Shown: positions 1 through 64,000 of the stretch, one piece after another
Layout of the letters: each line of letters opens with the position of its first letter
Numbering within the stretch: the first letter of the stretch is position 1
NCBI GenBank assembly: GCA_963707955.1
Contig: OY970176.1
Location: 1,888,001-1,952,000, forward strand
Source of the DNA: Candidatus Bathyarchaeota archaeon
Lineage (GTDB): Archaea; Thermoproteota; Bathyarchaeia; Bathyarchaeales; Bathycorpusculaceae
Length of the DNA stretch: 64,000 nucleotides
Direction: 5' to 3'
The notes under the pieces: model-generated
Told to the model about the DNA's origin: nothing
What the model saw: the letters and a program-made list of their open reading frames with translations, nothing else
Database searches by the model: none
Made by a program: the position numbers and the translations under genes

Positions 1-92
1 TTTCCAACGAGTCCCAGGCCTGGGAGTCCTTCGATCAGGATCGGATTCTTCAACTCGGCTTTTGCGAGTTCCTTAATGAACGTCTCTTTCAC
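1..92 (-). CDS. PAC2-family proteasome assembly chaperone, 5' end (runs off the window)
   Basis: Manual translation from GTG at 92: MKETFIKELAKAELKNPILIEGLPGLGLVGK. The EGLPGxGxVG motif and the position after nop10 are typical. Confidence 0.85.
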   Translation of the reverse strand, partial: MKETFIKELAKAELKNPILIEGLPGLGLVG

Positions 93-259
93 TTTGTTGA
101 ACTCTCCTGTTTGAGGGCCATCCTGTACCTCAGATACTTGTCATCAGGTGAGAACTTTGGTGGGTGTGGCACTCGAACTTTGCCTCCGCAGTATGGGCAC
201 TTGTCATTCCTCAGTGTGTAGCTTTGGCAGTTCTCGCATTTTCGCAGAAGCCAGACCAT
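89..259 (-). CDS. nop10: H/ACA RNP protein Nop10 (56 aa, not in ORF track)
   Basis: Manual translation MVWLLRKCENCQSYTLRNDKCPYCGGKVRVPHPPKFSPDDKYLRYR. Zn ribbon plus HPPKFSPDDKY signature; overlaps the aIF2-alpha stop codon. Confidence 0.95.
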   Translation of the reverse strand: MVWLLRKCENCQSYTLRNDKCPYCGGKVRVPHPPKFSPDDKYLRYRMALKQESSTK

Positions 260-1047
260 CACTTATCCCTTCTAAACGTGCCCTGACCTCCGGCTTTGGA
301 GACGTTCGAGACAACATTCTGCGCAACTTTCTGGAAGACGTCTTCAGCTTGCTTGTAATCTTCAGCCAACACCTCGATGCTGTATTTCGGTGCAGCGGTG
401 ACGTAGAAGCGAAGCTTTGCGTTGCCAAGTTTCTCACCTTTCTTGGCGTTTGCGAAGGCTTCTTTTATTATTTTCACACCGTTCGGCTTCACGCAGCGCA
501 GCTCAATCGTGCCCTTGACTTTGACCATGGGAATGTGTATTCTTTCTTGGACGACTTCAATGATCACCTTGGCAACGTCTTCGGGCACGCCTACTTTTGT
601 CAGGATATCTGGGCCCTCTTTCACGGCTCTTTCGAAGCCTTCGTACAAGCCGTATTCGTCCTCCAGGGGTTTTCCTGCTTTTTCATAAATCTCCTCAAGC
701 GGCATGCTCATTTTCTCAGCGATGTTTCGAAGCAGGGCTTCTGCCTTTCTCTCTTTTTTCCAGAACATTATCTTCTCGATTCTTTCTCTTTTGGTTACGC
801 GTCTCAAGGACAAATCTATGTGTCCCTTTTCTGTGTCGACACGCAAAACTTTCAGCACGATCTTCTGTCCTTCACGGACGAAGTCTCGAATGTTTCGAAT
901 CCAAGAAGAAGATATTTCAGAAACGTGCAGCAACCCCTTCTTGCCGTACTCGTCCAGCTTCACGTAGGCGCCGTAGTCGGTGACAGTTTCCACCGTGCCT
1001 ATGACTAGGTCACCGGGTTCAGGCCATTCCTGCTTCTTAAGCGCCAT
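259..1047 (-). CDS. eif2a: Translation initiation factor aIF-2 subunit alpha
   Basis: S1 domain (YGAYVKLDEY, HVSEISSSWIRNIRD, KGHIDLSLRRV) and C-terminal AAPKY; conserved L44e-S27e-aIF2a-nop10 order. Confidence 0.97.
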   Translation of the reverse strand: MALKKQEWPEPGDLVIGTVETVTDYGAYVKLDEYGKKGLLHVSEISSSWIRNIRDFVREGQKIVLKVLRVDTEKGHIDLSLRRVTKRERIEKIMFWKKERKAEALLRNIAEKMSMPLEEIYEKAGKPLEDEYGLYEGFERAVKEGPDILTKVGVPEDVAKVIIEVVQERIHIPMVKVKGTIELRCVKPNGVKIIKEAFANAKKGEKLGNAKLRFYVTAAPKYSIEVLAEDYKQAEDVFQKVAQNVVSNVSKAGGQGTFRRDK

Positions 1048-1062
1048 TAGAACTCTTCATCC

Positions 1063-1260
1063 CTATTCAAAAACCGCGACTACTTCACCCTTGATTTTTG
1101 CCTTTCCACCAGAAGGCTCCGCAAGTTCGGTTCCACAAACGTTGCAGCTGACCTTGTTCACTGCATTACTGAACACCATCTGCTCGTTGCCGCATTTCAG
1201 GCATTTCACTCGGATGAAGCTGCTTCTCGGCCTCGGAATGAGTTTTTCCCACTCTGACAA
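1063..1260 (-). CDS. rps27e: 30S ribosomal protein S27e
   Basis: PRSSFIRVKCLKCGNEQMVFS...CNVCG...PSGGKA Zn ribbon. Confidence 0.97.
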   Translation of the reverse strand: MSEWEKLIPRPRSSFIRVKCLKCGNEQMVFSNAVNKVSCNVCGTELAEPSGGKAKIKGEVVAVFE

Positions 1261-1275
1261 GATTTTCCCTCCTCA

Positions 1276-1554
1276 TCACGCGATGACTAATTTTCTTAAA
1301 CGTATGCCATCCTTGTGTCTGATGAAGCCGCAGACCTTGCACTTCAACTTCAAAGTCTGCTTCTTCGTTGTCTTAGCAAACTCTCTTTGAAGCGGATACT
1401 TTTGTCCGCCGTACCCCCTCTTTTCTCGCAGAGCATGGCGGCGTTCACCCTTCGCTAAGGGTCTGCGCTTGCCAGCCTTGTACAGAGTAACAGAGTGAGT
1501 CTGATGCTGCTTACACCTCGGACAGTATGTTCTTACTTCTTTGGGAACGTTCAC
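1276..1554 (-). CDS. rpl44e: 50S ribosomal protein L44e (eL42)
   Basis: TYCPRCKQHQTH, GYGGQKYP, KTTKKQTLKLKCKVCG. Confidence 0.97.
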   Translation of the reverse strand: MNVPKEVRTYCPRCKQHQTHSVTLYKAGKRRPLAKGERRHALREKRGYGGQKYPLQREFAKTTKKQTLKLKCKVCGFIRHKDGIRLRKLVIA

Positions 1555-1748
1555 TATGTCACAACCGACTTTGCATAAAGGAAGCCGTACACGTTCTTAT
1601 ACTTTTTCGCGATCCCGAGTGCGTTATGTTTCATCCGAATGGTCAACGTAGCGCGCACGACAAATACCACCAAACAAATATTTGTCACACCTTGCATATT
1701 TACTCGTTGAAAATAAGTGAGTCAAAATGGGCACGATAGAGGGTCAGA

Positions 1749-2903
1749 ATGACTGAGATCCGACGGCCAACTCGGAGATACGCCGATATCCTAATGAAAT
1801 GCTTGCCCATTCTGGCGTTTGTCATCCCGCTCAGCATATTGTACTACTTAGATCCTGGTTCGTTCGACATGACATGGGAGGGAAGAACGTACTATTTATT
1901 CTTCGTGTGGCTCATGATTCTGGAAACGATTCTGAACTGGGAGAAGCTGCGGCCAAAAAGGTGGAGGTTAAGATCTGCATGGACCATTTTCTTCATCATA
2001 TCGCTCTCTATTCCAACAATCTACGTTATAGGATCCAACTATTACGGGTGGAACGGGGCCCTCTTGGGTTTTGCTGAAAGGAACATAAACTCTGATCTCA
2101 ATATTTCGCAATACATGCCGCTGTCGATTGAATACTTGGTTTTCACAGTGCTCTTTGTTGCGATCGCTTATGCAGCGTACGGAGTTGCCAGCCTTAGGAA
2201 CTATTCAATCACAGCCGTGTTTCTTGGATTAATTGGGTCAGTCTACACTATCAACAATTTGTATCCGTATGGGCTTTTCACTCCTTTCCAAATTCTTGTT
2301 CCAACAACGACAATTCTTGCAGCAGGGATTCTGAATATTATGGGGTACACCACGGCCATTGCTAACGGCACAAATCCTAAGCAAGGCTTGATGCCAGTCT
2401 TGACGGCTACGTCTTCAACTGGACAATCTGCTCAGTACGCTATAGCTTGGGCATGCTCAGGTATCGACAGTCTTCTGATCTATTCGGTCACAATCCTTCT
2501 GTTCTTAAAGAGCAGTGCTGTTCCTTGGAAACAAGGGATAGTCTACTTCATTTTCGGGGCTGTCGTCACGTACCTCATCAACGCGTTGAGGATCGCAACC
2601 ATCTTCATGATCGGAGCAGGTGGGGGCGACATCAATCCTTTTCATAATTATTACGGTCCGCTCTATTCTATATCTTGGATAATTTCCTATCCTCTGATAA
2701 TAATCGCGACTCGGGTTCTGTGGACCAGAATTGTGCCGGGAAGAGCTACTCTGAATCAAGGCCCAGGGATCTCACAGCCTGGGAGTGTGGTAAGGTCTAA
2801 GGCTATGGTCAAAACTACCCGGTTTCTACGTTTTCGGCTAAGCCTTGCTTCTTTAAGATCTTGGTGTTCTCGACTGGTAGGGAAGCCACGTCCTCGGTCT
2901 TGA
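1749..2903 (+). CDS. Exosortase/archaeosortase-family membrane transpeptidase
   Basis: Multi-TM protein with a Cys-Arg-His triad in the expected contexts: IAWACSG, INALRI, PFHNYYG. The last ~30 codons overlap the convergent GINS gene and may not be real. Confidence 0.85.
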   Translation: MTEIRRPTRRYADILMKCLPILAFVIPLSILYYLDPGSFDMTWEGRTYYLFFVWLMILETILNWEKLRPKRWRLRSAWTIFFIISLSIPTIYVIGSNYYGWNGALLGFAERNINSDLNISQYMPLSIEYLVFTVLFVAIAYAAYGVASLRNYSITAVFLGLIGSVYTINNLYPYGLFTPFQILVPTTTILAAGILNIMGYTTAIANGTNPKQGLMPVLTATSSTGQSAQYAIAWACSGIDSLLIYSVTILLFLKSSAVPWKQGIVYFIFGAVVTYLINALRIATIFMIGAGGGDINPFHNYYGPLYSISWIISYPLIIIATRVLWTRIVPGRATLNQGPGISQPGSVVRSKAMVKTTRFLRFRLSLASLRSWCSRLVGKPRPRS

Positions 2904-3363
2904 ACGGGCCGTAAGTCTTCATGTCGGCGCCGATTATTGCTGGAACGTCCTTCAAGAAGCGCATAGTAACCCTTCTGTGCTCCCCTTCGATCTTGATCTT
3001 GGGAGTGTGTCCTCTGACGATTTCTTTCGCAAAGCCTTGGACAGCTTCTGCAAGGGGTGAGAGTCTTGAATAGACCGTTTTCTCCTCAGGCGTGAGGAAG
3101 TCAGGAGCGATTTCTTCGCCTTTGGCCACTTTGCTAACTATTTTTCTGTAGCGTGTTTGAATCAGTTCATGAACCATTCGTTTTGCATTTTGCATCTCTT
3201 CCTCGAGCAGGTTTGTCTTCAAGGTTCTCTTGTCCAGCATTCGACTCTCTTCTCTTAGACTTTTCATGTACTCAGCAGCTCTAGAGAAAAACTCTTGGGG
3301 AAGCTTCTCCAACTCGATGTTCTCAAACTCAAGCTTCCAAGCCTTGTAAAGCTCGTCATACAT
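2815..3363 (-). CDS. DNA replication GINS complex subunit (Gins51 type)
   Basis: Helical A domain (LEKLPQEFF, RYRKIV, LTPEEK) then B domain (RFLKDVPAIIGADMKTYGPF...DVASLP); follows priS. Confidence 0.9.
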   Translation of the reverse strand: MYDELYKAWKLEFENIELEKLPQEFFSRAAEYMKSLREESRMLDKRTLKTNLLEEEMQNAKRMVHELIQTRYRKIVSKVAKGEEIAPDFLTPEEKTVYSRLSPLAEAVQGFAKEIVRGHTPKIKIEGEHRRVTMRFLKDVPAIIGADMKTYGPFKTEDVASLPVENTKILKKQGLAENVETG

Positions 3364-4600
3364 CCTGCACCACTACCTCCGCTCTTTTCTTGCAAGCCAG
3401 CAGTAAGGCAGCTGCGCTCGGCAACTCAACCCTCTCATTCCTGTACGGGCCAAATTCTTCATCGCCTAATCGAAACTCTGGGGCCTTCGAAACGAGAACA
3501 GTAGCATCGCCTCCTCTAAAGGCTAATGCGCTCTTGAAGGGATCGAAATCGTCCAGGGCTGCGATGGGAAACTCGACTTTCTTCAGGCCAGTTTTGCCAT
3601 GCAACGTTCCCGGCAGTCTAATCAGACGATGAATGTCCGTGGTGACAACCGTGTCTACTCTTGCAGATTGGGATTTTCTAGAGTACTCAACAAGTTTTCT
3701 ATATGTCTGAGGGCCCACTCCGCTGGGAATTCCCACCGGTCTGGGTTCATCCAGGTTTTTCAAGATTGCATCCTTGTTCTTCATTATGGTTTCGGCTATG
3801 TTCTTGGTCAACCCCATTTTCTTATAATCTTCCGTCTTGGCGCTGATTACGATCTTGTATATTCCTCGGGCAATTCGTCCACGCCAACCAACATCTTTCA
3901 ACCACAAAGTTCCCTGACTCTTGTCATCTAATCCGTGCAAAGCGGCGTCAAAGCCTAGACTGCTGACATAATCGACAATTTCTTTGCGGGCCATCGCATC
4001 AAGACTCCTAACGGCTTCGCTTTCGATGTGAACGTGATACCCACGATGGCCTGAGAAGAACAAGTGGACCTCTTTTTCCGAAAAGCCGAAGTCTCTCAAA
4101 AGAACGTCCAAAAGTCTAGTCGTTTCCAGCTTTGCAGAAGCCAGGCATAATTCACACGGCCAAGTGGTGTTCTCAAACTTTTCTCCCCCGCATGACGGAC
4201 ATTTTTCCGGCAGTTCCCCTCTTCCTTTAAGCCCGCACTTGCTACAGGCCCACTCGTCATGAACCTTGTCACACGATGTGGGAATGTGGTCAGCGTCAAT
4301 GTCAAAAATCAGGTCGGCGCCGATCCAACCCTTCGCGCTCATTTCTGAAGCGTCGGGCTGCTCGTAATAAGCACTTGAATAATATACGTCTGACGGAATC
4401 GTGGAACACAGAAAGCTTTGGATTTCACTCGCAGTCTTGAAACTCCTGTGTCTGACCATGATCCTTTCTTTCGTCAAAAACACAGCGAACTCGCGCTGTT
4501 CAAACTTGTTTGCAATATGAATTTCGTCAAAGCATCCAGTATAGTACTGGAGGAAAAGTCTCTGAACAAAATCGCGTGTGAGATCAGACATTTCTCTCAT
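3356..4600 (-). CDS. priS: DNA primase small (catalytic) subunit
   Basis: QREFA, YYSSAYY, DLIFDIDADH, FSGHRGYHVH, VDTVVTTDIHRLIRLPGTLHGKTG; Zn-ribbon insertion CSKC...CPSC. Confidence 0.97.
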   Translation of the reverse strand: MREMSDLTRDFVQRLFLQYYTGCFDEIHIANKFEQREFAVFLTKERIMVRHRSFKTASEIQSFLCSTIPSDVYYSSAYYEQPDASEMSAKGWIGADLIFDIDADHIPTSCDKVHDEWACSKCGLKGRGELPEKCPSCGGEKFENTTWPCELCLASAKLETTRLLDVLLRDFGFSEKEVHLFFSGHRGYHVHIESEAVRSLDAMARKEIVDYVSSLGFDAALHGLDDKSQGTLWLKDVGWRGRIARGIYKIVISAKTEDYKKMGLTKNIAETIMKNKDAILKNLDEPRPVGIPSGVGPQTYRKLVEYSRKSQSARVDTVVTTDIHRLIRLPGTLHGKTGLKKVEFPIAALDDFDPFKSALAFRGGDATVLVSKAPEFRLGDEEFGPYRNERVELPSAAALLLACKKRAEVVVQDV

Positions 4601-4727
4601 AACAGCATTTTTGTATCGGGTATTTTAGTCTCTCTATCTCGCATAATGGCAAGAACTAAGGGACAGAGTTGTCAAAACGGTTTGGATAGAGTTCAAAAAC
4701 GTTAGATTTCGCGGATTTTCCGAACAT

Positions 4728-5372
4728 TTAGTTGGTTGCCTTCTTGACAACCATGCAGACATGGGCTTTGCCAGACATACTTGAAACGATTTTGGTGATC
4801 TCCACGAGGTTTTTCACCGAGATGATTCGGTTGATCTCTCTCGGTCTGAAGCCGTAGGAGAATATGCGCATATCAAAATCTTTAAGGATTTGTTGCCAAT
4901 CCTCGATTCGCATTAAGCGTTCATCGCCCCTGTCTCTCACTGCATAGAGAGCGCTCGGCACAGAGGCCACCATGACTTTTGCGATGCGAAGCTGCTTTTC
5001 TGCGAGCAAGCGTATTTCTTCATCACTGAAGTGTTCCAGAAAACCTTGCGAGAAACACACATCAAATGTCCCTGGCGCAAAATCAAGTTTAAAGGCATCG
5101 CGTATTGAGAATCGTGCGTGCCCATGAAACTTAGAGTTGTTTTTTCTAGCCTTTTCGACAAGTTTAATGTTATTATCTATGCCAAGGACATTAGGGATAA
5201 AACAAGAGAGGAATATAGAATGAACTCCTCTCCCACAACCAATCTCTATCGCACTGTGCTTAGCCTTCAAGCATATTTGCCATATATATGGCCAGTGATA
5301 AATCAAGCTAGCGGCAAAAGCCTGAAGGGTTGTTTCCTGTGAATAATGAGAATCCCAACTGCGCAGTTGCAT
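4728..5372 (-). CDS. Class I SAM-dependent methyltransferase
   Basis: AIEIGCGRG motif I, GIDNN, DAFKLDF, FDVCFSQGFLEHF. Confidence 0.85.
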   Translation of the reverse strand: MQLRSWDSHYSQETTLQAFAASLIYHWPYIWQICLKAKHSAIEIGCGRGVHSIFLSCFIPNVLGIDNNIKLVEKARKNNSKFHGHARFSIRDAFKLDFAPGTFDVCFSQGFLEHFSDEEIRLLAEKQLRIAKVMVASVPSALYAVRDRGDERLMRIEDWQQILKDFDMRIFSYGFRPREINRIISVKNLVEITKIVSSMSGKAHVCMVVKKATN

Positions 5373-5466
5373 TGAATCTCACTGAGCTTTATGAATGAAT
5401 GCAATTGTGATTTATTTAAGAATTGCAATTTGTTTATAAATTGACAACGCAGGCTAAAGAGTTTTT

Positions 5467-6567
5467 TCAGTTTAAAGTGTCCTCCCACACCTTGGCGGTC
5501 TTCTTCACGTCAAAGGCAAGGGCCCTTTTTCTGCACTCGTTTCTCACATCGCCACCGTAGCCCTTCTTCCAGAGAAGCACAGCAAGGTTTACCATTTCTC
5601 GGTCGTTGTTTGAAAACCAACCAGTTTTTCCGTTTGCCACAGTCTCAGAAGGTCCTTGCTTCCTATACGTTAGGACGGGAGTTCCGCATGCCATGCTTTC
5701 CACGGGTATGTAGCCAAAAGGCTCATGCTCGAAGGCGAAGAGGGTATAGAGCGCGTTCGAGTAGAGGTTTGCCAGTTCTGCGTCGGCGACTTTGCCAAGA
5801 AAGCTAATCATGTGGTGTTTTTTCAAGGGTTGTGGCATCTGCGACGTGTCGCCAAAGACTCTGATTGGCACTCCAGAATCGGCGATTGCCTTAACAGTCG
5901 ACAATTTCCCCTCTTTTCCATATGTGCCAAAGTGCGTCAAGACGTAGTCTGCAGTCGGGTTCGCAGTCTTCGGCTCGAATAGAGAGCAATCTAACGGTGG
6001 GTTTATGATGGCGTCAACAGTGATCCCCCACTTTTCGTACATTGAACCGCAAAACACCGAATTGGCAACGAAAAGCTTTGATAGATCGCGAAATCTTCTG
6101 ACTAGACGTCCCTCAAGAATCCGAAGGGTCGATCTCAGTATCTTGTAGGAATATTTGTAATGCATTGGCATTTGAGGAAATAGGTCATCAAGAGCTCTTG
6201 TCATCGGGCCTTGAGCGTAGTATGCTTGAGCTTGACTTATGATACATGACGAAGTGTTGACTGCAAGGTCTGAATGGTTAATTTCTGCCACAGGTTTCTG
6301 CGTTACTACACACCGTCCCCAGGCGTCAAGTGTGGGGAGCGAGGGAATGAATGCGAAATGCGGACCAACATCCTTTAGCAGGAAATCTTCGTTGAGCAAT
6401 TCTTTCTGTACTGCTTGATCAAAGCGTGGTGCAATGATCGTAACCTCGTGTCCTTTTCGGCGGAATTCTCTTGCCAGCAGTATGGCTGGTCTTACGGCTC
6501 CTATAGTTGTCACGAGCGGGTCCGTGATAAAACACACACTATGCATGGTTTTTCTCAGTGCCCTCAA
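5467..6567 (-). CDS. GT4-family glycosyltransferase (start possibly 6546)
   Basis: VANS, HEPFGYIPVESMACGTPV, GPSETVANGKTG. Confidence 0.9.
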   Translation of the reverse strand: MRALRKTMHSVCFITDPLVTTIGAVRPAILLAREFRRKGHEVTIIAPRFDQAVQKELLNEDFLLKDVGPHFAFIPSLPTLDAWGRCVVTQKPVAEINHSDLAVNTSSCIISQAQAYYAQGPMTRALDDLFPQMPMHYKYSYKILRSTLRILEGRLVRRFRDLSKLFVANSVFCGSMYEKWGITVDAIINPPLDCSLFEPKTANPTADYVLTHFGTYGKEGKLSTVKAIADSGVPIRVFGDTSQMPQPLKKHHMISFLGKVADAELANLYSNALYTLFAFEHEPFGYIPVESMACGTPVLTYRKQGPSETVANGKTGWFSNNDREMVNLAVLLWKKGYGGDVRNECRKRALAFDVKKTAKVWEDTLN

Positions 6568-6606
6568 ACGAGCGGTTATTGCTGGTTTGTCTCATCACTT
6601 TTTCTA

Positions 6607-7791
6607 CTAAGAGAGAGCTCTTAATTCTTCTGTCTGAGTGAGCGCTTTCAGCGCTACATTGTTGTTGTGGTCTTTGCATCTTGGAAAAACAGTCTGATCC
6701 TCGCATAGCTTCCCTAGTATTTCTAACCATTGTTCAATGTAGGTTCTCCTGTCGAATTTCAAAGCTGCTTTCACGCAGTTTGTTCTTGTCTGCGAAGGAT
6801 ACTTCTCTTTCCACAACTCTATGCTCTTTTGTACAAGTTCCCGGTCTGTGCGAACAAGCCAACCTGTGTGGGCGTTGACCACGTATTCGCTCGGGCCTTG
6901 GAAGTCATATGTGAGCACCGGAGTTCCGCATGCCATGCTCTCAAGTGGAACGTATCCGAAGGGCTCGTGAGTAAATGGGAACATGGTGAAAAGGGCGTTC
7001 GAGTAAAGGTCCACTAGCTCCTTTGTGGACACTCTTCCCAAGAACTCGACGTTAGGATGTTTCAACAGGCCTTTCGGAATGAACGGTGTCTTGGAACCGA
7101 ACGCCTTGATTTTGAGACCCAAATCTGCTACGCTCTTTAAAATGGAAAACTTCGTCTCCTTTCCAAGATAGGTCAAGACATAGTCGGAAAACGGTGTTGA
7201 AGTTGAAGGTCGGAAAGTCTGGCAGTCAATGGGTGGGTAGATTATACAGTCCGTTTTGACTCCAAAGCTGGAATACATTGAAGCGCAAAACTTCGAGTTT
7301 GCAATGACTAATGTTGAGCGTCTATCCATTCGAGAGACAAGTTTCACATCCGCATAATTAATAACCGGTCTGAGGAGATCATACATCATTCGAAGGCTAG
7401 TTGAAAGCTCTTTTTCCATGTCCTTCAGGGCCAAGGAAGGAGGCCCCTGCAAGTACCAGACTAAGGAAGGCGCGGCGATCACCTGCGAGAAATTGATCAC
7501 TGTGGAAGACTCGTTAATGGCATGCCTCGAATTCAGTCGAAGGAAAGCTTCACGAGCCCACGTCTCAAGCCAAAGCATGGAAAGACCTGAACTCTTCGCA
7601 GCAAGGCTGGCATGCAAGTTAACAGGAGTTATTCCAATGGCGCTTAGATGATCTTCGACCTCCTTTGACATCATTGGCGACATCATAGACACATTATGCC
7701 CTCTTGCGTTCAGCTCTCTAGCAAGATACGTAGCTGGGCGAATAGATCCCTCTAAATCCATCATGATGTCGCAGACAAGCGTGAAATCCAT
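6607..7791 (-). CDS. GT4-family glycosyltransferase, paralog of the adjacent gene
   Basis: IANS, HEPFGYVPLESMACGTPV; shares YSNALxT and LYxQGP-like segments with 5467-6567. Confidence 0.9.
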   Translation of the reverse strand: MDFTLVCDIMMDLEGSIRPATYLARELNARGHNVSMMSPMMSKEVEDHLSAIGITPVNLHASLAAKSSGLSMLWLETWAREAFLRLNSRHAINESSTVINFSQVIAAPSLVWYLQGPPSLALKDMEKELSTSLRMMYDLLRPVINYADVKLVSRMDRRSTLVIANSKFCASMYSSFGVKTDCIIYPPIDCQTFRPSTSTPFSDYVLTYLGKETKFSILKSVADLGLKIKAFGSKTPFIPKGLLKHPNVEFLGRVSTKELVDLYSNALFTMFPFTHEPFGYVPLESMACGTPVLTYDFQGPSEYVVNAHTGWLVRTDRELVQKSIELWKEKYPSQTRTNCVKAALKFDRRTYIEQWLEILGKLCEDQTVFPRCKDHNNNVALKALTQTEELRALS

Positions 7792-8143
7792 CCTGCTTCA
7801 ACTGCCGAGATTAGTACAGACTAAGCTTGTCGTCTTTTTATAATACTTTCGATGAGCTGCAAAAAACCTGGCTAATCCCAATACACTGCCGTTTTAGTAA
7901 AAGCCAAGGTTACTCACGAACTAATCCCAAATGAGAATGAGGAACAATTCCAATAGACTTTTCTATTCCTTGAACATTCATACAGCAATACGCGAAAGCC
8001 TAGGAACGCAAAGGTTGAAACGCCAAGCGAAACAGCTTAGGCAACTTTCATCCAGCAAGTAGATTTTGAAAAAATCGCTCATGCAGTTTCTGCGCATTTT
8101 CAGGCTGAAGAATCTATTTAACCTTTCAATTCTGTTCTCTGCG

Positions 8144-10303
8144 TCAGCTAGGGTTGATCTGGTCTACGGTAACATAGTCTAGATACATGTCGGCTGTTCC
8201 TGGAAAACAAACAGCTCTAACTTCGAAGTCAGCGAGGGCCGCACTAGTATGAAATGGGATTGTTACGTTCGTCCACGCCGGTTCTTGGGCAAATTCTGCT
8301 GCAGAGAAATTCTTGGACAATAGAATGTTCTGCCCACTGTCCGTACAAATGTTTACGCCGAACAGTTCGCCAGTTCCGCTGATTTTTACCCTCATCGTTA
8401 TGTTGTAATCTCCGGGTGGCAGAGGAACGCGTGGACCATACCAAAACATCGGAGACTGTCCGAATGATCCGTTGTAGTACAGAACCAAGTCGCTCGTAGA
8501 ATTGGGTGATTTCATGAGCTCTCCACTGTAGAGACTAAGACTGTTGTAATCATACGTGGCATCATAAGGCAAGAGAATAGTAGCGTTGCCGCTATAGTTC
8601 CTCTTGAATAGCACAACGCCGTCGACAGACGCGAGAACGTTGAAGGTAGAATTTTCGTTCATCAACGAGAAAACTACACTGCTTGCAAGGGGGTCTGTTT
8701 TCGTGTCGACGATGAGATAGTCCACCTGACCCAGAATTGCATTAGTAAAATTCTCAACTTCAGCAGCGTGATCATTCCATATTGACGGTATCGTCGGTAT
8801 GACATACGCGTTGCTTCTGCTTGAAACTTGCGGAAAAAGCGCGTTGTCCGCTAACACTGAAGCATTTCCAGGAACATACGCTAGAAGCTGATGTACAAGA
8901 TTGTCCCGCTGAGAAACTGAGCTTACGCCTGAGGATGGGTACAAAATGGCCACAGTAGGGCTCAACGGAGACACGAACAAAAATGCTATGAAACTGAATG
9001 CCAATAATATTGCAAGACGCTTCTCCAAGTCTCTCAGGTTGTTTCCGCCGTTGCTGCCAACCGCGTATATTGCTGTTGGAGCGTATATTGCCGCTATGAA
9101 AATGAACGCTATCACGTAAGCTGGGTACTGGAAGAGAATCGTGTAATACGGTTGATAGTTGGAGAATAGACCAAGTACGAACCAAGGAACCGTGGGCAAC
9201 AAGTAACGCACTTTGAAAAAAGACATAAACGCAAGAGGTCCGAATAAGGCAATTACATAGCTCACTTTCAATGGGATATCGTAGCTGAGAGCGGCTGCCG
9301 CGTTGGCTGGATATCGAAAGAGATAGAAAGGAATCATTATGGGGTTTTGAACGCCGAGAATTCTCCAATTGCTTGCTGCATTGAACGTGGAAATGAATGT
9401 CGGGTTCACTGGGAAAAAGGCGCCTCGAACGACCACGACCACTGCGTACCAAAGAATAGCGAGTGCAATTGTGAAGAATGAAATTAAGAAAAGCGTGTCT
9501 TTGAAGTTTTTCTTCTTCAGTTCCTCCGCCAAGTGTTTTCTATACTGTAGAACCGCAAGCAGGCCGATAAAACCGACGATAAAAGCGGCGTGTTCTTCAC
9601 ACATCAGGGAGAGAAAAATAAAGAGAAAATAGGGCTTCCAGCTTTGCGTCTCGAAAAAATAGAAAACTGAGAAGAAGAACAGCGGCAAAAAGATCTCAAC
9701 ATGGAAGTCAAACCAGTTTATGCCTTGAAGCGCAGGGTAAAGCATGTAGGCCAGTACGAATGAGAGCGCAAAGACTCTGTATTTCCCAACGCGCTTCGCG
9801 AGAGCGTACAAGGGTACCGCTCCTAACGCCAGAACGAATGACTGAATCACGAGCAGCGATTGTGGAGCCGGATAGATAGCATAGAATGGCAAGACAAGAA
9901 AAACGATCGGACTGAAATGTGTCCCGAAGAAGCTGCCAGAAGGATTGACGAGTAGCTCAACCGTTGAGTAGAAGAATCCTCCGTTGTGCAAAGTTGTCCA
10001 AAATGACTGGTTGAAGATTCCGAGATCCCATGCGTAAGTCTCAAATTCGTAGTGCCTAAGTATCGTGAAGTATGATAACAAGACAGTGTATGTTAGAACG
10101 GCCAGCCCAAGAAGAAGGGCACCTACATCGACTTTGTCAAGAACCTTGCGGCCTAGCCATTTCTCAATGTTCTCAAAGCTGACCTTTTTGACAAAGCTGA
10201 ATCCATTCATGGTCTTGCTCTCATCTTTGCTGTGCACTTCTAAAGGAGGCGGTGAAACTACTAGCACTGTCCCCCTTTTTCTCACTTTCTCTTGTCTGTT
10301 CAA
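8144..10303 (-). CDS. DUF2079-family multi-pass membrane protein with C-terminal extracellular beta domain
   Basis: AWDLGIFNQSFW, HFSPI, WFDFH, EEH motifs and many TM helices; C-terminal YGPRVPLPPGDY segment. Confidence 0.75.
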   Translation of the reverse strand: MNRQEKVRKRGTVLVVSPPPLEVHSKDESKTMNGFSFVKKVSFENIEKWLGRKVLDKVDVGALLLGLAVLTYTVLLSYFTILRHYEFETYAWDLGIFNQSFWTTLHNGGFFYSTVELLVNPSGSFFGTHFSPIVFLVLPFYAIYPAPQSLLVIQSFVLALGAVPLYALAKRVGKYRVFALSFVLAYMLYPALQGINWFDFHVEIFLPLFFFSVFYFFETQSWKPYFLFIFLSLMCEEHAAFIVGFIGLLAVLQYRKHLAEELKKKNFKDTLFLISFFTIALAILWYAVVVVVRGAFFPVNPTFISTFNAASNWRILGVQNPIMIPFYLFRYPANAAAALSYDIPLKVSYVIALFGPLAFMSFFKVRYLLPTVPWFVLGLFSNYQPYYTILFQYPAYVIAFIFIAAIYAPTAIYAVGSNGGNNLRDLEKRLAILLAFSFIAFLFVSPLSPTVAILYPSSGVSSVSQRDNLVHQLLAYVPGNASVLADNALFPQVSSRSNAYVIPTIPSIWNDHAAEVENFTNAILGQVDYLIVDTKTDPLASSVVFSLMNENSTFNVLASVDGVVLFKRNYSGNATILLPYDATYDYNSLSLYSGELMKSPNSTSDLVLYYNGSFGQSPMFWYGPRVPLPPGDYNITMRVKISGTGELFGVNICTDSGQNILLSKNFSAAEFAQEPAWTNVTIPFHTSAALADFEVRAVCFPGTADMYLDYVTVDQINPS

Positions 10304-10554
10304 CGATCAAGTGGAAACAATGGACATATGCATCTGTTTGGCAGACATTGCGTATTTTGACCGAGTTTATGTGCGAGTATGATAAGTTCTTCATGCGCAT
10401 CTGCAATACGTGCTTTCTAGTCCTCCCATGGGCTTTAGTCTGAGATTGATAATCTGCTTGCTTTTGTTTACACCCATGTTACCGATGTAACAGTCTATGC
10501 TGACTCAGTTGGTAAGAATGTAAATTGTACGTTGGATTTAGAAGCGTCGGGTAT

Positions 10555-11298
10555 TCAGTATTTTCTGTTCAAAGAAAGAATGTATGAAAGAAAATCTCTT
10601 ATCTCGTTGATGCTTAGCTTTGATTTGCCCTTCTTTCTGTTAAGAAAAACGATTGGCGCTTCTCTTATCCTGAAGCCTCTTGCGTTGGCTTGCCTTATCG
10701 TCTCAATCTGTATTTCATAGGTCTGACTGTGCAAGTCGTTTATTATTCCTCTAACCAGCTTGGTGGAGTAACAGCGCATTCCGCTGGTGTAGTCAGATAT
10801 CTTGGCGTCCACTCTTAGCTTCGTGATGAGGTTTGCGACTTTGCTTATTAGCAAGCGCGCTATACTCCACTCTCGTGTACCGCCGCCTTGACAGTACCTG
10901 CTTCCAACGACGAGGTCGCATCCTTCTTGCATAGGAGCCAAGAGCTTGGGTATCTCTTGAGGGTTATGTGAGTAGTCAGCGTCCATCGTGATTATACATT
11001 TGGGAGGTTTTTTCACCGACAAGAAGATCCTAAACCCGGCAGTAATTGCAGTCCCAAGTCCTAGTTTCTTGCTCCTAACGAGAAGCAAAACGTTGCTGTA
11101 TTTCCTCTGGAGCTTTCTGACAAGGTCGGCTGTCCCGTCGGGACTCGAATCATCGATAACCAGTATTGAGACGTTCAGGCTTGAATTCTCCAGTTCAAGA
11201 ATCAGCTTTTCAATGTTGGCCGCTTCGCAATACGTCGGGAGTATTATCCCGATTTCAGAACTAACCTTGAGGTTTCCCTCTACGTGCGAAGACTCCAT
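10555..11298 (-). CDS. GT2 polyprenol-phosphate mannosyltransferase (DPM1-like)
   Basis: ILPTYCEAANI, IDDSSPDGT, MDADYSHNP, VVGSRY, DYTSGMR, GKSKL. Confidence 0.9.
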   Translation of the reverse strand: MESSHVEGNLKVSSEIGIILPTYCEAANIEKLILELENSSLNVSILVIDDSSPDGTADLVRKLQRKYSNVLLLVRSKKLGLGTAITAGFRIFLSVKKPPKCIITMDADYSHNPQEIPKLLAPMQEGCDLVVGSRYCQGGGTREWSIARLLISKVANLITKLRVDAKISDYTSGMRCYSTKLVRGIINDLHSQTYEIQIETIRQANARGFRIREAPIVFLNRKKGKSKLSINEIRDFLSYILSLNRKY

Positions 11299-11376
11299 TA
11301 GTGTCTATTCACCTTTCAAAGATAGCGTTCATTTGTCGCACTGGATATATAAGGTATGCTGCACTCTAGTCTGCTT

Positions 11377-12417
11377 TCACTGGCTCTTTCCAGCGCTCTT
11401 AAGCCTAATCCGGTAGTAAGCTAACGGGTGGCGTACTCTTCTGCACACCTCGTCTGGGTCTGTACATATGCCATGCGTTTGCAGAGTGTCACATCTCGGT
11501 GGGATGTACCGCGTTCTCGAGCCTGTTTCGCCGGCGATGTGTTCCACTTGGTAACGGGTCATTTTTTCGTTGAAGTCCGAAATGTTCTTGAAGAGGTCAA
11601 TGACGTTTTGCGAGGGCATTCCGATGTTTATGAGGAACGAGGTCAAGGCGAACCTTCCCACGTGTGAGATGTGGCGTCCAGATGAGAACGCCAAGTACAG
11701 CGCTGCTATGCATGGTGGGAATGCTGTTTGAACCATAACCTTCGGAAATTCTTCTATCTCGGCCTTGCCTATCTTCTCAGCTGAGAGCTTCATTATTCTT
11801 TCTGCCACGTTCATTATTTTCTTCGGAAACTCAGGCAGTTCCTTTACTTCTAGTCTTTCTTCTATATGCCTGCGCGCTTCTTCGCTCAACAATCTAGATG
11901 TTTCGTTTCCAGATAAGAAAACGGTTCCGTTGGACAAGACCCGGTTGACGAGCTTCCACTTCTTGTCGCGCAGATGAGTTGTGCTTCTCAGATAATCTTG
12001 AAAGTTTACTGCGAATTCGAGCGGGGACACGTTTCGTTGGCTGAGGGCCAGTTTCCATCCTAAGTCTGTTGCGATTTCGAGAATTTGATCTCTGTTTTCT
12101 TCTTTGAGGTCTTCGTATATCCGCTTTGCTTCGGCGAGAGCGTACCTTTTCTTGATGAAGGAATTTCCAGTTGCAACCGTCAGCATTATTGCAGCTGGAA
12201 AGGACAAAATTTCGATTTCTTCGTTGCGTGTCTTTCTGCCAACAAGCGTGTACAAAATGGCGTCCGCAACTCTCTCTTCGGCACGTTCGAGGACTCTTTC
12301 AAGTTCAGGGTTTGCTAGGTCCTCAATCTTCACGTTGAGTTTCTTTACATATTCCGTGGTTTCTTTGAGAAAAGGATATTTTGCCAGGTCGCTTTTTGCG
12401 AATCTTCCCGTGGTCAT
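11377..12417 (-). CDS. priL: DNA primase large subunit
   Basis: AKYPFL, RYALAEA, KWKLVNRVL, FPPCI, HVGRF, YIPPRCDTLQTHGIC...C...HPLAYY (Fe-S domain). Confidence 0.95.
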   Translation of the reverse strand: MTTGRFAKSDLAKYPFLKETTEYVKKLNVKIEDLANPELERVLERAEERVADAILYTLVGRKTRNEEIEILSFPAAIMLTVATGNSFIKKRYALAEAKRIYEDLKEENRDQILEIATDLGWKLALSQRNVSPLEFAVNFQDYLRSTTHLRDKKWKLVNRVLSNGTVFLSGNETSRLLSEEARRHIEERLEVKELPEFPKKIMNVAERIMKLSAEKIGKAEIEEFPKVMVQTAFPPCIAALYLAFSSGRHISHVGRFALTSFLINIGMPSQNVIDLFKNISDFNEKMTRYQVEHIAGETGSRTRYIPPRCDTLQTHGICTDPDEVCRRVRHPLAYYRIRLKSAGKSQ

Positions 12418-12436
12418 CTGCTCTTCGTTTTTCGTC

Positions 12437-13201
12437 TCATTCTGTCTCTATTCTCGGCGCTAGGAAGAACGTTAGTTTTCCTTCTTTTGCCTGCTGGAAA
12501 TCCAGCCTTATGGGCATGTCCGAAGAGAATTCGAGTGTAGCTATGTCCGACGTTGCAGATGCCGCCTTTATTATCTCTGTCAGGTAACTGAGGCTGAAGG
12601 TTGCTTTCTGCGCTTCCTTAGCTTCTAGGTCCAGCAGCATGTCGCTTCCTTTTTGCAGAGTGATAGTTGCACCCATGAGGTCGCCCGACGCGTTGAAAAC
12701 CAGTTTTTCAGGGTCTGCTTCAATCTTAACATGGTCGCTTACGAGTTGAGCGTCCTCTATCGCTTGGCTCAAGCCTTCAGTCGTAGCCTTTGCTTTCACG
12801 TTGAAGGTGATCTTCGGCGTTGGCACTTCTTCTTCTGAGGCTTCAAGCGTGGGCATCGTAAAGTTTCGCGTGTATTTTCCCGCCATTGCGATTTGTAGAC
12901 GCCCCGTTTTTTCGTCAAGAGAAAGCTCCACTGTTTCGCCCTTGCCTGCTCTTTTGAGAAGTTTCAGCAGTTCTGTTATGTTGATGCACATTTTTGTCGG
13001 CTCAGTACACACGTATTCCTCGAAGACGGTTTTGGGCCATTCGAAGTCGATCATGGCGACTCGTGAAGGATCCATCGCTCTAAGCTTCAAGCCGTCCTGG
13101 TCGAGCTTGAACGTGGCTTCGTCCACGAGGATGGAAATAGACGTGATCATGTCCCTCAGAAGTCTGGCATCAGCTACTTTGAGTTTGAACACCGAGATCA
13201 C
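12437..13201 (-). CDS. pcn: PCNA sliding clamp
   Basis: LRAMDPSRVAMID, FSLSYL, FFLAPRIE. Confidence 0.97.
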   Translation of the reverse strand: MISVFKLKVADARLLRDMITSISILVDEATFKLDQDGLKLRAMDPSRVAMIDFEWPKTVFEEYVCTEPTKMCINITELLKLLKRAGKGETVELSLDEKTGRLQIAMAGKYTRNFTMPTLEASEEEVPTPKITFNVKAKATTEGLSQAIEDAQLVSDHVKIEADPEKLVFNASGDLMGATITLQKGSDMLLDLEAKEAQKATFSLSYLTEIIKAASATSDIATLEFSSDMPIRLDFQQAKEGKLTFFLAPRIETE

Positions 13202-13401
13202 CTTTGTATCGGATATGCTCGGTGGCTAATAAAAGACTTTACACACTTAAGCATGACGCTGAGCGAAAGAATCATGCGCTAGTTGCCTCATTACTAGACT
13301 CGGTTGTTGTGCCTGCAATGTTGTAGAGGATTTATTCCGAACCGCTACTTCTTTATCAGACTACAGCGCGCGCGATGGGTTTCAGCAAAAGAGTTGCGTT
13401 T

Positions 13402-13736
13402 CTAGGTCTTGCTTGTTTTCTTTGTGTTTTCCTGTATTCTGACTATGTCAGCTAAATGTGGAGTTGATACTTCAAACAATATCGACTCTTTTTTTCCTAT
13501 TATGGTGTGAATAGTCTTTGGAATAGCGTTATGTCCTCGTCTTCTCTTAGCGTGACTGTTTTGTCAGTCAATATGATGTCTACCAGGCCTTTGAAACAGT
13601 AAGTTGTCTCTTTCTTATCCTTATGATAATGTTGAAAGGTGCTCTTGTTTTCTCTAATTATCAGGATTTTTCCACCATACTCTGCTTCTTCAGCTATCCA
13701 AAGCTCCTTGCCCCAATCTTTCAAGATCTGCCTCAA
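13402..13736 (-). pseudogene. Frameshifted cupin (mannose-6-phosphate isomerase-like)
   Basis: KDWGKELW...YGGKIL...HYHKDKKET in one frame. After a 1-nt shift at ~13521 the motif continues PKTIHTIIGKKESILFEVSTPHLADIVRI to a TAG at 13402. Confidence 0.75.
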
Positions 13737-14105
13737 ATACAGCCCTCATACAGGAAATTCTATGGCTAAAGTGTCTTAAAAACTCAAACGTGCATCGATC
13801 GATGGTGTGCAGGTCGTATCAGACTAGACTATTTGTTCAAAAGCTTTGTTTTTGCTTCTTCCTTTTTCTTTGTTCCAGACTTCATCATGGATCGTCCTAA
13901 TAGAATGCCATAGTGCTCGCAAACAACTTCGGAGGAACAGCCCCATAACAAAGACTCTGAAACCCTGTCTCACTTTCTAATGGCTACTTGAGGAGCTAAG
14001 CAATTCGAGGCTCTGACCATCGTCTTTGGGCGCGCCTCAGAGAAAACTAGCTTTCTAAGCTCAGAAGCCACTATTAGAATCTTCCTCTAGCTTGAAAACC
14101 GGAGT

Positions 14106-14459
14106 TCAGCTGTATTCTCTGAATGTGTAGTTGCATTTTGTGCAGCGCAGGAACTGGGTCGAGGACTCGTCTGCGCCTCTTGTCTGCACTTGCCAGACGT
14201 ATGCCAAGTTGTTTCCGCACTTGGGGCATTCGATCCTGACGGTTGGCAACGTTCTCAGTTTCTGTTCTTCCTTTCCTATTACTGCCACAAGCTGCTGTGG
14301 TCTGTGCTGGATCACCTTCGCAACTTTTGGTTCCACTTTTTTGCTAGAAGCGTGTTTTCTATAGCCGCATTTGGGACAAGCCAACATCAATGATCTTTCC
14401 TTTCCCGTCTTCGCTTTTCTCGGTGCGAGTCGAGAACCGCATTTTGGACAAAATTCCAT
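14106..14459 (-). CDS. tfs: Transcription factor S (TFS / RpoM-like)
   Basis: MEFCPKCGS...CPKCG and CPKCGN...QVQTRGADESSTQFLRCTKC; start moved to the ATG at 14459. Confidence 0.95.
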   Translation of the reverse strand: MEFCPKCGSRLAPRKAKTGKERSLMLACPKCGYRKHASSKKVEPKVAKVIQHRPQQLVAVIGKEEQKLRTLPTVRIECPKCGNNLAYVWQVQTRGADESSTQFLRCTKCNYTFREYS

Positions 14460-14539
14460 CGAAATTTTCACCGCTGTCCGTTTCATTAGCCTTAGCAGAG
14501 TCTCTTTTAAATCTTTTCTCGTTAGAATCAATACCAAGA

Positions 14540-15127
14540 CTAAAGTCTGTTTATACCAGAGGCGATGAGATGGGCCACGCGCAGGGCCTCTGGAACGTTG
14601 CTTCGAGTGGAGGTCAGCTGCACTATCTTCCTCGCATCGTCTTCGAGAATTCCGCAGATTTCCATGAATGCCTTTTCGCCTTTTCTTCTAGTGCTCACTT
14701 CAAAAATCTCTCCCGCGTTCATAATGGCTTTCCACCGTTTCTCGGGCGATCGCAGATTCTTCAACGCCTTGCGTATGTCATCGAAGTCAGGTTTGTTCCT
14801 CGTAACCGCGATTACTGGGAGCCTTGTTTCAGCATTGAGCTTCTTCATGTCAACCACGTTGAAACCGCCAACCGTTATTCCATCGAGCATTATGACTCTT
14901 AACTGCTCGTAATGCGGAGAGTTGACTATCATTGTGGCTATTTTGTCTGTAGCGTCAAAGCCGTCGACTTCGACTTTGGTGCTCATTACTCCGTCGAGCC
15001 AGTATCCTCCGCGAAAAACGACGCCGATGACGGGGGCAGAGCCTCTTGAGTGGGGAATGAAGACTCCGTCATCGACCCCTAGAACACGAATCTCCTGTTT
15101 GATTGCACGGAATTTCTTCAGGGGCAA
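14540..15127 (-). CDS. DUF99-family (endonuclease V-like) protein
   Basis: RVLGVDDG, VGVVFRGG-like, VDGFDAT, MLDGITVGGFNVVD, PEALRVAHLIA. Confidence 0.88.
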   Translation of the reverse strand: MPLKKFRAIKQEIRVLGVDDGVFIPHSRGSAPVIGVVFRGGYWLDGVMSTKVEVDGFDATDKIATMIVNSPHYEQLRVIMLDGITVGGFNVVDMKKLNAETRLPVIAVTRNKPDFDDIRKALKNLRSPEKRWKAIMNAGEIFEVSTRRKGEKAFMEICGILEDDARKIVQLTSTRSNVPEALRVAHLIASGINRL

Positions 15128-15215
15128 AACGATTCCTCAAGAGAAGCTCGTGGAAATATGGGGAAAGGAGGCGTTATAAGCTTAGTGAAGAATACTCCTG
15201 ACTGGAGGCTGTAAC

Positions 15216-15610
15216 TTGACCAAAGGTTGTAGAGCGCTTTGTTTTGCATGGCCTCGCAGAAACCTTAACGAAGTCCTGATTGATCACGCGTTGGCGTCCC
15301 TTGGAGATTCATACGTGAATTTTGTTTACTCACTTGCCATATCCAATAGAAAGGGCAGCCTCTTGGGCACAAAGGTGAAAGGAAGCGTTCTGGCGGAGGC
15401 TCTGAGGAAGGCTGGGCTTAGAGAATCTTTGCCGTCAGGAATGTTGAGACACGGCTTGCTGATGGCGGAGAAGCATTGATAGTTTATGCTTGGCTCAGCG
15501 CTGGGTCAGCTTGGACGAAAGTGTGGCGATGATTGGGAGGAAGAGTGATCCTGTTGAGGGCCTAAGCGAGACTGCTTGCAAATATAAAAGGCAGAATCAC
15601 TTTTCCTTGA
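15216..15610 (+). pseudogene. Archaeal ribonuclease III-like protein, disrupted by about three frameshifts
   Basis: DHALASLGDSYVNFVYSLA...LAEALRKAGL, then LADGGEALIVYAWL in another frame (~15453), then VSLDESVAM and ARLLANIKGRITFP* in further frames. Confidence 0.7.
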
Positions 15611-15881
15611 GGCTTTTGGCTAGCTCTTTGCCGAATTCTTTGTTTATGGTCCGCGTTTTTTCTATAGCATTCCGCAATACTTGCTCAGGCTTCATTTTGC
15701 CCTTCGTGCGCACATAGATTATTGGGTTCGAAGCTAAAGGATGCGGGATGTCATAGCCGGCCATGTCTACGCTGTCCTCCTCCAAGAGCTCTTTTTGCAG
15801 CAGGTTGCAAATCGTGTGGCCGGCGCCTTCCACTTCGATCTTGAGCTCGTTTGAGGTCTTTTTGAGCACGTTAACTTTCAT
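15597..15881 (-). CDS. rpoL: RNA polymerase subunit L (Rpo11)
   Basis: IEVEGAGHTICNLL, MAGYDIPHPL; start taken at MKVNVL. Confidence 0.95.
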   Translation of the reverse strand: MKVNVLKKTSNELKIEVEGAGHTICNLLQKELLEEDSVDMAGYDIPHPLASNPIIYVRTKGKMKPEQVLRNAIEKTRTINKEFGKELAKSLKEK

Positions 15882-16485
15882 TTTCCTCTTCACCCTTCCT
15901 GCGCTCGATTAATCCTTTTCCATAGTCTGCTGCGGTCTTGCGTCTCTCAAGCCGCCCACACTTTGGGCAGTGCATGCCTTGTCTTCTCTGTTCGAGTAGC
16001 GTTCCACAGTTTGAGCAGAAAGCATAGATCACGCCTAAATTTCTGTCCTTGGTCGACAGATGGTAGGTTCTGTTCTTTTCGCTGATCACCTTTGCCCTTA
16101 CGATGTCGCCGGGCTTGCACACGTCAAACATCGAATCGACGTACCTCATGTTAGCATCTGAGATGTGTAGTATGCCCATGAAACCGCTGGAAACTTCCTC
16201 GGCGTCTATTTCAAAAATGCGCATTCCTGCGGTTTCAGACTGCGCGCTTGCAACTTGCCCCACAACGGTGCTTCCTGTAATGGGCACCTTTGCCCCGTGG
16301 GTCAATTGATGAACTGTGACACGTTTGTGTGCCAGATCGATCAAGACGCGGCCGACGACTTTGGAATAGATCACTCCGTCTTTCACGAATGTTCCGGCAT
16401 CGGGAGTGAACTCTTCGATCACGCCTAGGCGTTCGCCTGGCAAGGCCAGTTGACCAGTCTTAGGTTCGGTGGACTTTGCACTCAT
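15871..16485 (-). CDS. csl4: Exosome RNA-binding subunit Csl4
   Basis: LPGERLGVIEEF, S1 domain (GILHIS, KPGDIVRAKV), LGVIYAFCSNCG...CPKCG...RK. Confidence 0.95.
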   Translation of the reverse strand: MSAKSTEPKTGQLALPGERLGVIEEFTPDAGTFVKDGVIYSKVVGRVLIDLAHKRVTVHQLTHGAKVPITGSTVVGQVASAQSETAGMRIFEIDAEEVSSGFMGILHISDANMRYVDSMFDVCKPGDIVRAKVISEKNRTYHLSTKDRNLGVIYAFCSNCGTLLEQRRQGMHCPKCGRLERRKTAADYGKGLIERRKGEEENES

Positions 16486-16507
16486 TGGAAATCCCTGTTC
16501 ATCGCTA

Positions 16508-16557
16508 AGTTGGCTCGCACGTCAGATGCTTGCGCATTGCTGAGCGTGCCGTCAACT
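16508..16557 (-). ncRNA. Putative structured RNA (long bulged hairpin with GCAA tetraloop) in the csl4 leader
   Basis: About 20 bp can be paired by eye; the minus-strand loop is ATGC-GCAA-GCAT. TATA-like TTTATT ~30 nt upstream on the same strand. Confidence 0.4.
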
Positions 16558-16603
16558 AAACAGTTATAACTGTTCTTTCTACGCTTATCAATAAACCTTT
16601 TGA

Positions 16604-17311
16604 TTAGCGCGCATCATGAACAGGTTGCCTTCTGTGCACGACGTACAGGTCGACTAGAAACTCATGCCTCTCTTCTGTGTGGAAGCTGAACATGTGTGGG
16701 AGAGTCATTAACAAGGCATAAACAGCTTCTATTCTTCCACCGTTTTCTTCGATGAACTTTTTCATGAAAGAAGACGGGGGAACCGCGACCGCACCATCGC
16801 TGCTCTTTCTCAGTCTCTTGGCAAACGTCGAATCTCCACGGGGCCTTTTGTGAAGAGAATAGGCGACTCTTCCCAATTCTAAGGCTTTGGCTAGAAACTT
16901 TCTGTCAGCCCCTCTTTTTTGAACTCCGAAGGGCGGGTTCTCTAGAACCGTGTCAAAACATCCTCGAACAGAATCAACGTCTGCAACAACCCACTGCGTC
17001 CTCTCCTTCACACCTGTTGCCACAGCGCTTTCAAAGGCCGCTTTCACTGCAGTTTTGTCCAGATCTACGCCTACAACCTCTTTCGCGCCTAATAGAGCAG
17101 CTCCGATGGCCAGCCTGCCCGTGCCGCAACCCAGGTCCAAAACGGTCCTGTCAACGATGTCCCCGTTTGAGTAGGCAGCAATGTAAAGCATCGTTGCCGC
17201 CGTGTCAGCTGAAATGGTGTACTGCTCAAAGTTAGGTGTGGGCGCAGGGTGAGGCTTGATTTTTGAGAGCATCATCTCTAATTCTAGTTTTCGAGCAAAC
17301 CTCTTTTGCAT
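16604..17311 (-). CDS. METTL5-family methyltransferase
   Basis: [40 protein letters not shown]. Confidence 0.92.
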
Positions 17312-18285
17312 AATTCTTCCCAGGGCAGTTCACCAACGACGACTAAGGTTTCATTCTTGGTCAAAATTGGCTTTCGGAAATTGGCGGAGTCATCAAGAGA
17401 AATTCTTGGGCAGGCCGTGTTGACGAACGCGTCGATCGTTGGAAATTCCATGAGTGCTTCTGGGGTGATTTCTCTAGCTGCTAGGAGATATGCTGTCTTC
17501 CCGTTCCCTTCAAGCTTCTCTTTGACCTGCAGAGCTTCTTCGAGCCTTCTCTGTCCAGGCTTTATCCCAAGCAGAACCCCGAAGTTCTTCGCTTCCTTTG
17601 CGTCTTCTATCATAGCCCATCGCTGCTTGAAGATTTTCTCCGCTTCTTTGTCAACAGAAAACGAAGTGTCATCGAAGGGGTCAGCAACAACTGTTGGCTT
17701 TGAGGTTGAAAGAGCCACGCCCAAAGCGTGGAATTGTCCTCCGCCGATGACGAGAAAAGCTTCAACATCCTTCGCTATCGAGATCGCGTTGCTGTAGTCG
17801 CACCCTATGACCTGGCCAGGATAGTTTAAGCGTCTGGTGTCGCCTACCATAACGGTCTTGCCTGAGCGAACGAGGGTTTCTCTGACTTCGTCGAGGGTTT
17901 GAACGTGTTGAACGGTTGTAGCCAACCCTATGTTATGCCATTTCTTCAGCAGCGGGAGAGCCTTTTCGACAGCAGAGTTTACGTTAACGGCTGCACGGGC
18001 TTCAACGTAAAGTGTTGGAACGCGTTCATACCTAACGATCTTTGAGTGTCCATAATGGATTATCAAGTCTACGCCCAAGCTTTCAGCTTCAGCTATCGCC
18101 AAATCGCACGCACCATAGCAAGGGTCTGCAGAGACTATGGGTAGCACACCGAACTTTTCGACGGTCTTTGCGATGTGTGGAGCTTCGGGTTTTAAGCCCT
18201 CCGGGAGTTGGATCAGGACGCGTTTTGCGCCGAGTTTGAGAATTTCCTGTTTGACCCTCTCCTCTTCTAGGTCAAACTGTCTCAT
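17284..18285 (-). CDS. dph2: Diphthamide biosynthesis enzyme Dph2
   Basis: [38 protein letters not shown] (three Fe-S cysteines). Confidence 0.95.
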
Positions 18286-18330
18286 GCGAACACACCCTAA
18301 GTCATGGGCAGGAATGAGCCGAGGTAACTC

Positions 18331-20772
18331 TTACGGTGTCCATTCCCAAGGTTGAACCGGTTTTCGCACTGCGTGCCCAAGGGCTTTTTCGTTCAGTTCA
18401 GCAAGTCGTTCTAGAATTATCTTCTGCTCTATACTTGCGACAAGCTTCCTAGTGGCTACCACTGCATCATTGTTTACCGAGATGCTGTCGATTCCGTTTC
18501 TCACGAGGAATTCTGCGAAGTCAGGCAGGTTTGATGGGCCTTCCCCGCATATGGATACGGTGGCCCCGTTCTCATGGGCAACTCTGATCAGATGCGCGAT
18601 TATTCTTTCCACGGCTGGGTCTCTCTCATCGAAGTATCCCATCTGCCCCAAACGTTCTGAGTCTCTGTCGATCATCAGTATGCCTTGGGTCATGTCGTTT
18701 GAGCCTATCGAGAACCCGTCGGCAAGTTTTGAGAATTCATCAGCCAGTATGGCGATTGAGGGTGTTTCAGCCATGAACCAGACTTTGAAGTCTTTTGATC
18801 TTTCCAAGCCTTCTTGTCGCATGATTTCAAGAACTGCCTTGGCTTCCCACAGAGTGCGCACAACTGGAAGCATGACATACACGTTTTTCAGTCCCCACTC
18901 TTTTCTGCATTTGATTATGGCCTGGCATTCAAGTCTGAACGCCTTTTCATACCATTGGCTTACGTAGCGGCTGCAGCCTCTCCAGCCCAGCATAGGATTT
19001 GCTTCAATGATCTCGTATTTCTCGCCGCCTTTCAGTTCTCTGTACTCGTTAGTCTTGAAGTCGCTGAAGCGTACCACCACTGGACGTGGCTGTATTGCCC
19101 TTGCGACTGTCGCTACTCCTTCTGCGAGTTTATCGACAAATTGTTGGCTTTTTCCGGTTTCTACAAATTGCATTGGGTGTTCTCCGATGTAGCTAGCTAG
19201 AATGAACTCTATGCGCATCAGTCCGATGCCCTCGAAGGGCAGGTCTTTGTAATCCGCAACCTTCTCCGGCACGCCTAAGTTCATGTAGATCTTGGTCGCC
19301 GTTGTTGGCACGGCTTGGAATGTGCCTGCACCGACACCAGCTTGGCCTGCAGCGGCGGTGCTCGCAGATGAAAGCTGTGCAGTTAATGTTTGAAGCGCGC
19401 CTTCGTAGACCACACCGCTTCTTGAGTCCACAGTGTACTCCTTTCCTGTGACCATTACCTGCGTGGCCTTCTCGGTTCCCACGACGCATGGGATGCCCAG
19501 TTCACGGCTCACTATAGCCGCGTGACAGGTTACTCCACCTTTGTCGGTGACTATCGCGCCTGCTAGTTTCATGAACGGCACATAGTCAGGGTTGGTCATG
19601 TCCGTGACGAGTATGTCGCCTTTCTTCATGACTTTGGCAGCTTCCTGTGGGTCCGCCACGATTTTGGCGATGCCTATGCCGTAGCCTCGTTTGCCAGCGG
19701 CGATTCCTTTGATAACGACCTTCAATTCCGGTTTCGCTTCTGCTGCCTCGCTTTTTGCTGGGGCCTCCGCCAACTTCGCGCTCCAAACTGTTTCAGGCCT
19801 TGATTGAGTCATGAACACGTTGTCCGGAAACTCGATGTCCCCGTCTATTGCAAACTCGATGTCTTGCGGTTTCCCATAATGCTTCTCGATTCGTTCCGCC
19901 AATTCTGCAAGCTTGGCTATCTCCTGATCGCTAATACAGGGCAACTGTTGCTTTTCCAAGGGCACCTCTTCATGTATAGTGTGCCCTGTCTTTGGATCCC
20001 TGACATATTGGACAGTTTTCTTGACTATTCGTCTCTCAATTATCTTCATTGACTCCTTGTGAACGACGAAGTCGTCAGGCGTGACAGACCCTGAAACAAC
20101 TGCTTCGCCTAGACCGTAGTTGCCCTCTATAACTATCTGACTTGTGTCGCCCGTTACAGGGTTCAGCGTGAAGATGACGCCTGCAGCCTTGGAATTCACC
20201 ATCTTCTGTACTCCGACGCTTATGAAGACTTTCTCATGTGCAAAACCTTTCTCGTTGCGGTAAAAGATTGCACGTGGAGTGAATAGGTTGGACCAGCATT
20301 TCACAGTGTTTAGGAGAACGTTTTTGACTCCTCTCGTGTTCAAAAACGTTTCTTGCTGCCCAGCGAAAGATGCGTCTGCCAAGTCTTCCGCTGTGGCGCT
20401 TGACCTGACAGCAACGAATGGTTCTTTAACGTTGATTTTCTTGCTTAGCTCTTCATAGGCAACTCTGATGGCGTTTTCAATCTCTTTAGGCATTGACGTT
20501 GCTTCGATTAGCTCACGGATTTTCTTTGAGGCCAACTCGTATTGCCCAGGGTCGTTTACGTCGGTTACTGTTTCGTCTATGATCTCATAGATCTTTGCGG
20601 CAATCTTCGTGTCTTCAATGAATTTCTTGTAGGCGTAGGCTGTTATGGCGAATCCGGGTGGGACAGGTATGCCTGCGCTCGTCATTTCGCCGAGGTTGGC
20701 GTTTTTTCCTCCCACGGACGGGATGTCTGTTTTTCTCAGGTTTTCAAACCATATCACTAAGTCTGTTCTCAT
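18331..20772 (-). CDS. ppsA: Phosphoenolpyruvate synthase
   Basis: VGGKNANLGEM, AVRSSATAEDL, GGVTCHAAIVSRELG phospho-His, EANPMLGWRG, GFSIGSND; start taken at MRTDLV. Confidence 0.97.
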   Translation of the reverse strand: MRTDLVIWFENLRKTDIPSVGGKNANLGEMTSAGIPVPPGFAITAYAYKKFIEDTKIAAKIYEIIDETVTDVNDPGQYELASKKIRELIEATSMPKEIENAIRVAYEELSKKINVKEPFVAVRSSATAEDLADASFAGQQETFLNTRGVKNVLLNTVKCWSNLFTPRAIFYRNEKGFAHEKVFISVGVQKMVNSKAAGVIFTLNPVTGDTSQIVIEGNYGLGEAVVSGSVTPDDFVVHKESMKIIERRIVKKTVQYVRDPKTGHTIHEEVPLEKQQLPCISDQEIAKLAELAERIEKHYGKPQDIEFAIDGDIEFPDNVFMTQSRPETVWSAKLAEAPAKSEAAEAKPELKVVIKGIAAGKRGYGIGIAKIVADPQEAAKVMKKGDILVTDMTNPDYVPFMKLAGAIVTDKGGVTCHAAIVSRELGIPCVVGTEKATQVMVTGKEYTVDSRSGVVYEGALQTLTAQLSSASTAAAGQAGVGAGTFQAVPTTATKIYMNLGVPEKVADYKDLPFEGIGLMRIEFILASYIGEHPMQFVETGKSQQFVDKLAEGVATVARAIQPRPVVVRFSDFKTNEYRELKGGEKYEIIEANPMLGWRGCSRYVSQWYEKAFRLECQAIIKCRKEWGLKNVYVMLPVVRTLWEAKAVLEIMRQEGLERSKDFKVWFMAETPSIAILADEFSKLADGFSIGSNDMTQGILMIDRDSERLGQMGYFDERDPAVERIIAHLIRVAHENGATVSICGEGPSNLPDFAEFLVRNGIDSISVNNDAVVATRKLVASIEQKIILERLAELNEKALGHAVRKPVQPWEWTP

Positions 20773-20773
20773 T

Positions 20774-21310
20774 TCAGTCAACTGTCTTCGCCTCTTCAGT
20801 TTCAAGTTTTTCAATCACGATCCGACAGGGCATTGGAAGCTTTGCGCTTCCACGCTTAAGAGATTCCTTGGCGAGTTCAACAGCGTCCCCGTTCACGAAA
20901 ACGCTGATGATCGTCTGGTTGGGTCTGACGCGTGCGGCTGTGCCTATTGGTTTTCCGAAAGATCTGCGCATACCATCTTGAAGACGATCTGCGTGTGCGC
21001 CGAAAATCATCTTGTTCTCCCGAAGTATGGTGTGCGGGTAGGGACGAACCTGTAACTGATAATTGTTAACCAGCTTCTCCATCAACAAGCGGTTCGTCGC
21101 CACACGGGCAGCTTCTAAAGCGTTGTGACGAATCTGCGCCGCTTCGAGGGATATGAGTTTTCCCTCGTATCCAAAGCTGGATTTTGTGTCGCCCATGGTG
21201 AACTTGGTTATTTTGGGCTGGGGAAAACCCTTTATGAACTCTCTTCTCGTGTAAGCTTGTCCTTTTACGGCTCTGTAGTTTTTTGCTTTCATGGTGGTTC
21301 CCTTTAGCAT
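20774..21310 (-). CDS. rpl10e: 50S ribosomal protein L10e (uL16); start may be 21292
   Basis: QIRHNALEAARV, YPHTILRENKM, GAHADRLQDGMRRSFGKP, KLP. Confidence 0.97.
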   Translation of the reverse strand: MLKGTTMKAKNYRAVKGQAYTRREFIKGFPQPKITKFTMGDTKSSFGYEGKLISLEAAQIRHNALEAARVATNRLLMEKLVNNYQLQVRPYPHTILRENKMIFGAHADRLQDGMRRSFGKPIGTAARVRPNQTIISVFVNGDAVELAKESLKRGSAKLPMPCRIVIEKLETEEAKTVD

Positions 21311-21464
21311 ACCTTAAGCCGCTGTATTTAAACATTTAACAGTCAAAGCAGAACATACTTCTATAAATGATTGATTTGTTTTCTGGTTCACTGATACGTA
21401 TTTTGAGCCCACTTTGCCCCTGTGGTGTATTTCTCTGCCGTTCTAAAACACGACGTTGCAAACC

Positions 21465-21986
21465 TCACGGCAGTAGCCTTTTGTTCTTGAGCCATGCTTT
21501 GGCCAGCTCCTCGTAGTTTGGAAAGACTTTTTTCAGGGTTGGAATGTACATCTGCATTTCTTCCTCGCTCATGTACTGAAACTGGTATTCTCCCATGTAC
21601 GGTGAGGGCTGGCCTTCTCTTGTTACGAATTCCACGTGCATGAAAGGGTCTCCTCTCTTGATTATGATGGGATGATGGTCGTTGCTGAGGTTCACTACTT
21701 CAAGGGCTAGTCGGCCGATGAATCCGCTGTGCACCTTCGCGGCGTTCAGGAAGGACAGGCCCATTCTACCGTACTTGCTCTTTGCAGTCATGTGAGCAAC
21801 GTAGTTTGGCGGGACGAAGACTATTTCGTGGGATATCAGGTTTTTATGCTCCATGTAGTGTAGGGTTGTTTCTTCCCTGACAGTCAGAATGTAGCCGTCG
21901 CCGTCGAGTAGGTTGTAATCGTAAGGGTATACGATTTTGTAACTGTCGATGAGTTCCTTCAACTTGTCTTTGCCCAAGACACACAT
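21465..21986 (-). CDS. dCTP deaminase/dUTPase-superfamily protein
   Basis: AKSKYGRMG, VHSGFIGRLALEVVN and YMGEYQFQ match the trimeric dCTP deaminase pattern, with divergent residues. Confidence 0.75.
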   Translation of the reverse strand: MCVLGKDKLKELIDSYKIVYPYDYNLLDGDGYILTVREETTLHYMEHKNLISHEIVFVPPNYVAHMTAKSKYGRMGLSFLNAAKVHSGFIGRLALEVVNLSNDHHPIIIKRGDPFMHVEFVTREGQPSPYMGEYQFQYMSEEEMQMYIPTLKKVFPNYEELAKAWLKNKRLLP

Positions 21987-22078
21987 TTGCTGAGATCCCC
22001 TGAGTGCTTTCCTAGCAATATTGAAGCTCTGTTGTTATATAGCTTTTTGATAGAACAGTAGAATGGGAAGAGTGACTC

Positions 22079-22678
22079 ATGAAGTGCCACTACTGTTGCA
22101 GAGACGCAGTGTTCAAGTGCGGTTTGTGCGGGAAGTTTCTCTGCGGAGAGCATGCACAACTCAGAACCGCCTGTCCCGAATGCGTAAGGAAAACTAAACT
22201 CGAATACACTATTGACAGAGCGACTTCTGAGGAGAAAAAGAACGAGATCGGAGGGTTTGTTAGAGGTTTTTGGGGAGAAGAAGAGCAGCTGACCTTTGAC
22301 CGAAAATTCAAGGTTACAGAACTGCCAGCGTACGTTGCGAGATTCAAAGACGGCGTAGTTGGCTTCATCTCTACTGCAGAGGTGGATGATGCTATCATCA
22401 TTGTAGCCTTAGGGGTCTTGCCTCAGTATCAAAGCTCAGGCTTGAGCAAAGGACTTGTTAAGAAAGTCGAAGATGGGGCTATTCGAAGAAAAAAGAAAAG
22501 GCTACTTGTTTCAACGTCGAACGATGATTTACCTGCATTGGCCTTCTACCAGTCTGTTGGCTTCCAGATTTGCGGAGTGAAGCCTAACGTCATAGCTGAG
22601 AAACACGGAAAAATTCTTATGGGCATAGGAAACCTGCCGATAAGAGACGAGTTAAGGCTTCAGAAAAGACTAGGATGA
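22079..22678 (+). CDS. GNAT acetyltransferase with N-terminal Cys/His Zn finger
   Basis: CHYC..CGLCGKFLCGEH..CPEC, then GNAT motifs (GVLPQYQSSGL, STSNDDLPALAFYQSVGF). Confidence 0.8.
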   Translation: MKCHYCCRDAVFKCGLCGKFLCGEHAQLRTACPECVRKTKLEYTIDRATSEEKKNEIGGFVRGFWGEEEQLTFDRKFKVTELPAYVARFKDGVVGFISTAEVDDAIIIVALGVLPQYQSSGLSKGLVKKVEDGAIRRKKKRLLVSTSNDDLPALAFYQSVGFQICGVKPNVIAEKHGKILMGIGNLPIRDELRLQKRLG

Positions 22679-23188
22679 TCAGTTTTCCTGAGAGAAAGTC
22701 TCAAGCAGGGTTTTCGTGATCTTCTTAGCAACGGCGTCAACTTCTGGGGATAGACCCTCTCCGAAATCGGTCTCTTTAGGTTCTATGAGTAGTAGCGCGA
22801 TCCTCGCTTTGGTTGCCTTGGAAAGGTACTCGCAAAATATGCGTAGCGGAAGCATGTGGGTTGAGAATGCAGGCGTGGCTATCAGTTTTTCGGGTTCATG
22901 AAGCTCAGAGTCACCGGGTTTTAATCCTAGAACTGCTGCGTCTATGAGGAGAATGTGTGTCGGGTTGAAGTCGATTATTTGCTCGATGTAGCTTTCCGGA
23001 ATCGTTTCACACTCGACTAGAAGGACTTTTTTCGAGACTTTTCCTTTCAGGTTCTGGACGATTTTGACCCCGATGAAGTCGTCCCTGCGTATTGGATTTC
23101 CGATTCCGGCTAGAACAAGCCTTTCAGCTCTTCCTAGCCACTTGCTCAACTCTTCTTGGACATTATACTTCACAGTTTTGTTTGGCAT
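22679..23188 (-). CDS. hycI: Hydrogenase maturation protease (HycI-like)
   Basis: GIGNPIRRDDFIG, CETIPES, LIDAA, FSTHMLPL, FGEGLS; follows mvhA. Confidence 0.92.
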   Translation of the reverse strand: MPNKTVKYNVQEELSKWLGRAERLVLAGIGNPIRRDDFIGVKIVQNLKGKVSKKVLLVECETIPESYIEQIIDFNPTHILLIDAAVLGLKPGDSELHEPEKLIATPAFSTHMLPLRIFCEYLSKATKARIALLLIEPKETDFGEGLSPEVDAVAKKITKTLLETFSQEN

Positions 23189-23234
23189 TAGAAATCGCCG
23201 CGGAAGCAGAAAATGAAGGAGTGAGAAAGGGGGT

Positions 23235-24689
23235 TTACCTTTTCACGATCTTGATTAGTTTTTTCTCGTAGTCGTAGATCTCGACCGTCAGCGGCATCTG
23301 TCCAACTGCGTAGTGTGTTGCGCATCCGAAGCACGGGTCGTAGGCTCTGAAAGCCATTTCTACCATGTTGAGTAGGCCTTGGTTCACTTCGCCACCGTGA
23401 ATCAGGCCTTTGGCTGCGTCACGGATCGACATGCAGATTGCTGGATAATTGTTGGTCGTGGCAACGATCATGTTGACGTCTTTGACCAGGGCATCCTTAT
23501 CCAACACGTAGTGGTGGTAGAGCGTACCTCTTGCTGCTTCGACGACGCCTACGCCCTCACCGGGTTCACCTGGTTTAGCGCGTATGTTCGTGCCCGTAAT
23601 CTCTGGGTCTCTTACCAGTTCTAGGGCTCGTTCAGTAGCGTAGAGCAACTCAATTAGCCGTGCCCAGTGGAAGGCCAGGGTGCCGTGCACAGGTTTGCCG
23701 CCGAGAGTCTTGTACATCTCGTCGTGCTCGGCTTGAGCCAGCGGTGTGGCCATGCCGCTCGAAGCGTTCAGTCTTGCAAGCGGGCCGACTCGGTAAACTC
23801 CGCTGTCAGGTCCGTAAACTAGACCCTTCCATCCCACCTTCTTCAAGTATGGGAACTTCGAGTAAGTCCACTCTTCCACGTGTTCGGCGACGTGAGTCAA
23901 GTAGTCTTTAGGTTCAAACTTCAGGAATTCTTTCCCATCGGGATCGACTACCCTGATTTTTCCGTCGTAGAAGTTCACTTTGTTGTTCTCGTCGACAAGG
24001 CCCATGTAGTATGTCTTCATAGTGTAGGCGTCGCTCTTGATCATGTCAACATACTTGCTGTTGCCCAGAACGATGTCGTGGAATATTTTAAGCGTCAGTT
24101 TCGCGAATTCCAGCGATGACGCGGCCATCTTTTCGATTTCCTGTCTGTTCTCTTCGGTGAGGGCCTTAGAGATTCCGCCGGGCAGTCCGCACACGGGGTG
24201 CGTCGCTTTTCCTCCGAGAATCTCTGTTATCTTTTGACCGTAGGCTCTGTGTTTGATGACTTCTTTGGCAACGTCCATGCCTGCTTTTTCAATGACGCCA
24301 AGGATGTTTCTTTTCTCAGGCGGAGCGTCGGGGCCGACTATGAAGTCTGGGCCCCCTAGGTAGTAGAAGTGGAGTGTGTGGTCGTAGATGATGTATCCAG
24401 CGTACATGAGTTCCCTGAGTTTCTTGGCTGTGGACGGTGGTTCAACGTTGAAAGCAGCGTCTAAGGCTTTAACTGAAGCGAAGTGATGGGCAACAGGGCA
24501 GACTCCGCAGATTCTGGTGGTCAAAATCGGCATGAGTTCAGCTCTTCTTCCGATGCAGAACTGCTCGAAACCTCTCAGTTCGGGAATCTTCAGGTAAGCG
24601 TTTTCTACTTCTCCTGCATCGTTGAGAAATATTGAAACGTTCCCGTGGCCCTCGAGTCTCGTGATCGGGTCGATGACTATTTCCTTCAT
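23235..24689 (-). CDS. mvhA: Group 3c [NiFe]-hydrogenase large subunit
   Basis: ITRLEGHG, L1 RICGVCP, L2 RAYDPCFGCATH plus cleavable C-terminal tail. Confidence 0.95.
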   Translation of the reverse strand: MKEIVIDPITRLEGHGNVSIFLNDAGEVENAYLKIPELRGFEQFCIGRRAELMPILTTRICGVCPVAHHFASVKALDAAFNVEPPSTAKKLRELMYAGYIIYDHTLHFYYLGGPDFIVGPDAPPEKRNILGVIEKAGMDVAKEVIKHRAYGQKITEILGGKATHPVCGLPGGISKALTEENRQEIEKMAASSLEFAKLTLKIFHDIVLGNSKYVDMIKSDAYTMKTYYMGLVDENNKVNFYDGKIRVVDPDGKEFLKFEPKDYLTHVAEHVEEWTYSKFPYLKKVGWKGLVYGPDSGVYRVGPLARLNASSGMATPLAQAEHDEMYKTLGGKPVHGTLAFHWARLIELLYATERALELVRDPEITGTNIRAKPGEPGEGVGVVEAARGTLYHHYVLDKDALVKDVNMIVATTNNYPAICMSIRDAAKGLIHGGEVNQGLLNMVEMAFRAYDPCFGCATHYAVGQMPLTVEIYDYEKKLIKIVKR

Positions 24690-25672
24690 TTTTTCATCAC
24701 TTTCCTTCTGAGAATCGATGATGGTAACGAGTACATGTAGAAAGTTCCCACAGGGTCTTTGACTTGGCTCATAAGCTTCTCAACTTCCTCTTCCGTGGCG
24801 TAGTGTTCCTGTTCGCCTTCCAGACCCATTATGGAGGCCAACGCACCTAGCATGGCTGACCCCTGCTCTGGCGCGTTAGGACACGGTCCGCCGCATCCTG
24901 TGCAAGGCATGTCAACCGTCAGGCATTGTGCTCCGCATCCGCTGCGGGTCGCTGGGCCCATGCATATGATCCCTTGCTCGAGCAAGCATCGTTCGGGCTC
25001 GGGAGTTTTTTCATGGACTCGGTATATCTTGGATATCTTTTTGTTTTCTTTCTTTCGCGGACATTCGTCGCACACAGACTTTAGGGGGGCAAGCACTGAG
25101 CCTTTTGGCGGTAACTCATTTTTGGCTATGGCTTCCACAGCGTTTACTATGAGTTTGACTGGAGGCGGGCATCCGGGCAAGTAATAGTCGACATCTACGG
25201 TTTGATCCAGAGTTTTGACTGTGTCATAAAACTCTGGAAGCTTCAGCACGCCTTCTTTCACTTCGGACCTTGTTTTGGGGACTACTCCTTTGGGGTTCGA
25301 GATCGACTTGCTTTCTAGATACACTTTACTGAAAATCTCTTTTCGATCGTGAAGGTTGGCAAGGCCAGGTACGCATCCTTCTTGGGCACATGAGCCGAAG
25401 GCCACGAGCGTCTTGGATTTGAGTCTCAAGAGCTTAGCCATGTGTTCTTGCTCTGCGCTCCTCACTGAACCGTTGAAGAAGCAGACGTCGATGTACTTGT
25501 CAGGCATGGCTTCGACGTCCTTGTATTTCACGTCCATAGCCACTGGCCAGAAGACTATGTCTGCAATGTTCACTACGTCTAGAATCTTCTCGTTCATGTC
25601 CAAGACTGCGATTTCGCATCCGCCGCAGCTCGCAGCCCAGTAGAGACCTATTTTCAGCTTTTCTTTAGGCAT
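24686..25672 (-). CDS. mvhG: [NiFe]-hydrogenase small subunit
   Basis: SCGGC, FGSCA, LPGCPP, SVCDECP, CLLEQGIICMGPATRSGCGAQC...CTGC. Confidence 0.93.
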   Translation of the reverse strand: MPKEKLKIGLYWAASCGGCEIAVLDMNEKILDVVNIADIVFWPVAMDVKYKDVEAMPDKYIDVCFFNGSVRSAEQEHMAKLLRLKSKTLVAFGSCAQEGCVPGLANLHDRKEIFSKVYLESKSISNPKGVVPKTRSEVKEGVLKLPEFYDTVKTLDQTVDVDYYLPGCPPPVKLIVNAVEAIAKNELPPKGSVLAPLKSVCDECPRKKENKKISKIYRVHEKTPEPERCLLEQGIICMGPATRSGCGAQCLTVDMPCTGCGGPCPNAPEQGSAMLGALASIMGLEGEQEHYATEEEVEKLMSQVKDPVGTFYMYSLPSSILRRKVMKK

Positions 25673-26561
25673 ATGCTTTTACCTCACAGACTTGTCCTAA
25701 TATCTTTGAGCAGTCAACTCGAAGCTCGTTAAACGCCAGTTCCTCAGGTGGCAATCCCATCGCTAAACCGAGCAGCTGTGGATAGTGCAGCACGGGGATG
25801 CCGTAGACTTCGTTAAACATTTTCTCGATGCGAAGCTCGTTTGTGTCGTACATTATGTGGCAGAACGGGCAGATGGTTATCAGGGCCTGGGCTTCAACCT
25901 TCTTGATGTGATTGAGTTTGTCTCTGGCAAGCTGCAACGCAATTTTGTCGTTGACACCCACGCTTGGGGCGCCGCAGCATTCCGTTTCGTCCAAGTAGTC
26001 TAGACACGTCGCGCCTGTCGCTTCAATGAGAGTTTTGAGGGTCTGCGGGTCCTCAGGATCATCGAAACCGATGTACTCCTTGGGTCTCAAGATGTGGCAA
26101 CCGTTGTGTTCGGCAACTTTGATCATCGTGAGCGGTTTAACGATAGCCTTCTTTATCTTATCCAAGCCGACATCTTCGATCAGCACCTGCATCATGTGCT
26201 TCGCGTTTACGGTTCCCTTAAACTCCAACCCAGCTTCTTTCAGGTGCTTGTTGATCTCTTCGCGAAGAGCCCTGTCTTCCTTCAGCATCTTGCTGACTTT
26301 CTTGAGCGTTCCGGCGCAGCCAGGGCACAGGGCTATTATGTTCAGGCCTTTCTGTTCGGCCATGGCCAGGTTTCTGGCTGCCAGTACGAGCATCGTCTCG
26401 TGGCTTACAGGGTCTAGCGGTAAGCCGCAACAGTTGAACTCGGGCATTTCAACAAGCTCTACTCCTAGTTTTTGCAGGACTTTGCGAGCTGAGATTTCGT
26501 AAGCTGAAACACGGTAGGGAATTGCACACCCGAGAAACATGAGGTACTTGAGCTCGGCCAT
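25665..26561 (-). CDS. hdrB: Heterodisulfide reductase subunit B (copy 1)
   Basis: Two CCG domains: FLGC..NCCG..CPGC and GCH..ECCG..CPFC; start taken at MAELKY. Confidence 0.93.
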   Translation of the reverse strand: MAELKYLMFLGCAIPYRVSAYEISARKVLQKLGVELVEMPEFNCCGLPLDPVSHETMLVLAARNLAMAEQKGLNIIALCPGCAGTLKKVSKMLKEDRALREEINKHLKEAGLEFKGTVNAKHMMQVLIEDVGLDKIKKAIVKPLTMIKVAEHNGCHILRPKEYIGFDDPEDPQTLKTLIEATGATCLDYLDETECCGAPSVGVNDKIALQLARDKLNHIKKVEAQALITICPFCHIMYDTNELRIEKMFNEVYGIPVLHYPQLLGLAMGLPPEELAFNELRVDCSKILGQVCEVKAYA

Positions 26562-26562
26562 T

Positions 26563-27093
26563 CTAGTCACTCTTCTTCTCAATGCACTTCATGAGGTTCA
26601 CGTCGTGGAGCGTTTTGCGTATGCTCTCGGGGTTGCCTTTCGGCAGCGGAGGCAGTCCCAGTGTTTGTCGCTTCTTCAATCTCAGTTCTGGAATCCTGTA
26701 AGCGTAGCCTGATTCAAGTATGCTTGCGGCTTCCTCTTTGAACACTTGTGGCACCATGCCTTGTTCAGCCGCTATGTTTCTCAGCACCCGTATGACGCTC
26801 GCAACTTCAACGTCCTGTGGGCATCTGTCTGTGCACGTGAAGCATGCAGCGCACAGCCATATCGTATCGCTCTTCAGCACTCGGTCCTTGAGTCCCAGGT
26901 GTGCCATGCGGATGATCTGTCTTGGACGGTAAGTTTCGCTGAACCTTGCAACTGGGCAGTCTGACGTGCATGTTCCACACTGGAAGCAGCGCATCAGTTT
27001 TTCCCCGCCGTGCATCTTTGCAACTTCATACTTGAATTTGGGGTCGATTTCGGAGGCTTGAATTGGTTTCTGCTTCTGTTCTTGTTCCGTCAT
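26563..27093 (-). CDS. hdrC: Heterodisulfide reductase subunit C (copy 1)
   Basis: CFQCGTCTSDCP and WLCAACFTCTDRCP. Confidence 0.93.
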   Translation of the reverse strand: MTEQEQKQKPIQASEIDPKFKYEVAKMHGGEKLMRCFQCGTCTSDCPVARFSETYRPRQIIRMAHLGLKDRVLKSDTIWLCAACFTCTDRCPQDVEVASVIRVLRNIAAEQGMVPQVFKEEAASILESGYAYRIPELRLKKRQTLGLPPLPKGNPESIRKTLHDVNLMKCIEKKSD

Positions 27094-27530
27094 TTCGCTT
27101 CATCCTCCATGTTTTTCACGGGGTTCGGCCCGATCTTCTTCAAGTCTTCCACCATGTCGCGCACGATCGTGGCAAACTTGTCTCCCTCACTCGCTGAGAC
27201 CCACTCGAGCCTCACGCGTTCCGGCTCGATTCCGAGTTCTTTCAAAGTGTTCTTCAGCAGAGTTATTCTTCTCAAAGCCTTAAAGTTTCCACTTATGTAG
27301 TGGCAGTCGGACGGCAGATGGCAGCCAGCGACGAGCACTCCGTCTGCGCCATCCTTGAAGGCCTCAAAAATGAAAGCTGGGTCGATTCTGCCGCTGCACA
27401 TGACGCGTATGATCCTGATGTTTGTTGGATACTGAATTCTGCTTACTCCTGCCAGATCCGCGCCTGCATAACTGCACCAATTGCACAGGAACCCGATTAT
27501 CTTTGGTTCAAACCCATCCTTGTCGCTCAT
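27090..27530 (-). CDS. mvhD: MvhD [2Fe-2S] subunit (copy 1)
   Basis: FLCNWCSYAGADLAG, RVMCSGR, GCHLPSDCHY, WVSASEG; real start ATG 27530 overlaps the hdrA stop. Confidence 0.95.
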   Translation of the reverse strand: MSDKDGFEPKIIGFLCNWCSYAGADLAGVSRIQYPTNIRIIRVMCSGRIDPAFIFEAFKDGADGVLVAGCHLPSDCHYISGNFKALRRITLLKNTLKELGIEPERVRLEWVSASEGDKFATIVRDMVEDLKKIGPNPVKNMEDEAK

Positions 27531-30500
27531 CGGCACACCTCCACCAGGGCAGCTTTGACCTGGGCAAGTATCTCTTCCGTAGTGAAGTGTCCTAATAAAA
27601 TTGCTTTGGTCGGGCATGCTGTTCCACATGCGCCGCAACCCTTGCACATGGCTTCGATCACATGCGCAATTGGCTTTCCATTCTTGTCCTTCATCTCAAC
27701 GGCGCCGTATGGGCACAGATGTTCACAAACTTTGCATCCGCTGCACAGGTCTTCGTTGACCTTTGCGATGATTCCTTCTGTCTCGAGCGTTTTCTTGGAC
27801 AGTATGGTTGTTGCCCTTGCGGCAGCCGCGCATGCTTGGGCAATGCTTTCGTCAATGTACTTCGGTGAGTGAGCCATTCCGCAGAGGAAGACGCCTTCTG
27901 TGGCAAAGTCAACAGGCCTGAGCTTCATGTGGACTTCCAAGAAGAACCCGTCTTTTGTGAGAGGTACTTTCAGCATTTCGGCCACATGCTTATTGTCAAT
28001 GTTCGGAATGGTCGCTGCGCTCAAGACCACCACGTCCGGTTCGACTGTCACTTCTTCCTTGAGTACAGGCTCCCAGAAGGTCACCTTGAGCTTGCCGTTC
28101 TCATTTACCACTCTTGGTTTCCGTTCGTCTTCATAATTGACGAACAAAACGCCCTTCGTTGAGGCTTCACGGTAGTAGTCCTCTTTGAACCCGTACGCGC
28201 GGACGTCTTTGTACAGGACTAGGACCTCTGTGTCAGGACATGCTTCCTTGATTTTCAAGGCGTTCTTTATTGCCTGCCCGCAGCATATTCTTGCGCAGTT
28301 TGGTCGTTCCTTGGTTCGAGCTCCGACACATTGAATCATGACAACGTTATTGGCCTTGAATGTGCCGTCTGCCAGCTTTTCCTCCAGCTCGTGTTGTGTA
28401 AGGATTCTCGGGTCTTGACCGTAAAGGTACTCTGTTGGCAGGTACTCGGTTGCGCCTGTGGCTATTATTACGACGCCAAGGTCGACTTCTTTTTCTTTGC
28501 CTTTGTGCGGCTTGATTTTTGCCTTGTAGTTGCCAACGAACCCTGTGATATCAGTTACTTCTGCGTCGGTGTAAACGTGTATTTTCTCGTTCTGTCTGAC
28601 CGCTTTGATCAAGCTGTCCAGCTTTTCCTTGGGCTTTTCATCCGGTTCAAGCAGGTAGTGAATTGTACGCAAATGTCCACCTAACTCTTTTTCCCGTTCA
28701 ACAAGATGAACATCGAACCCTTGGTTGGCGAGTTCAGAGGCCACAGTCATGCCTGCAACGCCGCCGCCTATGACCAAGCCGACTTGTGTAACGTTTATCC
28801 GAGGCTTCTCCAGCGGCTTCAGAAGGGCTGCCTTGGCAACTATCGACCTGACCAAATCCTTGGCTTTTTGAGTTGCCTTCTCAGGCTCGTGCATGTGCAC
28901 CCAACTGCACTGGTCCCGAATGTTGGTCATCTCGAAGAGGTATGGGTTCAGCCCGGCCTCTTGGACTGTTTCTTTGAATAGGGGTTCGTGCGTGCGTGGA
29001 GTACACGAGGCGACGACAACACGGTTTAGCTTATGCTCCTGAATTTTTTCCCTCATCAACTTCTGCGTATCTTGGGAACACGTGTAGACGTTTGCTTCTG
29101 CGTAAACCACGTTGGGCAAGGTCTTGGCATAGTCCACAACTCTGGGGACGTTCACCACGCCGCCGATGTTTATGCCGCAGTGGCAAATGAAAACTCCTAT
29201 TCGCGGTTGTTCTTTGCTTACGTCTCTTTCAGGCGGGTATTCTTTTGCAGTTATCAACTTTCCTCTTTCACTTGCGATTATGCCCATGGCCTTTGATGCT
29301 GCACCGCTTGATTGGGCAACGCTTTCAGGGATGTCCTTTGGTGCTGAAAAGGCTCCGCAGACAAACACGCCTGGCCTCGACGTTTCCATAGGCTCGAAGG
29401 TCTTTGTCTCGCAGAAGCCGTACTTGTTAAGCTTTATCCCTAGGATTTCAGCGAGTTTTTGAGCATTCTTAGGAGGCCGCATTCCAACTGAAAGGACAAC
29501 CATGTCAAACTCTTCTTTCTTGGGGTCCTCATTCTCAACGTAGTGCAGAACCAGGTTTCCAGTCAACGGGTCCTCTGAGATGCTTGCCACCCTTGACCTG
29601 ACAAAGTTTATGCCCCATTCCCCTTGGGCTCGGTTATAGTAGGCGTCAAACTCCTTTCCGTAGCAGCGCATGTCCATGTAGAAGATTGTACAATCCAGTG
29701 GGAAGGCGCTGTGCTCTTTGGCGATGACGGCTTCTTTGATGCCGTACATGCAGCATGCAGCAGAACAGTAGTTGTTTCCAAGCTGAGCGTCACGAGAGCC
29801 AACACATTGCACAAAAGCAATCTTTCGGGGTATCATCCCATCGAGTGGGCGCACGATTTTTCCGCCGAACGGGCCGGAAGCGCTCAGAATGCGCTCAAAT
29901 TCTATGCTCGAAACAACGTTCAAGAAACGGCCGTAACCATACTCTTTTTTCAGTCGGGGGTCAAATTCTTCAAACCCAGGTGCCAGTATTATGGATCCAA
30001 CGTTGATTTTGAGCGTTTCAGGCTTCTGATCAAAGTCCACGGCTTTAGCGGGACACACTCTTTCGCAGAGACGACATTTGATGCAGTGATCTTGGTCGAT
30101 GCAGTATTTCAGCGGCACTGCTTGGGGAAAAGGAACATAGATGGCTTTTCTTATGCCCATGTCAACGTCAAACTCATTCGGCACCTCAGTTGGGCAATTC
30201 TGTGCACAAACGCCGCAGCCCGTGCACTTTTCAACGTTCACAAGCGTTGGATGCTTCAGTATTGTGACTTCGAAAATCCCAGCTTCACCCTTAACCTCTT
30301 GTAATTCAGAATAAGTCAAGAGTTGAATGTTCGGATGTCTGCCTGCGGTAACGAGTTTCGGCGCCAGAATGCACATCGAACAATCGTTAGTTGGAAACGT
30401 TTTGTCCAGTTGCGCCATCGTTCCGCCGATGCTTGTTGATTCGTCAAGAAGGTAGACCTTAAAACCAGAATCCGCCAGATCCAAGGATGCTTGAATACCG

Positions 30501-30547
30501 GCGACTCCGCCGCCGACTACTAGAACGGCGCCGACCTTTCCGTTCAT
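27527..30547 (-). CDS. hdrA: Large HdrA (1006 aa) with two FAD-binding modules
   Basis: GGGVAG x2, LDKTFPTNDCSMC, 2x[4Fe-4S] insert, QCVGSR..CSAACC, internal CHCGINI..CS..CTPRTHE domain, QCVGAR..CARICC, C-terminal 2x[4Fe-4S]. Confidence 0.95.
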   Translation of the reverse strand: MNGKVGAVLVVGGGVAGIQASLDLADSGFKVYLLDESTSIGGTMAQLDKTFPTNDCSMCILAPKLVTAGRHPNIQLLTYSELQEVKGEAGIFEVTILKHPTLVNVEKCTGCGVCAQNCPTEVPNEFDVDMGIRKAIYVPFPQAVPLKYCIDQDHCIKCRLCERVCPAKAVDFDQKPETLKINVGSIILAPGFEEFDPRLKKEYGYGRFLNVVSSIEFERILSASGPFGGKIVRPLDGMIPRKIAFVQCVGSRDAQLGNNYCSAACCMYGIKEAVIAKEHSAFPLDCTIFYMDMRCYGKEFDAYYNRAQGEWGINFVRSRVASISEDPLTGNLVLHYVENEDPKKEEFDMVVLSVGMRPPKNAQKLAEILGIKLNKYGFCETKTFEPMETSRPGVFVCGAFSAPKDIPESVAQSSGAASKAMGIIASERGKLITAKEYPPERDVSKEQPRIGVFICHCGINIGGVVNVPRVVDYAKTLPNVVYAEANVYTCSQDTQKLMREKIQEHKLNRVVVASCTPRTHEPLFKETVQEAGLNPYLFEMTNIRDQCSWVHMHEPEKATQKAKDLVRSIVAKAALLKPLEKPRINVTQVGLVIGGGVAGMTVASELANQGFDVHLVEREKELGGHLRTIHYLLEPDEKPKEKLDSLIKAVRQNEKIHVYTDAEVTDITGFVGNYKAKIKPHKGKEKEVDLGVVIIATGATEYLPTEYLYGQDPRILTQHELEEKLADGTFKANNVVMIQCVGARTKERPNCARICCGQAIKNALKIKEACPDTEVLVLYKDVRAYGFKEDYYREASTKGVLFVNYEDERKPRVVNENGKLKVTFWEPVLKEEVTVEPDVVVLSAATIPNIDNKHVAEMLKVPLTKDGFFLEVHMKLRPVDFATEGVFLCGMAHSPKYIDESIAQACAAAARATTILSKKTLETEGIIAKVNEDLCSGCKVCEHLCPYGAVEMKDKNGKPIAHVIEAMCKGCGACGTACPTKAILLGHFTTEEILAQVKAALVEVCR

Positions 30548-30752
30548 AATTTTTCATCCTTGAATGGATTCAAAAGCTTTCCATATGTAAACCCCCTTAT
30601 TAATTTGATGTCATTTCTCACGTGAAATCTACGTTGTTCTAACAGCTTCGGGCACGGTCAAAACAGGCGTGTAACATCTCTTTTCTTGATCCATATGGAC
30701 GTTAAAGTCCAAAGCTATACTCTTATTAGCATGCGGTCCAAAGTAGAACTTA

Positions 30753-31256
30753 ATGGTGATTTCATTGAGTCACTTGGACGCCAACTTCATGCATGAAGTT
30801 GCTAACACGCCCAGGGGACGAGGGGTCCTTGCGTGTATACAGTGCGGAAGATGTACAAGCAGTTGTCCCGTTTCCAAGGTTGTACAAGAACATAACCCGC
30901 GAAAGTTGATGGAAATGATCATACTGGGCCTGCGTTCCGACGTGCTCGACGGACAGTTGCCATGGTACTGTCTATCATGTTTCACCTGCCTTGACAGGTG
31001 TCCACAAGGCGGAGACGTGGGAGAGGTCATGTTTGCAATAAGGAACTTGACGGCAAGGCAAGGAAACATTCCTGAGGGCATACTTGTCCAAGCTCAAAGT
31101 CTGTATGACAATGGACGAGTCGTGACTGCAGGCAGGATGGCCGTGATTCAAAGGGAGAAGTATGGTTTGTGCAAAGAACCGGCGGTTGATGTTAAAGCCG
31201 TGCAGAAGATTCTCAAAAAGACGCGTTTTGACAAGTTGCTGAAGAAGGGTTCGTGA
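30753..31256 (+). CDS. hdrC: Heterodisulfide reductase subunit C (copy 2)
   Basis: CIQCGRCTSSCP and WYCLSCFTCLDRCP. Confidence 0.92.
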   Translation: MVISLSHLDANFMHEVANTPRGRGVLACIQCGRCTSSCPVSKVVQEHNPRKLMEMIILGLRSDVLDGQLPWYCLSCFTCLDRCPQGGDVGEVMFAIRNLTARQGNIPEGILVQAQSLYDNGRVVTAGRMAVIQREKYGLCKEPAVDVKAVQKILKKTRFDKLLKKGS

Positions 31257-32137
31257 TATCTGTGAAATATGCTTTCTTCTTGGGCTGTTTGATACCTGCT
31301 AGGCAACCGCACTACGAGAATTCAGTCCGAAAGATTCTTCCTCAACTCGGCGTGGAGCTTGTCGATATGGATGGCGCAAACTGCTGTGCTCCGTTCAGCA
31401 TTCAATCTTTGGACTACACTAGTTGGCTTGCGTTGGCCGCCAGAAACCTCTGCATAGCTGAGCAGATGGGACTTAACATCATGACACTGTGCAACGACTG
31501 CTACGAATCTCTTCTGGCAGTGAACACGCTTTTGAAAGAGAACAAGGACCTGCGAGACAGTGTGAACAAGATTCTCTCTGATGTGGGCATGGAGTTCAAA
31601 GGAAAGACAGACGTCAAAATCTTCAGCGACGTTTTGTACGAGGACGTGGGCTTAGAAAAGGTGAAGGACGCTGTCAAGAAACCATTCGATGGACTTCGAG
31701 TGGCAGTGCAGCCAGGATGCCACCTGACAAAGCCTAAACGGATACATTTTGAACAGCAGATAGGTCAACTGGCCTTGGAAAAGCTTGTGGAGGCGACCGG
31801 TGCAATATCGGTACCGTACGAGAGAAAAGAGGCTTGTTGCGGCGGCCCGCTTCGAGGCATCAACGATGAAGTTGCGCTGCAGGTGGCAAAGCAAAAACTG
31901 GATTGTATGAGGGCCGCGGGGGTTGATTGCATAACAACTGTATGTCCATTCTGCTATCTGGAACTCGACATGGGACAGATAGAGATCAAAAGGCACCTAA
32001 ACGAAGACTACAACTTCCCAGTGCTGCATTTTGCCGAGTTACTCAGGATAGCGATGGGCATCAAACTGGAAGATTGGGAAGTAAAAGCCCACAGGATTCC
32101 GATCACGAAAATATTGGACATGGCGGAGGCGAAATGA
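31253..32137 (+). CDS. hdrB: Heterodisulfide reductase subunit B (copy 2)
   Basis: FLGC..NCCA..CNDC and GCH..ACCG..CPFC. Confidence 0.92.
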   Translation: MISVKYAFFLGCLIPARQPHYENSVRKILPQLGVELVDMDGANCCAPFSIQSLDYTSWLALAARNLCIAEQMGLNIMTLCNDCYESLLAVNTLLKENKDLRDSVNKILSDVGMEFKGKTDVKIFSDVLYEDVGLEKVKDAVKKPFDGLRVAVQPGCHLTKPKRIHFEQQIGQLALEKLVEATGAISVPYERKEACCGGPLRGINDEVALQVAKQKLDCMRAAGVDCITTVCPFCYLELDMGQIEIKRHLNEDYNFPVLHFAELLRIAMGIKLEDWEVKAHRIPITKILDMAEAK

Positions 32138-32138
32138 T

Positions 32139-33443
32139 ATGCCGAAAGCAGTCATGGTAGTAGGAGGCGGCATAGCAGGCATACAAGCTTCTCTAGACTT
32201 GGCGAACAGGGGACTAAAAGTATACTTGGTTGAGAAGAGACCAAGCATAGGCGGAAGGATGGCACAGTTAGATAAGACTTTCCCGACGATGGACTGTTCG
32301 ATGTGCATTCTAGCGCCAAAGATGATAGAGTGCTCTCACCACCCGAACGTTCAACTATTGACTTATTCGGAAGTGAAGGCTGTAAAGGGCTCGGCTGGCA
32401 ACTTCAAGGTCACAGTTCTCAAGAAGCCGAGATATGTTGACGAGAAAAAGTGCAGCGGATGCCTGATCTGCGCGCAGAACTGCCCCACTGAAGCACTCAA
32501 CGAGTTTGATGAATACATAGGCGTGAGAAAGGCTATCTACATGCCCTTCATGCAGGCAGTTCCGAGGGTCGCAGTCATAGACAAGGAAGACTGCGTTGAG
32601 TGCGGACTTTGCGACAAGGTCTGCCCAAACAAGGCCGTGAACAGAGCTCAACAACCAGAAGAGATTGAACTTGACGTTGGAGCGATAGTTCTTGCAACAG
32701 GCTTCGACGTGTTCAACCCCTCAGTGATAACACAATACGGATACAAGCGCTTCAAGAACGTCGTTACAGCCATGGAACTCGAACGCCTTCTGTGCGCATC
32801 AGGTCCAACTGGCGGACATCTGATGAGACCATCAGATGGCAAGATACCAAGAAGCATAGCTTTCATTCAGTGCGTGGGTTCCCGTGACAGAAGAAGCTGG
32901 ATCGGCCACTCCTACTGTTCAAGCATCTGCTGCAAGTATGCGGTCAAGGACGCGGTACTCATAAAAGAACATGAACCGAGTTCTCTCGTCACTATTTTCT
33001 ACATAGACATGCGGGCGTTCGGCAAAGGGTTCCAAGAGTTCGTGAACAGGGCGAAGTCCGAGTTTGGAGTAGAGTTCATTCGAAGCAACCCTGGAGAGAT
33101 CTCAGAGGACCCGAAGACGGGCAACTTGATCGTTTGCTTTGAGGACCCGATAACCCGAACCGTTCAGAGTATCCCCTTTGACCTGGTGGTGCTGAGTCCA
33201 GCCTTGGTCCCAAGCGAAGGGGTTGCGGAGCTGTCGAAGACGGTGGGAGTGCAGCTGGACAATTATGGATTCTTCAAGCTGGAAGATTCGGTGAGAAGAC
33301 CGTTGGACACCACTGTGCCAGGCATTTTTGCCTGTGGTTATTGCGTGGGTCCCAAGACTGGGGATATTCCGGACTCGATAACTCAGGGAAGCGCCACGGC
33401 CGGTCGAGTGGCTGAACTCTTGAAGATTAAGGAGGCAGCATAG
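32139..33443 (+). CDS. hdrA: HdrA-like protein equivalent to the N-terminal half of the large HdrA
   Basis: GGGIAG, LDKTFPTMDCSMC, ferredoxin insert, QCVGSR..CSSICC; colinear with residues ~1-425 of 27527-30547. Confidence 0.9.
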   Translation: MPKAVMVVGGGIAGIQASLDLANRGLKVYLVEKRPSIGGRMAQLDKTFPTMDCSMCILAPKMIECSHHPNVQLLTYSEVKAVKGSAGNFKVTVLKKPRYVDEKKCSGCLICAQNCPTEALNEFDEYIGVRKAIYMPFMQAVPRVAVIDKEDCVECGLCDKVCPNKAVNRAQQPEEIELDVGAIVLATGFDVFNPSVITQYGYKRFKNVVTAMELERLLCASGPTGGHLMRPSDGKIPRSIAFIQCVGSRDRRSWIGHSYCSSICCKYAVKDAVLIKEHEPSSLVTIFYIDMRAFGKGFQEFVNRAKSEFGVEFIRSNPGEISEDPKTGNLIVCFEDPITRTVQSIPFDLVVLSPALVPSEGVAELSKTVGVQLDNYGFFKLEDSVRRPLDTTVPGIFACGYCVGPKTGDIPDSITQGSATAGRVAELLKIKEAA

Positions 33444-35231
33444 ATGACGGAAGAACCACGCGTAGGCGTCTTCATCTGCAGCTGCGGAGTCAACATAGGC
33501 GGTGTAGTCAACGTTCCAGAAGTCACTGAGTACGCCAAGAAACTTCGGAATGTAGCTCACGCCGAATACAACCTCTACACGTGCTCAGAAGCTGGGTTGG
33601 ACGCCATAAAAGAAGCAATCAAGGAGCACGGTCTGAACCGTGTTGTTGTCGCATCCTGCACGCCGAGAACGCACGAGCCCTTGTTCCGGGCTTGCTGCAG
33701 GGAGGCAGGCTTGAACCCATACCTGTTCGAAATGGCCAACCTCCGCGAACATGTCAGCTGGGTGCACGGGCATGAGCATCAGAAAGCGACAGAAAAGGCT
33801 AAGGACATCGTCAGGATGGCTGTGGCAAAAGCTGCTCTGCTTGAGCCTGAGACTGAACCGGAGGTTGAGGTTAAGGATGTTTCGCTCGTGATCGGAGCGG
33901 GAGTGGCTGGGTTATCAGCAGCGATTTCCATGGCAAACCAGGGCTTCAAGGTGTACTTGGCCGAGAAGGAGAAGGAACCAGGCGGGATTACACGTTGGCT
34001 TTACAAACTGTACCCAACACTGGAAGATTCCTCCGAAGTTGTCGGACCCATGGTGAAAGCCGTGAAGTCTCACGAGAACATTGAACTCATGACATCAACA
34101 ACCCTCAAGGACGTCAGCGGCTACGTTGGTAACTTCAACGCTGTCCTGACAGGCCCGAAAGGTGATGAGGAAGTTAAAGTTGGGACGATAATAGTGGCCT
34201 CCGGCTCCTCTAACTACACGCCTCCGAACGGCTTCTACCAGTATGGCGTGAGCGACCACGTGATAACCCAGAGAGAACTCGACGGGATGCTTAGAAAAGA
34301 CGAGCTTGGGACGCCGGAAAGAGTCGTCATGATACAATGCGTCGGAGCAAGGAAAGGTGAAATCCGACCGTCCGAGCTTGAGGCCTTTCCAAAATCCGAC
34401 ACAGCCGAGCTTCTCAGAAAGATCCTCAAAGCACGAAAGGAGGAAGGATGGCCCTACTGTTCAAGAATCTGCTGCATGAACGCCATAAAGAACGCTATAC
34501 TTGTGAAAGAAAGATCACCCAAAACGGACGTAGTCGTACTCTTTGGAGACCTAAGAGTCTACAAGGAATACGAAGACTTCTATCGGAAGGCAAGAGATCT
34601 TGAAGTGAGGTTTGTGAGGCACATTGAGGTGAAGCCCGAAGTTGTACAGGAGCAGGGCGGCAAGCTCGCAGTAATAGCCTATGACGCGTTATCCGGCCTT
34701 GAGGTCAGATTCCCATCAGACTGGGTTGTTCTTTCAACCCCGCTCATTCCCAACAAGGATGAGATAACGCTTGGAAGAATGCTGAAGGTTCCGATAGGAA
34801 CCGACGGTTTCATGATGGAAGCACACTTGAAGCTCAGACCAGTGGACACGAACGTGGACGGCGTTTTCGTCGCGGGCACCGTTTCCGGCCCGAAGGACGT
34901 TTCAGAGAGCATAATCGGGGGCGAAGCAGCGGCGGCTAGAGCGTCAATCCTGATGGGTAACAGAAAGGTCAGAACAGAAGCCATAACAGCGGTCGTGGAC
35001 GAGGATCAATGCATCGGGTGTGGCCTGTGCGAGGAGATCTGTCCCTACGGGGCGCCAAAGGTTCAGGATGGCAAGTCAAAAGTCCTAGAGGTGCTCTGCA
35101 GAGGATGCGGTTCATGCGCCGCGGAGTGTCCGAAACGGGCAATAACGATGCGTCACTTCAGCGAAGATCAGATACTTGCTCAAGTGAAGGCGCTTCTGAT
35201 GCCTGAGGCCCTAAAGGAGGTAGCATCCTAA
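33444..35231 (+). CDS. hdrA: HdrA-like protein equivalent to the C-terminal half of the large HdrA
   Basis: Starts EPRVGVFICSCGVNIGG; CTPRTHE, GAGVAG, QCVGAR..CSRICC, C-terminal 2x[4Fe-4S]. Confidence 0.9.
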   Translation: MTEEPRVGVFICSCGVNIGGVVNVPEVTEYAKKLRNVAHAEYNLYTCSEAGLDAIKEAIKEHGLNRVVVASCTPRTHEPLFRACCREAGLNPYLFEMANLREHVSWVHGHEHQKATEKAKDIVRMAVAKAALLEPETEPEVEVKDVSLVIGAGVAGLSAAISMANQGFKVYLAEKEKEPGGITRWLYKLYPTLEDSSEVVGPMVKAVKSHENIELMTSTTLKDVSGYVGNFNAVLTGPKGDEEVKVGTIIVASGSSNYTPPNGFYQYGVSDHVITQRELDGMLRKDELGTPERVVMIQCVGARKGEIRPSELEAFPKSDTAELLRKILKARKEEGWPYCSRICCMNAIKNAILVKERSPKTDVVVLFGDLRVYKEYEDFYRKARDLEVRFVRHIEVKPEVVQEQGGKLAVIAYDALSGLEVRFPSDWVVLSTPLIPNKDEITLGRMLKVPIGTDGFMMEAHLKLRPVDTNVDGVFVAGTVSGPKDVSESIIGGEAAAARASILMGNRKVRTEAITAVVDEDQCIGCGLCEEICPYGAPKVQDGKSKVLEVLCRGCGSCAAECPKRAITMRHFSEDQILAQVKALLMPEALKEVAS

Positions 35232-35690
35232 ATGGCGAAACAAGACGTTCTTGGAGAGAAGACGAAGGAGGAGTTTGAACCAGTAATCGTCGCATACTGC
35301 TGCAACTGGTGCTCCTACGCAGGCGCAGACTTGGCAGGGACGAGTCGATTCGAATATCCGACAAACATCAGAATCGTTCGAATAATGTGCACCGGCAGAA
35401 TGGACCCGACGCTAGTGCTGGAAGCACTGAGCATGGGAGCCGATGCCGTCATAATCGCTGGTTGTCACCCAGGTGACTGTCACTACCAAAAGGGCAACTA
35501 CATGATGGAAAAGAGGTTTGAGTACATCAAGAAAGCTGTTCAGAGCATAGGCATTGAGCCGGAACGCGTGAGGCTCGAGTGGATCTCAGCGAGTGAGGGA
35601 GGAAAGTGGGCAGTTCTGATCAGAGAGATGACGGAGCAAGTGAAGGCCTTGGGGCCCAGTCCTTTCCGAGTAACCGCGAACTCGAAGTAG
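35232..35690 (+). CDS. mvhD: MvhD [2Fe-2S] subunit (copy 2)
   Basis: CCNWCSYAGADLAG, RIMCTGR, GCHPGDCHY, WISASEG. Confidence 0.93.
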   Translation: MAKQDVLGEKTKEEFEPVIVAYCCNWCSYAGADLAGTSRFEYPTNIRIVRIMCTGRMDPTLVLEALSMGADAVIIAGCHPGDCHYQKGNYMMEKRFEYIKKAVQSIGIEPERVRLEWISASEGGKWAVLIREMTEQVKALGPSPFRVTANSK

Positions 35691-36043
35691 GTGAAAATGA
35701 TGAGCGAAAAGAAGGAGAAGATGAAGAGAAGGACTGACGCGACAATAGATGCTTTCAAGTCTCAGAGATTACGGTGGGTCATGGGAAGATCGCAGATAAA
35801 AGTTGAAGTCGATGAAGACAAGTACAAGAAAGCAGTGGATTCGATTATGCGCGATGAGGTTGAAGAAACCTGATCAAGGGTGCACTCAAGGAAAAAGGCC
35901 CGCTTACCGTGGAAGAGATCTCGCAGTTAACCGGGCTTCAGCCCAGCGTGATAGTTCAGCACATCATAGCACTCAGAAAGAACGGCGTTATCGCGGAAGC
36001 TGGAGAAAAGAACAGGCAATATCTCTACACTTGCATAGCTTAG
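35691..36043 (+). pseudogene. Frameshifted winged-helix protein at the end of the second hdr operon
   Basis: ORF 35691-35873 continues after a 1-nt shift at ~35866 as NLIKGALKEKGPLTVEEISQLTGLQPSVIVQHIIALRKNGVIAEAGEKNRQYLY to TAG 36043; aligns by eye with 36766-37023. Confidence 0.75.
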
Positions 36044-36336
36044 CAAGCTAGCGCATATAGTAGGTGGACTTTTCCAAGTTGACTCCCCCGTGTTTTTAGG
36101 TAACGTCAGTGGTAATGTTGTGTGGTAACGAGCCTTGAAGAGGCAGGCATGGCGTTTTCCGATGGCCGATGGTTACTGGCACGGTTCGAGTGGGTGTTTG
36201 TGTGCTCACGCCCTTCCCCTGGGTATGCTATATGATCCAAATATGGTTGAAGCGCAAAATGAGTAGCACAAGCTACTTCCCAAAAGAATTCAGGAACACG
36301 CTAGCGCGCGGAGCAAACGGCAACGCTTTCTCCTGA

Positions 36337-36696
36337 CTACAGTTTTTCTATGCACTCTGGATGTATGTCTCCGGGAAAGTCGTGGTCGTAAAAGTAGATT
36401 CTGCTCTTTTCTACATCGACTTCAGCACGGTCATGTACGGTCGCTCGATTCAAAAGATTCTGGTAGTCCTCGGTGCTCGAAATCTGAACCTTTCTGAGAA
36501 GTTTTTCTTTGGTGCTTAACGGTTTCTGGCAGACTTCGCAGAGCATTTCGACTACGCGGATTAATTCGAAGCATTTGCCTCTTAGTTCCTCAAACTTGAC
36601 TTCTGTCAGATCTTTTCTCAAGAGAGTCTCCGTTCTTGAATGTTCGTAAATCTGAGATATAATTGTATGCATGTCCTGCACGCCGGAAAGGGACAT
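36337..36696 (-). CDS. Hypothetical protein with split CxxC...HxxC Zn-binding motif
   Basis: CEVCQKPL ... IHPECIEKL; protein-like composition; divergent from the neighbouring wHTH gene. Confidence 0.6.
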   Translation of the reverse strand: MSLSGVQDMHTIISQIYEHSRTETLLRKDLTEVKFEELRGKCFELIRVVEMLCEVCQKPLSTKEKLLRKVQISSTEDYQNLLNRATVHDRAEVDVEKSRIYFYDHDFPGDIHPECIEKL

Positions 36697-36765
36697 CTGA
36701 TTTTGATTTGCATCGGAATCATTTTTATATACAGCCTACCGACCTGAGTTAGTCTTCTCAAGGAA

Positions 36766-37023
36766 GTGGCACGCTTGTCTGAAAAACTGAAGATAAGCCC
36801 GGAAAAAGCGAAAGAGATGCAGGAGCGCAATAAGGAGAGAAACCTGATAGTTCAGGCAATGAAGAATCACGACTCATTGACTGTTGAGGAAATTTCAAAG
36901 GTCACAGGCATTGAAAAGTCGAGGGTTTTGAGACACCTGATTGCGATGACAGCGTTTGGAAAAGTGCAGATTGCGGGGGACCGAGACAACCAAATCGTCT
37001 ATAGCCTGCCAAAAGAAGACTAG
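36766..37023 (+). CDS. Small winged helix-turn-helix protein
   Basis: LTVEEISKVTGIEKSRVLRHLIAM...GKVQ HTH plus wing. Confidence 0.8.
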   Translation: MARLSEKLKISPEKAKEMQERNKERNLIVQAMKNHDSLTVEEISKVTGIEKSRVLRHLIAMTAFGKVQIAGDRDNQIVYSLPKED

Positions 37024-37033
37024 TTTTGGGGAA

Positions 37034-39856
37034 CTAGGTTTCCGCGTTTTCCAAGATGTCGTTTTGTGACGCGTCAGTTCTCTCTGCTTGTTCCTGTCTT
37101 AGTGGTTCCTGAGATTCTTGTTGTGCCTTCTCGGCGGTTTGACTCTCTGAGCATGGAACTTGCTCTTCCTCTCTCAAGTTAACTGTTGCTTTAACCGTGC
37201 CATCACCTGCGTACTCAGTCGTGAAGCCCATCTTCTTCATGAGGCTGATGGCTCTGTAGTTGTCTGGAAGTATTATGGCGTAGACGGTTTCAACTTTCAT
37301 GTCTTTGCAGATTTCAAGCGCATAATCAACCATTTTTGTGCCCAAGCCGAGACCTTGCCATGGATCAGCAACGATGAAGGCTATTTCGCCTTTTTTCCCG
37401 TCTGGTTCAATGCTGACCCTTGTGACTCCGAGAATTTTTCTGCGGCCATCTTCCGTCAGTTCTGGCACTATGGCTATTTCTCTGTCGTAGTCAATGTTGC
37501 AGTAGCGGACTCTGGTCTCGTGTGGCGTGTCTTTCAGTATTTGGAAGAAGCGGTAGCGTATCGATTCTTCTGAAAAGTTCTGGAACATTTCCAGCCACAA
37601 GGGTTCGTCCTCGGGCTTTATTGGTCTCAGAATGACTGTGCGGCCGTCTCGAAGTTTCCACATTGTTTCGTATTTTTTCGGGTAAGGAGTTATCACCAGG
37701 TGCTCGTGAGGCTCAAGCTTCTTGAACACGCGGTCCTTGTCGATCACGATGCGGGCGTCAAGTGCAATTGCTTCTTTCTCGTTAATGAACAGCGGATTGA
37801 TGTCAACTTCCCTGAGCTGTGGAAAGTCCACGAGCATCTGGCTGAATCGCACGAGTATCTCTTCGAGGAGTTTGATGTTAGCTGGCGGCACGTTTCTGTA
37901 ACCTCTTAGAAGCTGGTAGACCTTTGTCTCCTCCATCATTCTTCGAACCAGGGTTTGATTAAGCGGGGGAATTCCGAGGGCAAAATCTTTGAACAGTTCG
38001 ACGCCGACGCCTCCCATTCCGAACAGTATCACAGGACCGAACAGGGGGTCGGCTTTTGCGCCAATTATGACTTCATAGCCTTGCTTCTTCACCATGGGTT
38101 GCACGGTGACGCCCAGAATCTCAGCGTTCGGGTTGTGTTCTTTACCCGCTTTCACAATATGGTTGAAAGCGTTTCGAACTTCGGTTTCGTTGCCGATGTC
38201 GAGTACGACGCCGCCTGCGTCCGTTTTGTGCACTATCTGGGGAGAGACGATTTTGAGCACAACAGGGTAGCCTATCTGCTGGGCCAAGAGGGCAGCTTCG
38301 TCTTCAGTTCGGGCAACTCTTGTCTTGACGACGGGTAGATTGTAGTACTCCAAGAAGGTCTTGGCTTCAGCTTCATTCATTGTTTCGCGGTTCTCGCTTG
38401 CGACGTTTCTCATTATCGCCATTAGTGGCCGCTTCGGCGGGACAACGTCAACTGGAAGTTCTTCAGGTGTCTCGTACTGTAGCTCCAGGTTGCGTTTGTA
38501 CTGGTACATGTAGTGATAAGTCTTGATTGCTTGTTCAGGTGTGGAGTATGTGGGGATGCTGTTCTCGTGAAATACGCGGTTGGCCTCTTCCACGGCTCCG
38601 TAACCCATGAAAGAAGTCAAGATCGTCTTGTTTAGGGAACCTCTGCTCTTACACAGTTCCACGATGCTCTTGGCAACTGCAACGGGTTCAGCAACTGCTT
38701 GAGCGGTGTATATTATGGCTATGCCGTCGACGTTTTCATCGTCTAGGCAGGCTTCAACCACTGCTCTGTACCTGTCAGCCTTGGCGTCTCCCAGAATGTC
38801 AATTGGATTCCCTCTGCTCCAGTAGTGCGGTAAGATGCTGTTGAGTTTCTCCATTGTCTTTTCACTGAGTTTAGCCAGCTTTCCTCCGCGAGCTATGAGG
38901 GCGTCGGTCGCCATCACTCCTGGGCCGCCTGCGTTTGTGATTATGGCAAGGTTTGGACCTTGTGGCAGAGGTTGCATGCCCAAGACTTCGGCACAGTTGA
39001 AAAGGTCAGCGATGTCATCTACACGGACCATTCCGGCACGCTTGAACGCCTTGTCGTATATCAAATCCTCACCCGTCAGTGAGCCTGTGTGCGAAGCAGC
39101 AGCTTTGGCGCTTTCGCTGAACTTTCCAGCTTTAATCACGATTATCGGTTTGGTTCTTGCGAAGTGTCTGGCCGCGCTCATAAATCCTCGAGCGTCGGTT
39201 ATTCCTTCTATGTACATGAGAATGCTTCTTGTCTTAGGGTCGGTGCCGAAATAGTCTATTAGATCACCAAAATCGACGTCAACCATTGAACCCAAGGAGA
39301 CGAAGTTGCTGAAGCCAATGTTTTCATGCATCGCCCAGTCGAGGATAGCGGAGCCTAACGCACCGCTCTGTGATAGAAAGGCTATTTTGCCTGGTTTCGG
39401 CATCTTACTCATGAAAGTAGCGTTGAGACTGATGCTCGGACGAATGACGCCCAGGCAGTTGGGCCCCACGATCCGCATGCCATATTTCTTCCTGATTTCG
39501 GTGATCCTGTCTTCCAGTGCCCTGCCTTCGGGCCCGATCTCTTTAAAGCCTGCTGAAATTATGATCACGCCGTTTATTCCGGCTTTTCCACACTGCTCAA
39601 GCACGTCTGGGACAGTTCTGCTAGGAGTGGCGATTACGGCAAGGTCAACTGTTTCAGGAATCTGCTCCACGCTTGCGTAGGCCTTGAGGCCAAGAATCTC
39701 GCTCTTGTGAAGGTTGACTGGGAAAATCTTTCCCTCAAACTTCAAGTCTATGAAATTCTTAATGAGTGCATACCCAACAGAGCCCACTTCGTCACTGGCT
39801 CCGACCACAGCGATGGTCTTGGGATTAAAAATCTTGTCCAGGTTCAACGTAACCAA
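37034..39856 (-). CDS. ADP-forming acyl-CoA synthetase (alpha+beta) fused to a C-terminal GNAT domain (Pat/YfiQ architecture)
   Basis: AVVGAS, VGPNCLG, SQSGA, AASHTGSL, TNAGGPGV, NPIDILGDA, ATP-grasp (VHKTDAGGV, DPLFGPVILFG, DINP), GNAT (RPIKPED, IDYDRE, WQGLGLG). Confidence 0.92.
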   Translation of the reverse strand: MVTLNLDKIFNPKTIAVVGASDEVGSVGYALIKNFIDLKFEGKIFPVNLHKSEILGLKAYASVEQIPETVDLAVIATPSRTVPDVLEQCGKAGINGVIIISAGFKEIGPEGRALEDRITEIRKKYGMRIVGPNCLGVIRPSISLNATFMSKMPKPGKIAFLSQSGALGSAILDWAMHENIGFSNFVSLGSMVDVDFGDLIDYFGTDPKTRSILMYIEGITDARGFMSAARHFARTKPIIVIKAGKFSESAKAAASHTGSLTGEDLIYDKAFKRAGMVRVDDIADLFNCAEVLGMQPLPQGPNLAIITNAGGPGVMATDALIARGGKLAKLSEKTMEKLNSILPHYWSRGNPIDILGDAKADRYRAVVEACLDDENVDGIAIIYTAQAVAEPVAVAKSIVELCKSRGSLNKTILTSFMGYGAVEEANRVFHENSIPTYSTPEQAIKTYHYMYQYKRNLELQYETPEELPVDVVPPKRPLMAIMRNVASENRETMNEAEAKTFLEYYNLPVVKTRVARTEDEAALLAQQIGYPVVLKIVSPQIVHKTDAGGVVLDIGNETEVRNAFNHIVKAGKEHNPNAEILGVTVQPMVKKQGYEVIIGAKADPLFGPVILFGMGGVGVELFKDFALGIPPLNQTLVRRMMEETKVYQLLRGYRNVPPANIKLLEEILVRFSQMLVDFPQLREVDINPLFINEKEAIALDARIVIDKDRVFKKLEPHEHLVITPYPKKYETMWKLRDGRTVILRPIKPEDEPLWLEMFQNFSEESIRYRFFQILKDTPHETRVRYCNIDYDREIAIVPELTEDGRRKILGVTRVSIEPDGKKGEIAFIVADPWQGLGLGTKMVDYALEICKDMKVETVYAIILPDNYRAISLMKKMGFTTEYAGDGTVKATVNLREEEQVPCSESQTAEKAQQESQEPLRQEQAERTDASQNDILENAET

Positions 39857-40044
39857 AGGTACAACCTTCTGAGTCTAGGTCTTGATGTTTTAGGGAAAAT
39901 TAAAACTTTATGTCTCAACAATACAGCATTTGCTTGGAAAACTCTCCTCTCAGCCCTTTCTGGCAGAAGCAAAGTCTCTATATTCAGAAACGCTTAATTC
40001 AACGTTTTCTTTACGGGAAATAATCACTGGAAGCGACGACACCG

Positions 40045-40905
40045 ATGCGTGCACATAGTAAGCAGGTCTCAGGCAGCGAGCGTGAAACCGGTCGCAGAGA
40101 AGAACCATTAGCGTTGATCTTCATCTACAGTGGAGAGTTTGCAGAACGAGTGATTAGGAATTTGATAAACGATCCCAGCTTCTGCAAGTCCTGCGACCTG
40201 TCCTGTGACTCTTGCAAGTACGGCGTGTACAGTCACGTTCAGAACGTTCGAGCAGCCGTGGAACTGCCGAGCCCTTCTGATCTTCCAGCTTTCATAGACT
40301 TTCCAGAAAAACATATGCCGAAGAACATTCCTCGGGCTGATTTATGCGTTGCCTCAGGTTTGCACAAAGACCTGCTGCTTGAACTGCCAAACCACTTGAA
40401 GAAAGCCGGAGTGAAAGGTTTGATCGTGCCGATAGAAGACTTCGTAGACGTTCCCACAGGCTTAATAAAGCAGGTGGAGGAAAAGTGTCGAGAACTAGGC
40501 TTGGAAGTTGCGTTTCCAAAACCCTTCTGTTCGCTGAAACCGTCAGCAAGCACACCGATAATATCGAGGTTCATAACTGAACTCAACGTTGGAAGACCTT
40601 CCCTTGAAATTTCAACTGTTAAAAGAGGCGGCCACGAATTGATAGATTCTGCCATTGTAAGACGAAGCGCCCCATGCGGCTCCACATGGTACGTAGCAAG
40701 AAAATTGATAGGAACCGAAACGAAAACGGACACGCTTTATGACGCTGTGGCAAAGGCCCATCACAGTTACCCGTGCACTGCGACGATGGGAGTGGATCCA
40801 GAAACGAAGGAGCCGATACTTCACATGGGAGGCTACGTAATACGAGAAGAAGTGGAGAAAGCGCTGAAGACAGCTAAAATGAGACTTAAGGAAAAACGAA
40901 AATAG
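40045..40905 (+). CDS. DUF166-family protein with N-terminal Cys cluster
   Basis: FIDFPE, LHKDL, FPKPFCSL, VGRP, RSAPCGSTWYVA, HHSYPCTATM; extra CKSCDLSCDSC. Confidence 0.75.
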   Translation: MRAHSKQVSGSERETGRREEPLALIFIYSGEFAERVIRNLINDPSFCKSCDLSCDSCKYGVYSHVQNVRAAVELPSPSDLPAFIDFPEKHMPKNIPRADLCVASGLHKDLLLELPNHLKKAGVKGLIVPIEDFVDVPTGLIKQVEEKCRELGLEVAFPKPFCSLKPSASTPIISRFITELNVGRPSLEISTVKRGGHELIDSAIVRRSAPCGSTWYVARKLIGTETKTDTLYDAVAKAHHSYPCTATMGVDPETKEPILHMGGYVIREEVEKALKTAKMRLKEKRK

Positions 40906-41326
40906 GTCAGTTAATGGCTTTACTGTCTAAGAAAGCTCTGGAGACCTGTTAGGTGAAGATTGCAGTTTCCACAATTATTGGCGACGTCTTCCGCAAACCC
41001 TTTTTTTCTTAAGAACGAGTGTTTGAAATGCGTCCGATTCTGAAGAGTATCGTGACGGAGGGAGCAGACGGGACTGCGGCGCTCAGAATGATTTTCGTTT
41101 ATGATTTTTCGTTGGAGGATCCGATGCGCGCGCTAAACAATTAAAGAACTCTCAAACGGCGAAGTTATCGTCATGCGCGTCCTGTGACCTACCCTCCTCT
41201 AGTATTTTTCCGAGCTTCTAAGAGTCTCCCTGCAGAAGCTTAAACGTCCGCGGAGAGAGCGTGTTAGAAGCGAGGCTGGAAGTGGGCCCTGACTTGTTTT
41301 GCGCTTGAAGTCTGGGGTGAGGCAGA

Positions 41327-41458
41327 GCGAAGAAACGAGTAGAATGGAAGCTCGAAGAGGAGCTGGTTGATCGCATCGACAGGGTAGCTGAGCTTCTCAA
41401 GTCGAACAGGACAGACATCATCAGAAGCGCATGCATCGCTTATTTGAAGATCCGATAG
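41327..41458 (+). pseudogene. CopG-like ribbon-helix-helix protein lacking a canonical start codon
   Basis: AKKRVEWKLEEELVDRIDRVAELLKSNRTDIIRSACIAYLKIR*. The first codon is GCG, 6 nt after a GGGGTGA ribosome-binding site whose TGA is an in-frame stop. Confidence 0.6.
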
Positions 41459-41548
41459 GTATAGGCTCTAGGAAGGGCATCAAGGGTAGAATATGCGATT
41501 TATGAGCGCTCGCCCCCGCTATTGCACAAGCCTTAAATTCTTTTTCAG

Positions 41549-41989
41549 ATGTCGTTCATGATGGTGAATAAAATGCCCAAATACAAAACTACAGCCAAAT
41601 GGATTGAAAATGTTCGCTCGGTAGTTGACAATTCAAGAACCCACAGCGTTGTCTGCGACCTTTCCACCCCCGCGGGTGGAGACGACAAAGGTCCGACTGC
41701 AATTGAACTGGCCATGATGGCCCTAGCAGACTGCGCTGTAACGATATTCGCGGATGTCTGCAAGCAGAGCAAAATTGAAATCACCAAAGTCGAGGCCGTA
41801 GCGGAAGCAGAAAAATCTCCCGACTCTCCCATATTGAGTGGAGTAACCGTGAAGACCAAAGTATGTGCAGCTGCGAGGAAAGAACTGCTGGAGGCCGCGT
41901 GGCGGAGAACTGAGGCAAACTGTCCAGTGCTATCCATATTCAAAGAATCAATTCCCTTGAAAGTGGAATTCGAAGTAGTGCCCAAATAG
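41549..41989 (+). CDS. OsmC-family protein
   Basis: GGDDKGPTAIEL..ALADC ... EANCPV (two catalytic-type cysteines). Confidence 0.88.
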   Translation: MSFMMVNKMPKYKTTAKWIENVRSVVDNSRTHSVVCDLSTPAGGDDKGPTAIELAMMALADCAVTIFADVCKQSKIEITKVEAVAEAEKSPDSPILSGVTVKTKVCAAARKELLEAAWRRTEANCPVLSIFKESIPLKVEFEVVPK

Positions 41990-42035
41990 CCAGAACAGCC
42001 TACTTTAGGCTGAAATGCAGAAAGGAGGTGAGTCC

Positions 42036-42320
42036 TTGCTGTTTGTCGCTACCCATACCCATCAAGCCGCAAAATGTCCGTTACTAACGCCTGAAGGAAA
42101 AACAATGATCAAAATGCTCTTTTCAGATGAGAACGTTAGGAAGTCGGGTCTCAAAATAGTCGGAGCCTATATGAGTTGTCCAAAAGACAAGAGTACTGAC
42201 CATAAAGGTTTCTTCATTATAGACGCCGACAGTGCCTTAACGGTTTCAAAGTTTTTCGGTCAAATGGCAGTTGACGTAAGACCCGTCGTACCCTTCAGCG
42301 AAGTCGCGAAAACCATGTAG
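42036..42320 (+). CDS. Small hypothetical protein (HxH..CP, ferredoxin-like fold suspected; DUF3303-like)
   Basis: FVATHTHQAAKCP..DHKGFFIIDADS..VRPV; TTG start after a GGAGGTGA RBS. Confidence 0.6.
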   Translation: MLFVATHTHQAAKCPLLTPEGKTMIKMLFSDENVRKSGLKIVGAYMSCPKDKSTDHKGFFIIDADSALTVSKFFGQMAVDVRPVVPFSEVAKTM

Positions 42321-42358
42321 CGCCGTCCGAAGAAGCCTATTGGCCTATCCCCTTTTTG

Positions 42359-43012
42359 TCAATAGCGTGCGCTGTGCGTGTCATAGAGTTTGTGTTTATA
42401 GTATCCCTTTGCAGTGTATAATGCTCCAACAGGATTGTGGCACAAGACTCTGTCCTTGGCAACTAAGACTGTTACTAGTGCTCTAGAATACTTGATGAAG
42501 GTGGAGTCATGCCCTACGCAGAGACCTACGATTATGTTCAACTCCGTTTTCGCCTTGTTCATGATTAAGGCTTGTGCCACTGGGTTGCAAATAGGCTCGA
42601 AGGCACCGGGATGTACTTTCTCGCTGTCTTTCAGTCCCAACTCTTCCTTTGGAACGCCGCCAGTCTTGCAGAATACGAAAGTCACCTGAAAGCCATTGGA
42701 TTCGAGAATATCCGTCAGTATTCTTCCTTCCTCGGCTAGTCCTACACAGCAGGCAATACCAAGCTTTGCGAAATTCATCCTTCTGGCAAATTCCATCGTG
42801 TCCTCGACTCTGGTCCACTTCATATAACCCTCTGACTCCACCAGAGCAGAAGCATGAGCTAATTTCGCTACGCCAGGTTTTTCATATTCTTCCCTAGCTT
42901 TCCTTAAAACATCTTTCTCAACGTTCATCGGACAAAAATCCAGCTTGGAAGTAACTCGAGCTCGTTGAGGATGTTCGCACACGAAAACGGTACATTTGCT
43001 ACATTTAACCAC
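42359..43012 (-). CDS. DUF1847-family metal-binding protein
   Basis: CSKC..C..FCP, TRVED, GIACCVGL, CKTGG, CNPVAQA, GLCVGHD, KDRVLCHNP. Confidence 0.88.
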   Translation of the reverse strand: MVKCSKCTVFVCEHPQRARVTSKLDFCPMNVEKDVLRKAREEYEKPGVAKLAHASALVESEGYMKWTRVEDTMEFARRMNFAKLGIACCVGLAEEGRILTDILESNGFQVTFVFCKTGGVPKEELGLKDSEKVHPGAFEPICNPVAQALIMNKAKTELNIIVGLCVGHDSTFIKYSRALVTVLVAKDRVLCHNPVGALYTAKGYYKHKLYDTHSARY

Positions 43013-43172
43013 GATCTTTCCCCGCGAATAGGATAACGTTGTTTCTGCAGAACTTATGTCTTACCCGTCTCGTCACATTGTGAATTCCCATTTGCACCCT
43101 GCGCGCGCGCTGACCATTTATCTTAAATATGCAGAGGCTAAACACGAATCGATATGGTGCAAGGCGATAGTA

Positions 43173-44027
43173 ATGGATGTCAAGATTACCAACATCTACA
43201 ATAATGAGGCTTTGCCCGGGAAAGCCCTCAAAAGTGGGCACGGAGAATGCTTTCATATCGCAATCGGCGACAAACAGATTCTTCTTGATACTGGATGGAA
43301 AGGCGGAAAACTCCTGCATAATATGAAGAGACTGGGAATAGATGCTGATTATATCGATAAGTTGGTGCTTTCGCACGGTCACAGGGATCACACAGGCGGG
43401 TTGAAATCGTTTCTTGGGGTGAGAACAGTCCAGAAACCAGTGCAGATATTTGCGCATCCAAGTGCTATGGAGCCCAAGTCAGCGAAGATATTCTTGTTTC
43501 ACATCTCGATGGGATTGCCAAAGCTTAGTAGGGAACTGACCAAAAAAGCGGAATTCCATCTGACTAAAGATTCAGTTGAAGTGCTTCCGAACCTCGCTAC
43601 GACGGGAGAGATTCCGATTGCGGAACGACTGGAGAAACCGGGGATAGTGACGGGTGCGTTTCATAAGGTTAATGGACGGCGGGAGTGGGATCCTGTCATT
43701 GACGATTTGTCGCTGATTCTTGAAGCAAAAGATGGATTAGTGTTGGTGACTGGTTGCTGTCATGCGGGATTGTTGAATACGTGTGCACGTGCCACACGAC
43801 TCTTCAATGGGAGAATCATTGCCATACTCGGGGGCACTCACATGGTGGAATACTCGCAAGAGGATGTTGACCACGTAGGAGAGGTTCTGGAAAAGGTGTA
43901 TGGAACTCCGGAACTGTACTTGAATCATTGCACCGGAAAAGACGCCATTGGACGACTGAGAGGCAAATTTGGATCAGAAGTAGTACACGATTGCCACGTG
44001 GGCACAGAAGTAGTTTTCAAAATCTAA
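43173..44027 (+). CDS. MBL-fold metallo-hydrolase (MJ0301/Tflp-like)
   Basis: GHGECF, LLDTG, LSHGHRDHTGG, DDLSL, TGCCHAG, GGTHM, NHCTG; start moved to ATG 43173. Confidence 0.88.
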   Translation: MDVKITNIYNNEALPGKALKSGHGECFHIAIGDKQILLDTGWKGGKLLHNMKRLGIDADYIDKLVLSHGHRDHTGGLKSFLGVRTVQKPVQIFAHPSAMEPKSAKIFLFHISMGLPKLSRELTKKAEFHLTKDSVEVLPNLATTGEIPIAERLEKPGIVTGAFHKVNGRREWDPVIDDLSLILEAKDGLVLVTGCCHAGLLNTCARATRLFNGRIIAILGGTHMVEYSQEDVDHVGEVLEKVYGTPELYLNHCTGKDAIGRLRGKFGSEVVHDCHVGTEVVFKI

Positions 44028-44048
44028 GCGCGCGCTAAATTCCGAAAA

Positions 44049-44603
44049 TCATATTGTAAATTCCCATCTACACCACGAGTCTGAAGGGTGCTTGTCTGGT
44101 GGACAGAACAAACAGCCTACTTCTACTTTTGGATTCAGAGTCTTCGCGAAATTCTTCAAATATCTAAACCTTACTCTCTTGCAGGGAAATTCGCACAAAC
44201 CTTTGCCCAGACGAGCCTCCTGAGTCCTGCACCTATCAATGCCAAGGGTAGCCCGTTTGTTTCCGATTTCGATGGTCTTGAAGGGTTGATCCAGTGCCCA
44301 ACTGGATTTGCGTAAAAGACCAATAATCGTTGCTACGTCTGGGTTTTCTCCAACCTTGAACATTCGTTGTAGGCTCTTGGCTTCGATTGCAGCCATGCTC
44401 TCCCAAACCTGAGCATCAATTTCAGTTGCCGCTTTAGTCCCAAACTTCTTTTCGATGCCTAGAAAATACAGGCCATCAACTCTCCAAATGTTGCGAATTT
44501 GCAGAAAGAAATAATCAAACAGTTTCTCCATGGGCATTTCGGCCAGTGTCTCACGGTCTTCTCGACTTCCAGGAGGATATTCACTCATACCTTTCACCAT
44601 CAA
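44049..44603 (-). CDS. DUF6125-like protein
   Basis: VDGLYF..E.KFG...A..ID..VW, CRTQEARL, FPC, CPPD..WCRWEF. Confidence 0.75.
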   Translation of the reverse strand: MMVKGMSEYPPGSREDRETLAEMPMEKLFDYFFLQIRNIWRVDGLYFLGIEKKFGTKAATEIDAQVWESMAAIEAKSLQRMFKVGENPDVATIIGLLRKSSWALDQPFKTIEIGNKRATLGIDRCRTQEARLGKGLCEFPCKRVRFRYLKNFAKTLNPKVEVGCLFCPPDKHPSDSWCRWEFTI

Positions 44604-44702
44604 GAGGCGCTTAAGTAATTGACCGCTATGAAAAGCTATTGTTCTGTTTTCATGTTTTCGGAATGTTGTGTTTCCAGCTTGCGTTGCGAAACCTTTAAGA
44701 GA

Positions 44703-44724
44703 GTTATGAATATATATTCATAAC
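44703..44724. promoter_or_regulatory. Perfect 22-bp palindrome, likely operator of the DUF134 operon
   Basis: GTTATGAATATATATTCATAAC ends 1 nt before the GTG of the DUF134 gene. Confidence 0.65.
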
Positions 44725-44725
44725 C

Positions 44726-45187
44726 GTGCCTAGGCCCAGAATCTGCCGACGAGTATGCTGCGAACCAGGGGTGACGTATTTCAAACCCAGAGGCGTTCCA
44801 ATGACTTCCTTGGAAAGCGTCGGCCTGAGCATGGATGAATTTGAAGCGATACGGTTGAAGGATCACGAGGGATTGGAGCAGACAGCGGCGGCTGACAGTA
44901 TGCGAATATCGCAACCGACATTTCACAGAGTCATAGAGGCGGCAAGAAAGAAGGTGGCTGATGCATTGGTCAATGGCAAAGCAATACGAATAGAAGGAGG
45001 TGAATACATGTCGGACGCAAGTAGAAAATTCAAATGCCTTGATTGCGGCCACGAGTGGGAGGAACCGCATGGGAGAGGAAGACCCGGCGCCTGTCCTAAG
45101 TGCGGAAGCAAGAACATCCATAGGGCTCCCGCGGACAGGGGGTACGCTCGACTTGGAAGAGGCCACAGAGGCCATTTTGAAATATGA
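44726..45187 (+). CDS. DUF134-family HTH protein with C-terminal Zn ribbon
   Basis: [63 protein letters not shown]. Confidence 0.9.
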
Positions 45188-45200
45188 AGGAGTTTTCGAA

Positions 45201-46058
45201 TTGACAAGCACGCAAGAAGTCACAGAGAGAGAAAAACAGTTTTCGGACCAGGAGCAGAAGCTCAGGGCCAAAATGAGCAAGGTCAGGCACAAGATAGCCG
45301 TAATAAGCGGCAAAGGTGGCGTGGGCAAAAGCACGGTGGCAGTGAACCTGGCCGTGGCCCTCGCGATGCATGGACACGCCAACCGGATCGGGATTCTTGA
45401 CGCAGACATACATGGCCCCAGCGTACCAAGAATGCTAGGACTGACAGGCCAAAGACTCAAAGTGGGCCCGCCAGGAGCTTTTCCGGCATCAAGCACGTTG
45501 GGAATAAAGGTTGTCTCCATGGATTTCCTGCTGCCCGATGAAAATGCACCCGTAATCTGGCGTGGACCACTGAAGATGACTGCGATTCGCCAGTTTCTGT
45601 CAGAGATAGTCTGGGGAGACTTAGACATTCTGCTAATTGATCTCCCCCCTGGAACAGGCGATGAACCGCTAAGCATTGCTCAGCTACTACCGGAAATGGA
45701 CGGCGTCGTAATAGTGACAATCCCATCCAAAGTCTCACAAGTGGTCGTTAAGAAATCTATCACCTTTGCTCGGCAGCTCGGAATGCCCATCATCGGCATC
45801 ATCGAAAACATGAGCGGCTTCATCTGTCCTCACTGCGGAAAAAAATCTGACATATTCGAATCTGGCGGCGGACAGAAGATAGCTGAAGAACTGAATATTC
45901 CGTTTCTTGGAAGCATTCCGATAGATCAAGAAATCTGTGAGGATGCTGATAGAGGGGAATCATTCATCGTCGAGCATCCAAACTCGCCAGCTTCAAGGTC
46001 CTTCATGGAAATTGTCAAGAAAATCGAAGATTTCCTGAAACAGAAGGGAAGAAAGTAG
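45201..46058 (+). CDS. mrp: Mrp/NBP35 Fe-S cluster carrier ATPase
   Basis: [44 protein letters not shown]; TTG start after AAGGAG. Confidence 0.93.
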
Positions 46059-46077
46059 TGAAAAAGGAGGTGACACA

Positions 46078-46452
46078 TTGAAAACCACAGTTATTGTTCC
46101 TGTGTCAGATAACAACGGTTTGAACGCTAGGATAGCAGAGCATTTCGGAAGAGCGCCTTTCTATGCTATCGTGGCTTTGGACAATGACGGAAAAGTCGAA
46201 AACGTCGAGACCATGGAAAACAAAGGCGAACATTTCGGGGGCGAAGGACACATGCACGACCACATTCTGGAGCGGAAACCAACCGCGATAATAACCTACG
46301 GAATGGGCCCAAGAGGTTTAACTGGCTTCCAAGAAGCAGGAGTAGCAGTGCTGAAGGCAAATGCAGATACGGTCAAAGACGTAGTCGCTGCATACAAGGA
46401 TGACAAGCTTCAAGAGCTTACCGAAGGCTGCCATCACGCACACCATCACTAG
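46078..46452 (+). CDS. NifB/NifX-family (MTH1175-like) metal-cluster-binding protein
   Basis: HFGRAPFY, GMGPRG, C-terminal CHHAHHH. Confidence 0.88.
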   Translation: MKTTVIVPVSDNNGLNARIAEHFGRAPFYAIVALDNDGKVENVETMENKGEHFGGEGHMHDHILERKPTAIITYGMGPRGLTGFQEAGVAVLKANADTVKDVVAAYKDDKLQELTEGCHHAHHH

Positions 46453-46481
46453 GATTAGAAGTCTAAGGGTTCGGTTCTAGA

Positions 46482-47743
46482 ATGAACGAGAAGAACCAGC
46501 TTTTTAGAAAAGGAGAAAGAGCTGCGATTATTTCTGCAGCTGTTCTCCTAGCGTTCAGCCTTCTGAAAGGCACAGTGTCGGTGATCTCTGGGAGCGTGGC
46601 ATTGCTTGCGGACTCTATTCATTCCTTTGCTGACATTTTTTCCTCGATTGCTGTCTGGGCTGGACTCAAATTAGTTCAGAAAAAACCTACCGAAAGATTT
46701 CCATACGGTTATTACAAAGCAGAAACCTTGGCCTTGCTGATAGTCGCCGTAACGATCGTTGTATCAGGTGTTCTGATCCTGAAAGAAGCTGTGGATAAAC
46801 TGTTCGAACCCGGCGTCGTCCTGTTTCCATCTGCCGTTCTCGCGGTCGCAGCTTTTTCAGGGCTAGTCTCCTACTTTCTTGGCAGGTACAAGAAAGGCGT
46901 GGGAAGCCTTATCGGCTCTCAGTCACTGGTCAGTGAAGGGCAACATTCCCTAGTAGACGTCTACACCTCGTTACTAGTTTTCGTAGGTGTCTTGTTTGCC
47001 AGTCTAGGGTATCCGGTAGCTGAGGTTTTGGCAGGCTTGGCTATTGGGTTGTACGTTATGAAAGTGGGGTTGTGGTTTGGAAAAGATGCGGTGCTGGTTC
47101 TCATGGATGCTTGTTTGAGTCCGCAGAAGGCCAGAGAAATGAAGGAAATAGCCGCGAAGGTGCGAGGAGTAAGAGGAGTGCATGATCTCAGATTGCACAA
47201 ATCAGGACCCGTGTCCTTTGGAGAGATGCACATAGAGGTGGAAGAAGTCTTCCTCTGGAGAAAGCACATGAGATTTCAGATGAGATCGAAGAAATAATCA
47301 GAGAGCGTTTCAAGGACATTGAATCAATCACAATTCATGTAGAACCAGCACAAAAACAGAAAATCAAGGTTGGCATTCCAGTGGTGGAAGACAAGGGATT
47401 GGAATCAAAGACTTCTGCTCATTTTGGCAATGTACCTTTTTTTGCCTTCATAGAACTAGAGAATAACCAAACAAGGAATGTCTATGTCAAGGTCAATAGT
47501 GCGGCAAGAATAGCGAGGAAGAAAGGAATAGGTGCTGCACAGTTCTTAGTAGACGAAAAAGTTGACGCGGTGCTTGCAGGGGATATGGGTGAAGTTCCGT
47601 TTCACCTATTGAGAGACAGCTTAGTTCAGGTATATGCTCTTCCAGAACAGGTTGAACTCAAGGAAGCGATCCGTCTTCTCAACGAGAACAAGCTAGAAAG
47701 AATGACCGTGCCATTCGAGAAAAATGAAACGGATGATAGGTAA
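46482..47743 (+). pseudogene. Cation diffusion facilitator fused to a NifB/NifX domain, frameshifted at ~47248
   Basis: SVALLADSIHSFAD, FPYGYYKAE, HSLVD. The shifted frame reads LPLEKAHEISDEIE..ITIHVEP and runs straight into HFGNVPFF (ORF 47381-47743). Confidence 0.85.
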
Positions 47744-47796
47744 CGCACATTGTGTATCGATGTTATCTCGCGCGTTCTGGACGGTTTAGAGATCAT

Positions 47797-48312
47797 TCAG
47801 AAATCGGTTATGTTATAGCCTTTTGCTCTTGCTTTGGCTATTATGTTTTTGTACCATTCTGGTAATTCGAATTTCTCGATTTTTCTTGCTGGAGAGTAGG
47901 GTTTGATGTCTAGCACCGGTGTTTCATTTAAGGCATCTAATCCTTTGACATGAAGGATTTTGCTCTTCCTCCATAGTAGTCTCACTGCAGACAAGCCTAT
48001 AGGATTTGGTCTGTTAGGCGAGTCCAAGCAGAACACTCCAACCAAGGGGACCTCTTCTAGGTTCAGACCATACCTGACAACGACTCTAGGCTTGATCTTG
48101 AGCCGTTTTCTGTTTTCCGCAGTGATGTTGTGCATGTAAAAGAAAATAAGCAGATGAGAAAAACCATCAATGGCTTCTAGACCATCGGCGTACTCGTCGA
48201 GAATTTCAATATCCGCTTCCAGTTCCTCAACCGGCTGATTTCTCATCTCTTCACCAGCAAATTTCGTTTTTACAAAGCCTATCGGACTCAACTGGATACT
48301 CAAAATGCCCAC
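47797..48312 (-). CDS. tsaA: TrmO/TsaA-family tRNA methyltransferase-like protein
   Basis: PIGFV, GFSHL, GVF..SPNRPNPIGLS, GLDALNETPVLDIKPY. Confidence 0.9.
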   Translation of the reverse strand: MGILSIQLSPIGFVKTKFAGEEMRNQPVEELEADIEILDEYADGLEAIDGFSHLLIFFYMHNITAENRKRLKIKPRVVVRYGLNLEEVPLVGVFCLDSPNRPNPIGLSAVRLLWRKSKILHVKGLDALNETPVLDIKPYSPARKIEKFELPEWYKNIIAKARAKGYNITDF

Positions 48313-48634
48313 CTTTCAGACGTTATTCCTTGCTTCTAGGAGTAAATCTTGAACCGCTTATATGCTTGGCGCGCTAGCGTGTTCCTAAATTCCTTTTTTG
48401 GGAGGGAGTGGGATTGAGTTGCGTATGTTTCTTCAAGAGTTGTGTCATGAAGAAAGAAGTATTAGACCTTTCGCAAACGAATTTAAGAACAAGCATGCGC
48501 GTTCTATTTCCTTGCACTCATTGTTGGAAAACCTCTAGCGACCAAACTTGTAACCGCGCGCGCTAACTGGTTTTTGCTATTTGCCGATGGCTTAGAACCA
48601 GCGCGCGAGAAAGAGGTTGACTGAACGCTAAGAG

Positions 48635-49807
48635 TCAATCATGGAGAAGAAGGGCGACAGGTATTAAGAGTGCGAACGCTGCTCCTGCTATGAAAAAGGT
48701 GTCTCTGATGCTGATAAATCCCATCAGCGCGCCTGCTGCCAATGGTCCAATCGTGTAGCCCAAGTCTTTGAATGTGGCTATGGCTCCGGTAATCGCGGTT
48801 TTGCTTTCACCCATTATGTCTGACATTCTTGAATACAGCGCTATGAAGATTACCGTGTAGCTCATCGTAAAGGCTGTCACAATCGCCAATGTGCAGTATA
48901 GGCTATTTGATAATGGCATCATAACTGCAGTCAACGTTGTCAAGGAAGCAGCCACAGCAAGTGTCTTCCGTATTCCATGTCTGTCTATCAGATTTCCAAT
49001 CGGCACTTCAAGAGCAACCGCAGGCAGAAGGGCTACAGTGAGTATCACGCCTATCAGTGGAATAGCAATTCCTTCACTGTTAAGAAATATTGGAAGGAAC
49101 GAGTAGTACACATTGATAAGAGCGTAGAACACGATTATGAGAAAAACAGTCTTTACGAACCGGCTATTGCGCATGTAACTCAACAATGTAGTTAGCTGAA
49201 CGTTAAACGATGCTTTCTCGGGCTTGGGCGTCTCCTTCAGGTACAATGAAACCACGATGAACGCAGTTAGGCTTGTTAGGCTTAGTATATAGAAAGGCAG
49301 AAAAAACGAAAGAATCGAGATAAGTCCCCCGACAACTGGAGATAAAGCTGAGGCGAAATCGTTCATGCCAGAAAAGAATCCAACCTCTTTTCCTTTCACA
49401 CTCTTCTCAGCATAAGCGAAAACATATGCCCACGAAGTCAACCACAAAAAGGATGAAGCAACCCCTCTAGTGACGCTTACCAACAACAGCGATAGAAAAG
49501 TGTCTGCCACAGGATAGAGCAGCGCAAGTGCCGAGTAGATTAGCAGCACTATCTGTAGAACTCGTTTTACATTCATTCTGTTCTCTATGATTCCGAATGG
49601 CATGTTGAGGAATATCCCCATCATCGTTGTGAGCGAAAGGATAAGGCCGGTCAGGAACAGGTTTCCAGTGACGTTTTCAACGTATATTGAGAAGATAGGG
49701 GACGTAATTCCCCAGCCGAAAGTGTATATGAAAAATGCGATCGAGATCGGGAAGATTACCCTGTTGAATTTGACAATGTGCCGTAGTTCGCCAAACTCTT
49801 TGAACAT
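48635..49807 (-). CDS. MFS transporter
   Basis: About 12 TM helices, GNLIDRHGIRK loop motif, DLGYTIGP; start moved to ATG 49807. Confidence 0.88.
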   Translation of the reverse strand: MFKEFGELRHIVKFNRVIFPISIAFFIYTFGWGITSPIFSIYVENVTGNLFLTGLILSLTTMMGIFLNMPFGIIENRMNVKRVLQIVLLIYSALALLYPVADTFLSLLLVSVTRGVASSFLWLTSWAYVFAYAEKSVKGKEVGFFSGMNDFASALSPVVGGLISILSFFLPFYILSLTSLTAFIVVSLYLKETPKPEKASFNVQLTTLLSYMRNSRFVKTVFLIIVFYALINVYYSFLPIFLNSEGIAIPLIGVILTVALLPAVALEVPIGNLIDRHGIRKTLAVAASLTTLTAVMMPLSNSLYCTLAIVTAFTMSYTVIFIALYSRMSDIMGESKTAITGAIATFKDLGYTIGPLAAGALMGFISIRDTFFIAGAAFALLIPVALLLHD

Positions 49808-49820
49808 CTGAATCCTACTA

Positions 49821-49838
49821 CAATTCAATATTGAATTG
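49821..49838. promoter_or_regulatory. Perfect 18-bp palindrome upstream of the MFS gene
   Basis: CAATTCAATATTGAATTG, 13 nt upstream of the ATG at 49807. Confidence 0.5.
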
Positions 49839-49919
49839 CATATTAATTCATCCGCGTTAGAGCGCGCGCTATGAACGAAATTTGAATTGTAAAAATAAGG
49901 TGGGTGCTTGTTTGTGCTT

Positions 49920-50153
49920 CTAGCCCTCGCCATTCCTTTCGCCAAGGATGATTAAGCCTACGCCGAAGAACTCAATTGCCATTCCCACAGCGATCCAACA
50001 CAAGTCAGCTAACAAGTCTGCTTGCACACCAAAATGAGCATCATTGTTTATTTTGAAAGTTTGCCAAACCGGTACTAACAGACCAATGACGAGAATGATT
50101 ACGCTCAAAATCCTTGGCGCGCGCAGGCTAAATTCCTGCTCGCTCCTATGCAT
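49920..50153 (-). CDS. Small two-TM protein, possibly a 5'-truncated or chimeric fragment
   Basis: Two hydrophobic segments; a GCGCGCGC junction motif (50117-50124) lies within codons 10-13. Confidence 0.4.
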   Translation of the reverse strand: MHRSEQEFSLRAPRILSVIILVIGLLVPVWQTFKINNDAHFGVQADLLADLCWIAVGMAIEFFGVGLIILGERNGEG

Positions 50154-50640
50154 CGTTATCCGAGTTCACTGTCTTTGGATCGGCAAATTTATCGATTATC
50201 CACTGTTTGATGTCATCTCTTGTGCGTCGAAAGGCCATGGTCTTTTCCTCGTCACTCCCGTCCACTTCAGAAGGATCGTTGAATCCATGGTGAAGATAGT
50301 GTTTTGCTTCAGGTATTATTGTGTTGATTATCTCTGGCCTACCCAAGACTATCGGTGAAGAACACAATGAACACATTAATTTGGCACTGCTCCGGCACAC
50401 CGATACAACTAAGTCGATTTCCTTGTTTCGGAACTCTTCAATGCTCTTGGAATACTGCTTGGAAATATCTATCCCTATCTCAGCCATAACCTTAGTGGCA
50501 AAAGGATTGACTTGCGTCGGATTTGCGCCTGCGCTGAACACTTCATATTTCTCACCGTACAGATGCCTTAGCAAACCTTCAGCCATCTGCGATCGAGCGG
50601 AATTATGTTCACACAAAAAAAGAACTTTTAACTTTTTCAT
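50146..50640 (-). CDS. arsC: LMW-PTP-type arsenate reductase (copy 1)
   Basis: FLCEHNSARSQMAEG P-loop, SAG, DPS..FRRTRD; extended Cys-rich redox loop. Confidence 0.88.
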   Translation of the reverse strand: MKKLKVLFLCEHNSARSQMAEGLLRHLYGEKYEVFSAGANPTQVNPFATKVMAEIGIDISKQYSKSIEEFRNKEIDLVVSVCRSSAKLMCSLCSSPIVLGRPEIINTIIPEAKHYLHHGFNDPSEVDGSDEEKTMAFRRTRDDIKQWIIDKFADPKTVNSDNDA

Positions 50641-50717
50641 TCACAAACACCTTGTCGTGTTACTGGCGCGCGCTACGACAATTACTGTGGACAATAGTCG
50701 TACACCTTCTAAAACAT

Positions 50718-51380
50718 TTATCGGCAGCAAACAATCAGTCTGACTTGGTCACAGGCGTCTTCACATCGATTGGCAACCATTTCAATAGCTTCAAAAAGAT
50801 CATTCAGTAATATGGCGATTCCTACCCGAATCTTCTCCTCTCTGGCGATCAAACGTTTGGAGTTTTCAAATAGGTCGTCGACTTTCTCTTCTAACCGTTC
50901 GACTTCGTCTGCTGCTTTTAAGGCTTCTTCTCGTTTTTCCGGTATGCTATTAACGCATTTTCGCAGTGCTGTGGCACATTCCTTAGCGCCTTCCACCATC
51001 TTGACCAGCGCTTTTTTGAGGTTTTCTGACACATCTTCCATTGGAATGGCACTTAAAACCCGGCTTGATTCCTGGCTACAGTCTGCGACCATGTCGACGG
51101 ACTTCATTAAGTTCATCAGATATTCTCTGTCTGAGGGCGGCAACTCTCCGCACGTCAGTTCAGTCATAACGGCTCTCCTTAATCCATCGGTTTCCTTCTC
51201 AGAGCTTGTGACCCTTCCTATTGCGGCCTTGGCTTCTTTTTCGTTGAGATCAACTGCTGCTTTTACTGCACTTTCAAGGTCTTCAACTGAGCTCAATGTT
51301 ATCGCAAGATGGCGTTGCATCGGAGCTATAGCTTTTGATTCTCTGCGTTTCTCAAACCACTTCAATAGGAGTTCACTCAA
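50718..51380 (-). CDS. DUF47/PhoU-like phosphate transport regulator
   Basis: Duplicated helical repeat: EKETDGLRR..DRE..DMVAD and ERLEEKVDD..E.VANRCEDA.D. Confidence 0.88.
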   Translation of the reverse strand: MSELLLKWFEKRRESKAIAPMQRHLAITLSSVEDLESAVKAAVDLNEKEAKAAIGRVTSSEKETDGLRRAVMTELTCGELPPSDREYLMNLMKSVDMVADCSQESSRVLSAIPMEDVSENLKKALVKMVEGAKECATALRKCVNSIPEKREEALKAADEVERLEEKVDDLFENSKRLIAREEKIRVGIAILLNDLFEAIEMVANRCEDACDQVRLIVCCR

Positions 51381-51495
51381 TAGCTAATTCCTCCCTTAAT
51401 CATCCACATGCATATGCGAATACATAACTTTTTTCGATTGGAAAACTAACCGTAACCTCATTGCCTATGTTGGGCGCGCGATTATCTTGAGTCTT

Positions 51496-51930
51496 TCAGT
51501 TTTCCGTGATGCCTCTGTCTTTCAGCCATGTTTTTATCTTTTCGCTGATTTTATCGCGAACTTCTCGGAATTTGGCTAATTTTTCCTCTTCTGTTCCTTG
51601 AAATGCTGCTGGGTCTTCGAAGGGCCAGTACAATCTAGTGGATGCCCCCGGTATGGTAGGACACGTCTTTTCTGCTTTTTCACATGCTGTTATGACTATC
51701 CCGAAATGTATCTTTCCCAGATACTGTTTCAACTCTTTTGGATGCTGGTCGCTCAGGTTATATCCCAGTTCTCCCATCACCTTAATGGTGTACGGGTGGA
51801 TAGGTCGAGGTTCGAAGCCTGCACTGTAAACCTCGAAACGATTACCCGCATATTTCCTTAGGAACGCTTCAGCCATTTGGCTCCGTGCCGAATTTCCTGT
51901 GCATAGAAAAATGACTTTGGTCTTTTCCAA
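51496..51930 (-). CDS. arsC: LMW-PTP-type arsenate reductase (copy 2)
   Basis: FLCTGNSARSQMAEA, TACEKAEKTCP redox pair, WPFEDPA, FREVRD. Confidence 0.92.
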   Translation of the reverse strand: MEKTKVIFLCTGNSARSQMAEAFLRKYAGNRFEVYSAGFEPRPIHPYTIKVMGELGYNLSDQHPKELKQYLGKIHFGIVITACEKAEKTCPTIPGASTRLYWPFEDPAAFQGTEEEKLAKFREVRDKISEKIKTWLKDRGITEN

Positions 51931-52014
51931 GTCTTAATCACAGCCTCACTTCAGTACTAGAGCGCGCGACAAACAGAATTTTCTTCATAGTTCCAACCTC
52001 AGACAGAAGTATTA

Positions 52015-52245
52015 CTACAGTTTCCTATTTCTAAGAGGGTTGCAGTGGCTCTCTTCAATCATCTGCGTAACATCCATTAACATGTCCTGTGCTTCCGCCA
52101 CCAAATCACCAGCTTTTCGCTTTGTACCTTGGCGGTTCTTTATGTAGTCCTCAATTTCCCTTTGCAGAGAGAGAAGGTCGATACTCGTCTGTTCAGTTTT
52201 GAGTAACCGGTACTTTCTGCTTATTTCCTCATAGCTTGCATCCAT
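52015..52245 (-). CDS. Hypothetical 76-aa helical protein, last gene of the DGC/GcvH operon
   Basis: AGGAGA RBS, 18 nt after gcvH; amphipathic helices ending EESHCNP. Confidence 0.65.
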   Translation of the reverse strand: MDASYEEISRKYRLLKTEQTSIDLLSLQREIEDYIKNRQGTKRKAGDLVAEAQDMLMDVTQMIEESHCNPLRNRKL

Positions 52246-52263
52246 GATGGCTTGATCTCCTCT

Positions 52264-52737
52264 CTACGTCTTGTTTGCAGCGTGCGGACCCTTCAGTTGC
52301 TCATGTTCTTTCTCAACTTTCTTCTTCATGACCTCAAAATACCCTTCGGCGTCTGCGAGGTTCTCTTTGTCTGATTCAAAGTCTGTTAGCTCAATCTTCA
52401 GAAACCAGCCTTTGCCGTACGGATCTGAATTGGCCAGGTCAGGTGAATTTACCAATTCATTGTTGACTTCCACTACTGAACCTGAAACAGGCGATATGAC
52501 GTCGAGAGCAGCCTTTACTGATTCAAAAGATCCTGCTTCACCGAACTGTTCAATTACGGTCCCGATTTGTGGGAGGGAAACGAAGATTATGTCACTCAAA
52601 TGATTTTGCAGGTAGGACGTTATGCCAACTGTGGCGATATTCCCGTCGATTCTGGCCCAGAAATCGTTTTCATTGTAGAAAAACCCTTTCGGGACCGTGA
52701 ACGTCCATTTGTCAACCTTTAGCTCTAACGATTCCAT
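52264..52737 (-). CDS. gcvH: GcvH-like lipoyl-carrier protein
   Basis: W.RIDG..ATVGIT, FESVKA (lipoyl-Lys), SPVSG.V.EVN, NSDPYGKGW. Confidence 0.9.
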   Translation of the reverse strand: MESLELKVDKWTFTVPKGFFYNENDFWARIDGNIATVGITSYLQNHLSDIIFVSLPQIGTVIEQFGEAGSFESVKAALDVISPVSGSVVEVNNELVNSPDLANSDPYGKGWFLKIELTDFESDKENLADAEGYFEVMKKKVEKEHEQLKGPHAANKT

Positions 52738-52742
52738 TCACT

Positions 52743-53138
52743 TCACCTTGAAAGCTGATCGACGAGCGTGGCCACTTCTTCAGCTATCTTGGCTACAAGC
52801 TTTTCTCCTTCGTCTCCAATGTCGGTTCGTGACTGTGGTTTTAGCCCGTACTTAGCGATCATTTGGGGCAGAAACACTTTGGCTCTCATCATGCCTTTGT
52901 TCTTGGAGACGATCTTGGTGGCACACCTTTCCACACAACCGTCAAGTATGATAGACGGATATTTCTGCAATAGGCTCTTGTACTCTCCGACTCCTGCGGT
53001 CAAAGATGGAATACATATTAGGACTGCTTTTTCGGGCCTCAATTCGTCAACTACCTTGTATGCGACTTGTCTAGCTACCGTGCCGAGTGCTTTGCCCATG
53101 CCCGTACAGGCTACTATGGCAACTTTCTTATCGTCCAT
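52743..53138 (-). CDS. DGC-domain putative Zn/Fe-S-binding protein (4 of 4)
   Basis: VACTG..LICIP..LDGCVERCA; start taken at MDDKK. Confidence 0.85.
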   Translation of the reverse strand: MDDKKVAIVACTGMGKALGTVARQVAYKVVDELRPEKAVLICIPSLTAGVGEYKSLLQKYPSIILDGCVERCATKIVSKNKGMMRAKVFLPQMIAKYGLKPQSRTDIGDEGEKLVAKIAEEVATLVDQLSR

Positions 53139-53550
53139 GCTTGTCCCCCTCTGCAAGTATTTGGTCAATCTTTTTCGCGGCCAGCTCTCCCACTATTTCT
53201 GCAAGTTTCATTCCTTTTGGTCCTAGCTTAGCTCTCGATTCAGGCTGAAGGTCTTTGTATTCTTTCAGAACATCTTCAACGTTGATAACGGCTTTGATCT
53301 GCCCCTTCGCTTCATTGACTATCTTTTCGCAGCATTTTTCTCCACAGCCATCGATAACCAAAATTGGGTTCTCTTTGGCAAAGGTCATGTCCTCTTTAAC
53401 GCCACCTATTAGGGCTGGAGTGCAAAGCAAGACAGTCTTGTCTGGCCTCAGTTTTTCTAGAACATGATATCCCGCGTATCGGGACACTGTTGCAAGCGGT
53501 CGGTCCATGCCCGTGCAAACAGCAACGGCAACCTTCTTTTCTATTGACAT
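53128..53550 (-). CDS. DGC-domain protein (3 of 4)
   Basis: AVCTG..LLCTP..IDGCGEKCC. Confidence 0.85.
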   Translation of the reverse strand: MSIEKKVAVAVCTGMDRPLATVSRYAGYHVLEKLRPDKTVLLCTPALIGGVKEDMTFAKENPILVIDGCGEKCCEKIVNEAKGQIKAVINVEDVLKEYKDLQPESRAKLGPKGMKLAEIVGELAAKKIDQILAEGDKHGR

Positions 53551-53551
53551 G

Positions 53552-53956
53552 CTACTCTTCTTCCTCCTCTAGTCTGTCTATCTCCGCAGTAATACGTTTC
53601 ATAGTTTCTCTAACAAGCTTCTCGTCTTGAGGTTCTATTCTGCTTTTTGATTTAGGGTTAAGATGTTTATGTTTTTCTTCAATGTCTGATATGATTATTG
53701 ACGATTTGGGATGCACTTTGCCGTACATTTTGACGCCTTTGGCGGCACACATCTTGCCACAGCCGTCAACGGTTATGCAAGGATTATCCTTAGCGAAGTC
53801 TCTCTCTTCTTGTCCGCCTGCGAGAAAGAGTGGAAGGCAGATTGTTACGACATCGTCGCGTTCCTCTAGTATTCTTCGAGTTGCTACGCGGGATATCATT
53901 CCTTCAGGAAGCCCTTCTCCGCTGCAGGAGATCAGGCCTATTTTGCGTTTGATCAA
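53552..53956 (-). CDS. DGC-domain protein (2 of 4)
   Basis: ISCSG..TICLP..CITVDGCGKMCA. Confidence 0.85.
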   Translation of the reverse strand: MIKRKIGLISCSGEGLPEGMISRVATRRILEERDDVVTICLPLFLAGGQEERDFAKDNPCITVDGCGKMCAAKGVKMYGKVHPKSSIIISDIEEKHKHLNPKSKSRIEPQDEKLVRETMKRITAEIDRLEEEEE

Positions 53957-54357
53957 CTTTTATCCCCTATGATTTTGACAGCTTTTTCGGCTGTTTTTCT
54001 TGCCAGTTTCTCACCGTCAGGTCCGATGTCAAGCACGGTTCCAGGCTTAAGCTTCGGATTCTCCTTGATCACGTCCAGGATCCTGATGCTTCCTTTGAGT
54101 TCTCCGTGATGGTGTTCAACATTTTTCTTGGCACATTGAGCAACGCAGCCATCTAGGGTTATGCAAGGGTTCTTTCTTATTTTCCGCACAGTCTCCTCGT
54201 CTTCGATTGTGAGTAAAGGAAGACAAATAGAATCAGTATCATTCGGCAACAGTTCTTCGGTTACGATGTACGTGGCTCTACGCGTTATGGTTCCCAGTGC
54301 CTTTCCGATTCCGCTACACGGGATGATTATGTACTTACTTTTTTTCTTCTCTGACAT
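53953..54357 (-). CDS. DGC-domain protein (1 of 4)
   Basis: IPCSG..SICLP..CITLDGCVAQCA. Confidence 0.85.
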   Translation of the reverse strand: MSEKKKSKYIIIPCSGIGKALGTITRRATYIVTEELLPNDTDSICLPLLTIEDEETVRKIRKNPCITLDGCVAQCAKKNVEHHHGELKGSIRILDVIKENPKLKPGTVLDIGPDGEKLARKTAEKAVKIIGDKS

Positions 54358-54625
54358 TCTTTATCACCTTCAGGATTTCCTTCTTCTCTGGGAAACTCAG
54401 GGCGTCCGCAGCGCAAACTTTGGAACACGCCCTGCAGAACACGACGCAGTTGTTCGGGTTTTTGACGATGAATTCCTTCTTTTCCTTGTTGTATTCGAAC
54501 ACTCCATGGGGGCAGAATCTGAGGCATTGCGGGTCGCCCTCGCACTGGTTACATTTTAATGTATCGATCTTTGGGCACCAAGGGATTTTGCTTCGTGGAA
54601 CTCCCATGTATGTTTCTTCTGTCAT
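54335..54625 (-). CDS. 2x[4Fe-4S] ferredoxin
   Basis: GVPRSKIPWCP.ID..KCNQC....QCLRFCPHGVF and NCVVFCRACSKVC...ALSFP. Confidence 0.88.
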   Translation of the reverse strand: MTEETYMGVPRSKIPWCPKIDTLKCNQCEGDPQCLRFCPHGVFEYNKEKKEFIVKNPNNCVVFCRACSKVCAADALSFPEKKEILKVIKNVREEKK

Positions 54626-54990
54626 GGCTGGCTGCTGGCCTCCAGCGCTTTCTTCACGGTTTCTAAGGCCTTTTCGGTCGTCATATTCCTGACGTCAAGA
54701 GAAACTAGGTCTTTGTTTATGTCAAGTCCTGCCTTTGCAAAGGCGTCTCGAAACAGTTTCTTCTGCATAACTGGGGCACATCCTCCTATGACATAGAGTC
54801 TGTCTTTTCGGAGAAAGTCTGCAAAGAAACGTTCCCCGTCTTCATCGCAGAGCATGGGATGGATGAATGCGTATTCAACTGGATACTCTGCTCTTATGAC
54901 GTTTATGAAATCCCACATATCCAAATCTTTGAACCCAGGGCACTTGCCCGTGCAGACACAGAATATGAAGCTTACTTTTCTTTTTTCCAC
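54622..54990 (-). CDS. Stand-alone protein resembling the HdrA N-terminal Fe-S domain
   Basis: FIFCVCTGKC..MLC..G..VIGGCAP.MQKKLF..AG...LDVR parallels VFICHCG..YTC..VVASCTP.THEPLF..AG..TNIR of the HdrA proteins in this window. Confidence 0.7.
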   Translation of the reverse strand: MEKRKVSFIFCVCTGKCPGFKDLDMWDFINVIRAEYPVEYAFIHPMLCDEDGERFFADFLRKDRLYVIGGCAPVMQKKLFRDAFAKAGLDINKDLVSLDVRNMTTEKALETVKKALEASSQP

Positions 54991-55053
54991 GAACTATTCC
55001 TCTTCTGGCATATCTCGATTGACTTTTTTGACCACGCGGATACAGAAGAGTTC

Positions 55054-55077
55054 ATAGCAATATTTAAATATTGTTAT
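55054..55077. promoter_or_regulatory. Palindromic operator overlapping a symmetric TATA box between arsR and the divergent operon
   Basis: ATAGCAATATTTAAATATTGTTAT; the core CAATATTTAAATATTG (55058-55073) is a perfect palindrome. Confidence 0.7.
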
Positions 55078-55093
55078 TACTCTTATCGTAAGC

Positions 55094-55420
55094 ATGCATT
55101 CCAAAGCAGAGAAACTCGTCAAGTTCAAGGCAAAGATTTTCAACGCCCTATCGGACCCGACGAGACTTGAAATCCTCGAATTCCTACGCATCAATGAGAA
55201 ATGCGTGTGCGAAATAATTCCGCACGTTGGATTAATCCAGCCCGTGGTATCCCGCCATTTGAGAATTCTCAAAGACTGTGGACTGGTGAGGGACAGAAAA
55301 GACGGCAACAAAAGACTCTATTCAATTACAGATCGCAGAATATTCGAGATAATTGATGCGGCGACCCTTGAACTGATGGATGATATTTCAAAACGTATCG
55401 TTGAAGAATTGGTTTATTAG
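55094..55420 (+). CDS. arsR: ArsR/SmtB-family repressor with CVC metalloid-binding site
   Basis: FNALSDPTRLEIL, EKCVCEI, QPVVSRHLRILKDCGLV..RKDG...YS. Confidence 0.93.
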   Translation: MHSKAEKLVKFKAKIFNALSDPTRLEILEFLRINEKCVCEIIPHVGLIQPVVSRHLRILKDCGLVRDRKDGNKRLYSITDRRIFEIIDAATLELMDDISKRIVEELVY

Positions 55421-55425
55421 CTTAG

Positions 55426-57840
55426 GTGAGCGTTTTGGTCGGTCCAGACAAAGAACAGGAATTGTTAGGAACAAACTTAGAAAATGGACTAGAAACTCTT
55501 GAAGCCCAGAGAAGGCTTGAAGAGTATGGATACAATGAGATCTCCGAGAAGAAAGAGAGTTTTTTCGTAAGGCTTGGAAAACGTTTCTGGGGCATCGTGC
55601 CTTGGATGCTGGAAGCCACAGCAGTCATTACGTTTCTACTGGGTAAGTATCCGCAGACGCTCGTCATCGTGTTCCTTCTTTTCTTCAACGCTGCAATGTC
55701 ACTGTGGCGAGAGAAAAGAGCGAAAGTGGCAATGACCGCGTTGAAGCAGAGGCTGCGGATCCAGGGAAGAGTTAAGAGGGACGGAAAATGGTCAATCATC
55801 CCGGCTAGGGAACTTGTTCCGGGTGACCTTGTAAGAGTCAGGGCAGGCGACTTGTTGCCAGCGGACGTGAGAATCATTGACGGTTCTTTCGGCGTTGATC
55901 AGTCAGCCCTCACCGGCGAATCCATAATCGTGGAAAGGTCCACTGGAGAAATAGCTTATTCAGGATCAGCGGTCAAACGCGGTGAAGCTACGGGCACAGT
56001 CGATGCCACGGGAACAAAGACTTACTTTGGGAAAACGGTTTCACTGCTGGAGCTTGCAAAACCTAAACTGCACATGGAGGAGGTAACAGTCAAAGTTGCG
56101 CACCGACTTCTCACAATAGTGCTTGTATCTCTTCTAGCCGTCTTCGTGTACGCTCTTCTGACAGGTTTCCCACTTGATGTGCTGCTGCCGCTTGCAGGCG
56201 TACTCCTTGTGGCTTCTGTGCCCGTTGCAATGCCGACCATGTTCACTGTAAATATGGCACTTGGATCGTCAGCGCTTGCGAAGCAAGGAGTCCTTGTTAC
56301 AAGACTCAGTGCAAGCGAGGACGCAGCTACTATGGACGTGTTATGCGCAGACAAGACAGGCACAATCACTATGAATAAACTCTTCATAGAAGAGGAAATA
56401 CCGACTGATGGATTCAGCAAAAGCGACGTTTTGCTCTACGGGGCGCTCGCGTCGAAAGAAGCTAATCAAGACCCCATAGACACAGCATTTTTAGTGGCCG
56501 CAGCTGAGGAACACATCTCATTAGACAGTTACTCACAGATGGAGTTCCTGCCGTTTGATCCTAAAACTAGAATGACAGAAGCTACGATTCAGAAATCGGG
56601 TGAAACATTCTTTGTGGGAAAAGGATCATTCGACGCCATATGCGTTTCCTGCAATTTGTCAGATAAGGAGACAAAAGATCTGTTCAGACATGCTGAGGCA
56701 CTCTCGGCTAAGGGATTTAGAGTGATTGCTGTTGCTAGGGGGAGTCATAGAAGCAGGCTTCAGTTAGTGGGTCTCACAGGGGTAGCCGACAGGATAAGGG
56801 AAGACTCGCGAGGTGCATTAAACCGAATCCGCGATTTGGGCATATCTGTAAAGATGCTTACGGGTGATGCGCTCCCGATTGCAAGAAACATCGCCCAGCA
56901 AGTAGGACTAGGCGACAAAATAACCCGAATGTCAAAGATTGAAAAGATCCAGAATCAAAGAGAGACTCTTGACTCCACGGTTGAAGACAGTGATGGCATT
57001 GCTGAGATTTACCCTGAAGACAAGTTCACTATAGTGAAGGCTCTCCAGGACCGCGGGCATGTGGTCGGAATGACCGGAGACGGCATAAATGACGCTCCCG
57101 CATTGGGGCAGGCAGAAGTGGGAATAGCAGTAAGGAACGCAATGGACATTGCCAAAGATTCGGCAAGTGCCGTGCTCACTGCTGAGGGTCTTGGAGGCAT
57201 AATAGCTATGATCAAGACGTCGAGGACAATTTACCAGCGAATCTATAGCTGGGCGTTGATGATGGTCGCTCGGAAACTGCATATCGTCGGGTACATTGTT
57301 GTTATGCTGTTTTTAACTCACTCCTTCATGCTGTCAATTACTGGCACGGTGCTGCTGCTTTTCCTAGGCGACTTCGTCTCGATGTCTATATCGACGGATA
57401 ACGTGCAGTCTTCTTCGAAGCCTGATTCGTTCAAAGTTTCGCGGCTGTTTGGAGTCAGCGGATCATTAGGAATATTAATGGTAATTGAAAGTGCAGTTCT
57501 CACCGTGGCTGGTTTGTCATATTTCGGGCTGACCGGCAGCGTGGACAAGATCTACACATTCGGGTTTGCTTATTTGAATCTTGCAGGAGTATTCACTCTC
57601 ATGATCGTACGTGAACGGAATCATTTCTGGAAGTCACGGCCCAGCAATTTTCTAAGCATCACAGTCACGGCGGAAATCCTGTTTGTGATTGCGATTTCGC
57701 TCTTAGGCTTCCTAGAACTTGCTCCACTCGGCTGCATACCCGTACTTACAATCTTGGGCTATACATTAATAGTGACGTTTCTGATCAATGACCCCGTCAA
57801 GGTATATCTGATACGCAAATTCAAAAGCGGTCCACAATGA
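55426..57840 (+). CDS. P-type ATPase, type IIIA (plasma-membrane H+-ATPase)
   Basis: DQSALTGES, VPVAMP, CADKTGTIT, PFDP, MLTGD, PEDK, TGDGINDAPAL, TM6 Asp (LGDF), STDNV. Confidence 0.92.
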   Translation: MSVLVGPDKEQELLGTNLENGLETLEAQRRLEEYGYNEISEKKESFFVRLGKRFWGIVPWMLEATAVITFLLGKYPQTLVIVFLLFFNAAMSLWREKRAKVAMTALKQRLRIQGRVKRDGKWSIIPARELVPGDLVRVRAGDLLPADVRIIDGSFGVDQSALTGESIIVERSTGEIAYSGSAVKRGEATGTVDATGTKTYFGKTVSLLELAKPKLHMEEVTVKVAHRLLTIVLVSLLAVFVYALLTGFPLDVLLPLAGVLLVASVPVAMPTMFTVNMALGSSALAKQGVLVTRLSASEDAATMDVLCADKTGTITMNKLFIEEEIPTDGFSKSDVLLYGALASKEANQDPIDTAFLVAAAEEHISLDSYSQMEFLPFDPKTRMTEATIQKSGETFFVGKGSFDAICVSCNLSDKETKDLFRHAEALSAKGFRVIAVARGSHRSRLQLVGLTGVADRIREDSRGALNRIRDLGISVKMLTGDALPIARNIAQQVGLGDKITRMSKIEKIQNQRETLDSTVEDSDGIAEIYPEDKFTIVKALQDRGHVVGMTGDGINDAPALGQAEVGIAVRNAMDIAKDSASAVLTAEGLGGIIAMIKTSRTIYQRIYSWALMMVARKLHIVGYIVVMLFLTHSFMLSITGTVLLLFLGDFVSMSISTDNVQSSSKPDSFKVSRLFGVSGSLGILMVIESAVLTVAGLSYFGLTGSVDKIYTFGFAYLNLAGVFTLMIVRERNHFWKSRPSNFLSITVTAEILFVIAISLLGFLELAPLGCIPVLTILGYTLIVTFLINDPVKVYLIRKFKSGPQ

Positions 57841-57841
57841 T

Positions 57842-57886
57842 GCTCAATTTCAAAAAAGCGCGCGTGCTTTCAAATTGAGCGCGCTC
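57842..57886. terminator. Hairpin directly after the ATPase stop, containing GCGCGC motifs
   Basis: GCTCAATTT..AAAGC-GCGCGT-GCTTT..AAATTGAGC, overlapping a second palindrome GAGCGCGCTC. Confidence 0.4.
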
Positions 57887-58045
57887 TCTCCATACGGACA
57901 AAGTGTGAAAGCTTAAAAGCGTGTGCGATGCGGAATCTATTCTACAGTGAAAATCCTTTTTTAAGTATTCTGTGGCTACGTCCTCAAGCAAGAGAGATAA
58001 ACGTGGCAGTAGGAGTGGCTTTTGATGAGGCATAAACGTAGTGAG

Positions 58046-58192
58046 TTGGCAGAGCAGAGACGATTCAAAACAAGCGATGAATTTACCGTCAGAGTTGCCA
58101 GCAAACCGGAGGAGATCAAGCAACTACTTGAAGTGGGCTTTGACTTCGTCTGCGAAAAAGATGAGCTTCTCTACTTTAGAAAACGTAAATAG
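58046..58192 (+). mobile_element. Probable C-terminal remnant of a tyrosine recombinase/integrase
   Basis: LAEQRRFKTSDEFTVRVASKPEEIKQLLEVGFDFVCEKDELLYFRKRK*. Recognised from memory as the tail of Bathyarchaeia integrases; no catalytic domain visible upstream. Confidence 0.6.
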
Positions 58193-58226
58193 GCGCTAAA
58201 CACTTAACCAAAACAGGGAAAAACGA

Positions 58227-59006
58227 GTGAAGATTGCAGTTTCTGGCAAGGGAGGTGTGGGTAAGACTCTCATAGCAGCGGGTCTTGCCTGCTGCTTAGT
58301 CGATAAGGGTTTCAAGACTATAGCCATTGATGCTGATTCTTCCCCGAATCTTGCCTTGACCCTGGGCTTAACGCCTGAAAAGTCAAGACAAATACTGCCC
58401 ATCTCAGAGAACAAAAAACTGGTTGAATCAAAAACCGACACAGGCTTCTCGGGCGTTTACCGTCTCTCCTTCAAAGTGGACGACGTTGTCCGCGAGTATT
58501 CGGTGAAAACACCGTTTGGCGTGAACTTGATCGTCATGGGAACGGTGAAATCGATGGGTTCAGGGTGCACTTGTCCAGAGAACGCCGTCGTTCGGGCCTT
58601 GCTTCGCCATCTGGTTGTGGAGCGAGACGAGGCGGTTGTTCTTGACACGGAGGCGGGGGTTGAGCACATGGGCAGAGGAACGGCAAAGCATGTGGACACT
58701 CTGCTGATCGTCGCGGACGCGAACATGAAATCTCTCGAGGTAGCCAAACACATTCAAGAATTGGCCTCAGGCTCGAGCATGAAGCAGATTTATCTGGTTG
58801 GAAACAAGGTCGGAGACAAGGTTCAAAAAGAAGCGATCGATAATTTTGCGCGGGAAAACGGTTTGAAAATATTGGCCTTTATTCCCTTCGATCGGAAAGT
58901 CCTGGACATGGAGATGAAGGGGGAAACGCCGCTGAAAGACAGGGGCTCAGAGGCGGTTCGAGCAATAGAAGTGCTTGCTGACATGCTCATAGCGAAGAAA
59001 GAATAA
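58227..59006 (+). CDS. cooC: CooC-type nickel-insertion ATPase
   Basis: [37 protein letters not shown]. Confidence 0.92.
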   Translation: MKIAVSGKGGVGKTLIAAGLACCLVDKGFKTIAIDADSSPNLALTLGLTPEKSRQILPISENKKLVESKTDTGFSGVYRLSFKVDDVVREYSVKTPFGVNLIVMGTVKSMGSGCTCPENAVVRALLRHLVVERDEAVVLDTEAGVEHMGRGTAKHVDTLLIVADANMKSLEVAKHIQELASGSSMKQIYLVGNKVGDKVQKEAIDNFARENGLKILAFIPFDRKVLDMEMKGETPLKDRGSEAVRAIEVLADMLIAKKE

Positions 59007-59054
59007 TAAAAAGTTGAGGAAATAACCGACTGTGCAAGAAGGTGTAAAGTAATA

Positions 59055-59825
59055 TTGAAGAAACTTGTGACGATAGGTCGCGGGGGAACGGGAAAGACTA
59101 GTTTCGTGGCGTTGAAGACAAAATACTTCATTGAAATGGGAGCGACGCCTCTGCTTTTGGTGGACGCTGATCCGGACCAGAACCTTGGGGAAATGGTTGG
59201 CGTAGATTTGAAGGAAGAGGGGAAGAAAACGATTTCCGAACTGCTCATGGAGGCTTTTTTGAAGGAAGGTGGAACAACCGTCGGTGTTCCGCCCACTGAA
59301 CGAATCGAAAACAGGATCTGGGCTCAAGGCATGTACGAAGGCGACTTTTTCGATTTCATTTCTATCGGAACAAAATGGGTTGAAGGCTGCTACTGCCTGC
59401 CAAACGCCGCATTGAAAGGAGCCTTGGAATCAGTTTCTAAAAACTACAAGTACATCTTGATAGACTCGCCAGCAGGACTGGAACATCTAAACCGTAGGAT
59501 CACGTCGAAAGTTGACGACATCTTCGACGTCCTCGACCCGTCCAAAAAATCATTCGACCACGTTGACCGGGCCTACCGCATAGCGAAGGAGGTAAAGATA
59601 GAATTCAAGAATTTCTACGTCGTTGGCGGTTACAGGTTTCCAGAAGGCTTAGAGAAGAGCGCTGATAGCACCTTGAAATTTGATTTCTTGGGAAAAATCG
59701 CTCGCGACGACGAAGTTGAAGAATACGTTCTAGCTGGAAAATCGCTCCTAGAACTGCCTCCTGACTCTCCAGCCTACCTCTCCGTCAAGAGAATAGTGGA
59801 CAGGGCAGGCTACACGAAAGAGTAG
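59055..59825 (+). CDS. CooC2/AcsF-type maturation ATPase
   Basis: GRGGTGKT, VDADPDQNL, EGCYC..N, IDSPAGLEHLNRR. Confidence 0.88.
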   Translation: MKKLVTIGRGGTGKTSFVALKTKYFIEMGATPLLLVDADPDQNLGEMVGVDLKEEGKKTISELLMEAFLKEGGTTVGVPPTERIENRIWAQGMYEGDFFDFISIGTKWVEGCYCLPNAALKGALESVSKNYKYILIDSPAGLEHLNRRITSKVDDIFDVLDPSKKSFDHVDRAYRIAKEVKIEFKNFYVVGGYRFPEGLEKSADSTLKFDFLGKIARDDEVEEYVLAGKSLLELPPDSPAYLSVKRIVDRAGYTKE

Positions 59826-59984
59826 TTGGCCTCATCTTTTTCACTATTCTGGGGTGAACCCTGCCGAGAAGTACCTGAATTATCTCTGCAGATCGATTAT
59901 TCATAGTGGACTTTTGTTCCAGAAATGCTTATGAGCGAAGGCGTCATTAGATTTCGTCTTCTTCGTCGTCAGGTAGTGCCATAA

Positions 59985-62333
59985 TTGAGTAGAAAAGATC
60001 TTAATGTGAAGATCGGAGAATTGAAGACTGATTTTGGTTTTGTGAAGAATCTTGAACTTTCAATCGGCAAGGTTGTCGATGGAACCTGGACCGAACCCAT
60101 GGGTCCTACGCCTTTTCCGTCCCTGACAACTCTAAGGGAGTGGGACATGAGGATCCTTCAGCGCTACAAACCTTTCTACATGCCCTTCTGCGACCTTTGC
60201 TGCCTCTGCACCATGGGAAAATGCGACCTTACAGGATCCAAGCGCGGAGCGTGCGGAATCAACATGCCGGCTCAACAGTCAAGAACAATGCTTCTAGCCT
60301 GCTGCATCGGAGCAGCAACTCACGTCGGCCACGCTCGCCACTTACTTGAACATCTGATCGAAGAATTCGGACGCGAACACCAAATTGACGTGGGCGGGCT
60401 GAACGTCCAAGTTGAGGCTCCGACGATCCGCCTCGTTTGCGGGTTAAGACCTCGAACACTTGCTGACCTACGGGAGGTGCTGGATTATGCTGAGTCCCAA
60501 CTCACACACTTATTGTCTGTCGTGCACACTGGACAAGAAGGGAACAACCTTGACTTTGAATCAAAAGTCTTCCATGCAGGGATGATAGACCATCTGGGCA
60601 TGGAAGTCGCAGACGTTGCTCAAATTGCGGCCTACGGCTTTCCAAAAGCAGACCCAGACGCCCCGCTTGTTGATCTGGGCTTTGGCACGATAAACACGGA
60701 AAAACCCGTGATCCTTGTCATAGGACACAATGTTGTCCCTTCCATTGGCATAATAGATTACATGAAAGACAACGGTTTTGACGGTGAAATCGAGGTCTGC
60801 GGACTGTGCTGCACAGCCCACGACATAACCAGATACTACAACCGTGCAAAGGTTGTCGGCCCAATCTCGTGGCAGTTACGCTTCATAAGAAGTGGTGTTC
60901 CAGACCTGGTTGTGCTTGATGAACAATGCGTCAGAGCAGATGCCTTCAACGAATCGCAAAACATCAAAACACCAGTCATCGTTACATCAGAAAAGAACTG
61001 CATGGGTCTGCCAAACCGAACAAACGACCCAGCAGACGCGATAGTCGAAGATCTGGTGTCAGGAAAGACGCCGGGCGCGCTGATTCTTGACCCTGAAAAA
61101 GTCGGAGAAGTAGCTACAAAAGTGGCGTTGAAAGTGGCGCCTCTTCGGAAAAAATTCAAGGTGCTGCCCGATGTTGACGAAGTCATCAAGGCAGGAAAGG
61201 AATGCACTCAGTGCAACGCTTGCATTCGAGCATGCCCGGAAGACTTGGAAATTCCTGAAGCCATGAAGGCAGCGGGCGAAGGAAACTTGACGAAGCTCGC
61301 AGAACTGTACGACTTGTGCATTGGCTGCGGGCGATGCGAGGCTCCGTGCCCGAAGGGCACAAAGATTCACAGCTGCATCGTGAGGGCTGGGGACAAGAAA
61401 CTCAGGAACGAGACGTACAAGTTGAGAGTTGGAAGAGGAGCCATACAAGACGTGGAGATAAGGAACGTTGGGGCCCCGCTTGTGTTCGGCGAGATTCCTG
61501 GTGTGGTAGCCTTCGTCGGATGCGCTAACTATCCGAAGGGCGGAAAAGAAGTTGCTGAGATGTGCATGGAGTTTGCGAACAGACGCTACATAGTTGTGAC
61601 CTCAGGTTGTGCCGCAATGTCTGCTGGCATGTACAAAGACGAAGATGGAAAATCACCGTACGAGAAGTACACGGGCGAATTTGCTGCCGGAGGAATCGTC
61701 AACGTTGGTTCATGCGTTGCCAACTCGCACATTGCTGGCGCTGTGATAAAGATTGCAAACATATTCGCGAAGCGGAATCTGCGGGGGAACTATGAGGAGA
61801 TAGCCGACTACGTGCTCAATCGTGTGGGCGCCGTCGGCGTTGCTTGGGGAGCCTACTCTCAGAAGGCAGCTTCTATCTCAGCTGGGTTCTGGCGGTTAGG
61901 CGTTCCCGTCGTCGTTGGCCCTCACGGAACAAAGTACAGGCGCATGCTTCTGGGAAGGGCTGACCGAGAAGAAGACTGGTGCGTTTACGATGCAAGGACA
62001 GGAGAAAAAACGTATGTTGGACCAACACCCGAGCATCTGTTCTGCGCCGCTGAGACAAAAGAGGAAGCAACAGTTATGGTAAGCAAGCTCTGCATGAGAC
62101 CCAACGACACTCCGAAAGGAAGGGCCATAAAACTCACGCATTACATCGATTTGCATAAGAGGCTGTACGGAATTATGCCTCAGGACACACACCTGTTTGT
62201 TCGCACACTTGCGGACGTTCCGATAACGATGAAAGATGAAATCATCAAGACTCTTGAAGAGAAGGATTGGAAGGAAACAGTGATTCCCGACCCGACGCTT
62301 TTGCCAAGACTGATCAGAAAGAGGAAGGAGTAA
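59985..62333 (+). CDS. cdhA: CO dehydrogenase/acetyl-CoA synthase complex subunit alpha
   Basis: CDLCCLCTMGKC..GACG, GHN, GLCCTAHD, DEQCVR, two ferredoxin motifs, VGCANY, SGC, GSCVANSH, SQKAA. Confidence 0.97.
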   Translation: MSRKDLNVKIGELKTDFGFVKNLELSIGKVVDGTWTEPMGPTPFPSLTTLREWDMRILQRYKPFYMPFCDLCCLCTMGKCDLTGSKRGACGINMPAQQSRTMLLACCIGAATHVGHARHLLEHLIEEFGREHQIDVGGLNVQVEAPTIRLVCGLRPRTLADLREVLDYAESQLTHLLSVVHTGQEGNNLDFESKVFHAGMIDHLGMEVADVAQIAAYGFPKADPDAPLVDLGFGTINTEKPVILVIGHNVVPSIGIIDYMKDNGFDGEIEVCGLCCTAHDITRYYNRAKVVGPISWQLRFIRSGVPDLVVLDEQCVRADAFNESQNIKTPVIVTSEKNCMGLPNRTNDPADAIVEDLVSGKTPGALILDPEKVGEVATKVALKVAPLRKKFKVLPDVDEVIKAGKECTQCNACIRACPEDLEIPEAMKAAGEGNLTKLAELYDLCIGCGRCEAPCPKGTKIHSCIVRAGDKKLRNETYKLRVGRGAIQDVEIRNVGAPLVFGEIPGVVAFVGCANYPKGGKEVAEMCMEFANRRYIVVTSGCAAMSAGMYKDEDGKSPYEKYTGEFAAGGIVNVGSCVANSHIAGAVIKIANIFAKRNLRGNYEEIADYVLNRVGAVGVAWGAYSQKAASISAGFWRLGVPVVVGPHGTKYRRMLLGRADREEDWCVYDARTGEKTYVGPTPEHLFCAAETKEEATVMVSKLCMRPNDTPKGRAIKLTHYIDLHKRLYGIMPQDTHLFVRTLADVPITMKDEIIKTLEEKDWKETVIPDPTLLPRLIRKRKE

Positions 62334-62339
62334 GCGGAC

Positions 62340-62882
62340 ATGGCAACAGCTGAACCCTGGCAGACGGCTGAGATAGCTGGACCAAAAAAGGCGATGGTAG
62401 TCACAAAACCAGAAGTGGCCGTAGCGATGATTAAGCAGGCAAAACGCCCGATTCTCATCGTCGGTCACAGAGCTGCTGAAATTGAACTAGGAGACAAGAA
62501 GCTGATCGATTACGTCATTGAGCTGTCTGAGAAAGCCAAAATTCCGGTTGTCGCAACCGCCCACATTGTAGGTGAGTTTTTGAAAAGGGGTTGCCAACCA
62601 GCTGGCTGGATGCCCGCGGTTGACGTGGGCAACAGGCTGATCGACCCAGACTGGTGCGGGTTTGACGGTAAAGGCCAGTACGACTTAGCCTTGTTCGTCG
62701 GCCTTCCATACTACATGGAGTGGACGATTCTTTCCGGCGTGAAACACTTCGCTCCAACGCTCAGGACTGTCACACTGGACAACGTTTATCAACCCAACGC
62801 AAGCTGGTCTTTACCAAACATTGCAAAGAAAATTTGGACAGAAGACCTCAGAGCGATAATTGAAAAAGTCGGAGGAAAATAA
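62340..62882 (+). CDS. cdhB: ACDS complex subunit epsilon
   Basis: PWQTAEIAGP, AKRPILIVG, GFDGKGQYDL, YQPNASWS.PN. Confidence 0.95.
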   Translation: MATAEPWQTAEIAGPKKAMVVTKPEVAVAMIKQAKRPILIVGHRAAEIELGDKKLIDYVIELSEKAKIPVVATAHIVGEFLKRGCQPAGWMPAVDVGNRLIDPDWCGFDGKGQYDLALFVGLPYYMEWTILSGVKHFAPTLRTVTLDNVYQPNASWSLPNIAKKIWTEDLRAIIEKVGGK

Positions 62883-62891
62883 GAAGTGTCA

Positions 62892-64000
62892 ATGTTTAAA
62901 GACATACCCGTTGACGTGGGCGTTATCTACGAGGGCGAAAGAATTCGCAGAAAAGACATGTACGTCGAGCTTGGCGGACCTGACGTTAAAGAGAAGTTTG
63001 AGCTAGTGAGGGTCAAGAAAGCAAAAGAGGTCGAGGACGGAAAAATAACCATCGTTGGACCTGACCTGAAAGACATGGAAGAAGGCAAAATCTACCCGTT
63101 TGGAATACTCATCGAAGTCGCGGGGCCCAAGCTCGAGGCAGAACTAGAGGGCGTGATAGAGAGGCGGATACACGCTTTCTCCAACTATATTGAAGGGCTC
63201 ATGCATCTGAACCAGCGATACGACATTTGGCTCAGGCTCAGCAAGAGATCCTTCGAGAAAGGTTTGAACTCCTTCGATTATGTTGGAAAGGTCCTGCACA
63301 GACTCTTCAAAAGCGAGCTGCCAATAATCGAAAAGATGCAAGTAACGTTCATCACGGATTCTAAGAAGGTGAAGGAACTCTACGATGAAGCCTTACAGGT
63401 TTATGAAACAAGAGACGCAAGAGCAAGAGGCTTGAAGGACGAGGAAGTGGACAAGTTCTACGGATGCGTTCTGTGCCAGTCCTTCGCTCCGTCCCACGTC
63501 TGCGTGATCACACCGCAGAGATACTCGAACTGCGGAGCCATAAGCTGGTTTGACGGAAGAGCCGCGGCCAGCATAGACCCGAAGGGGCCTGTCTTCACGA
63601 TCGAAAGAGGCGAACTGCTTGACCCCGTCGCAGGAGAGTTCTCAGGTGTAAATGAAGCGGTGAAGAAGAAGTCTCTGGGCGAAATAACCAGGGTGCAACT
63701 CTACACAGCGTTCGGCCACCCGCACACGTCGTGCGGTTGCTTCGAGGGAGTCGCCTTCTACATTCCAGAAGTAGACGGGTTCGGCATCGTGCACAGAGGC
63801 TTCAAGGACACAACCGTCAACGGGTTGGGCTTCTCAACGATCGCCGATTCCACCGCCGGAGGGCGCCAGGTGGATGGGTTCCACGGTTTATCCATCGAGT
63901 ACATGCGCTCTCCAAAGTTTCTGCAGGCAGACGGCGGCTGGAAACGCGTCGTTTGGCTGCCTAAAGAAGTGAAAGAAAGGGTGAGAAACTTCGTCGCAGC
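62892..64000 (+). CDS. cdhC: ACDS complex subunit beta (acetyl-CoA synthase), runs off the window
   Basis: Manual translation MFKDIPVDVGVIYEGERIRRKDMYVELGG..HLNQRYDIW..YGCVLCQSFAPSHVC..NCGAI..PHTSCGCFE. Confidence 0.96.
   Translation, partial: MFKDIPVDVGVIYEGERIRRKDMYVELGGPDVKEKFELVRVKKAKEVEDGKITIVGPDLKDMEEGKIYPFGILIEVAGPKLEAELEGVIERRIHAFSNYIEGLMHLNQRYDIWLRLSKRSFEKGLNSFDYVGKVLHRLFKSELPIIEKMQVTFITDSKKVKELYDEALQVYETRDARARGLKDEEVDKFYGCVLCQSFAPSHVCVITPQRYSNCGAISWFDGRAAASIDPKGPVFTIERGELLDPVAGEFSGVNEAVKKKSLGEITRVQLYTAFGHPHTSCGCFEGVAFYIPEVDGFGIVHRGFKDTTVNGLGFSTIADSTAGGRQVDGFHGLSIEYMRSPKFLQADGGWKRVVWLPKEVKERVRNFVA

What the first reader, a model, noticed from the sequence alone, without database searches (positions are those of the whole stretch)
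41126..58200. GCGCGCGC(TA) motif marks accessory-gene junctions: possible cassette-accretion system
Seen: the 8-mer GCGCGCGC occurs at eight loci I could find (13366, 41126, 43101, 44028, 48556, 49862, 50117, 50666). All are at gene boundaries and five are followed by TA; I found none in the long core operons. Shorter variants lie at 47769, 48369, 48601, 51474, 51962, 57858 and 36302. The MBL gene is bracketed (43101; 44028 begins immediately after its stop codon), as are tsaA, the MFS, arsC1, DUF47, arsC2 and the cupin. A rough estimate at ~47% GC gives fewer than one 8-mer per 64 kb by chance. The region ends in an integrase-like remnant whose stop is followed by GCGCTAAA. Inference: these are crossover scars or target sites of a recombinase that stacks single-gene units, integron-like but without attC structure. 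Alternatives are a DNA-binding-protein site, a termination signal or Z-DNA-prone elements.
Basis: partly seen in the sequence, partly recalled or inferred. Interest (0 to 1): 0.85.

Follow-up and report, generated by a model that had tools for sequence, protein, structure and literature searches.

The report
Iterated GC palindrome at archaeal junctions
An eight-letter palindrome, GCGCGCGC, sits between genes hundreds of times in this uncultured archaeon and some of its relatives, and it often marks where stretches of DNA have been inserted, lost or flipped, though the agent that makes it is still unknown.

Summary
GCGCGCGC occurs at the eight stated window loci (9 overlapping hits; shuffles give 0.8).

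It is not local. The Bathyarchaeia genome carries 464 hits at 419 loci, 412 of them intergenic, with consensus (T)A(GC)4T(A). The same anatomy recurs in a distant 39%-GC lineage and patchily across the class.

Copies have unique flanks. In aligned DNA they are no better conserved than their surroundings, and a large cloud of near-variants surrounds them.

Density per kb of intergenic DNA is 0.12 in DNA shared with a congener, 0.93 in variable DNA and 2.68 at homology-block edges. A run of 8 or more lies at 19-32% of structural-variant junctions, against about 4% by chance. Metagenome contigs show joints at the motif.

No recombinase was found: IS5-type transposase, RAYT, an island integrase, C5 methylase, Ku and Vsr all fail to track the motif.

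An IS5-type/MITE family with a GCGCGC target duplication accounts for part of the shorter variants. The 17-kb region itself is a decayed integrated element, with 17-bp direct repeats and an integrase stump.

My best reading, at moderate confidence, is a break-and-rejoin site that bounds exchangeable gene units.

The parts
13366..13374 (.). (GC)4 palindrome copy outside the island
40953..40969 (+). left copy of the 17-bp direct repeat GTGAAGATTGCAGTTTC bounding the 17.3-kb island
   Evidence: G001 has a single copy at an uninterrupted junction
40970..58226 (.). decayed integrated element (island) holding 7 of the window's 8 motif loci. Absent at this locus in G001, present but rearranged in G007.
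41126..41133 (.). motif copy; a G000/G007 homology block starts at 41127
42365..42372 (.). one-mismatch variant GCGTGCGC at a rearrangement joint (blocks end/start at 42362/42365)
43099..44085 (+). variable unit: MBL-fold gene with a motif copy just inside each end (43101-43110, 44028-44035). Missing as a unit in a peat population. Not aligned in G001, which also lacks the DUF6125 gene there.
44108..44608 (-). variable unit: DUF6125 gene body. In one population it is replaced by 21 letters that contain GCGCGCGC.
48369..48502 (.). MITE-A copy (48375-48497) between GCGCGC and GCGCG; absent in G007 and in two metagenome populations
48555..48563 (.). motif copy between the TrmO-like and MFS genes
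49862..49869 (.). motif copy. The G007 block ends at 49857, and the metagenome joint 49867->44635 falls inside it.
50117..50124 (.). motif copy; an inverted G007 block starts at 50119
50653..51973 (-). variable unit: DUF47 + LMWPc genes, with GC runs just inside both ends (50666-50673; 51962-51968). Absent in G007, G003 and population X3; present in G009.
57858..57884 (.). two short GC runs (GCGCGCG, GCGCGC) after the P-type ATPase gene; the G007 block ends at 57857
58043..58192 (+). C-terminal stump (about 49 residues plus stop) of a tyrosine integrase
58227..58243 (+). right copy of the 17-bp direct repeat, which is also the first 17 bases of the CbiA/ParA-type ATPase gene

Best explanation
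GCGCGCGC, with extended consensus (T)A-(GC)4-T(A), is a highly iterated intergenic palindrome of this Bathyarchaeia archaeon and of several other lineages of the class. I read it as a site where DNA is broken and rejoined. Gene-sized units are inserted, lost, replaced or inverted with one or both ends at the motif. The motif often sits just inside each end of a variable unit or directly after a stop codon. New copies appear as perfect copies together with such events. Once in place they are not held by selection, and they decay by point mutation.

Shown here: the excess, the intergenic restriction, the lineage distribution, the unique flanks, the cloud of near-variants with no extra conservation, the concentration in variable DNA and at homology-block edges, and joints at the motif in other populations.

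Inferred: that breakage and joining happen at the palindrome itself, through a sequence-specific activity (a recombinase, or a nuclease followed by ligation); that the motif multiplies by travelling with the moved DNA; and that the near-variant cloud is decay of once-perfect copies. The enzyme is not identified.

Two ordinary things overlap with the motif. First, an IS5-type transposon/MITE family duplicates a GCGCGC target and explains part of the 6-7-nt variants.
For: Excess: 464 hits at 419 loci in 2.35 Mb. 412 of 464 are fully intergenic, where about 6 are expected. Other all-GC 8-mer palindromes have 1-9 intergenic copies, apart from the phase-shifted CGCGCGCG (212), which overlaps the same runs.

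Same anatomy in G107 (another family, 39% GC): 83 loci in 400 kb, 109 of 124 hits intergenic, A...T flanks.

Patchy class-wide excess of AGCGCGCGCT, with the reversed control at 0-5 in those motif-rich genomes.

Flanks are unique: 100 of 1978 flanks fall in any repeat family.

Near-variant cloud and no extra conservation: 412 perfect, 850 one-mismatch (about 140 expected) and 2702 two-mismatch (about 1463 expected) copies in intergenic DNA, with transitions above transversions. In aligned DNA 8 of 20 G000 loci and 8 of 16 G007 loci are intact; motif identity is 82% against flank identity 87%.

Junctions: 21 of 258 block ends lie within 2 bp (about 2.2 expected). 23 lie within 10 bp (nulls 4.9 and 6.3; maxima 12 and 14 of 500). 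A run of 8 or more lies within 12 bp at 8 of 43 pure indels, 9 of 46 replacements and 11 of 34 rearrangement joints, against about 4.4% expected per junction. 27 of the 47 G000 loci near aligned DNA lie within 22 bp of a block edge.

Density per kb of intergenic DNA: 0.12 aligned, 0.93 unaligned, 2.68 at edges. Control GC 6-mers and intergenic GC content are flat.

Base-level cases: an empty site with one copy against an insert flanked by two; replacement between two copies; inserts that begin with the motif.

Population joints: 43098->44086, 50652->51974, 49867->44635 inside the motif, and 44107->44609 and 46737->47717 with the motif as the only filler.

26 of 455 runs abut a stop codon, against a null of 7.3. 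The 806-886-kb region has almost every gene singly bracketed, includes gene fragments, and has mixed orientation.
Against: Most structural-variant junctions (about 68-81% by class) have no run of 8 or more. In roughly half of the exact coincidences that I read by eye, only one genome carries the motif at the joint. That does not fit simple reciprocal recombination at a pre-existing site.

Cause and effect are confounded. If the motif merely made DNA fragile, motif-bearing intergenic regions would also end up at block edges and in unaligned DNA.

No enzyme family tested follows the motif. An 8-12-bp palindrome is shorter than the sites of known tyrosine or serine recombinases (recalled knowledge).

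Polarity was resolved, weakly, for one insert only.

The statistics rest on one genome pair (G000 against one 790-kb contig of G007), on my own crude gene caller (77% coding), and on metagenome contigs laid at 90% likeness, which may come from other strains or species.
Confidence: 0.4

Rival explanations
1. Fragile, hypermutable GC dinucleotide run. (GC)n arises in place by substitution and slippage, is tolerated only outside genes, adopts non-B (Z-type) DNA and provokes breaks. Structural variation then piles up beside it without any dedicated enzyme.
For: Alternating GC is the classic Z-DNA-prone sequence and is linked to instability (passages in PMC4060949; otherwise recalled). Run lengths differ between lineages: maximum 11 in G000 and 14 in G107. 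A few 1-2-nt indels lie in GC runs (4 of 1005 small indels). Most one-genome-only loci in aligned DNA differ by 1-2 substitutions. No enzyme correlate was found. The gradient could be survivorship.
Against: The flanks are sequence-specific. The first flank base is T in 558 of 910 flanks of runs of 8 or more, and AGCGCGCGCT has 114 copies against 3 for its reverse. Lengths peak at 8 and stop at 10-11 rather than tailing off. No other 8-mer palindrome, the AT-alternating ones included, exceeds 132 genome copies. An excess of about 70-fold is hard to reach by point mutation of 8-10 specified bases. The motif is the only filler at a deletion joint inside a gene where the window has no copy. The 2014 survey reports GC runs of 6 nt or more and 8 nt or more as suppressed or normal across phyla.
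Confidence: 0.2
2. Host protein-binding site, for example a boundary or insulator element or a nucleoid-protein site. Its density is kept up by selection while individual sites turn over quickly, especially beside newly acquired genes.
For: It is pervasive. 297 of 1861 intergenic regions hold a perfect copy and 517 a copy with at most one mismatch; for regions of 300 bp or more this rises to 50-65%. It is palindromic, as dimer sites are. It is scarce within 40 nt upstream of called starts (18 copies at 0-40 nt against 69 at 40-100 nt) and common right after stops.
Against: It is no better conserved than its flanks in aligned DNA. Densities are broadly similar in divergent (0.62/kb), tandem (0.55-0.79/kb) and convergent (1.06/kb) intergenic regions, so it is neither promoter- nor terminator-specific. 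It is 8-fold depleted in conserved intergenic DNA. Perfect 8-10-mers cannot readily evolve de novo beside each new insert.
Confidence: 0.15
3. By-product of the IS5-type transposon/MITE family. The copies are its target duplications, termini or excision footprints.
For: IS and MITE copies are bounded by GCGCGC in 5 lineages. A 6-bp GCGCGC duplication is seen at an empty/filled pair. MITE-A and MITE-B together have about 30 copies. 60 of 1068 flanks of 6-7-nt runs look like termini.
Against: Only 6 of 910 flanks of runs of 8 or more look like termini. The transposase is common in motif-poor f24 (31 of 59) and was not found in motif-rich f31 (0 of 10). Single-contig, motif-rich G107 has no PF01609 hit. 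Motif-only small indels, the expected footprints, are rare: 1 clean case in 619 kb. Close pairs are not in excess.
Confidence: 0.08
4. HIP1-like drive. A cytosine methyltransferase together with biased short-patch repair, or a DNA-uptake or transformation bias, makes the octamer accumulate.
For: HIP1 is likewise a GC-rich octamer palindrome with a large excess, and it is linked to orphan methyltransferases and, recently, to transformation (abstracts listed).
Against: No C5 methyltransferase (PF00145) in G000; it was found in only 3 of 31 genomes. Vsr was not found in G000 and was found in 9 of 251 genomes. N4/N6 methylases are everywhere and so uninformative. Coding DNA holds only 38 copies (11.9 expected), whereas such drives act in genes too (HIP1's abundance in genes is recalled).
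Confidence: 0.05

Closest known systems
HIP1 (GCGATCGC), the highly iterated palindrome of cyanobacteria
   Same: An octameric GC-rich palindrome, tens- to hundreds-fold over-represented, lineage-restricted and of long-unknown function (abstracts of PMC5861425 and PMC4390886). Deletions ending at HIP1 copies have been reported (recalled, not read here).
   Different: HIP1 is reported as conserved and as abundant within genes (abstract of PMC5861425 for selection; abundance in genes recalled), and it is tied to orphan methyltransferases. Here 89% of copies are intergenic, copies are not conserved, no C5 methylase is present in G000, and the host is an archaeon.
REP/BIME and REPIN elements with their RAYT transposase (bacteria)
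   Same: Hundreds of intergenic palindromic copies, patchy distribution among lineages, and use as insertion targets by IS elements (PMC3116915 seen in a search listing only; the rest recalled).
   Different: REPs are imperfect hairpin palindromes of 20-40 nt with conserved flanks, and they are spread by a Y1 (RAYT) enzyme. Here the unit is 8-12 bp and too short to fold on itself, the flanks are unique, and no Y1 transposase is in G000 or in 10 f31 genomes.
Integron gene cassettes with attC sites
   Same: Single-gene units delimited by a recurring site that often starts at or right after the stop codon. Units are present or absent between strains.
   Different: No IntI-type integrase or attI. 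No attC-like imperfect inverted repeat of 57-141 bp (size recalled). Gene orientation is mixed, the units are dispersed over the whole chromosome, and some hold gene fragments.
Neisseria dRS3 repeats and intergenic mosaic elements (NIMEs)
   Same: A short inverted-repeat sequence in hundreds of intergenic copies that brackets variable segments and serves as an integration and rearrangement hot spot (recalled, not read here).
   Different: dRS3 is 20 bp and is used by a known phage recombinase. Here the site is 8-12 bp, in an archaeon, and no enzyme is known.
Z-DNA-prone (CG)n tracts as fragile sites
   Same: The sequence itself, and the association with deletions and rearrangements (passages; otherwise recalled).
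   Different: [quoted passage not shown] Here a fixed-length, flank-specific form is enriched about 70-fold.

Membership tests
Integron | IntI-type tyrosine integrase next to attI and a cassette promoter | tested here: not met
   None of the 9 PF00589 hits in G000 lies in the window. The window holds only a 49-residue stump of a 410-486-aa integrase, beside a 17-bp repeat. The island integrase subfamily does not track the motif.
Integron | attC: imperfect inverted repeats able to fold, tens of bases long | tested here: not met
   No conservation beyond 2-3 bases on either side of the 8-mer. Flanks are unique.
Integron | Single-gene units gained or lost at the site | tested here: inconclusive
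   Several units behave this way, but most indels have no motif (35 of 43 pure indels lack a run of 8 or more), and polarity is mostly unresolved.
HIP1-type iterated palindrome | Hyper-abundant octameric palindrome | tested here: met
   464 copies, the commonest 8-mer palindrome. After the phase-shifted CGCGCGCG (239, same runs), the next unrelated palindrome has 132.
HIP1-type iterated palindrome | Cognate orphan DNA methyltransferase(s) | tested here: not met
   PF00145: 0 hits in G000 and 3 of 31 genomes with a hit. PF01555 is present in 28 of 31 genomes and so uninformative. Methylation itself is not testable here.
HIP1-type iterated palindrome | Copies conserved by selection | tested here: not met
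   8 of 20 and 8 of 16 aligned loci are intact; motif identity 82% against flank identity 87%.
REP/REPIN-RAYT | Y1 (RAYT) transposase in the genome | tested here: not met
   PF01797: no hit in G000; 0 of 10 f31 genomes.
REP/REPIN-RAYT | Hairpin-forming repeat of 20-40 nt with a family consensus | tested here: not met
   The unit is 8-12 bp, and only 100 of 1978 flanks fall in any repeat family.
IS5-family transposon with MITE derivatives (for the 6-7-nt variants) | DDE_Tnp_1 transposase between inverted termini, with a target duplication | tested here: met
   G000 1671438-1672545 (degenerate copy) and intact copies in G003, G006, G121, G256 and G063, all bounded by GCGCGC. 6-bp duplication at an empty/filled site. 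Window MITE at 48375-48497.
IS5-family transposon (as source of the 8-mer copies) | Element termini beside the copies; the transposase co-occurs with the motif | tested here: not met
   6 of 910 flanks are terminus-like. f31 0 of 10 and f24 31 of 59. G107, G115 and G235 have no PF01609 hit.
Integrated element with att duplication (for the 17-kb region) | Direct repeats at both ends, a single copy at the empty site, an integrase gene at one end | tested here: met
   17-bp repeat at 40953 and 58227; one copy in G001. Integrase stump at 58043-58189. A deletion between the repeats in G001 is not excluded.
Z-DNA-forming tract | Adopts left-handed or other non-B form in the cell | not testable with these tools
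   Only the sequence (alternating GC of 8 nt or more) is shown.

The most novel reading that the evidence does not exclude
Several Bathyarchaeia lineages possess a so far unknown enzyme system that recognises the 10-12-bp palindrome (T)A(GC)4T(A). It cuts and rejoins DNA there, so that any stretch between two copies becomes an exchangeable, invertible gene cassette. This would be an archaeal chromosome-wide counterpart of the integron, with no attC and no IntI. The motif's spread would then record hundreds of such events.
Probability: 0.25. Interest if true: 0.9.

Novelty: new variant of a known kind. Interest (0 to 1): 0.7.

Why it matters
Bathyarchaeia are abundant, largely uncultured sediment and peat archaea, and how their genomes acquire and shuffle accessory genes is poorly known. 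A fixed short palindrome at about a quarter of structural-variant junctions gives a sequence handle on that process. It predicts where strains differ. It can be searched for in long reads as circles, inversions and deletions. It can also be used as bait for the responsible protein.

Alternating GC tracts are reported as generally suppressed or normally represented in prokaryotes (PMC4060949). Enrichment of about 70-fold in separate lineages at both 39% and 48% GC is therefore an outlier that calls for an explanation. My searches found no description of it. Subscription journals and supplementary files were not searchable.

If a dedicated break-and-rejoin enzyme exists, it would be a new kind of site-specific tool with a very small site.

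Tried and rejected
(1) RNA stem between two nearby copies. Spacing below 150 bp matches random placement in intergenic DNA, so I dropped it.

(2) Known RNA families. No Rfam hit in the window at gathering thresholds.

(3) Expression. No RNA holder was listed among 20 runs, so nothing can be said about transcripts.

(4) Excision-footprint model. Only 2 of 60 indels of 6-12 nt involve a GC run, and only 1 is clean.

(5) Phyletic tests of candidate drivers, none tracking the motif: IS5-type transposase, TnpB (none in G000), Y1/RAYT, island tyrosine integrase, C5 methylase, N4/N6 methylase (ubiquitous), Ku and Vsr.

(6) Recent exchange between motif-rich lineages. G000 and 400 kb of G107 share nothing above 72.8% identity.

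(7) Multi-copy gene families beside the motif. These are GNAT paralogues and surface proteins only.

(8) Viral carriers. No relative of the island integrase was found in viral contigs with a single-protein query. This is weak evidence, because the query reaches close relatives only.

(9) MITE empty/filled pairs between G007:C1 and G000. 5 of 13 copies had paired flanks and only 1 was a clean empty site, too few to settle the duplication length. One search settled it for one element.

(10) Polarity in G000 1249-1259 kb. Every genome has different content between the anchors, so no polarity could be read.

(12) Elhai 2015 (PMC4390886) contains no GCGCGC, 'archaea' or 'intergenic'.

Full report
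1. THE OBSERVATION

Dinucleotide-preserving shuffles give 0.80 on average, and none of 100 reaches 9.

Five of the eight loci are followed by TA, and the listed shorter variants exist. The copy at 44028 begins directly after the TAA stop of a metallo-beta-lactamase-fold gene.

The gene labels are largely right: TrmO-like, MFS, two LMWPc/ArsC-type genes and DUF47. 'Cupin' found no support.

No longer repeat surrounds the 8-mer.

2. IT IS GENOME-WIDE

The window is bases 1888001-1952000 of a single 2,346,764-bp contig with 47.9% GC. The small-subunit rRNA is archaeal (1474 bits). The closest public loci are titled Bathyarchaeia/Bathyarchaeota MAGs.

- The genome holds 464 hits at 419 loci. This is its commonest 8-mer palindrome. 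After the phase-shifted CGCGCGCG (239, same runs), the next unrelated one has 132. The window's 9 hits are below the mean of about 12.5 per 64 kb (range 4-33).
- With a simple gene caller of my own (2138 genes, 77% coverage), 412 of 464 hits are fully intergenic, 38 are coding and 14 straddle a boundary. A first-order model expects about 6 in intergenic DNA. Other all-GC palindromes have 1-9 intergenic copies, apart from CGCGCGCG (212), which overlaps the same runs.
- Coding DNA does not avoid the motif: 38 observed against 11.9 ± 3.7 in codon-order shuffles.
- The flanks extend the palindrome. A is at -1 and T at +8 in 241 of 464 hits each. The first flank base is T in 558 of 910 flanks of runs of 8 or more.
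- Run lengths peak at 8 and stop at 10-11: 6:348, 7:186, 8:267, 9:130, 10:56, 11:2.
- Copies occur in all kinds of intergenic region: 25.6% of convergent, 17.9% of divergent and 12-13.5% of tandem regions hold one. They are scarce within 40 nt upstream of called starts (18, against 69 at 40-100 nt) and are not scarce after stops.
- 26 of 455 runs abut a stop codon, against a null of 7.3 with maximum 16.
- 297 of 1861 intergenic regions hold a perfect copy, and 517 hold a copy with at most one mismatch.

3. LINEAGE DISTRIBUTION

All 10 congeners carry 29-434 copies. The other genera of the family carry 0-14, and one genome of another family carries 53.

A survey of 251 genomes of the class with AGCGCGCGCT changed the picture. 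G000 has 114 copies against 3 for the reversed control. Comparable excesses appear in other genera of f1 (30, 35, 40), in f26 (up to 119), in f31 (up to 131) and in f27, f29, f36 and f37. Most genomes have 0-5.

I sampled 400 kb of G107 (f31, single contig, 39% GC). It has 83 loci, 109 of 124 hits are intergenic, the flanks are again A...T, and runs reach 14 nt.

G000 and that sample share no DNA above 72.8% identity. So the signal is not carried by recently exchanged DNA between those two lineages.

4. TURNOVER

I fetched one 790,451-bp contig of congener G007 and aligned it to G000. This gave 129 blocks of 300 bp or more, covering 78% of the contig, mostly at 84-94% identity and much rearranged.

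- Inside aligned blocks, 8 of 20 G000 loci and 8 of 16 G007 loci are intact. Motif identity is 82% against flank identity 87%. Most differences are one or two substitutions, and one is a clean motif-only indel.
- Intergenic DNA holds 850 one-mismatch variants (about 140 expected) and 2702 two-mismatch variants (about 1463 expected), with transitions above transversions.
- Flanks are unique: 100 of 1978 flanks fall in any repeat family.

I read this as copies that arise perfect and are not held by selection in place.

5. ASSOCIATION WITH STRUCTURAL VARIATION

- Of 258 block ends, 21 lie within 2 bp of a copy in G000 (about 2.2 expected). 23 lie within 10 bp. Random intergenic positions give 4.9 (maximum 12 of 500) and random positions in the same intergenic region give 6.3 (maximum 14).
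- 27 of the 47 G000 loci near aligned DNA lie within 22 bp of a block edge.
- By junction class, a run of 8 or more lies within 12 bp at 8 of 43 pure indels, 9 of 46 replacements and 11 of 34 rearrangement joints. The chance level is 1.1% per boundary, or about 4.4% per junction. The majority of junctions therefore have none.
- Density per kb of intergenic DNA is 0.12 in aligned interiors (11 loci in 93.8 kb), 0.93 in unaligned DNA (71 in 76.3 kb) and 2.68 at edges (21 in 7.8 kb). Control GC 6-mers and intergenic GC content are flat.

Base-level views show four patterns:
- an empty site with one copy against an insert flanked by two;
- replacement of 143 bp by 7092 bp between two copies;
- inserts that begin with the motif (a 13.4-kb insert);
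- many one-sided cases, in which the motif stays with one conserved flank.

The inserts carry ordinary cargo and no transposase.

In the window, G000/G007 blocks end at 41127, 42362/42365 (at the one-mismatch variant GCGTGCGC, 42365), 48375, 49857, 50119, 50652, 51964 and 57857. Part of the region is inverted and moved.

The densest part of the genome (806-886 kb) has almost every gene singly bracketed, in mixed orientation. Its content is integrases, regulators, three GNATs, a flavodoxin, a glycosyltransferase, a PLD-type nuclease, QueT, and fragments of Cas1 and of a GTPase.

6. OTHER POPULATIONS

I laid contigs of four metagenome runs on window 40001-59000. Three are from the study that may be the source, and one is a peat sample. 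They were laid at 90% likeness, so other strains or species may contribute.

- Some joints skip units: the MBL-fold gene (43098->44086) and the DUF47+LMWPc pair (50652->51974).
- One joint runs from inside the 49862 copy back to 44635.
- In two joints the only letters between the sides contain the motif: 44107->44609, and 46737->47717. The second lies inside a cation-efflux gene, where the window has no copy on either side.

7. WHAT IS NOT THE GENERATOR

An IS5-type element (PF01609) and two MITE families end on GCGCGC.

- Such termini flank 60 of 1068 flanks of 6-7-nt runs, but only 6 of 910 flanks of runs of 8 or more.
- The same IS family is bounded by GCGCGC even in motif-poor genomes.
- One empty/filled pair shows a 6-bp GCGCGC duplication. 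The element is absent in both G001 and G007, so the simplest reading is an insertion in G000.
- The transposase is common in motif-poor f24 (31 of 59) and was not found in motif-rich f31 (0 of 10). G107, G115 and G235 have no PF01609 hit.

So this family exploits GC runs. It explains part of the short variants, including the window MITE at 48375-48497, but not the 8-mers.

Six other families also fail to track the motif:
- TnpB: none in G000.
- Y1/RAYT: none in G000 and 0 of 10 in f31.
- Island integrase subfamily: widespread, with its closest relatives in motif-poor genomes.
- C5 methylase: none in G000.
- Ku: present in G000 and in many motif-poor genomes, but in only 1 of 10 f31 and 1 of 13 f26 genomes.
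- Vsr: not found in G000.

In G001, window 40000-40969 is joined directly to 58227-58999.

G000 has the 17-bp repeat GTGAAGATTGCAGTTTC at 40953 and at 58227, and G001 has one copy. The repeat is the start of the downstream P-loop ATPase gene.

The small ORF at 58025-58189 matches the C-terminal ends of 398-486-aa PF00589 integrases at 70-90% identity. Only about 49 residues survive. Pfam and NCBIfam alone did not recognise it.

So the 17.3-kb stretch is a decayed integrated element, or a deletion between the repeats in G001. The GC motif subdivides its interior, and 7 of the window's 8 loci lie in it.

9. READING

The data fit best a site at which DNA is broken and rejoined and which travels with the moved DNA.

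The weaknesses are these:
- There is a cause-and-effect confound, because fragility alone would also place copies at block edges.
- No enzyme has been identified.
- Only a minority of junctions are involved.
- Polarity is resolved for a single element.
- The statistics rest on one genome pair and a crude gene caller.

I put the break-and-rejoin reading at 0.4, a fragile GC tract arising in place at 0.2, a turnover-prone protein-binding site at 0.15, a transposon by-product at 0.08 and a HIP1-like drive at 0.05. The rest is unassigned.

10. LITERATURE

Four searches found no description of this motif in archaea.

- For HIP1 I saw abstracts only, plus a term search of PMC4390886 that found none of my terms.
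- For PMC4060949 I read matched passages. It reports GC runs of 6 nt or more and 8 nt or more as suppressed or normal across phyla.
Supplementary tables of that survey might list exceptions that I could not see.
- Statements about dRS3/NIME, integron attC size, recombinase site sizes and HIP1-associated deletions are recalled, not read here.

Noticed in passing
G000:C1 1671438-1672545; L139 (G003), L141 (G006), L163 (G121), L161 (G256), L155 (G063): An IS5-type (PF01609) family of Bathyarchaeia with ends of the form GCGCGC|NNGCNTGTYSCWAAAT. It is bounded by GCGCGC on both sides in five lineages, and a 6-bp GCGCGC duplication is seen at one empty/filled site. G121 alone has 25 PF01609 hits.
   Followed up: partly
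G000:C1, e.g. 597760-597974 (MITE-A), 564478-564659 (MITE-B), 1188509-1188693 (MITE-C): Three MITE-like families: about 24 copies of roughly 210 bp, about 6-8 copies of 182 bp, and about 22 copies of roughly 200 bp. There is also a 60-110-bp palindromic repeat (core catatttggatccaaatatccatg, about 9-10 copies).
   Followed up: partly
G000:C1 848536, 854811, 858599, 859838: A 43-bp repeat with a hairpin core. Two of the four copies lie just downstream of the intact integrase genes 847225-848073 and 853339-854286. It may be the att site of those integrases.
   Followed up: no
G000:C1 862663-863163: A 166-aa ORF matching only the C-terminal third of Cas1 (profile positions 179-279), with a motif copy 10 nt after its stop. 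It is a gene fragment inside the motif-dense region.
   Followed up: no
G000:C1 2247530-2247852; G007:C1 556062-556379 and 709503-709822: A 323-bp repeat present once in G000 and twice in the G007 contig, each time directly after a GC run in G007.
   Followed up: no
window 52264-57840: A GcvH-like gene, four DGC-domain paralogues, a 4Fe-4S ferredoxin, an ArsR-type regulator and a P-type ATPase form one block. The block is inverted as a whole between G000 and G007.
   Followed up: no
window 43071-43098 and 44058-44080: A 22-nt imperfect direct repeat (attgtgaattcccatttgcacc / attgtaaattcccatctacacc) lies outside the two motif copies that bracket the MBL-fold gene. It may be a duplicated 3' end of a DUF6125-type gene.
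   Followed up: no
G000:C1 1450361-1448448: A 1912-bp insert (HAD-type hydrolase plus an acetyltransferase-like gene) lies between the 3' end of a tRNA-like sequence and a GC run. G007 has 28 nt there.
   Followed up: no

Follow-up and report, generated by a model that had tools for sequence, protein, structure and literature searches.

An ArsR-linked archaeal operon encoding an HdrA-N-like Fe-S protein, a ferredoxin, four DGC proteins and a GcvH paralogue

The nearest analogues of the operon described here are the sHdr-LbpA system and the ArsTX pair. As far as the cited sections go, sHdr-LbpA combines Hdr-like proteins and GcvH-like lipoate carriers with lipoate ligases and ArsR-type repressors (PMC6067878, PMC12423496), and its Hdr-like Fe-S complex has been proposed to reduce the lipoyl group of LbpA (PMC6067878), a precedent for the relay considered below. 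The operon likewise encodes an Hdr-family Fe-S protein with a GcvH-like lipoyl carrier and an adjacent ArsR-family regulator, and in some relatives dedicated lipoate ligases, and an exchange of electrons between Fe-S and lipoyl groups is proposed in both. Unlike sHdr-LbpA, it has a homologue of the HdrA N-terminal domain with no FAD-binding HdrA body, HdrB or HdrC, DGC proteins stand in place of these missing parts, sulfur transferases are almost never linked while Acr3 and ArsC are, and its H protein still scores as canonical GcvH.

ArsTX consists of a thioredoxin reductase and a thioredoxin in actinobacterial ars clusters and, in the part of the account relied on, is NADPH/FAD-based and uses thioredoxin (PMC6514093). 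Both are accessory redox modules in an ars cluster that would provide an ArsC of the thioredoxin type with a protein dithiol, but the operon contains no thioredoxin-fold or flavoprotein part and would be based on ferredoxin and Fe-S clusters with a lipoyl group. A further parallel is the ArsR-ArsP-thioredoxin-like-DGC operon of Pseudodesulfovibrio mercurii ND132, which places a PF08859 DGC protein within an ArsR-controlled cluster and which, in the excerpt used here, has a single DGC gene and neither HdrA-N protein, ferredoxin nor GcvH (bioRxiv 10.1101/2022.10.17.512643). The same partners, ArsP_1 and Thioredoxin_3, also adjoin the HdrA-N/ferredoxin pair in five of our loci (L046, L054, L060, L123 and L146). 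Literature searches gave no description of the gene set itself, which the initial annotation likewise did not recognise as a named system.

Gene content of the operon

The locus lies in a 64-kb stretch (the window) of a 2.35-Mb, single-contig, 97% complete genome whose host, an uncultured archaeon from sediment, is a ferredoxin-based Wood-Ljungdahl anaerobe. ORFs, spacing and family searches bear out the arrangement first annotated, eight tightly packed minus-strand genes from 54990 to 52015, divergent from a CVC-type ArsR and followed on the same strand by two arsC genes (Table 1), and the HdrA-type fold, ferredoxin, four DGC proteins and lipoyl lysine assigned at that stage were all recovered. 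The arrangement is not a product of chance, since most of the related loci contain the same genes. From the 76-aa ORF through ArsC1, the DUF47/PhoU_div gene and ArsC2 the gaps widen to 84, 115 and 77 nt, and with this intervening gene the ArsC genes are therefore more loosely coupled than the eight are to one another.

Table 1. Features of the operon and its surroundings (positions within the window)
Feature	Coordinates	Strand	Remarks
HdrA-N-like Fe-S protein	54622-54990	-	122 aa; first of eight genes
Ferredoxin	54335-54625	-	96 aa, 2x[4Fe-4S] type; 4-nt overlap with HdrA-N-like gene
DGC1 (PF08859)	53953-54357	-	23-nt overlap with ferredoxin gene
DGC2 (PF08859)	53552-53956	-	4-nt overlap with DGC1
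DGC3 (PF08859)	53128-53550	-	1-nt gap after DGC2
DGC4 (PF08859)	52743-53168	-	41-nt overlap with DGC3 from listed TTG
GcvH paralogue	52264-52737	-	157 aa; 5-nt gap after DGC4
76-aa ORF	52015-52245	-	18-nt gap after GcvH
ArsC1	51496-51930	-	LMW-PTP-type arsenate reductase
DUF47/PhoU_div gene	50718-51380	-	PF01865, 82.1 bits; between ArsC1 and ArsC2
ArsC2	50146-50640	-	LMW-PTP-type arsenate reductase; 17-aa insertion
ArsR/SmtB repressor	55094-55420	+	divergent from operon across 103 nt
P-type ATPase (type IIIA-like)	55426-57840	+	6 nt after arsR
Palindrome, probable ArsR operator	55054-55077	.	24 nt; halves ATAGCAATATTT and AAATATTGTTAT
CdhABC	59985-63998		ferredoxin source

The first gene has zero Pfam matches. 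Foldseek returned HdrA chains as the best matches to its model (pLDDT 93), led by 7bkd_A (E 2.5e-6, TMq 0.79) and including 5odc_A, and C11, C13, C17, C48 and C71 are invariant among 19 sequences. Judged by this modelled fold, the product is a stand-alone Fe-S protein resembling the HdrA N-terminal domain. Against the methanogen HdrA of HdrABC-Mvh/Fdh complexes (PDB 5odc, 7bkb, 7bkd), the N-terminal [4Fe-4S] domain fold is alike (TMq 0.76-0.79) and four Cys align (C11, C13, C48 and C71), whereas the protein is far shorter than the about 650 residues of HdrA, carries C17 as an extra invariant Cys in a CxCxGxCP motif, and reaches only 14 bits with an HdrA model whose cut-off is 1400. The ferredoxin exceeds the Fer4_7 and Fer4_6 cut-offs, and its gene follows the HdrA-N gene in 68/69 metagenome loci and 20/20 genome loci. 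We take the two proteins to act together because one fused HdrA-N-ferredoxin protein exists (P0242). The pair also occurs beside unrelated neighbours without DGC or GcvH, which counts against the relay reading.

All four DGC proteins match PF08859 (E 1.5e-14 to 2.7e-16), with 59.5 bits for DGC1 against a cut-off of 27 and 59.9, 54.4 and 56.7 bits for DGC2, DGC3 and DGC4. The DGC1 model (pLDDT 93) has a flavodoxin-like fold with no specific PDB relative in the fold search, and neither this search nor profile comparison with the HdrA-N family assigned the DGC proteins a function. Each has three invariant Cys and one nearly invariant. DGC2 has orthologues, and DGC3 is confined to the four-DGC version of the operon, being missing from the 28 three-DGC loci. 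The consensus of DGC4 orthologues starts MxDKKVAIV, and the true start is likely an internal ATG near 53138, from which the overlap with DGC3 would shrink to about 11 nt.

The GcvH paralogue (PF01597, E 4.8e-35, 120.6 bits) carries N- and C-terminal extensions and scores 134.5 with NF002270 against a cut-off of 117. We read the carrier as functional because its lipoyl Lys, K75, is present in 6/6 aligned operon-type sequences and because L006, L099 and L109 carry two lipoate-ligase genes after GcvH. The sole LplA-like gene of the source genome reads in two frames, which counts against the relay reading. The lipoyl carrier, which the initial annotation called an orphan, is in fact a second copy, 38% identical to a canonical GcvH (136 bits) that is followed by an Lpd-like gene elsewhere in the genome, where a split GcvP is also found. 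If the operon were housekeeping, it could supply a ferredoxin-dependent substitute for dihydrolipoamide dehydrogenase in the cleavage or reductive synthesis of glycine, or serve Fe-S repair in general, and merely happen to lie beside ArsR. The paralogue's passing of curated GcvH cut-offs, the ferredoxin-based host and the Mrp/NUBPL Fe-S carrier genes that L059, L061 and L004 have next to the HdrA-N/ferredoxin pair would all suit such a role; we consider it very improbable, as an Lpd-like gene already adjoins the canonical GcvH, the HdrA-N homologue is patchily distributed (0/25 other genomes of the same family), and the linkage to ArsR, Acr3 and the operator is too regular for coincidence.

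The regulator and conservation across loci

ArsR (PF01022, E 1.7e-18; NF033788, 94 bits) bears its motif at C37-V38-C39, and CVC is retained in 10/12 ArsRs adjoining HdrA-N/ferredoxin pairs. CVC motifs are also known in Cd/Pb sensors of the ArsR family, and this counts against an arsenic-regulon reading. The intergenic palindrome, whose arms are 92% complementary, overlaps a TATA-like core. It is the sole site within 5 mismatches in the genome, and it is kept in the intergenic DNA of five near and four distant loci (L001-L004, L006, L048, L049, L054, L059) while the flanks diverge; it is probably the ArsR operator.

The core gene set is common to six Bathyarchaeia genomes. Across 401 Thermoproteota genomes, HdrA-N homologues occur in 56 and DGC in 58, and 19 of those 56, from 7 genera, have DGC and HdrA-N genes no more than 1 kb apart (counted by eye). 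Our metagenome survey comprised the best 80 loci, divided into subsets by length of flanking DNA. Where enough downstream DNA was available, at least three DGC genes were present in 41/47 loci and GcvH in 43/47; ArsR lay no more than 900 nt upstream in 52/68, and Acr3 occurred in 24/44 with at least 2.5 kb upstream. Five loci (L141, L144, L146, L147, L148) keep the gene content in a changed order. The gene set is thus conserved elsewhere and linked to ars genes, so that the two sequence-based refutations foreseen in the initial annotation fall away, with ArsC downstream in most loci of the source archaeon's own genus.

The kinship with sHdr-LbpA raises the prospect of sulfane-sulfur handling, with an ArsR-type persulfide sensor controlling an Hdr-like Fe-S/lipoate-binding system that moves or oxidises sulfur. 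In L046 the operon does continue, with genes for TusA, a transporter of YeeE type, two DsrE, DsrH and a GcvH that lacks the Lys. Among the best 80 metagenome loci, however, TusA occurs in 1 and YeeE, DsrE and DsrH in 0, in contrast to the Acr3 count above; the eight proteins have no HdrB, HdrC or FAD-domain match, ArsR scores 37.5 bits with a BigR model whose cut-off is 155, and the regulator bears the CVC motif. We regard this explanation as improbable.

Arsenate reductases, pumps and membrane thiol transporters

ArsC1 (PF01451, 68.8 bits) aligns with Bacillus subtilis ArsC (1jl3) at E 1.2e-30, with the Cys of the P-loop and the two distal ones all matched, and ArsC2 (63.6 bits) does so at E 1.7e-22. 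By these alignments both have the thioredoxin-coupled Cys triad, which requires a dithiol reductant. Both fall under the NCBIfam equivalog cut-off (ArsC1 has 132.3 bits with TIGR02691 against 174.3), and this, like the presence of ArsC in just 5/25 long-flank metagenome loci, counts against the relay reading. The ArsC1-DUF47-ArsC2 order recurs in L004 and L082. Thioredoxin is missing from the window, as the initial annotation held, but the rest of the genome contains four PF00085 matches that exceed the cut-off, so ArsC needs no new reductant and that premise is weakened. The reported lack of Acr3 and ArsB extends to the whole genome (0 matches each to TIGR00832, PF02040 and, for ArsP, PF03773), with the qualification that a P-type ATPase (TIGR01647, 697.3 bits against 615.5) occupies exactly the place of Acr3 in relatives: the arsR-ATPase order is found in L001, L002, L004, L073 and L081-L083, and in L003 and L047 the position after arsR is held by Acr3 (326.9 and 340.1 bits, above the TIGR00832 cut-off of 282.8).

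The 76-aa protein has no Pfam or NCBIfam match; its gene is also present in L001, L004, L005, L007, L046, L047 and many metagenome loci, and frequently adjoins ArsC or a CcdA-like pair. In some further relatives a membrane thiol transporter of CcdA type, and not ArsC, closes the operon. The operon might then deliver reductant from the cytoplasm to an extracytoplasmic thiol system, its true acceptor being a CcdA/DsbD-type membrane protein with a membrane-anchored thioredoxin-fold partner and ArsC a secondary addition in the source genus. In L046 and L047, and in 11/25 long-flank metagenome loci, GcvH is indeed followed by the 76-aa gene, then by genes for a membrane-anchored protein of 231-233 aa with a weak ResA-like match and for a DsbD_TM protein. 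We think this unlikely: the pair is missing beside the operon in the window and in its own genus, the 231-233-aa partner has no canonical CxxC motif, and the linkage to ArsR and Acr3 would be left unexplained.

A possible ferredoxin-fed relay

Our tentative preference, held in the knowledge that it may well be wrong, is that the operon serves an archaeal arsenic regulon as an accessory module: arsenite would derepress it, and its products would form a relay, fed by ferredoxin, that maintains the dithiol of a lipoyl protein in the reduced state. The arsenic link rests on the ArsR/Acr3 linkage, the CVC motif, the conserved and unique palindrome, and the dithiol-needing ArsC triads. The initial annotation proposed electron flow from Fe-S domain to ferredoxin, DGC complex and lipoyl-H protein, which would either re-reduce ArsC or trap arsenite; the components, their conservation and the ars linkage stand, and the mechanism itself is what we infer. 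An Fe-S protein, four Cys-rich DGC proteins and a lipoyl carrier beside an arsenic-type regulator may amount to a new arsenic route, and if so this conserved cluster may give anaerobes a way of handling arsenic for which our searches gave no published description.

In this regulon, ArsR would bind the palindrome between the divergent promoters and let go on binding a thiophilic metalloid, of which As(III) is the likeliest, and the derepressed operon would produce a soluble relay for electrons and thiols. Reduced ferredoxin, plentiful in this Wood-Ljungdahl host, would feed the operon's 2x[4Fe-4S] ferredoxin and its [4Fe-4S] protein of HdrA-N type. From there three or four Cys4 DGC proteins, possibly holding Fe-S clusters or metal, would carry electrons on to the lipoyl disulfide that the dedicated GcvH paralogue would bear, if this is lipoylated. 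The output would be dihydrolipoyl-protein, a protein-bound vicinal dithiol, which might re-reduce disulfide-dependent partners, namely thioredoxin-type ArsC in the source genus and, in other genera, a membrane thiol transporter of CcdA type. With four thioredoxins and the Lpd-like gene beside canonical GcvH, the module would strictly be needed neither for ArsC nor for lipoyl reduction.

The dihydrolipoyl group binds arsenite tightly and is one of the prime targets of As(III), which makes it an odd choice of reductant to induce under arsenite stress. The dithiol of the relay could instead take As(III) and pass it to an efflux pump. Taken further, the whole operon could be an arsenite buffer or chaperone, in which lipoyl dithiol and Cys-rich DGC proteins bind As(III) and deliver it to a pump, which would be Acr3 in relatives and might be the P-type ATPase in this genome, much as ArsD donates As(III) to ArsA, and the Fe-S proteins merely keep thiols reduced. 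We give this a minor chance, ahead of the other alternatives: As(III) binding by these proteins is conjecture, a stoichiometric trap would be costly, three Fe-S clusters seem excessive for thiol upkeep, and family scans gave no ArsD similarity. The tight binding of arsenite by dihydrolipoyl groups is textbook knowledge, though, and the conserved Cys of each DGC protein would suit such a role; the pump gene shares the divergent promoter region with arsR and is predicted to be co-transcribed with it, and among the 25 long-flank loci ArsC is absent in 20 and Acr3 present in 11.

The operon and its proteins

The host genome is a single contig of 2.35 Mb and is 97% complete, and the nearest public relatives of the window are Bathyarchaeia MAGs. 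The ORF coordinates bear out the eight tightly coupled minus-strand genes of the initial annotation, which are listed in the table with their flanks.

Features of the operon and its surroundings (window coordinates)
Feature	Coordinates	Strand	Remarks
Eight-gene operon	54990-52015	-	ORFs spaced by overlaps or gaps of 18 nt or less
Gene 1, HdrA-N-like, 122 aa		-	Weak match to the HdrA model, N-terminus only (E 0.0067)
Gene 2, two-cluster ferredoxin, 96 aa		-	
Genes 3-6, four DGC-domain proteins (DGC1-DGC4)		-	PF08859, 54.4-59.9 bits (cut-off 27)
Gene 7, GcvH paralogue		-	Above curated GcvH cut-offs; lipoyl lysine kept
Gene 8, 76 aa		-	Without known family
Two LMW-PTP ArsC genes after the operon	51496-51930 (ArsC1), 50146-50640 (ArsC2)	-	DUF47 gene between them; gaps of 77-115 nt
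DUF47/PhoU_div gene	50718-51380		
arsR	55094-55420	+	
P-type ATPase	55426-57840	+	6 nt after arsR; type-IIIA proton-ATPase model, 697 vs 615.5 bits
Two CooC-like ATPases, CdhA, CdhB, CdhC	58227-63998		Directly downstream of the arsR-ATPase unit; CdhA is Prismane with a Fer4 insert

Gene 1 has no Pfam family and lacks the character of a full-length HdrA flavo-Fe-S subunit, since NF041778 (HdrA) gives 14.3 bits against a cut-off of 1400 and a match limited to the N-terminal domain (residues 5-97). An AlphaFold model built from 19 homologues (pLDDT 93) has HdrA chains throughout as its top PDB matches, at their N-terminal domain (7bkd_A, E 2.5e-6, TMq 0.79; 5odc_A, TMq 0.76), with MvhD chains weaker (TMq ~0.46). 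Five cysteines (C11, C13, C17, C48 and C71) are invariant across the 19 homologues, and four of them align to HdrA cysteines that we take to be the [4Fe-4S] ligands of the published structures. A metagenome protein of 221 aa (P0242), the sole example of its kind, carries HdrA-N and ferredoxin in one fused chain, which supports a physical association of the two; its linker is Arg/Gly-rich, and the fusion could instead be a frameshifted gene call.

The four DGC proteins, 27-40% identical in pairs, are the only ones encoded in the host genome; they belong to PF08859 and carry the conserved cysteine set of DGC, D/G-G-C motif included (C14, C71 and C75 invariant, C45 at least 90% conserved). With DGC1, Foldseek returned zero PDB matches at E <= 0.001 and the ESM Atlas gave unnamed clusters only (0.75-0.77), and PDB sequence searches with DGC yielded nothing meaningful. 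A wide VIA-align search placed DGC1 closest to 3pu6_A (Z 9.6) and next to hydrogenase maturation proteases (Z ~7.7), and the HdrA-N model falls on this generic flavodoxin-like set as well (3pu6_A, Z 6.9; 1cfz_A, Z 7.0); we read this overlap between predicted structures as a shared common fold and nothing more. Homology of HdrA-N and DGC is unsupported, at a profile-profile probability of 0.4%, although their cysteines are similarly placed after strands 1, 2 and 3. Complex prediction for the four DGC paralogues (partner DGC4) scored 0.17 and 0.19, the mark being 0.32, and speaks neither for nor against a hetero-oligomer. Among DGC proteins elsewhere, P0233, the one entry for which a cluster look-up gave an organism name, is from Hodarchaeota, and in genome G025 (C13:30014-30327) a DGC gene adjoining an HdrA-N gene is matched as two parts, of which one has a TAG in frame, and is possibly a decaying copy.

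Gene 7 passes both curated GcvH models (TIGR00527, 123.9 against 115.85; NF002270, 134.5 against 117), and its lipoyl lysine, K75, lies within an ESVKA motif. Its description as an orphan lipoyl carrier stands for the operon, where neither GcvP nor Lpd, the two glycine-cleavage partners searched for, lies nearby; it does not stand for the genome, which has a split GcvP (genome 301477-303785) and, at genome 1245932-1247699, a canonical GcvH with the gene of an Lpd-like flavoprotein next to it, neither of them near this copy. Lipoylation is unproven in the host genome, because the sole LplA-like gene (genome C1:174678-175525) is split over two reading frames, with an overlap near 175085-175148, through either an assembly error or a pseudogene/frameshift, and because the strong PF03099 match (genome 2223861-2224658) carries BPL_C and is a biotin ligase. 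In L006 (5147-7721), a near relative, and in the loci L099 and L109, GcvH is followed by a gene for a Cys-rich DUF5714 protein and by a pair of lipoate-protein-ligase-like genes, and this ligase pair is absent after GcvH in the window; L097 and L102 have the same GcvH-adjoining DUF5714/ligase arrangement at contig ends. The match of the DUF5714 protein to the NCBIfam model for the metal-binding double selenoprotein MbdU is half-length and falls below cut-off (157 against 600 bits), and the L006-type ligases match PF21948, with TIGR00545 below cut-off.

Regulator, operator and recurrence of the cluster

ArsR is divergent from the operon at a distance of 103 nt, scores above cut-off with PF01022 and NF033788 and has a CVC motif at residues 37-39, presumably As(III)-sensing, as established for the R773-type site; CVC is retained in 10 of the 12 ArsRs that adjoin an HdrA-N/ferredoxin pair. 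A PDB search with ArsR found generic ArsR/SmtB members only (SrnR, Rv0081, SmtB, CzrA), the nearest relative there being no characterised As(III) sensor. The divergent promoter contains a 24-nt palindrome, with halves ATAGCAATATTT and AAATATTGTTAT, that is near-unchanged in L001-L004 and L006 and is also found in four distant loci (L048, L049, L054 and L059), despite a protein identity of only 46-62% there and unrelated intergenic flanks; L047, L052 and L056 have looser versions of it. The site stands alone in the genome at up to five mismatches, and its 16-nt core had 0 matches in each of five shuffles. It looks like the ArsR operator, overlapping a TATA-like core. A gene for an HxlR-family regulator lies convergent right after the ArsC gene in three near relatives (L001:9466-9885, L003:9180-9593 and L005:2758-3147), and such regulators are found in 7 of 80 metagenome loci.

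The arrangement of ArsR divergent from HdrA-N, ferredoxin, four DGC genes and GcvH is found in six Bathyarchaeia genome loci (L001-L006, 85-98% identity; L005 begins inside DGC1), and ArsC lies downstream in L001, L003, L004, L005 and L007, with none in L002 and L006. Among 401 sampled Thermoproteota genomes, 56 have an HdrA-N homologue and 58 have DGC; HdrA-N is patchily distributed, since none of the 25 other genomes in the window's own family has it. In 19 of the 56, spanning 7 genera with 11 of the 19 in one genus, a DGC gene is found no more than 1 kb from HdrA-N (coordinates compared by eye). All 20 genome loci with long flanks have the HdrA-N/ferredoxin pair and 13 have ArsR within ~1.5 kb (also by eye), and the extension to three DGC genes and GcvH is seen in both genomes that belong to the window's order. 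Where the pair stands bare, in other lineages, PF04060 'FeS' proteins accompany it in 6 of 18 loci, and further neighbours are ArsP_1 permeases, Thioredoxin_3 proteins, CMD/AhpD-like proteins and DUF169.

The cluster is common in metagenomes from peat, wetlands and anoxic sediment, settings in which mobilised arsenic poses a practical problem, a scan having found an HdrA-N relative in 575 of 599 pattern-matched stretches. Metagenome counts here use the best 80 of these 575 (64-98% identity), which are the closest relatives and in many cases stem from one sediment sample series, so that they are not independent. Of the 69 loci that extend 400 nt or more downstream, 68 have ferredoxin next, and of the 68 that extend at least 800 nt upstream, 52 have ArsR no further than 900 nt away on that side. 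The 47 loci with 2.4 kb or more of downstream DNA have GcvH in 43 cases and DGC genes numbering three in 28, four in 13 and two in 1, with none downstream of HdrA-N in 5. The co-occurrence of GcvH, multiple DGC and ars genes, for which the initial annotation had proposed a search, is found here, with at least three DGC genes in 41 of 47. Five loci (L141, L144, L146, L147 and L148) keep the same gene content in altered order, which argues for functional linkage and not inherited synteny, and the recurrence of the cluster is more than chance.

In L046, L047 and 11 of 25 metagenome loci with long flanks, the operon adds the 76-aa gene, a membrane-anchored protein of 231-233 aa (a weak ResA-like match without CxxC) and a DsbD_TM/CcdA-type protein. 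The L046 operon (170-5979), in a Bathyarchaeia genome, runs on through DUF169, the 76-aa gene, the 231-aa protein, DsbD_TM, TusA, a YeeE-like sulfur transporter, two DsrE, DsrH and a second GcvH-like protein without the lipoyl lysine. Its sulfur-relay genes (TusA to DsrH) are exceptional, with TusA in 1 and YeeE, DsrE and DsrH in 0 of the 80 metagenome loci.

Arsenate reductases, pumps and thioredoxins

The two arsC genes noted downstream on the operon strand are confirmed as LMW-PTP genes, and in both products the cysteines of the thioredoxin-coupled type (one in the P-loop, two distal) align to B. subtilis ArsC; with TIGR02691 (pI258 type ArsC) they score 132.3 and 106.5 bits, below the 174.3 equivalog cut-off. 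The DUF47/PhoU_div gene between them has a 56% identical paralogue at genome 503503-504141. This family is usually paired with PiT phosphate transporters, and its presence here hints at a phosphate/arsenate connection. The lack of a thioredoxin reported for the window does not extend to the genome, where four thioredoxins score above cut-off, so ArsC has no strict need for a new reductant.

The reported lack of Acr3 and ArsB, on the other hand, holds for the whole 2.35-Mb genome, in which TIGR00832 and PF02040 have 0 matches, as does PF03773 for ArsP. Acr3 (at least 60% identity to the L003 protein) is found in 24 of the 44 metagenome loci with 2.5 kb or more of upstream DNA, a P-type ATPase in 4 and one or the other in 27; in L003 and L047, arsR and acr3 are co-directional and both pumps score above the curated ACR3 cut-off. 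The P-type ATPase of the window holds the position of Acr3 in relatives and may take part in the response to arsenic or metals. A second genome locus (L067, C1:2202761-2206147) has ArsR with an LMW-PTP ArsC and a P-type ATPase 47% identical to that of the window; its neighbours are heavy-metal ATPases with HMA and YHS domains and a fusion of HMA with thioredoxin. An MFS gene (48635-49945) was considered as an arsenic exporter and set aside, having generic MFS matches only and none by tblastn in L001-L007.

A possible ferredoxin-to-lipoyl relay

Few microbial detoxification systems are mapped as well as arsenic resistance, and we know of no assigned role in it for lipoyl, HdrA-type Fe-S or DGC-domain proteins. 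The anatomy of the operon suggests a low-potential electron input to a protein dithiol: its Fe-S proteins, with three [4Fe-4S] clusters predicted in all, appear to be translationally coupled to the lipoyl carrier and three or four small Cys4 proteins. We rate the cluster as a thiol/redox module accessory to ars regulons and assembled from unexpected parts, and potentially as more.

Every step beyond gene identity and linkage is one that we infer. The operon would be derepressed by a thiophilic metalloid, and reduced ferredoxin would be its natural electron donor, because the organism has CdhABC, whose genes are those of an archaeal CODH/acetyl-CoA synthase. The output of the module would go to ArsC in the window's genus, to CcdA in others, or to As(III) itself, a protein-bound lipoyl group being a classical arsenite target. 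No arsC lies within reach in 20 of the 25 metagenome loci with long flanks, and the many loci that combine the operon with arsR-acr3 and lack arsC leave room for a module that substitutes for ArsC. In its fullest form, which we consider rather improbable as a whole, a ferredoxin-driven Fe-S/DGC reductase would keep a dedicated H protein dihydrolipoyl, and lipoyl would be the working thiol of arsenic detoxification in anaerobic archaea, reducing arsenate directly or through ArsC and/or ferrying As(III) to an efflux pump; it would replace thioredoxin/glutaredoxin, and also ArsC in many ArsC-less loci, and DGC would be a new Fe-S or metalloid-binding redox family. If such a relay works in Bathyarchaeia, an abundant uncultured group, it would show how a strict anaerobe ties the reduction or handling of arsenic to low-potential ferredoxin, give the DGC family (PF08859) its first function, and extend past sulfur oxidation the non-canonical roles that were recently recognised for lipoate-binding proteins. 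The conserved candidate operator and the small soluble proteins make this hypothesis directly testable in vitro.

The nearest known systems are sHdr-LbpA, the sulfur-oxidation Hdr-like complex with its lipoate-binding proteins, and ArsTX, the thioredoxin reductase and thioredoxin of actinobacterial ars clusters. Reduction of a lipoyl group by an Hdr-like Fe-S complex has been proposed for sHdr-LbpA (PMC6067878). The likeness lies in the pairing of Hdr-type protein and lipoyl carrier and in ArsR-type control, whereas the window operon is without HdrB, HdrC, FAD-HdrA and sulfur transferases (no such Pfam/NCBIfam matches in the eight proteins); dedicated ligases, also a feature of sHdr-LbpA, are seen beside GcvH in the three loci with ligase pairs and not in the window. 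ArsTX would play the same role in ars clusters by other chemistry (PMC6514093). A literature search, with subscription journals and supplements outside it, found no description of the gene set, in keeping with its earlier listing as no recognised named system. On DGC/PF08859 with arsenic, GcvH with ars, and arsenic resistance with lipoate-binding proteins, the texts searched held nothing relevant beyond a passage on P. mercurii ND132. It gives an ArsR-ArsP-thioredoxin-like-DGC operon (bioRxiv 10.1101/2022.10.17.512643), which overlaps the partners of the bare HdrA-N/ferredoxin pair (ArsP_1 and Thioredoxin_3).
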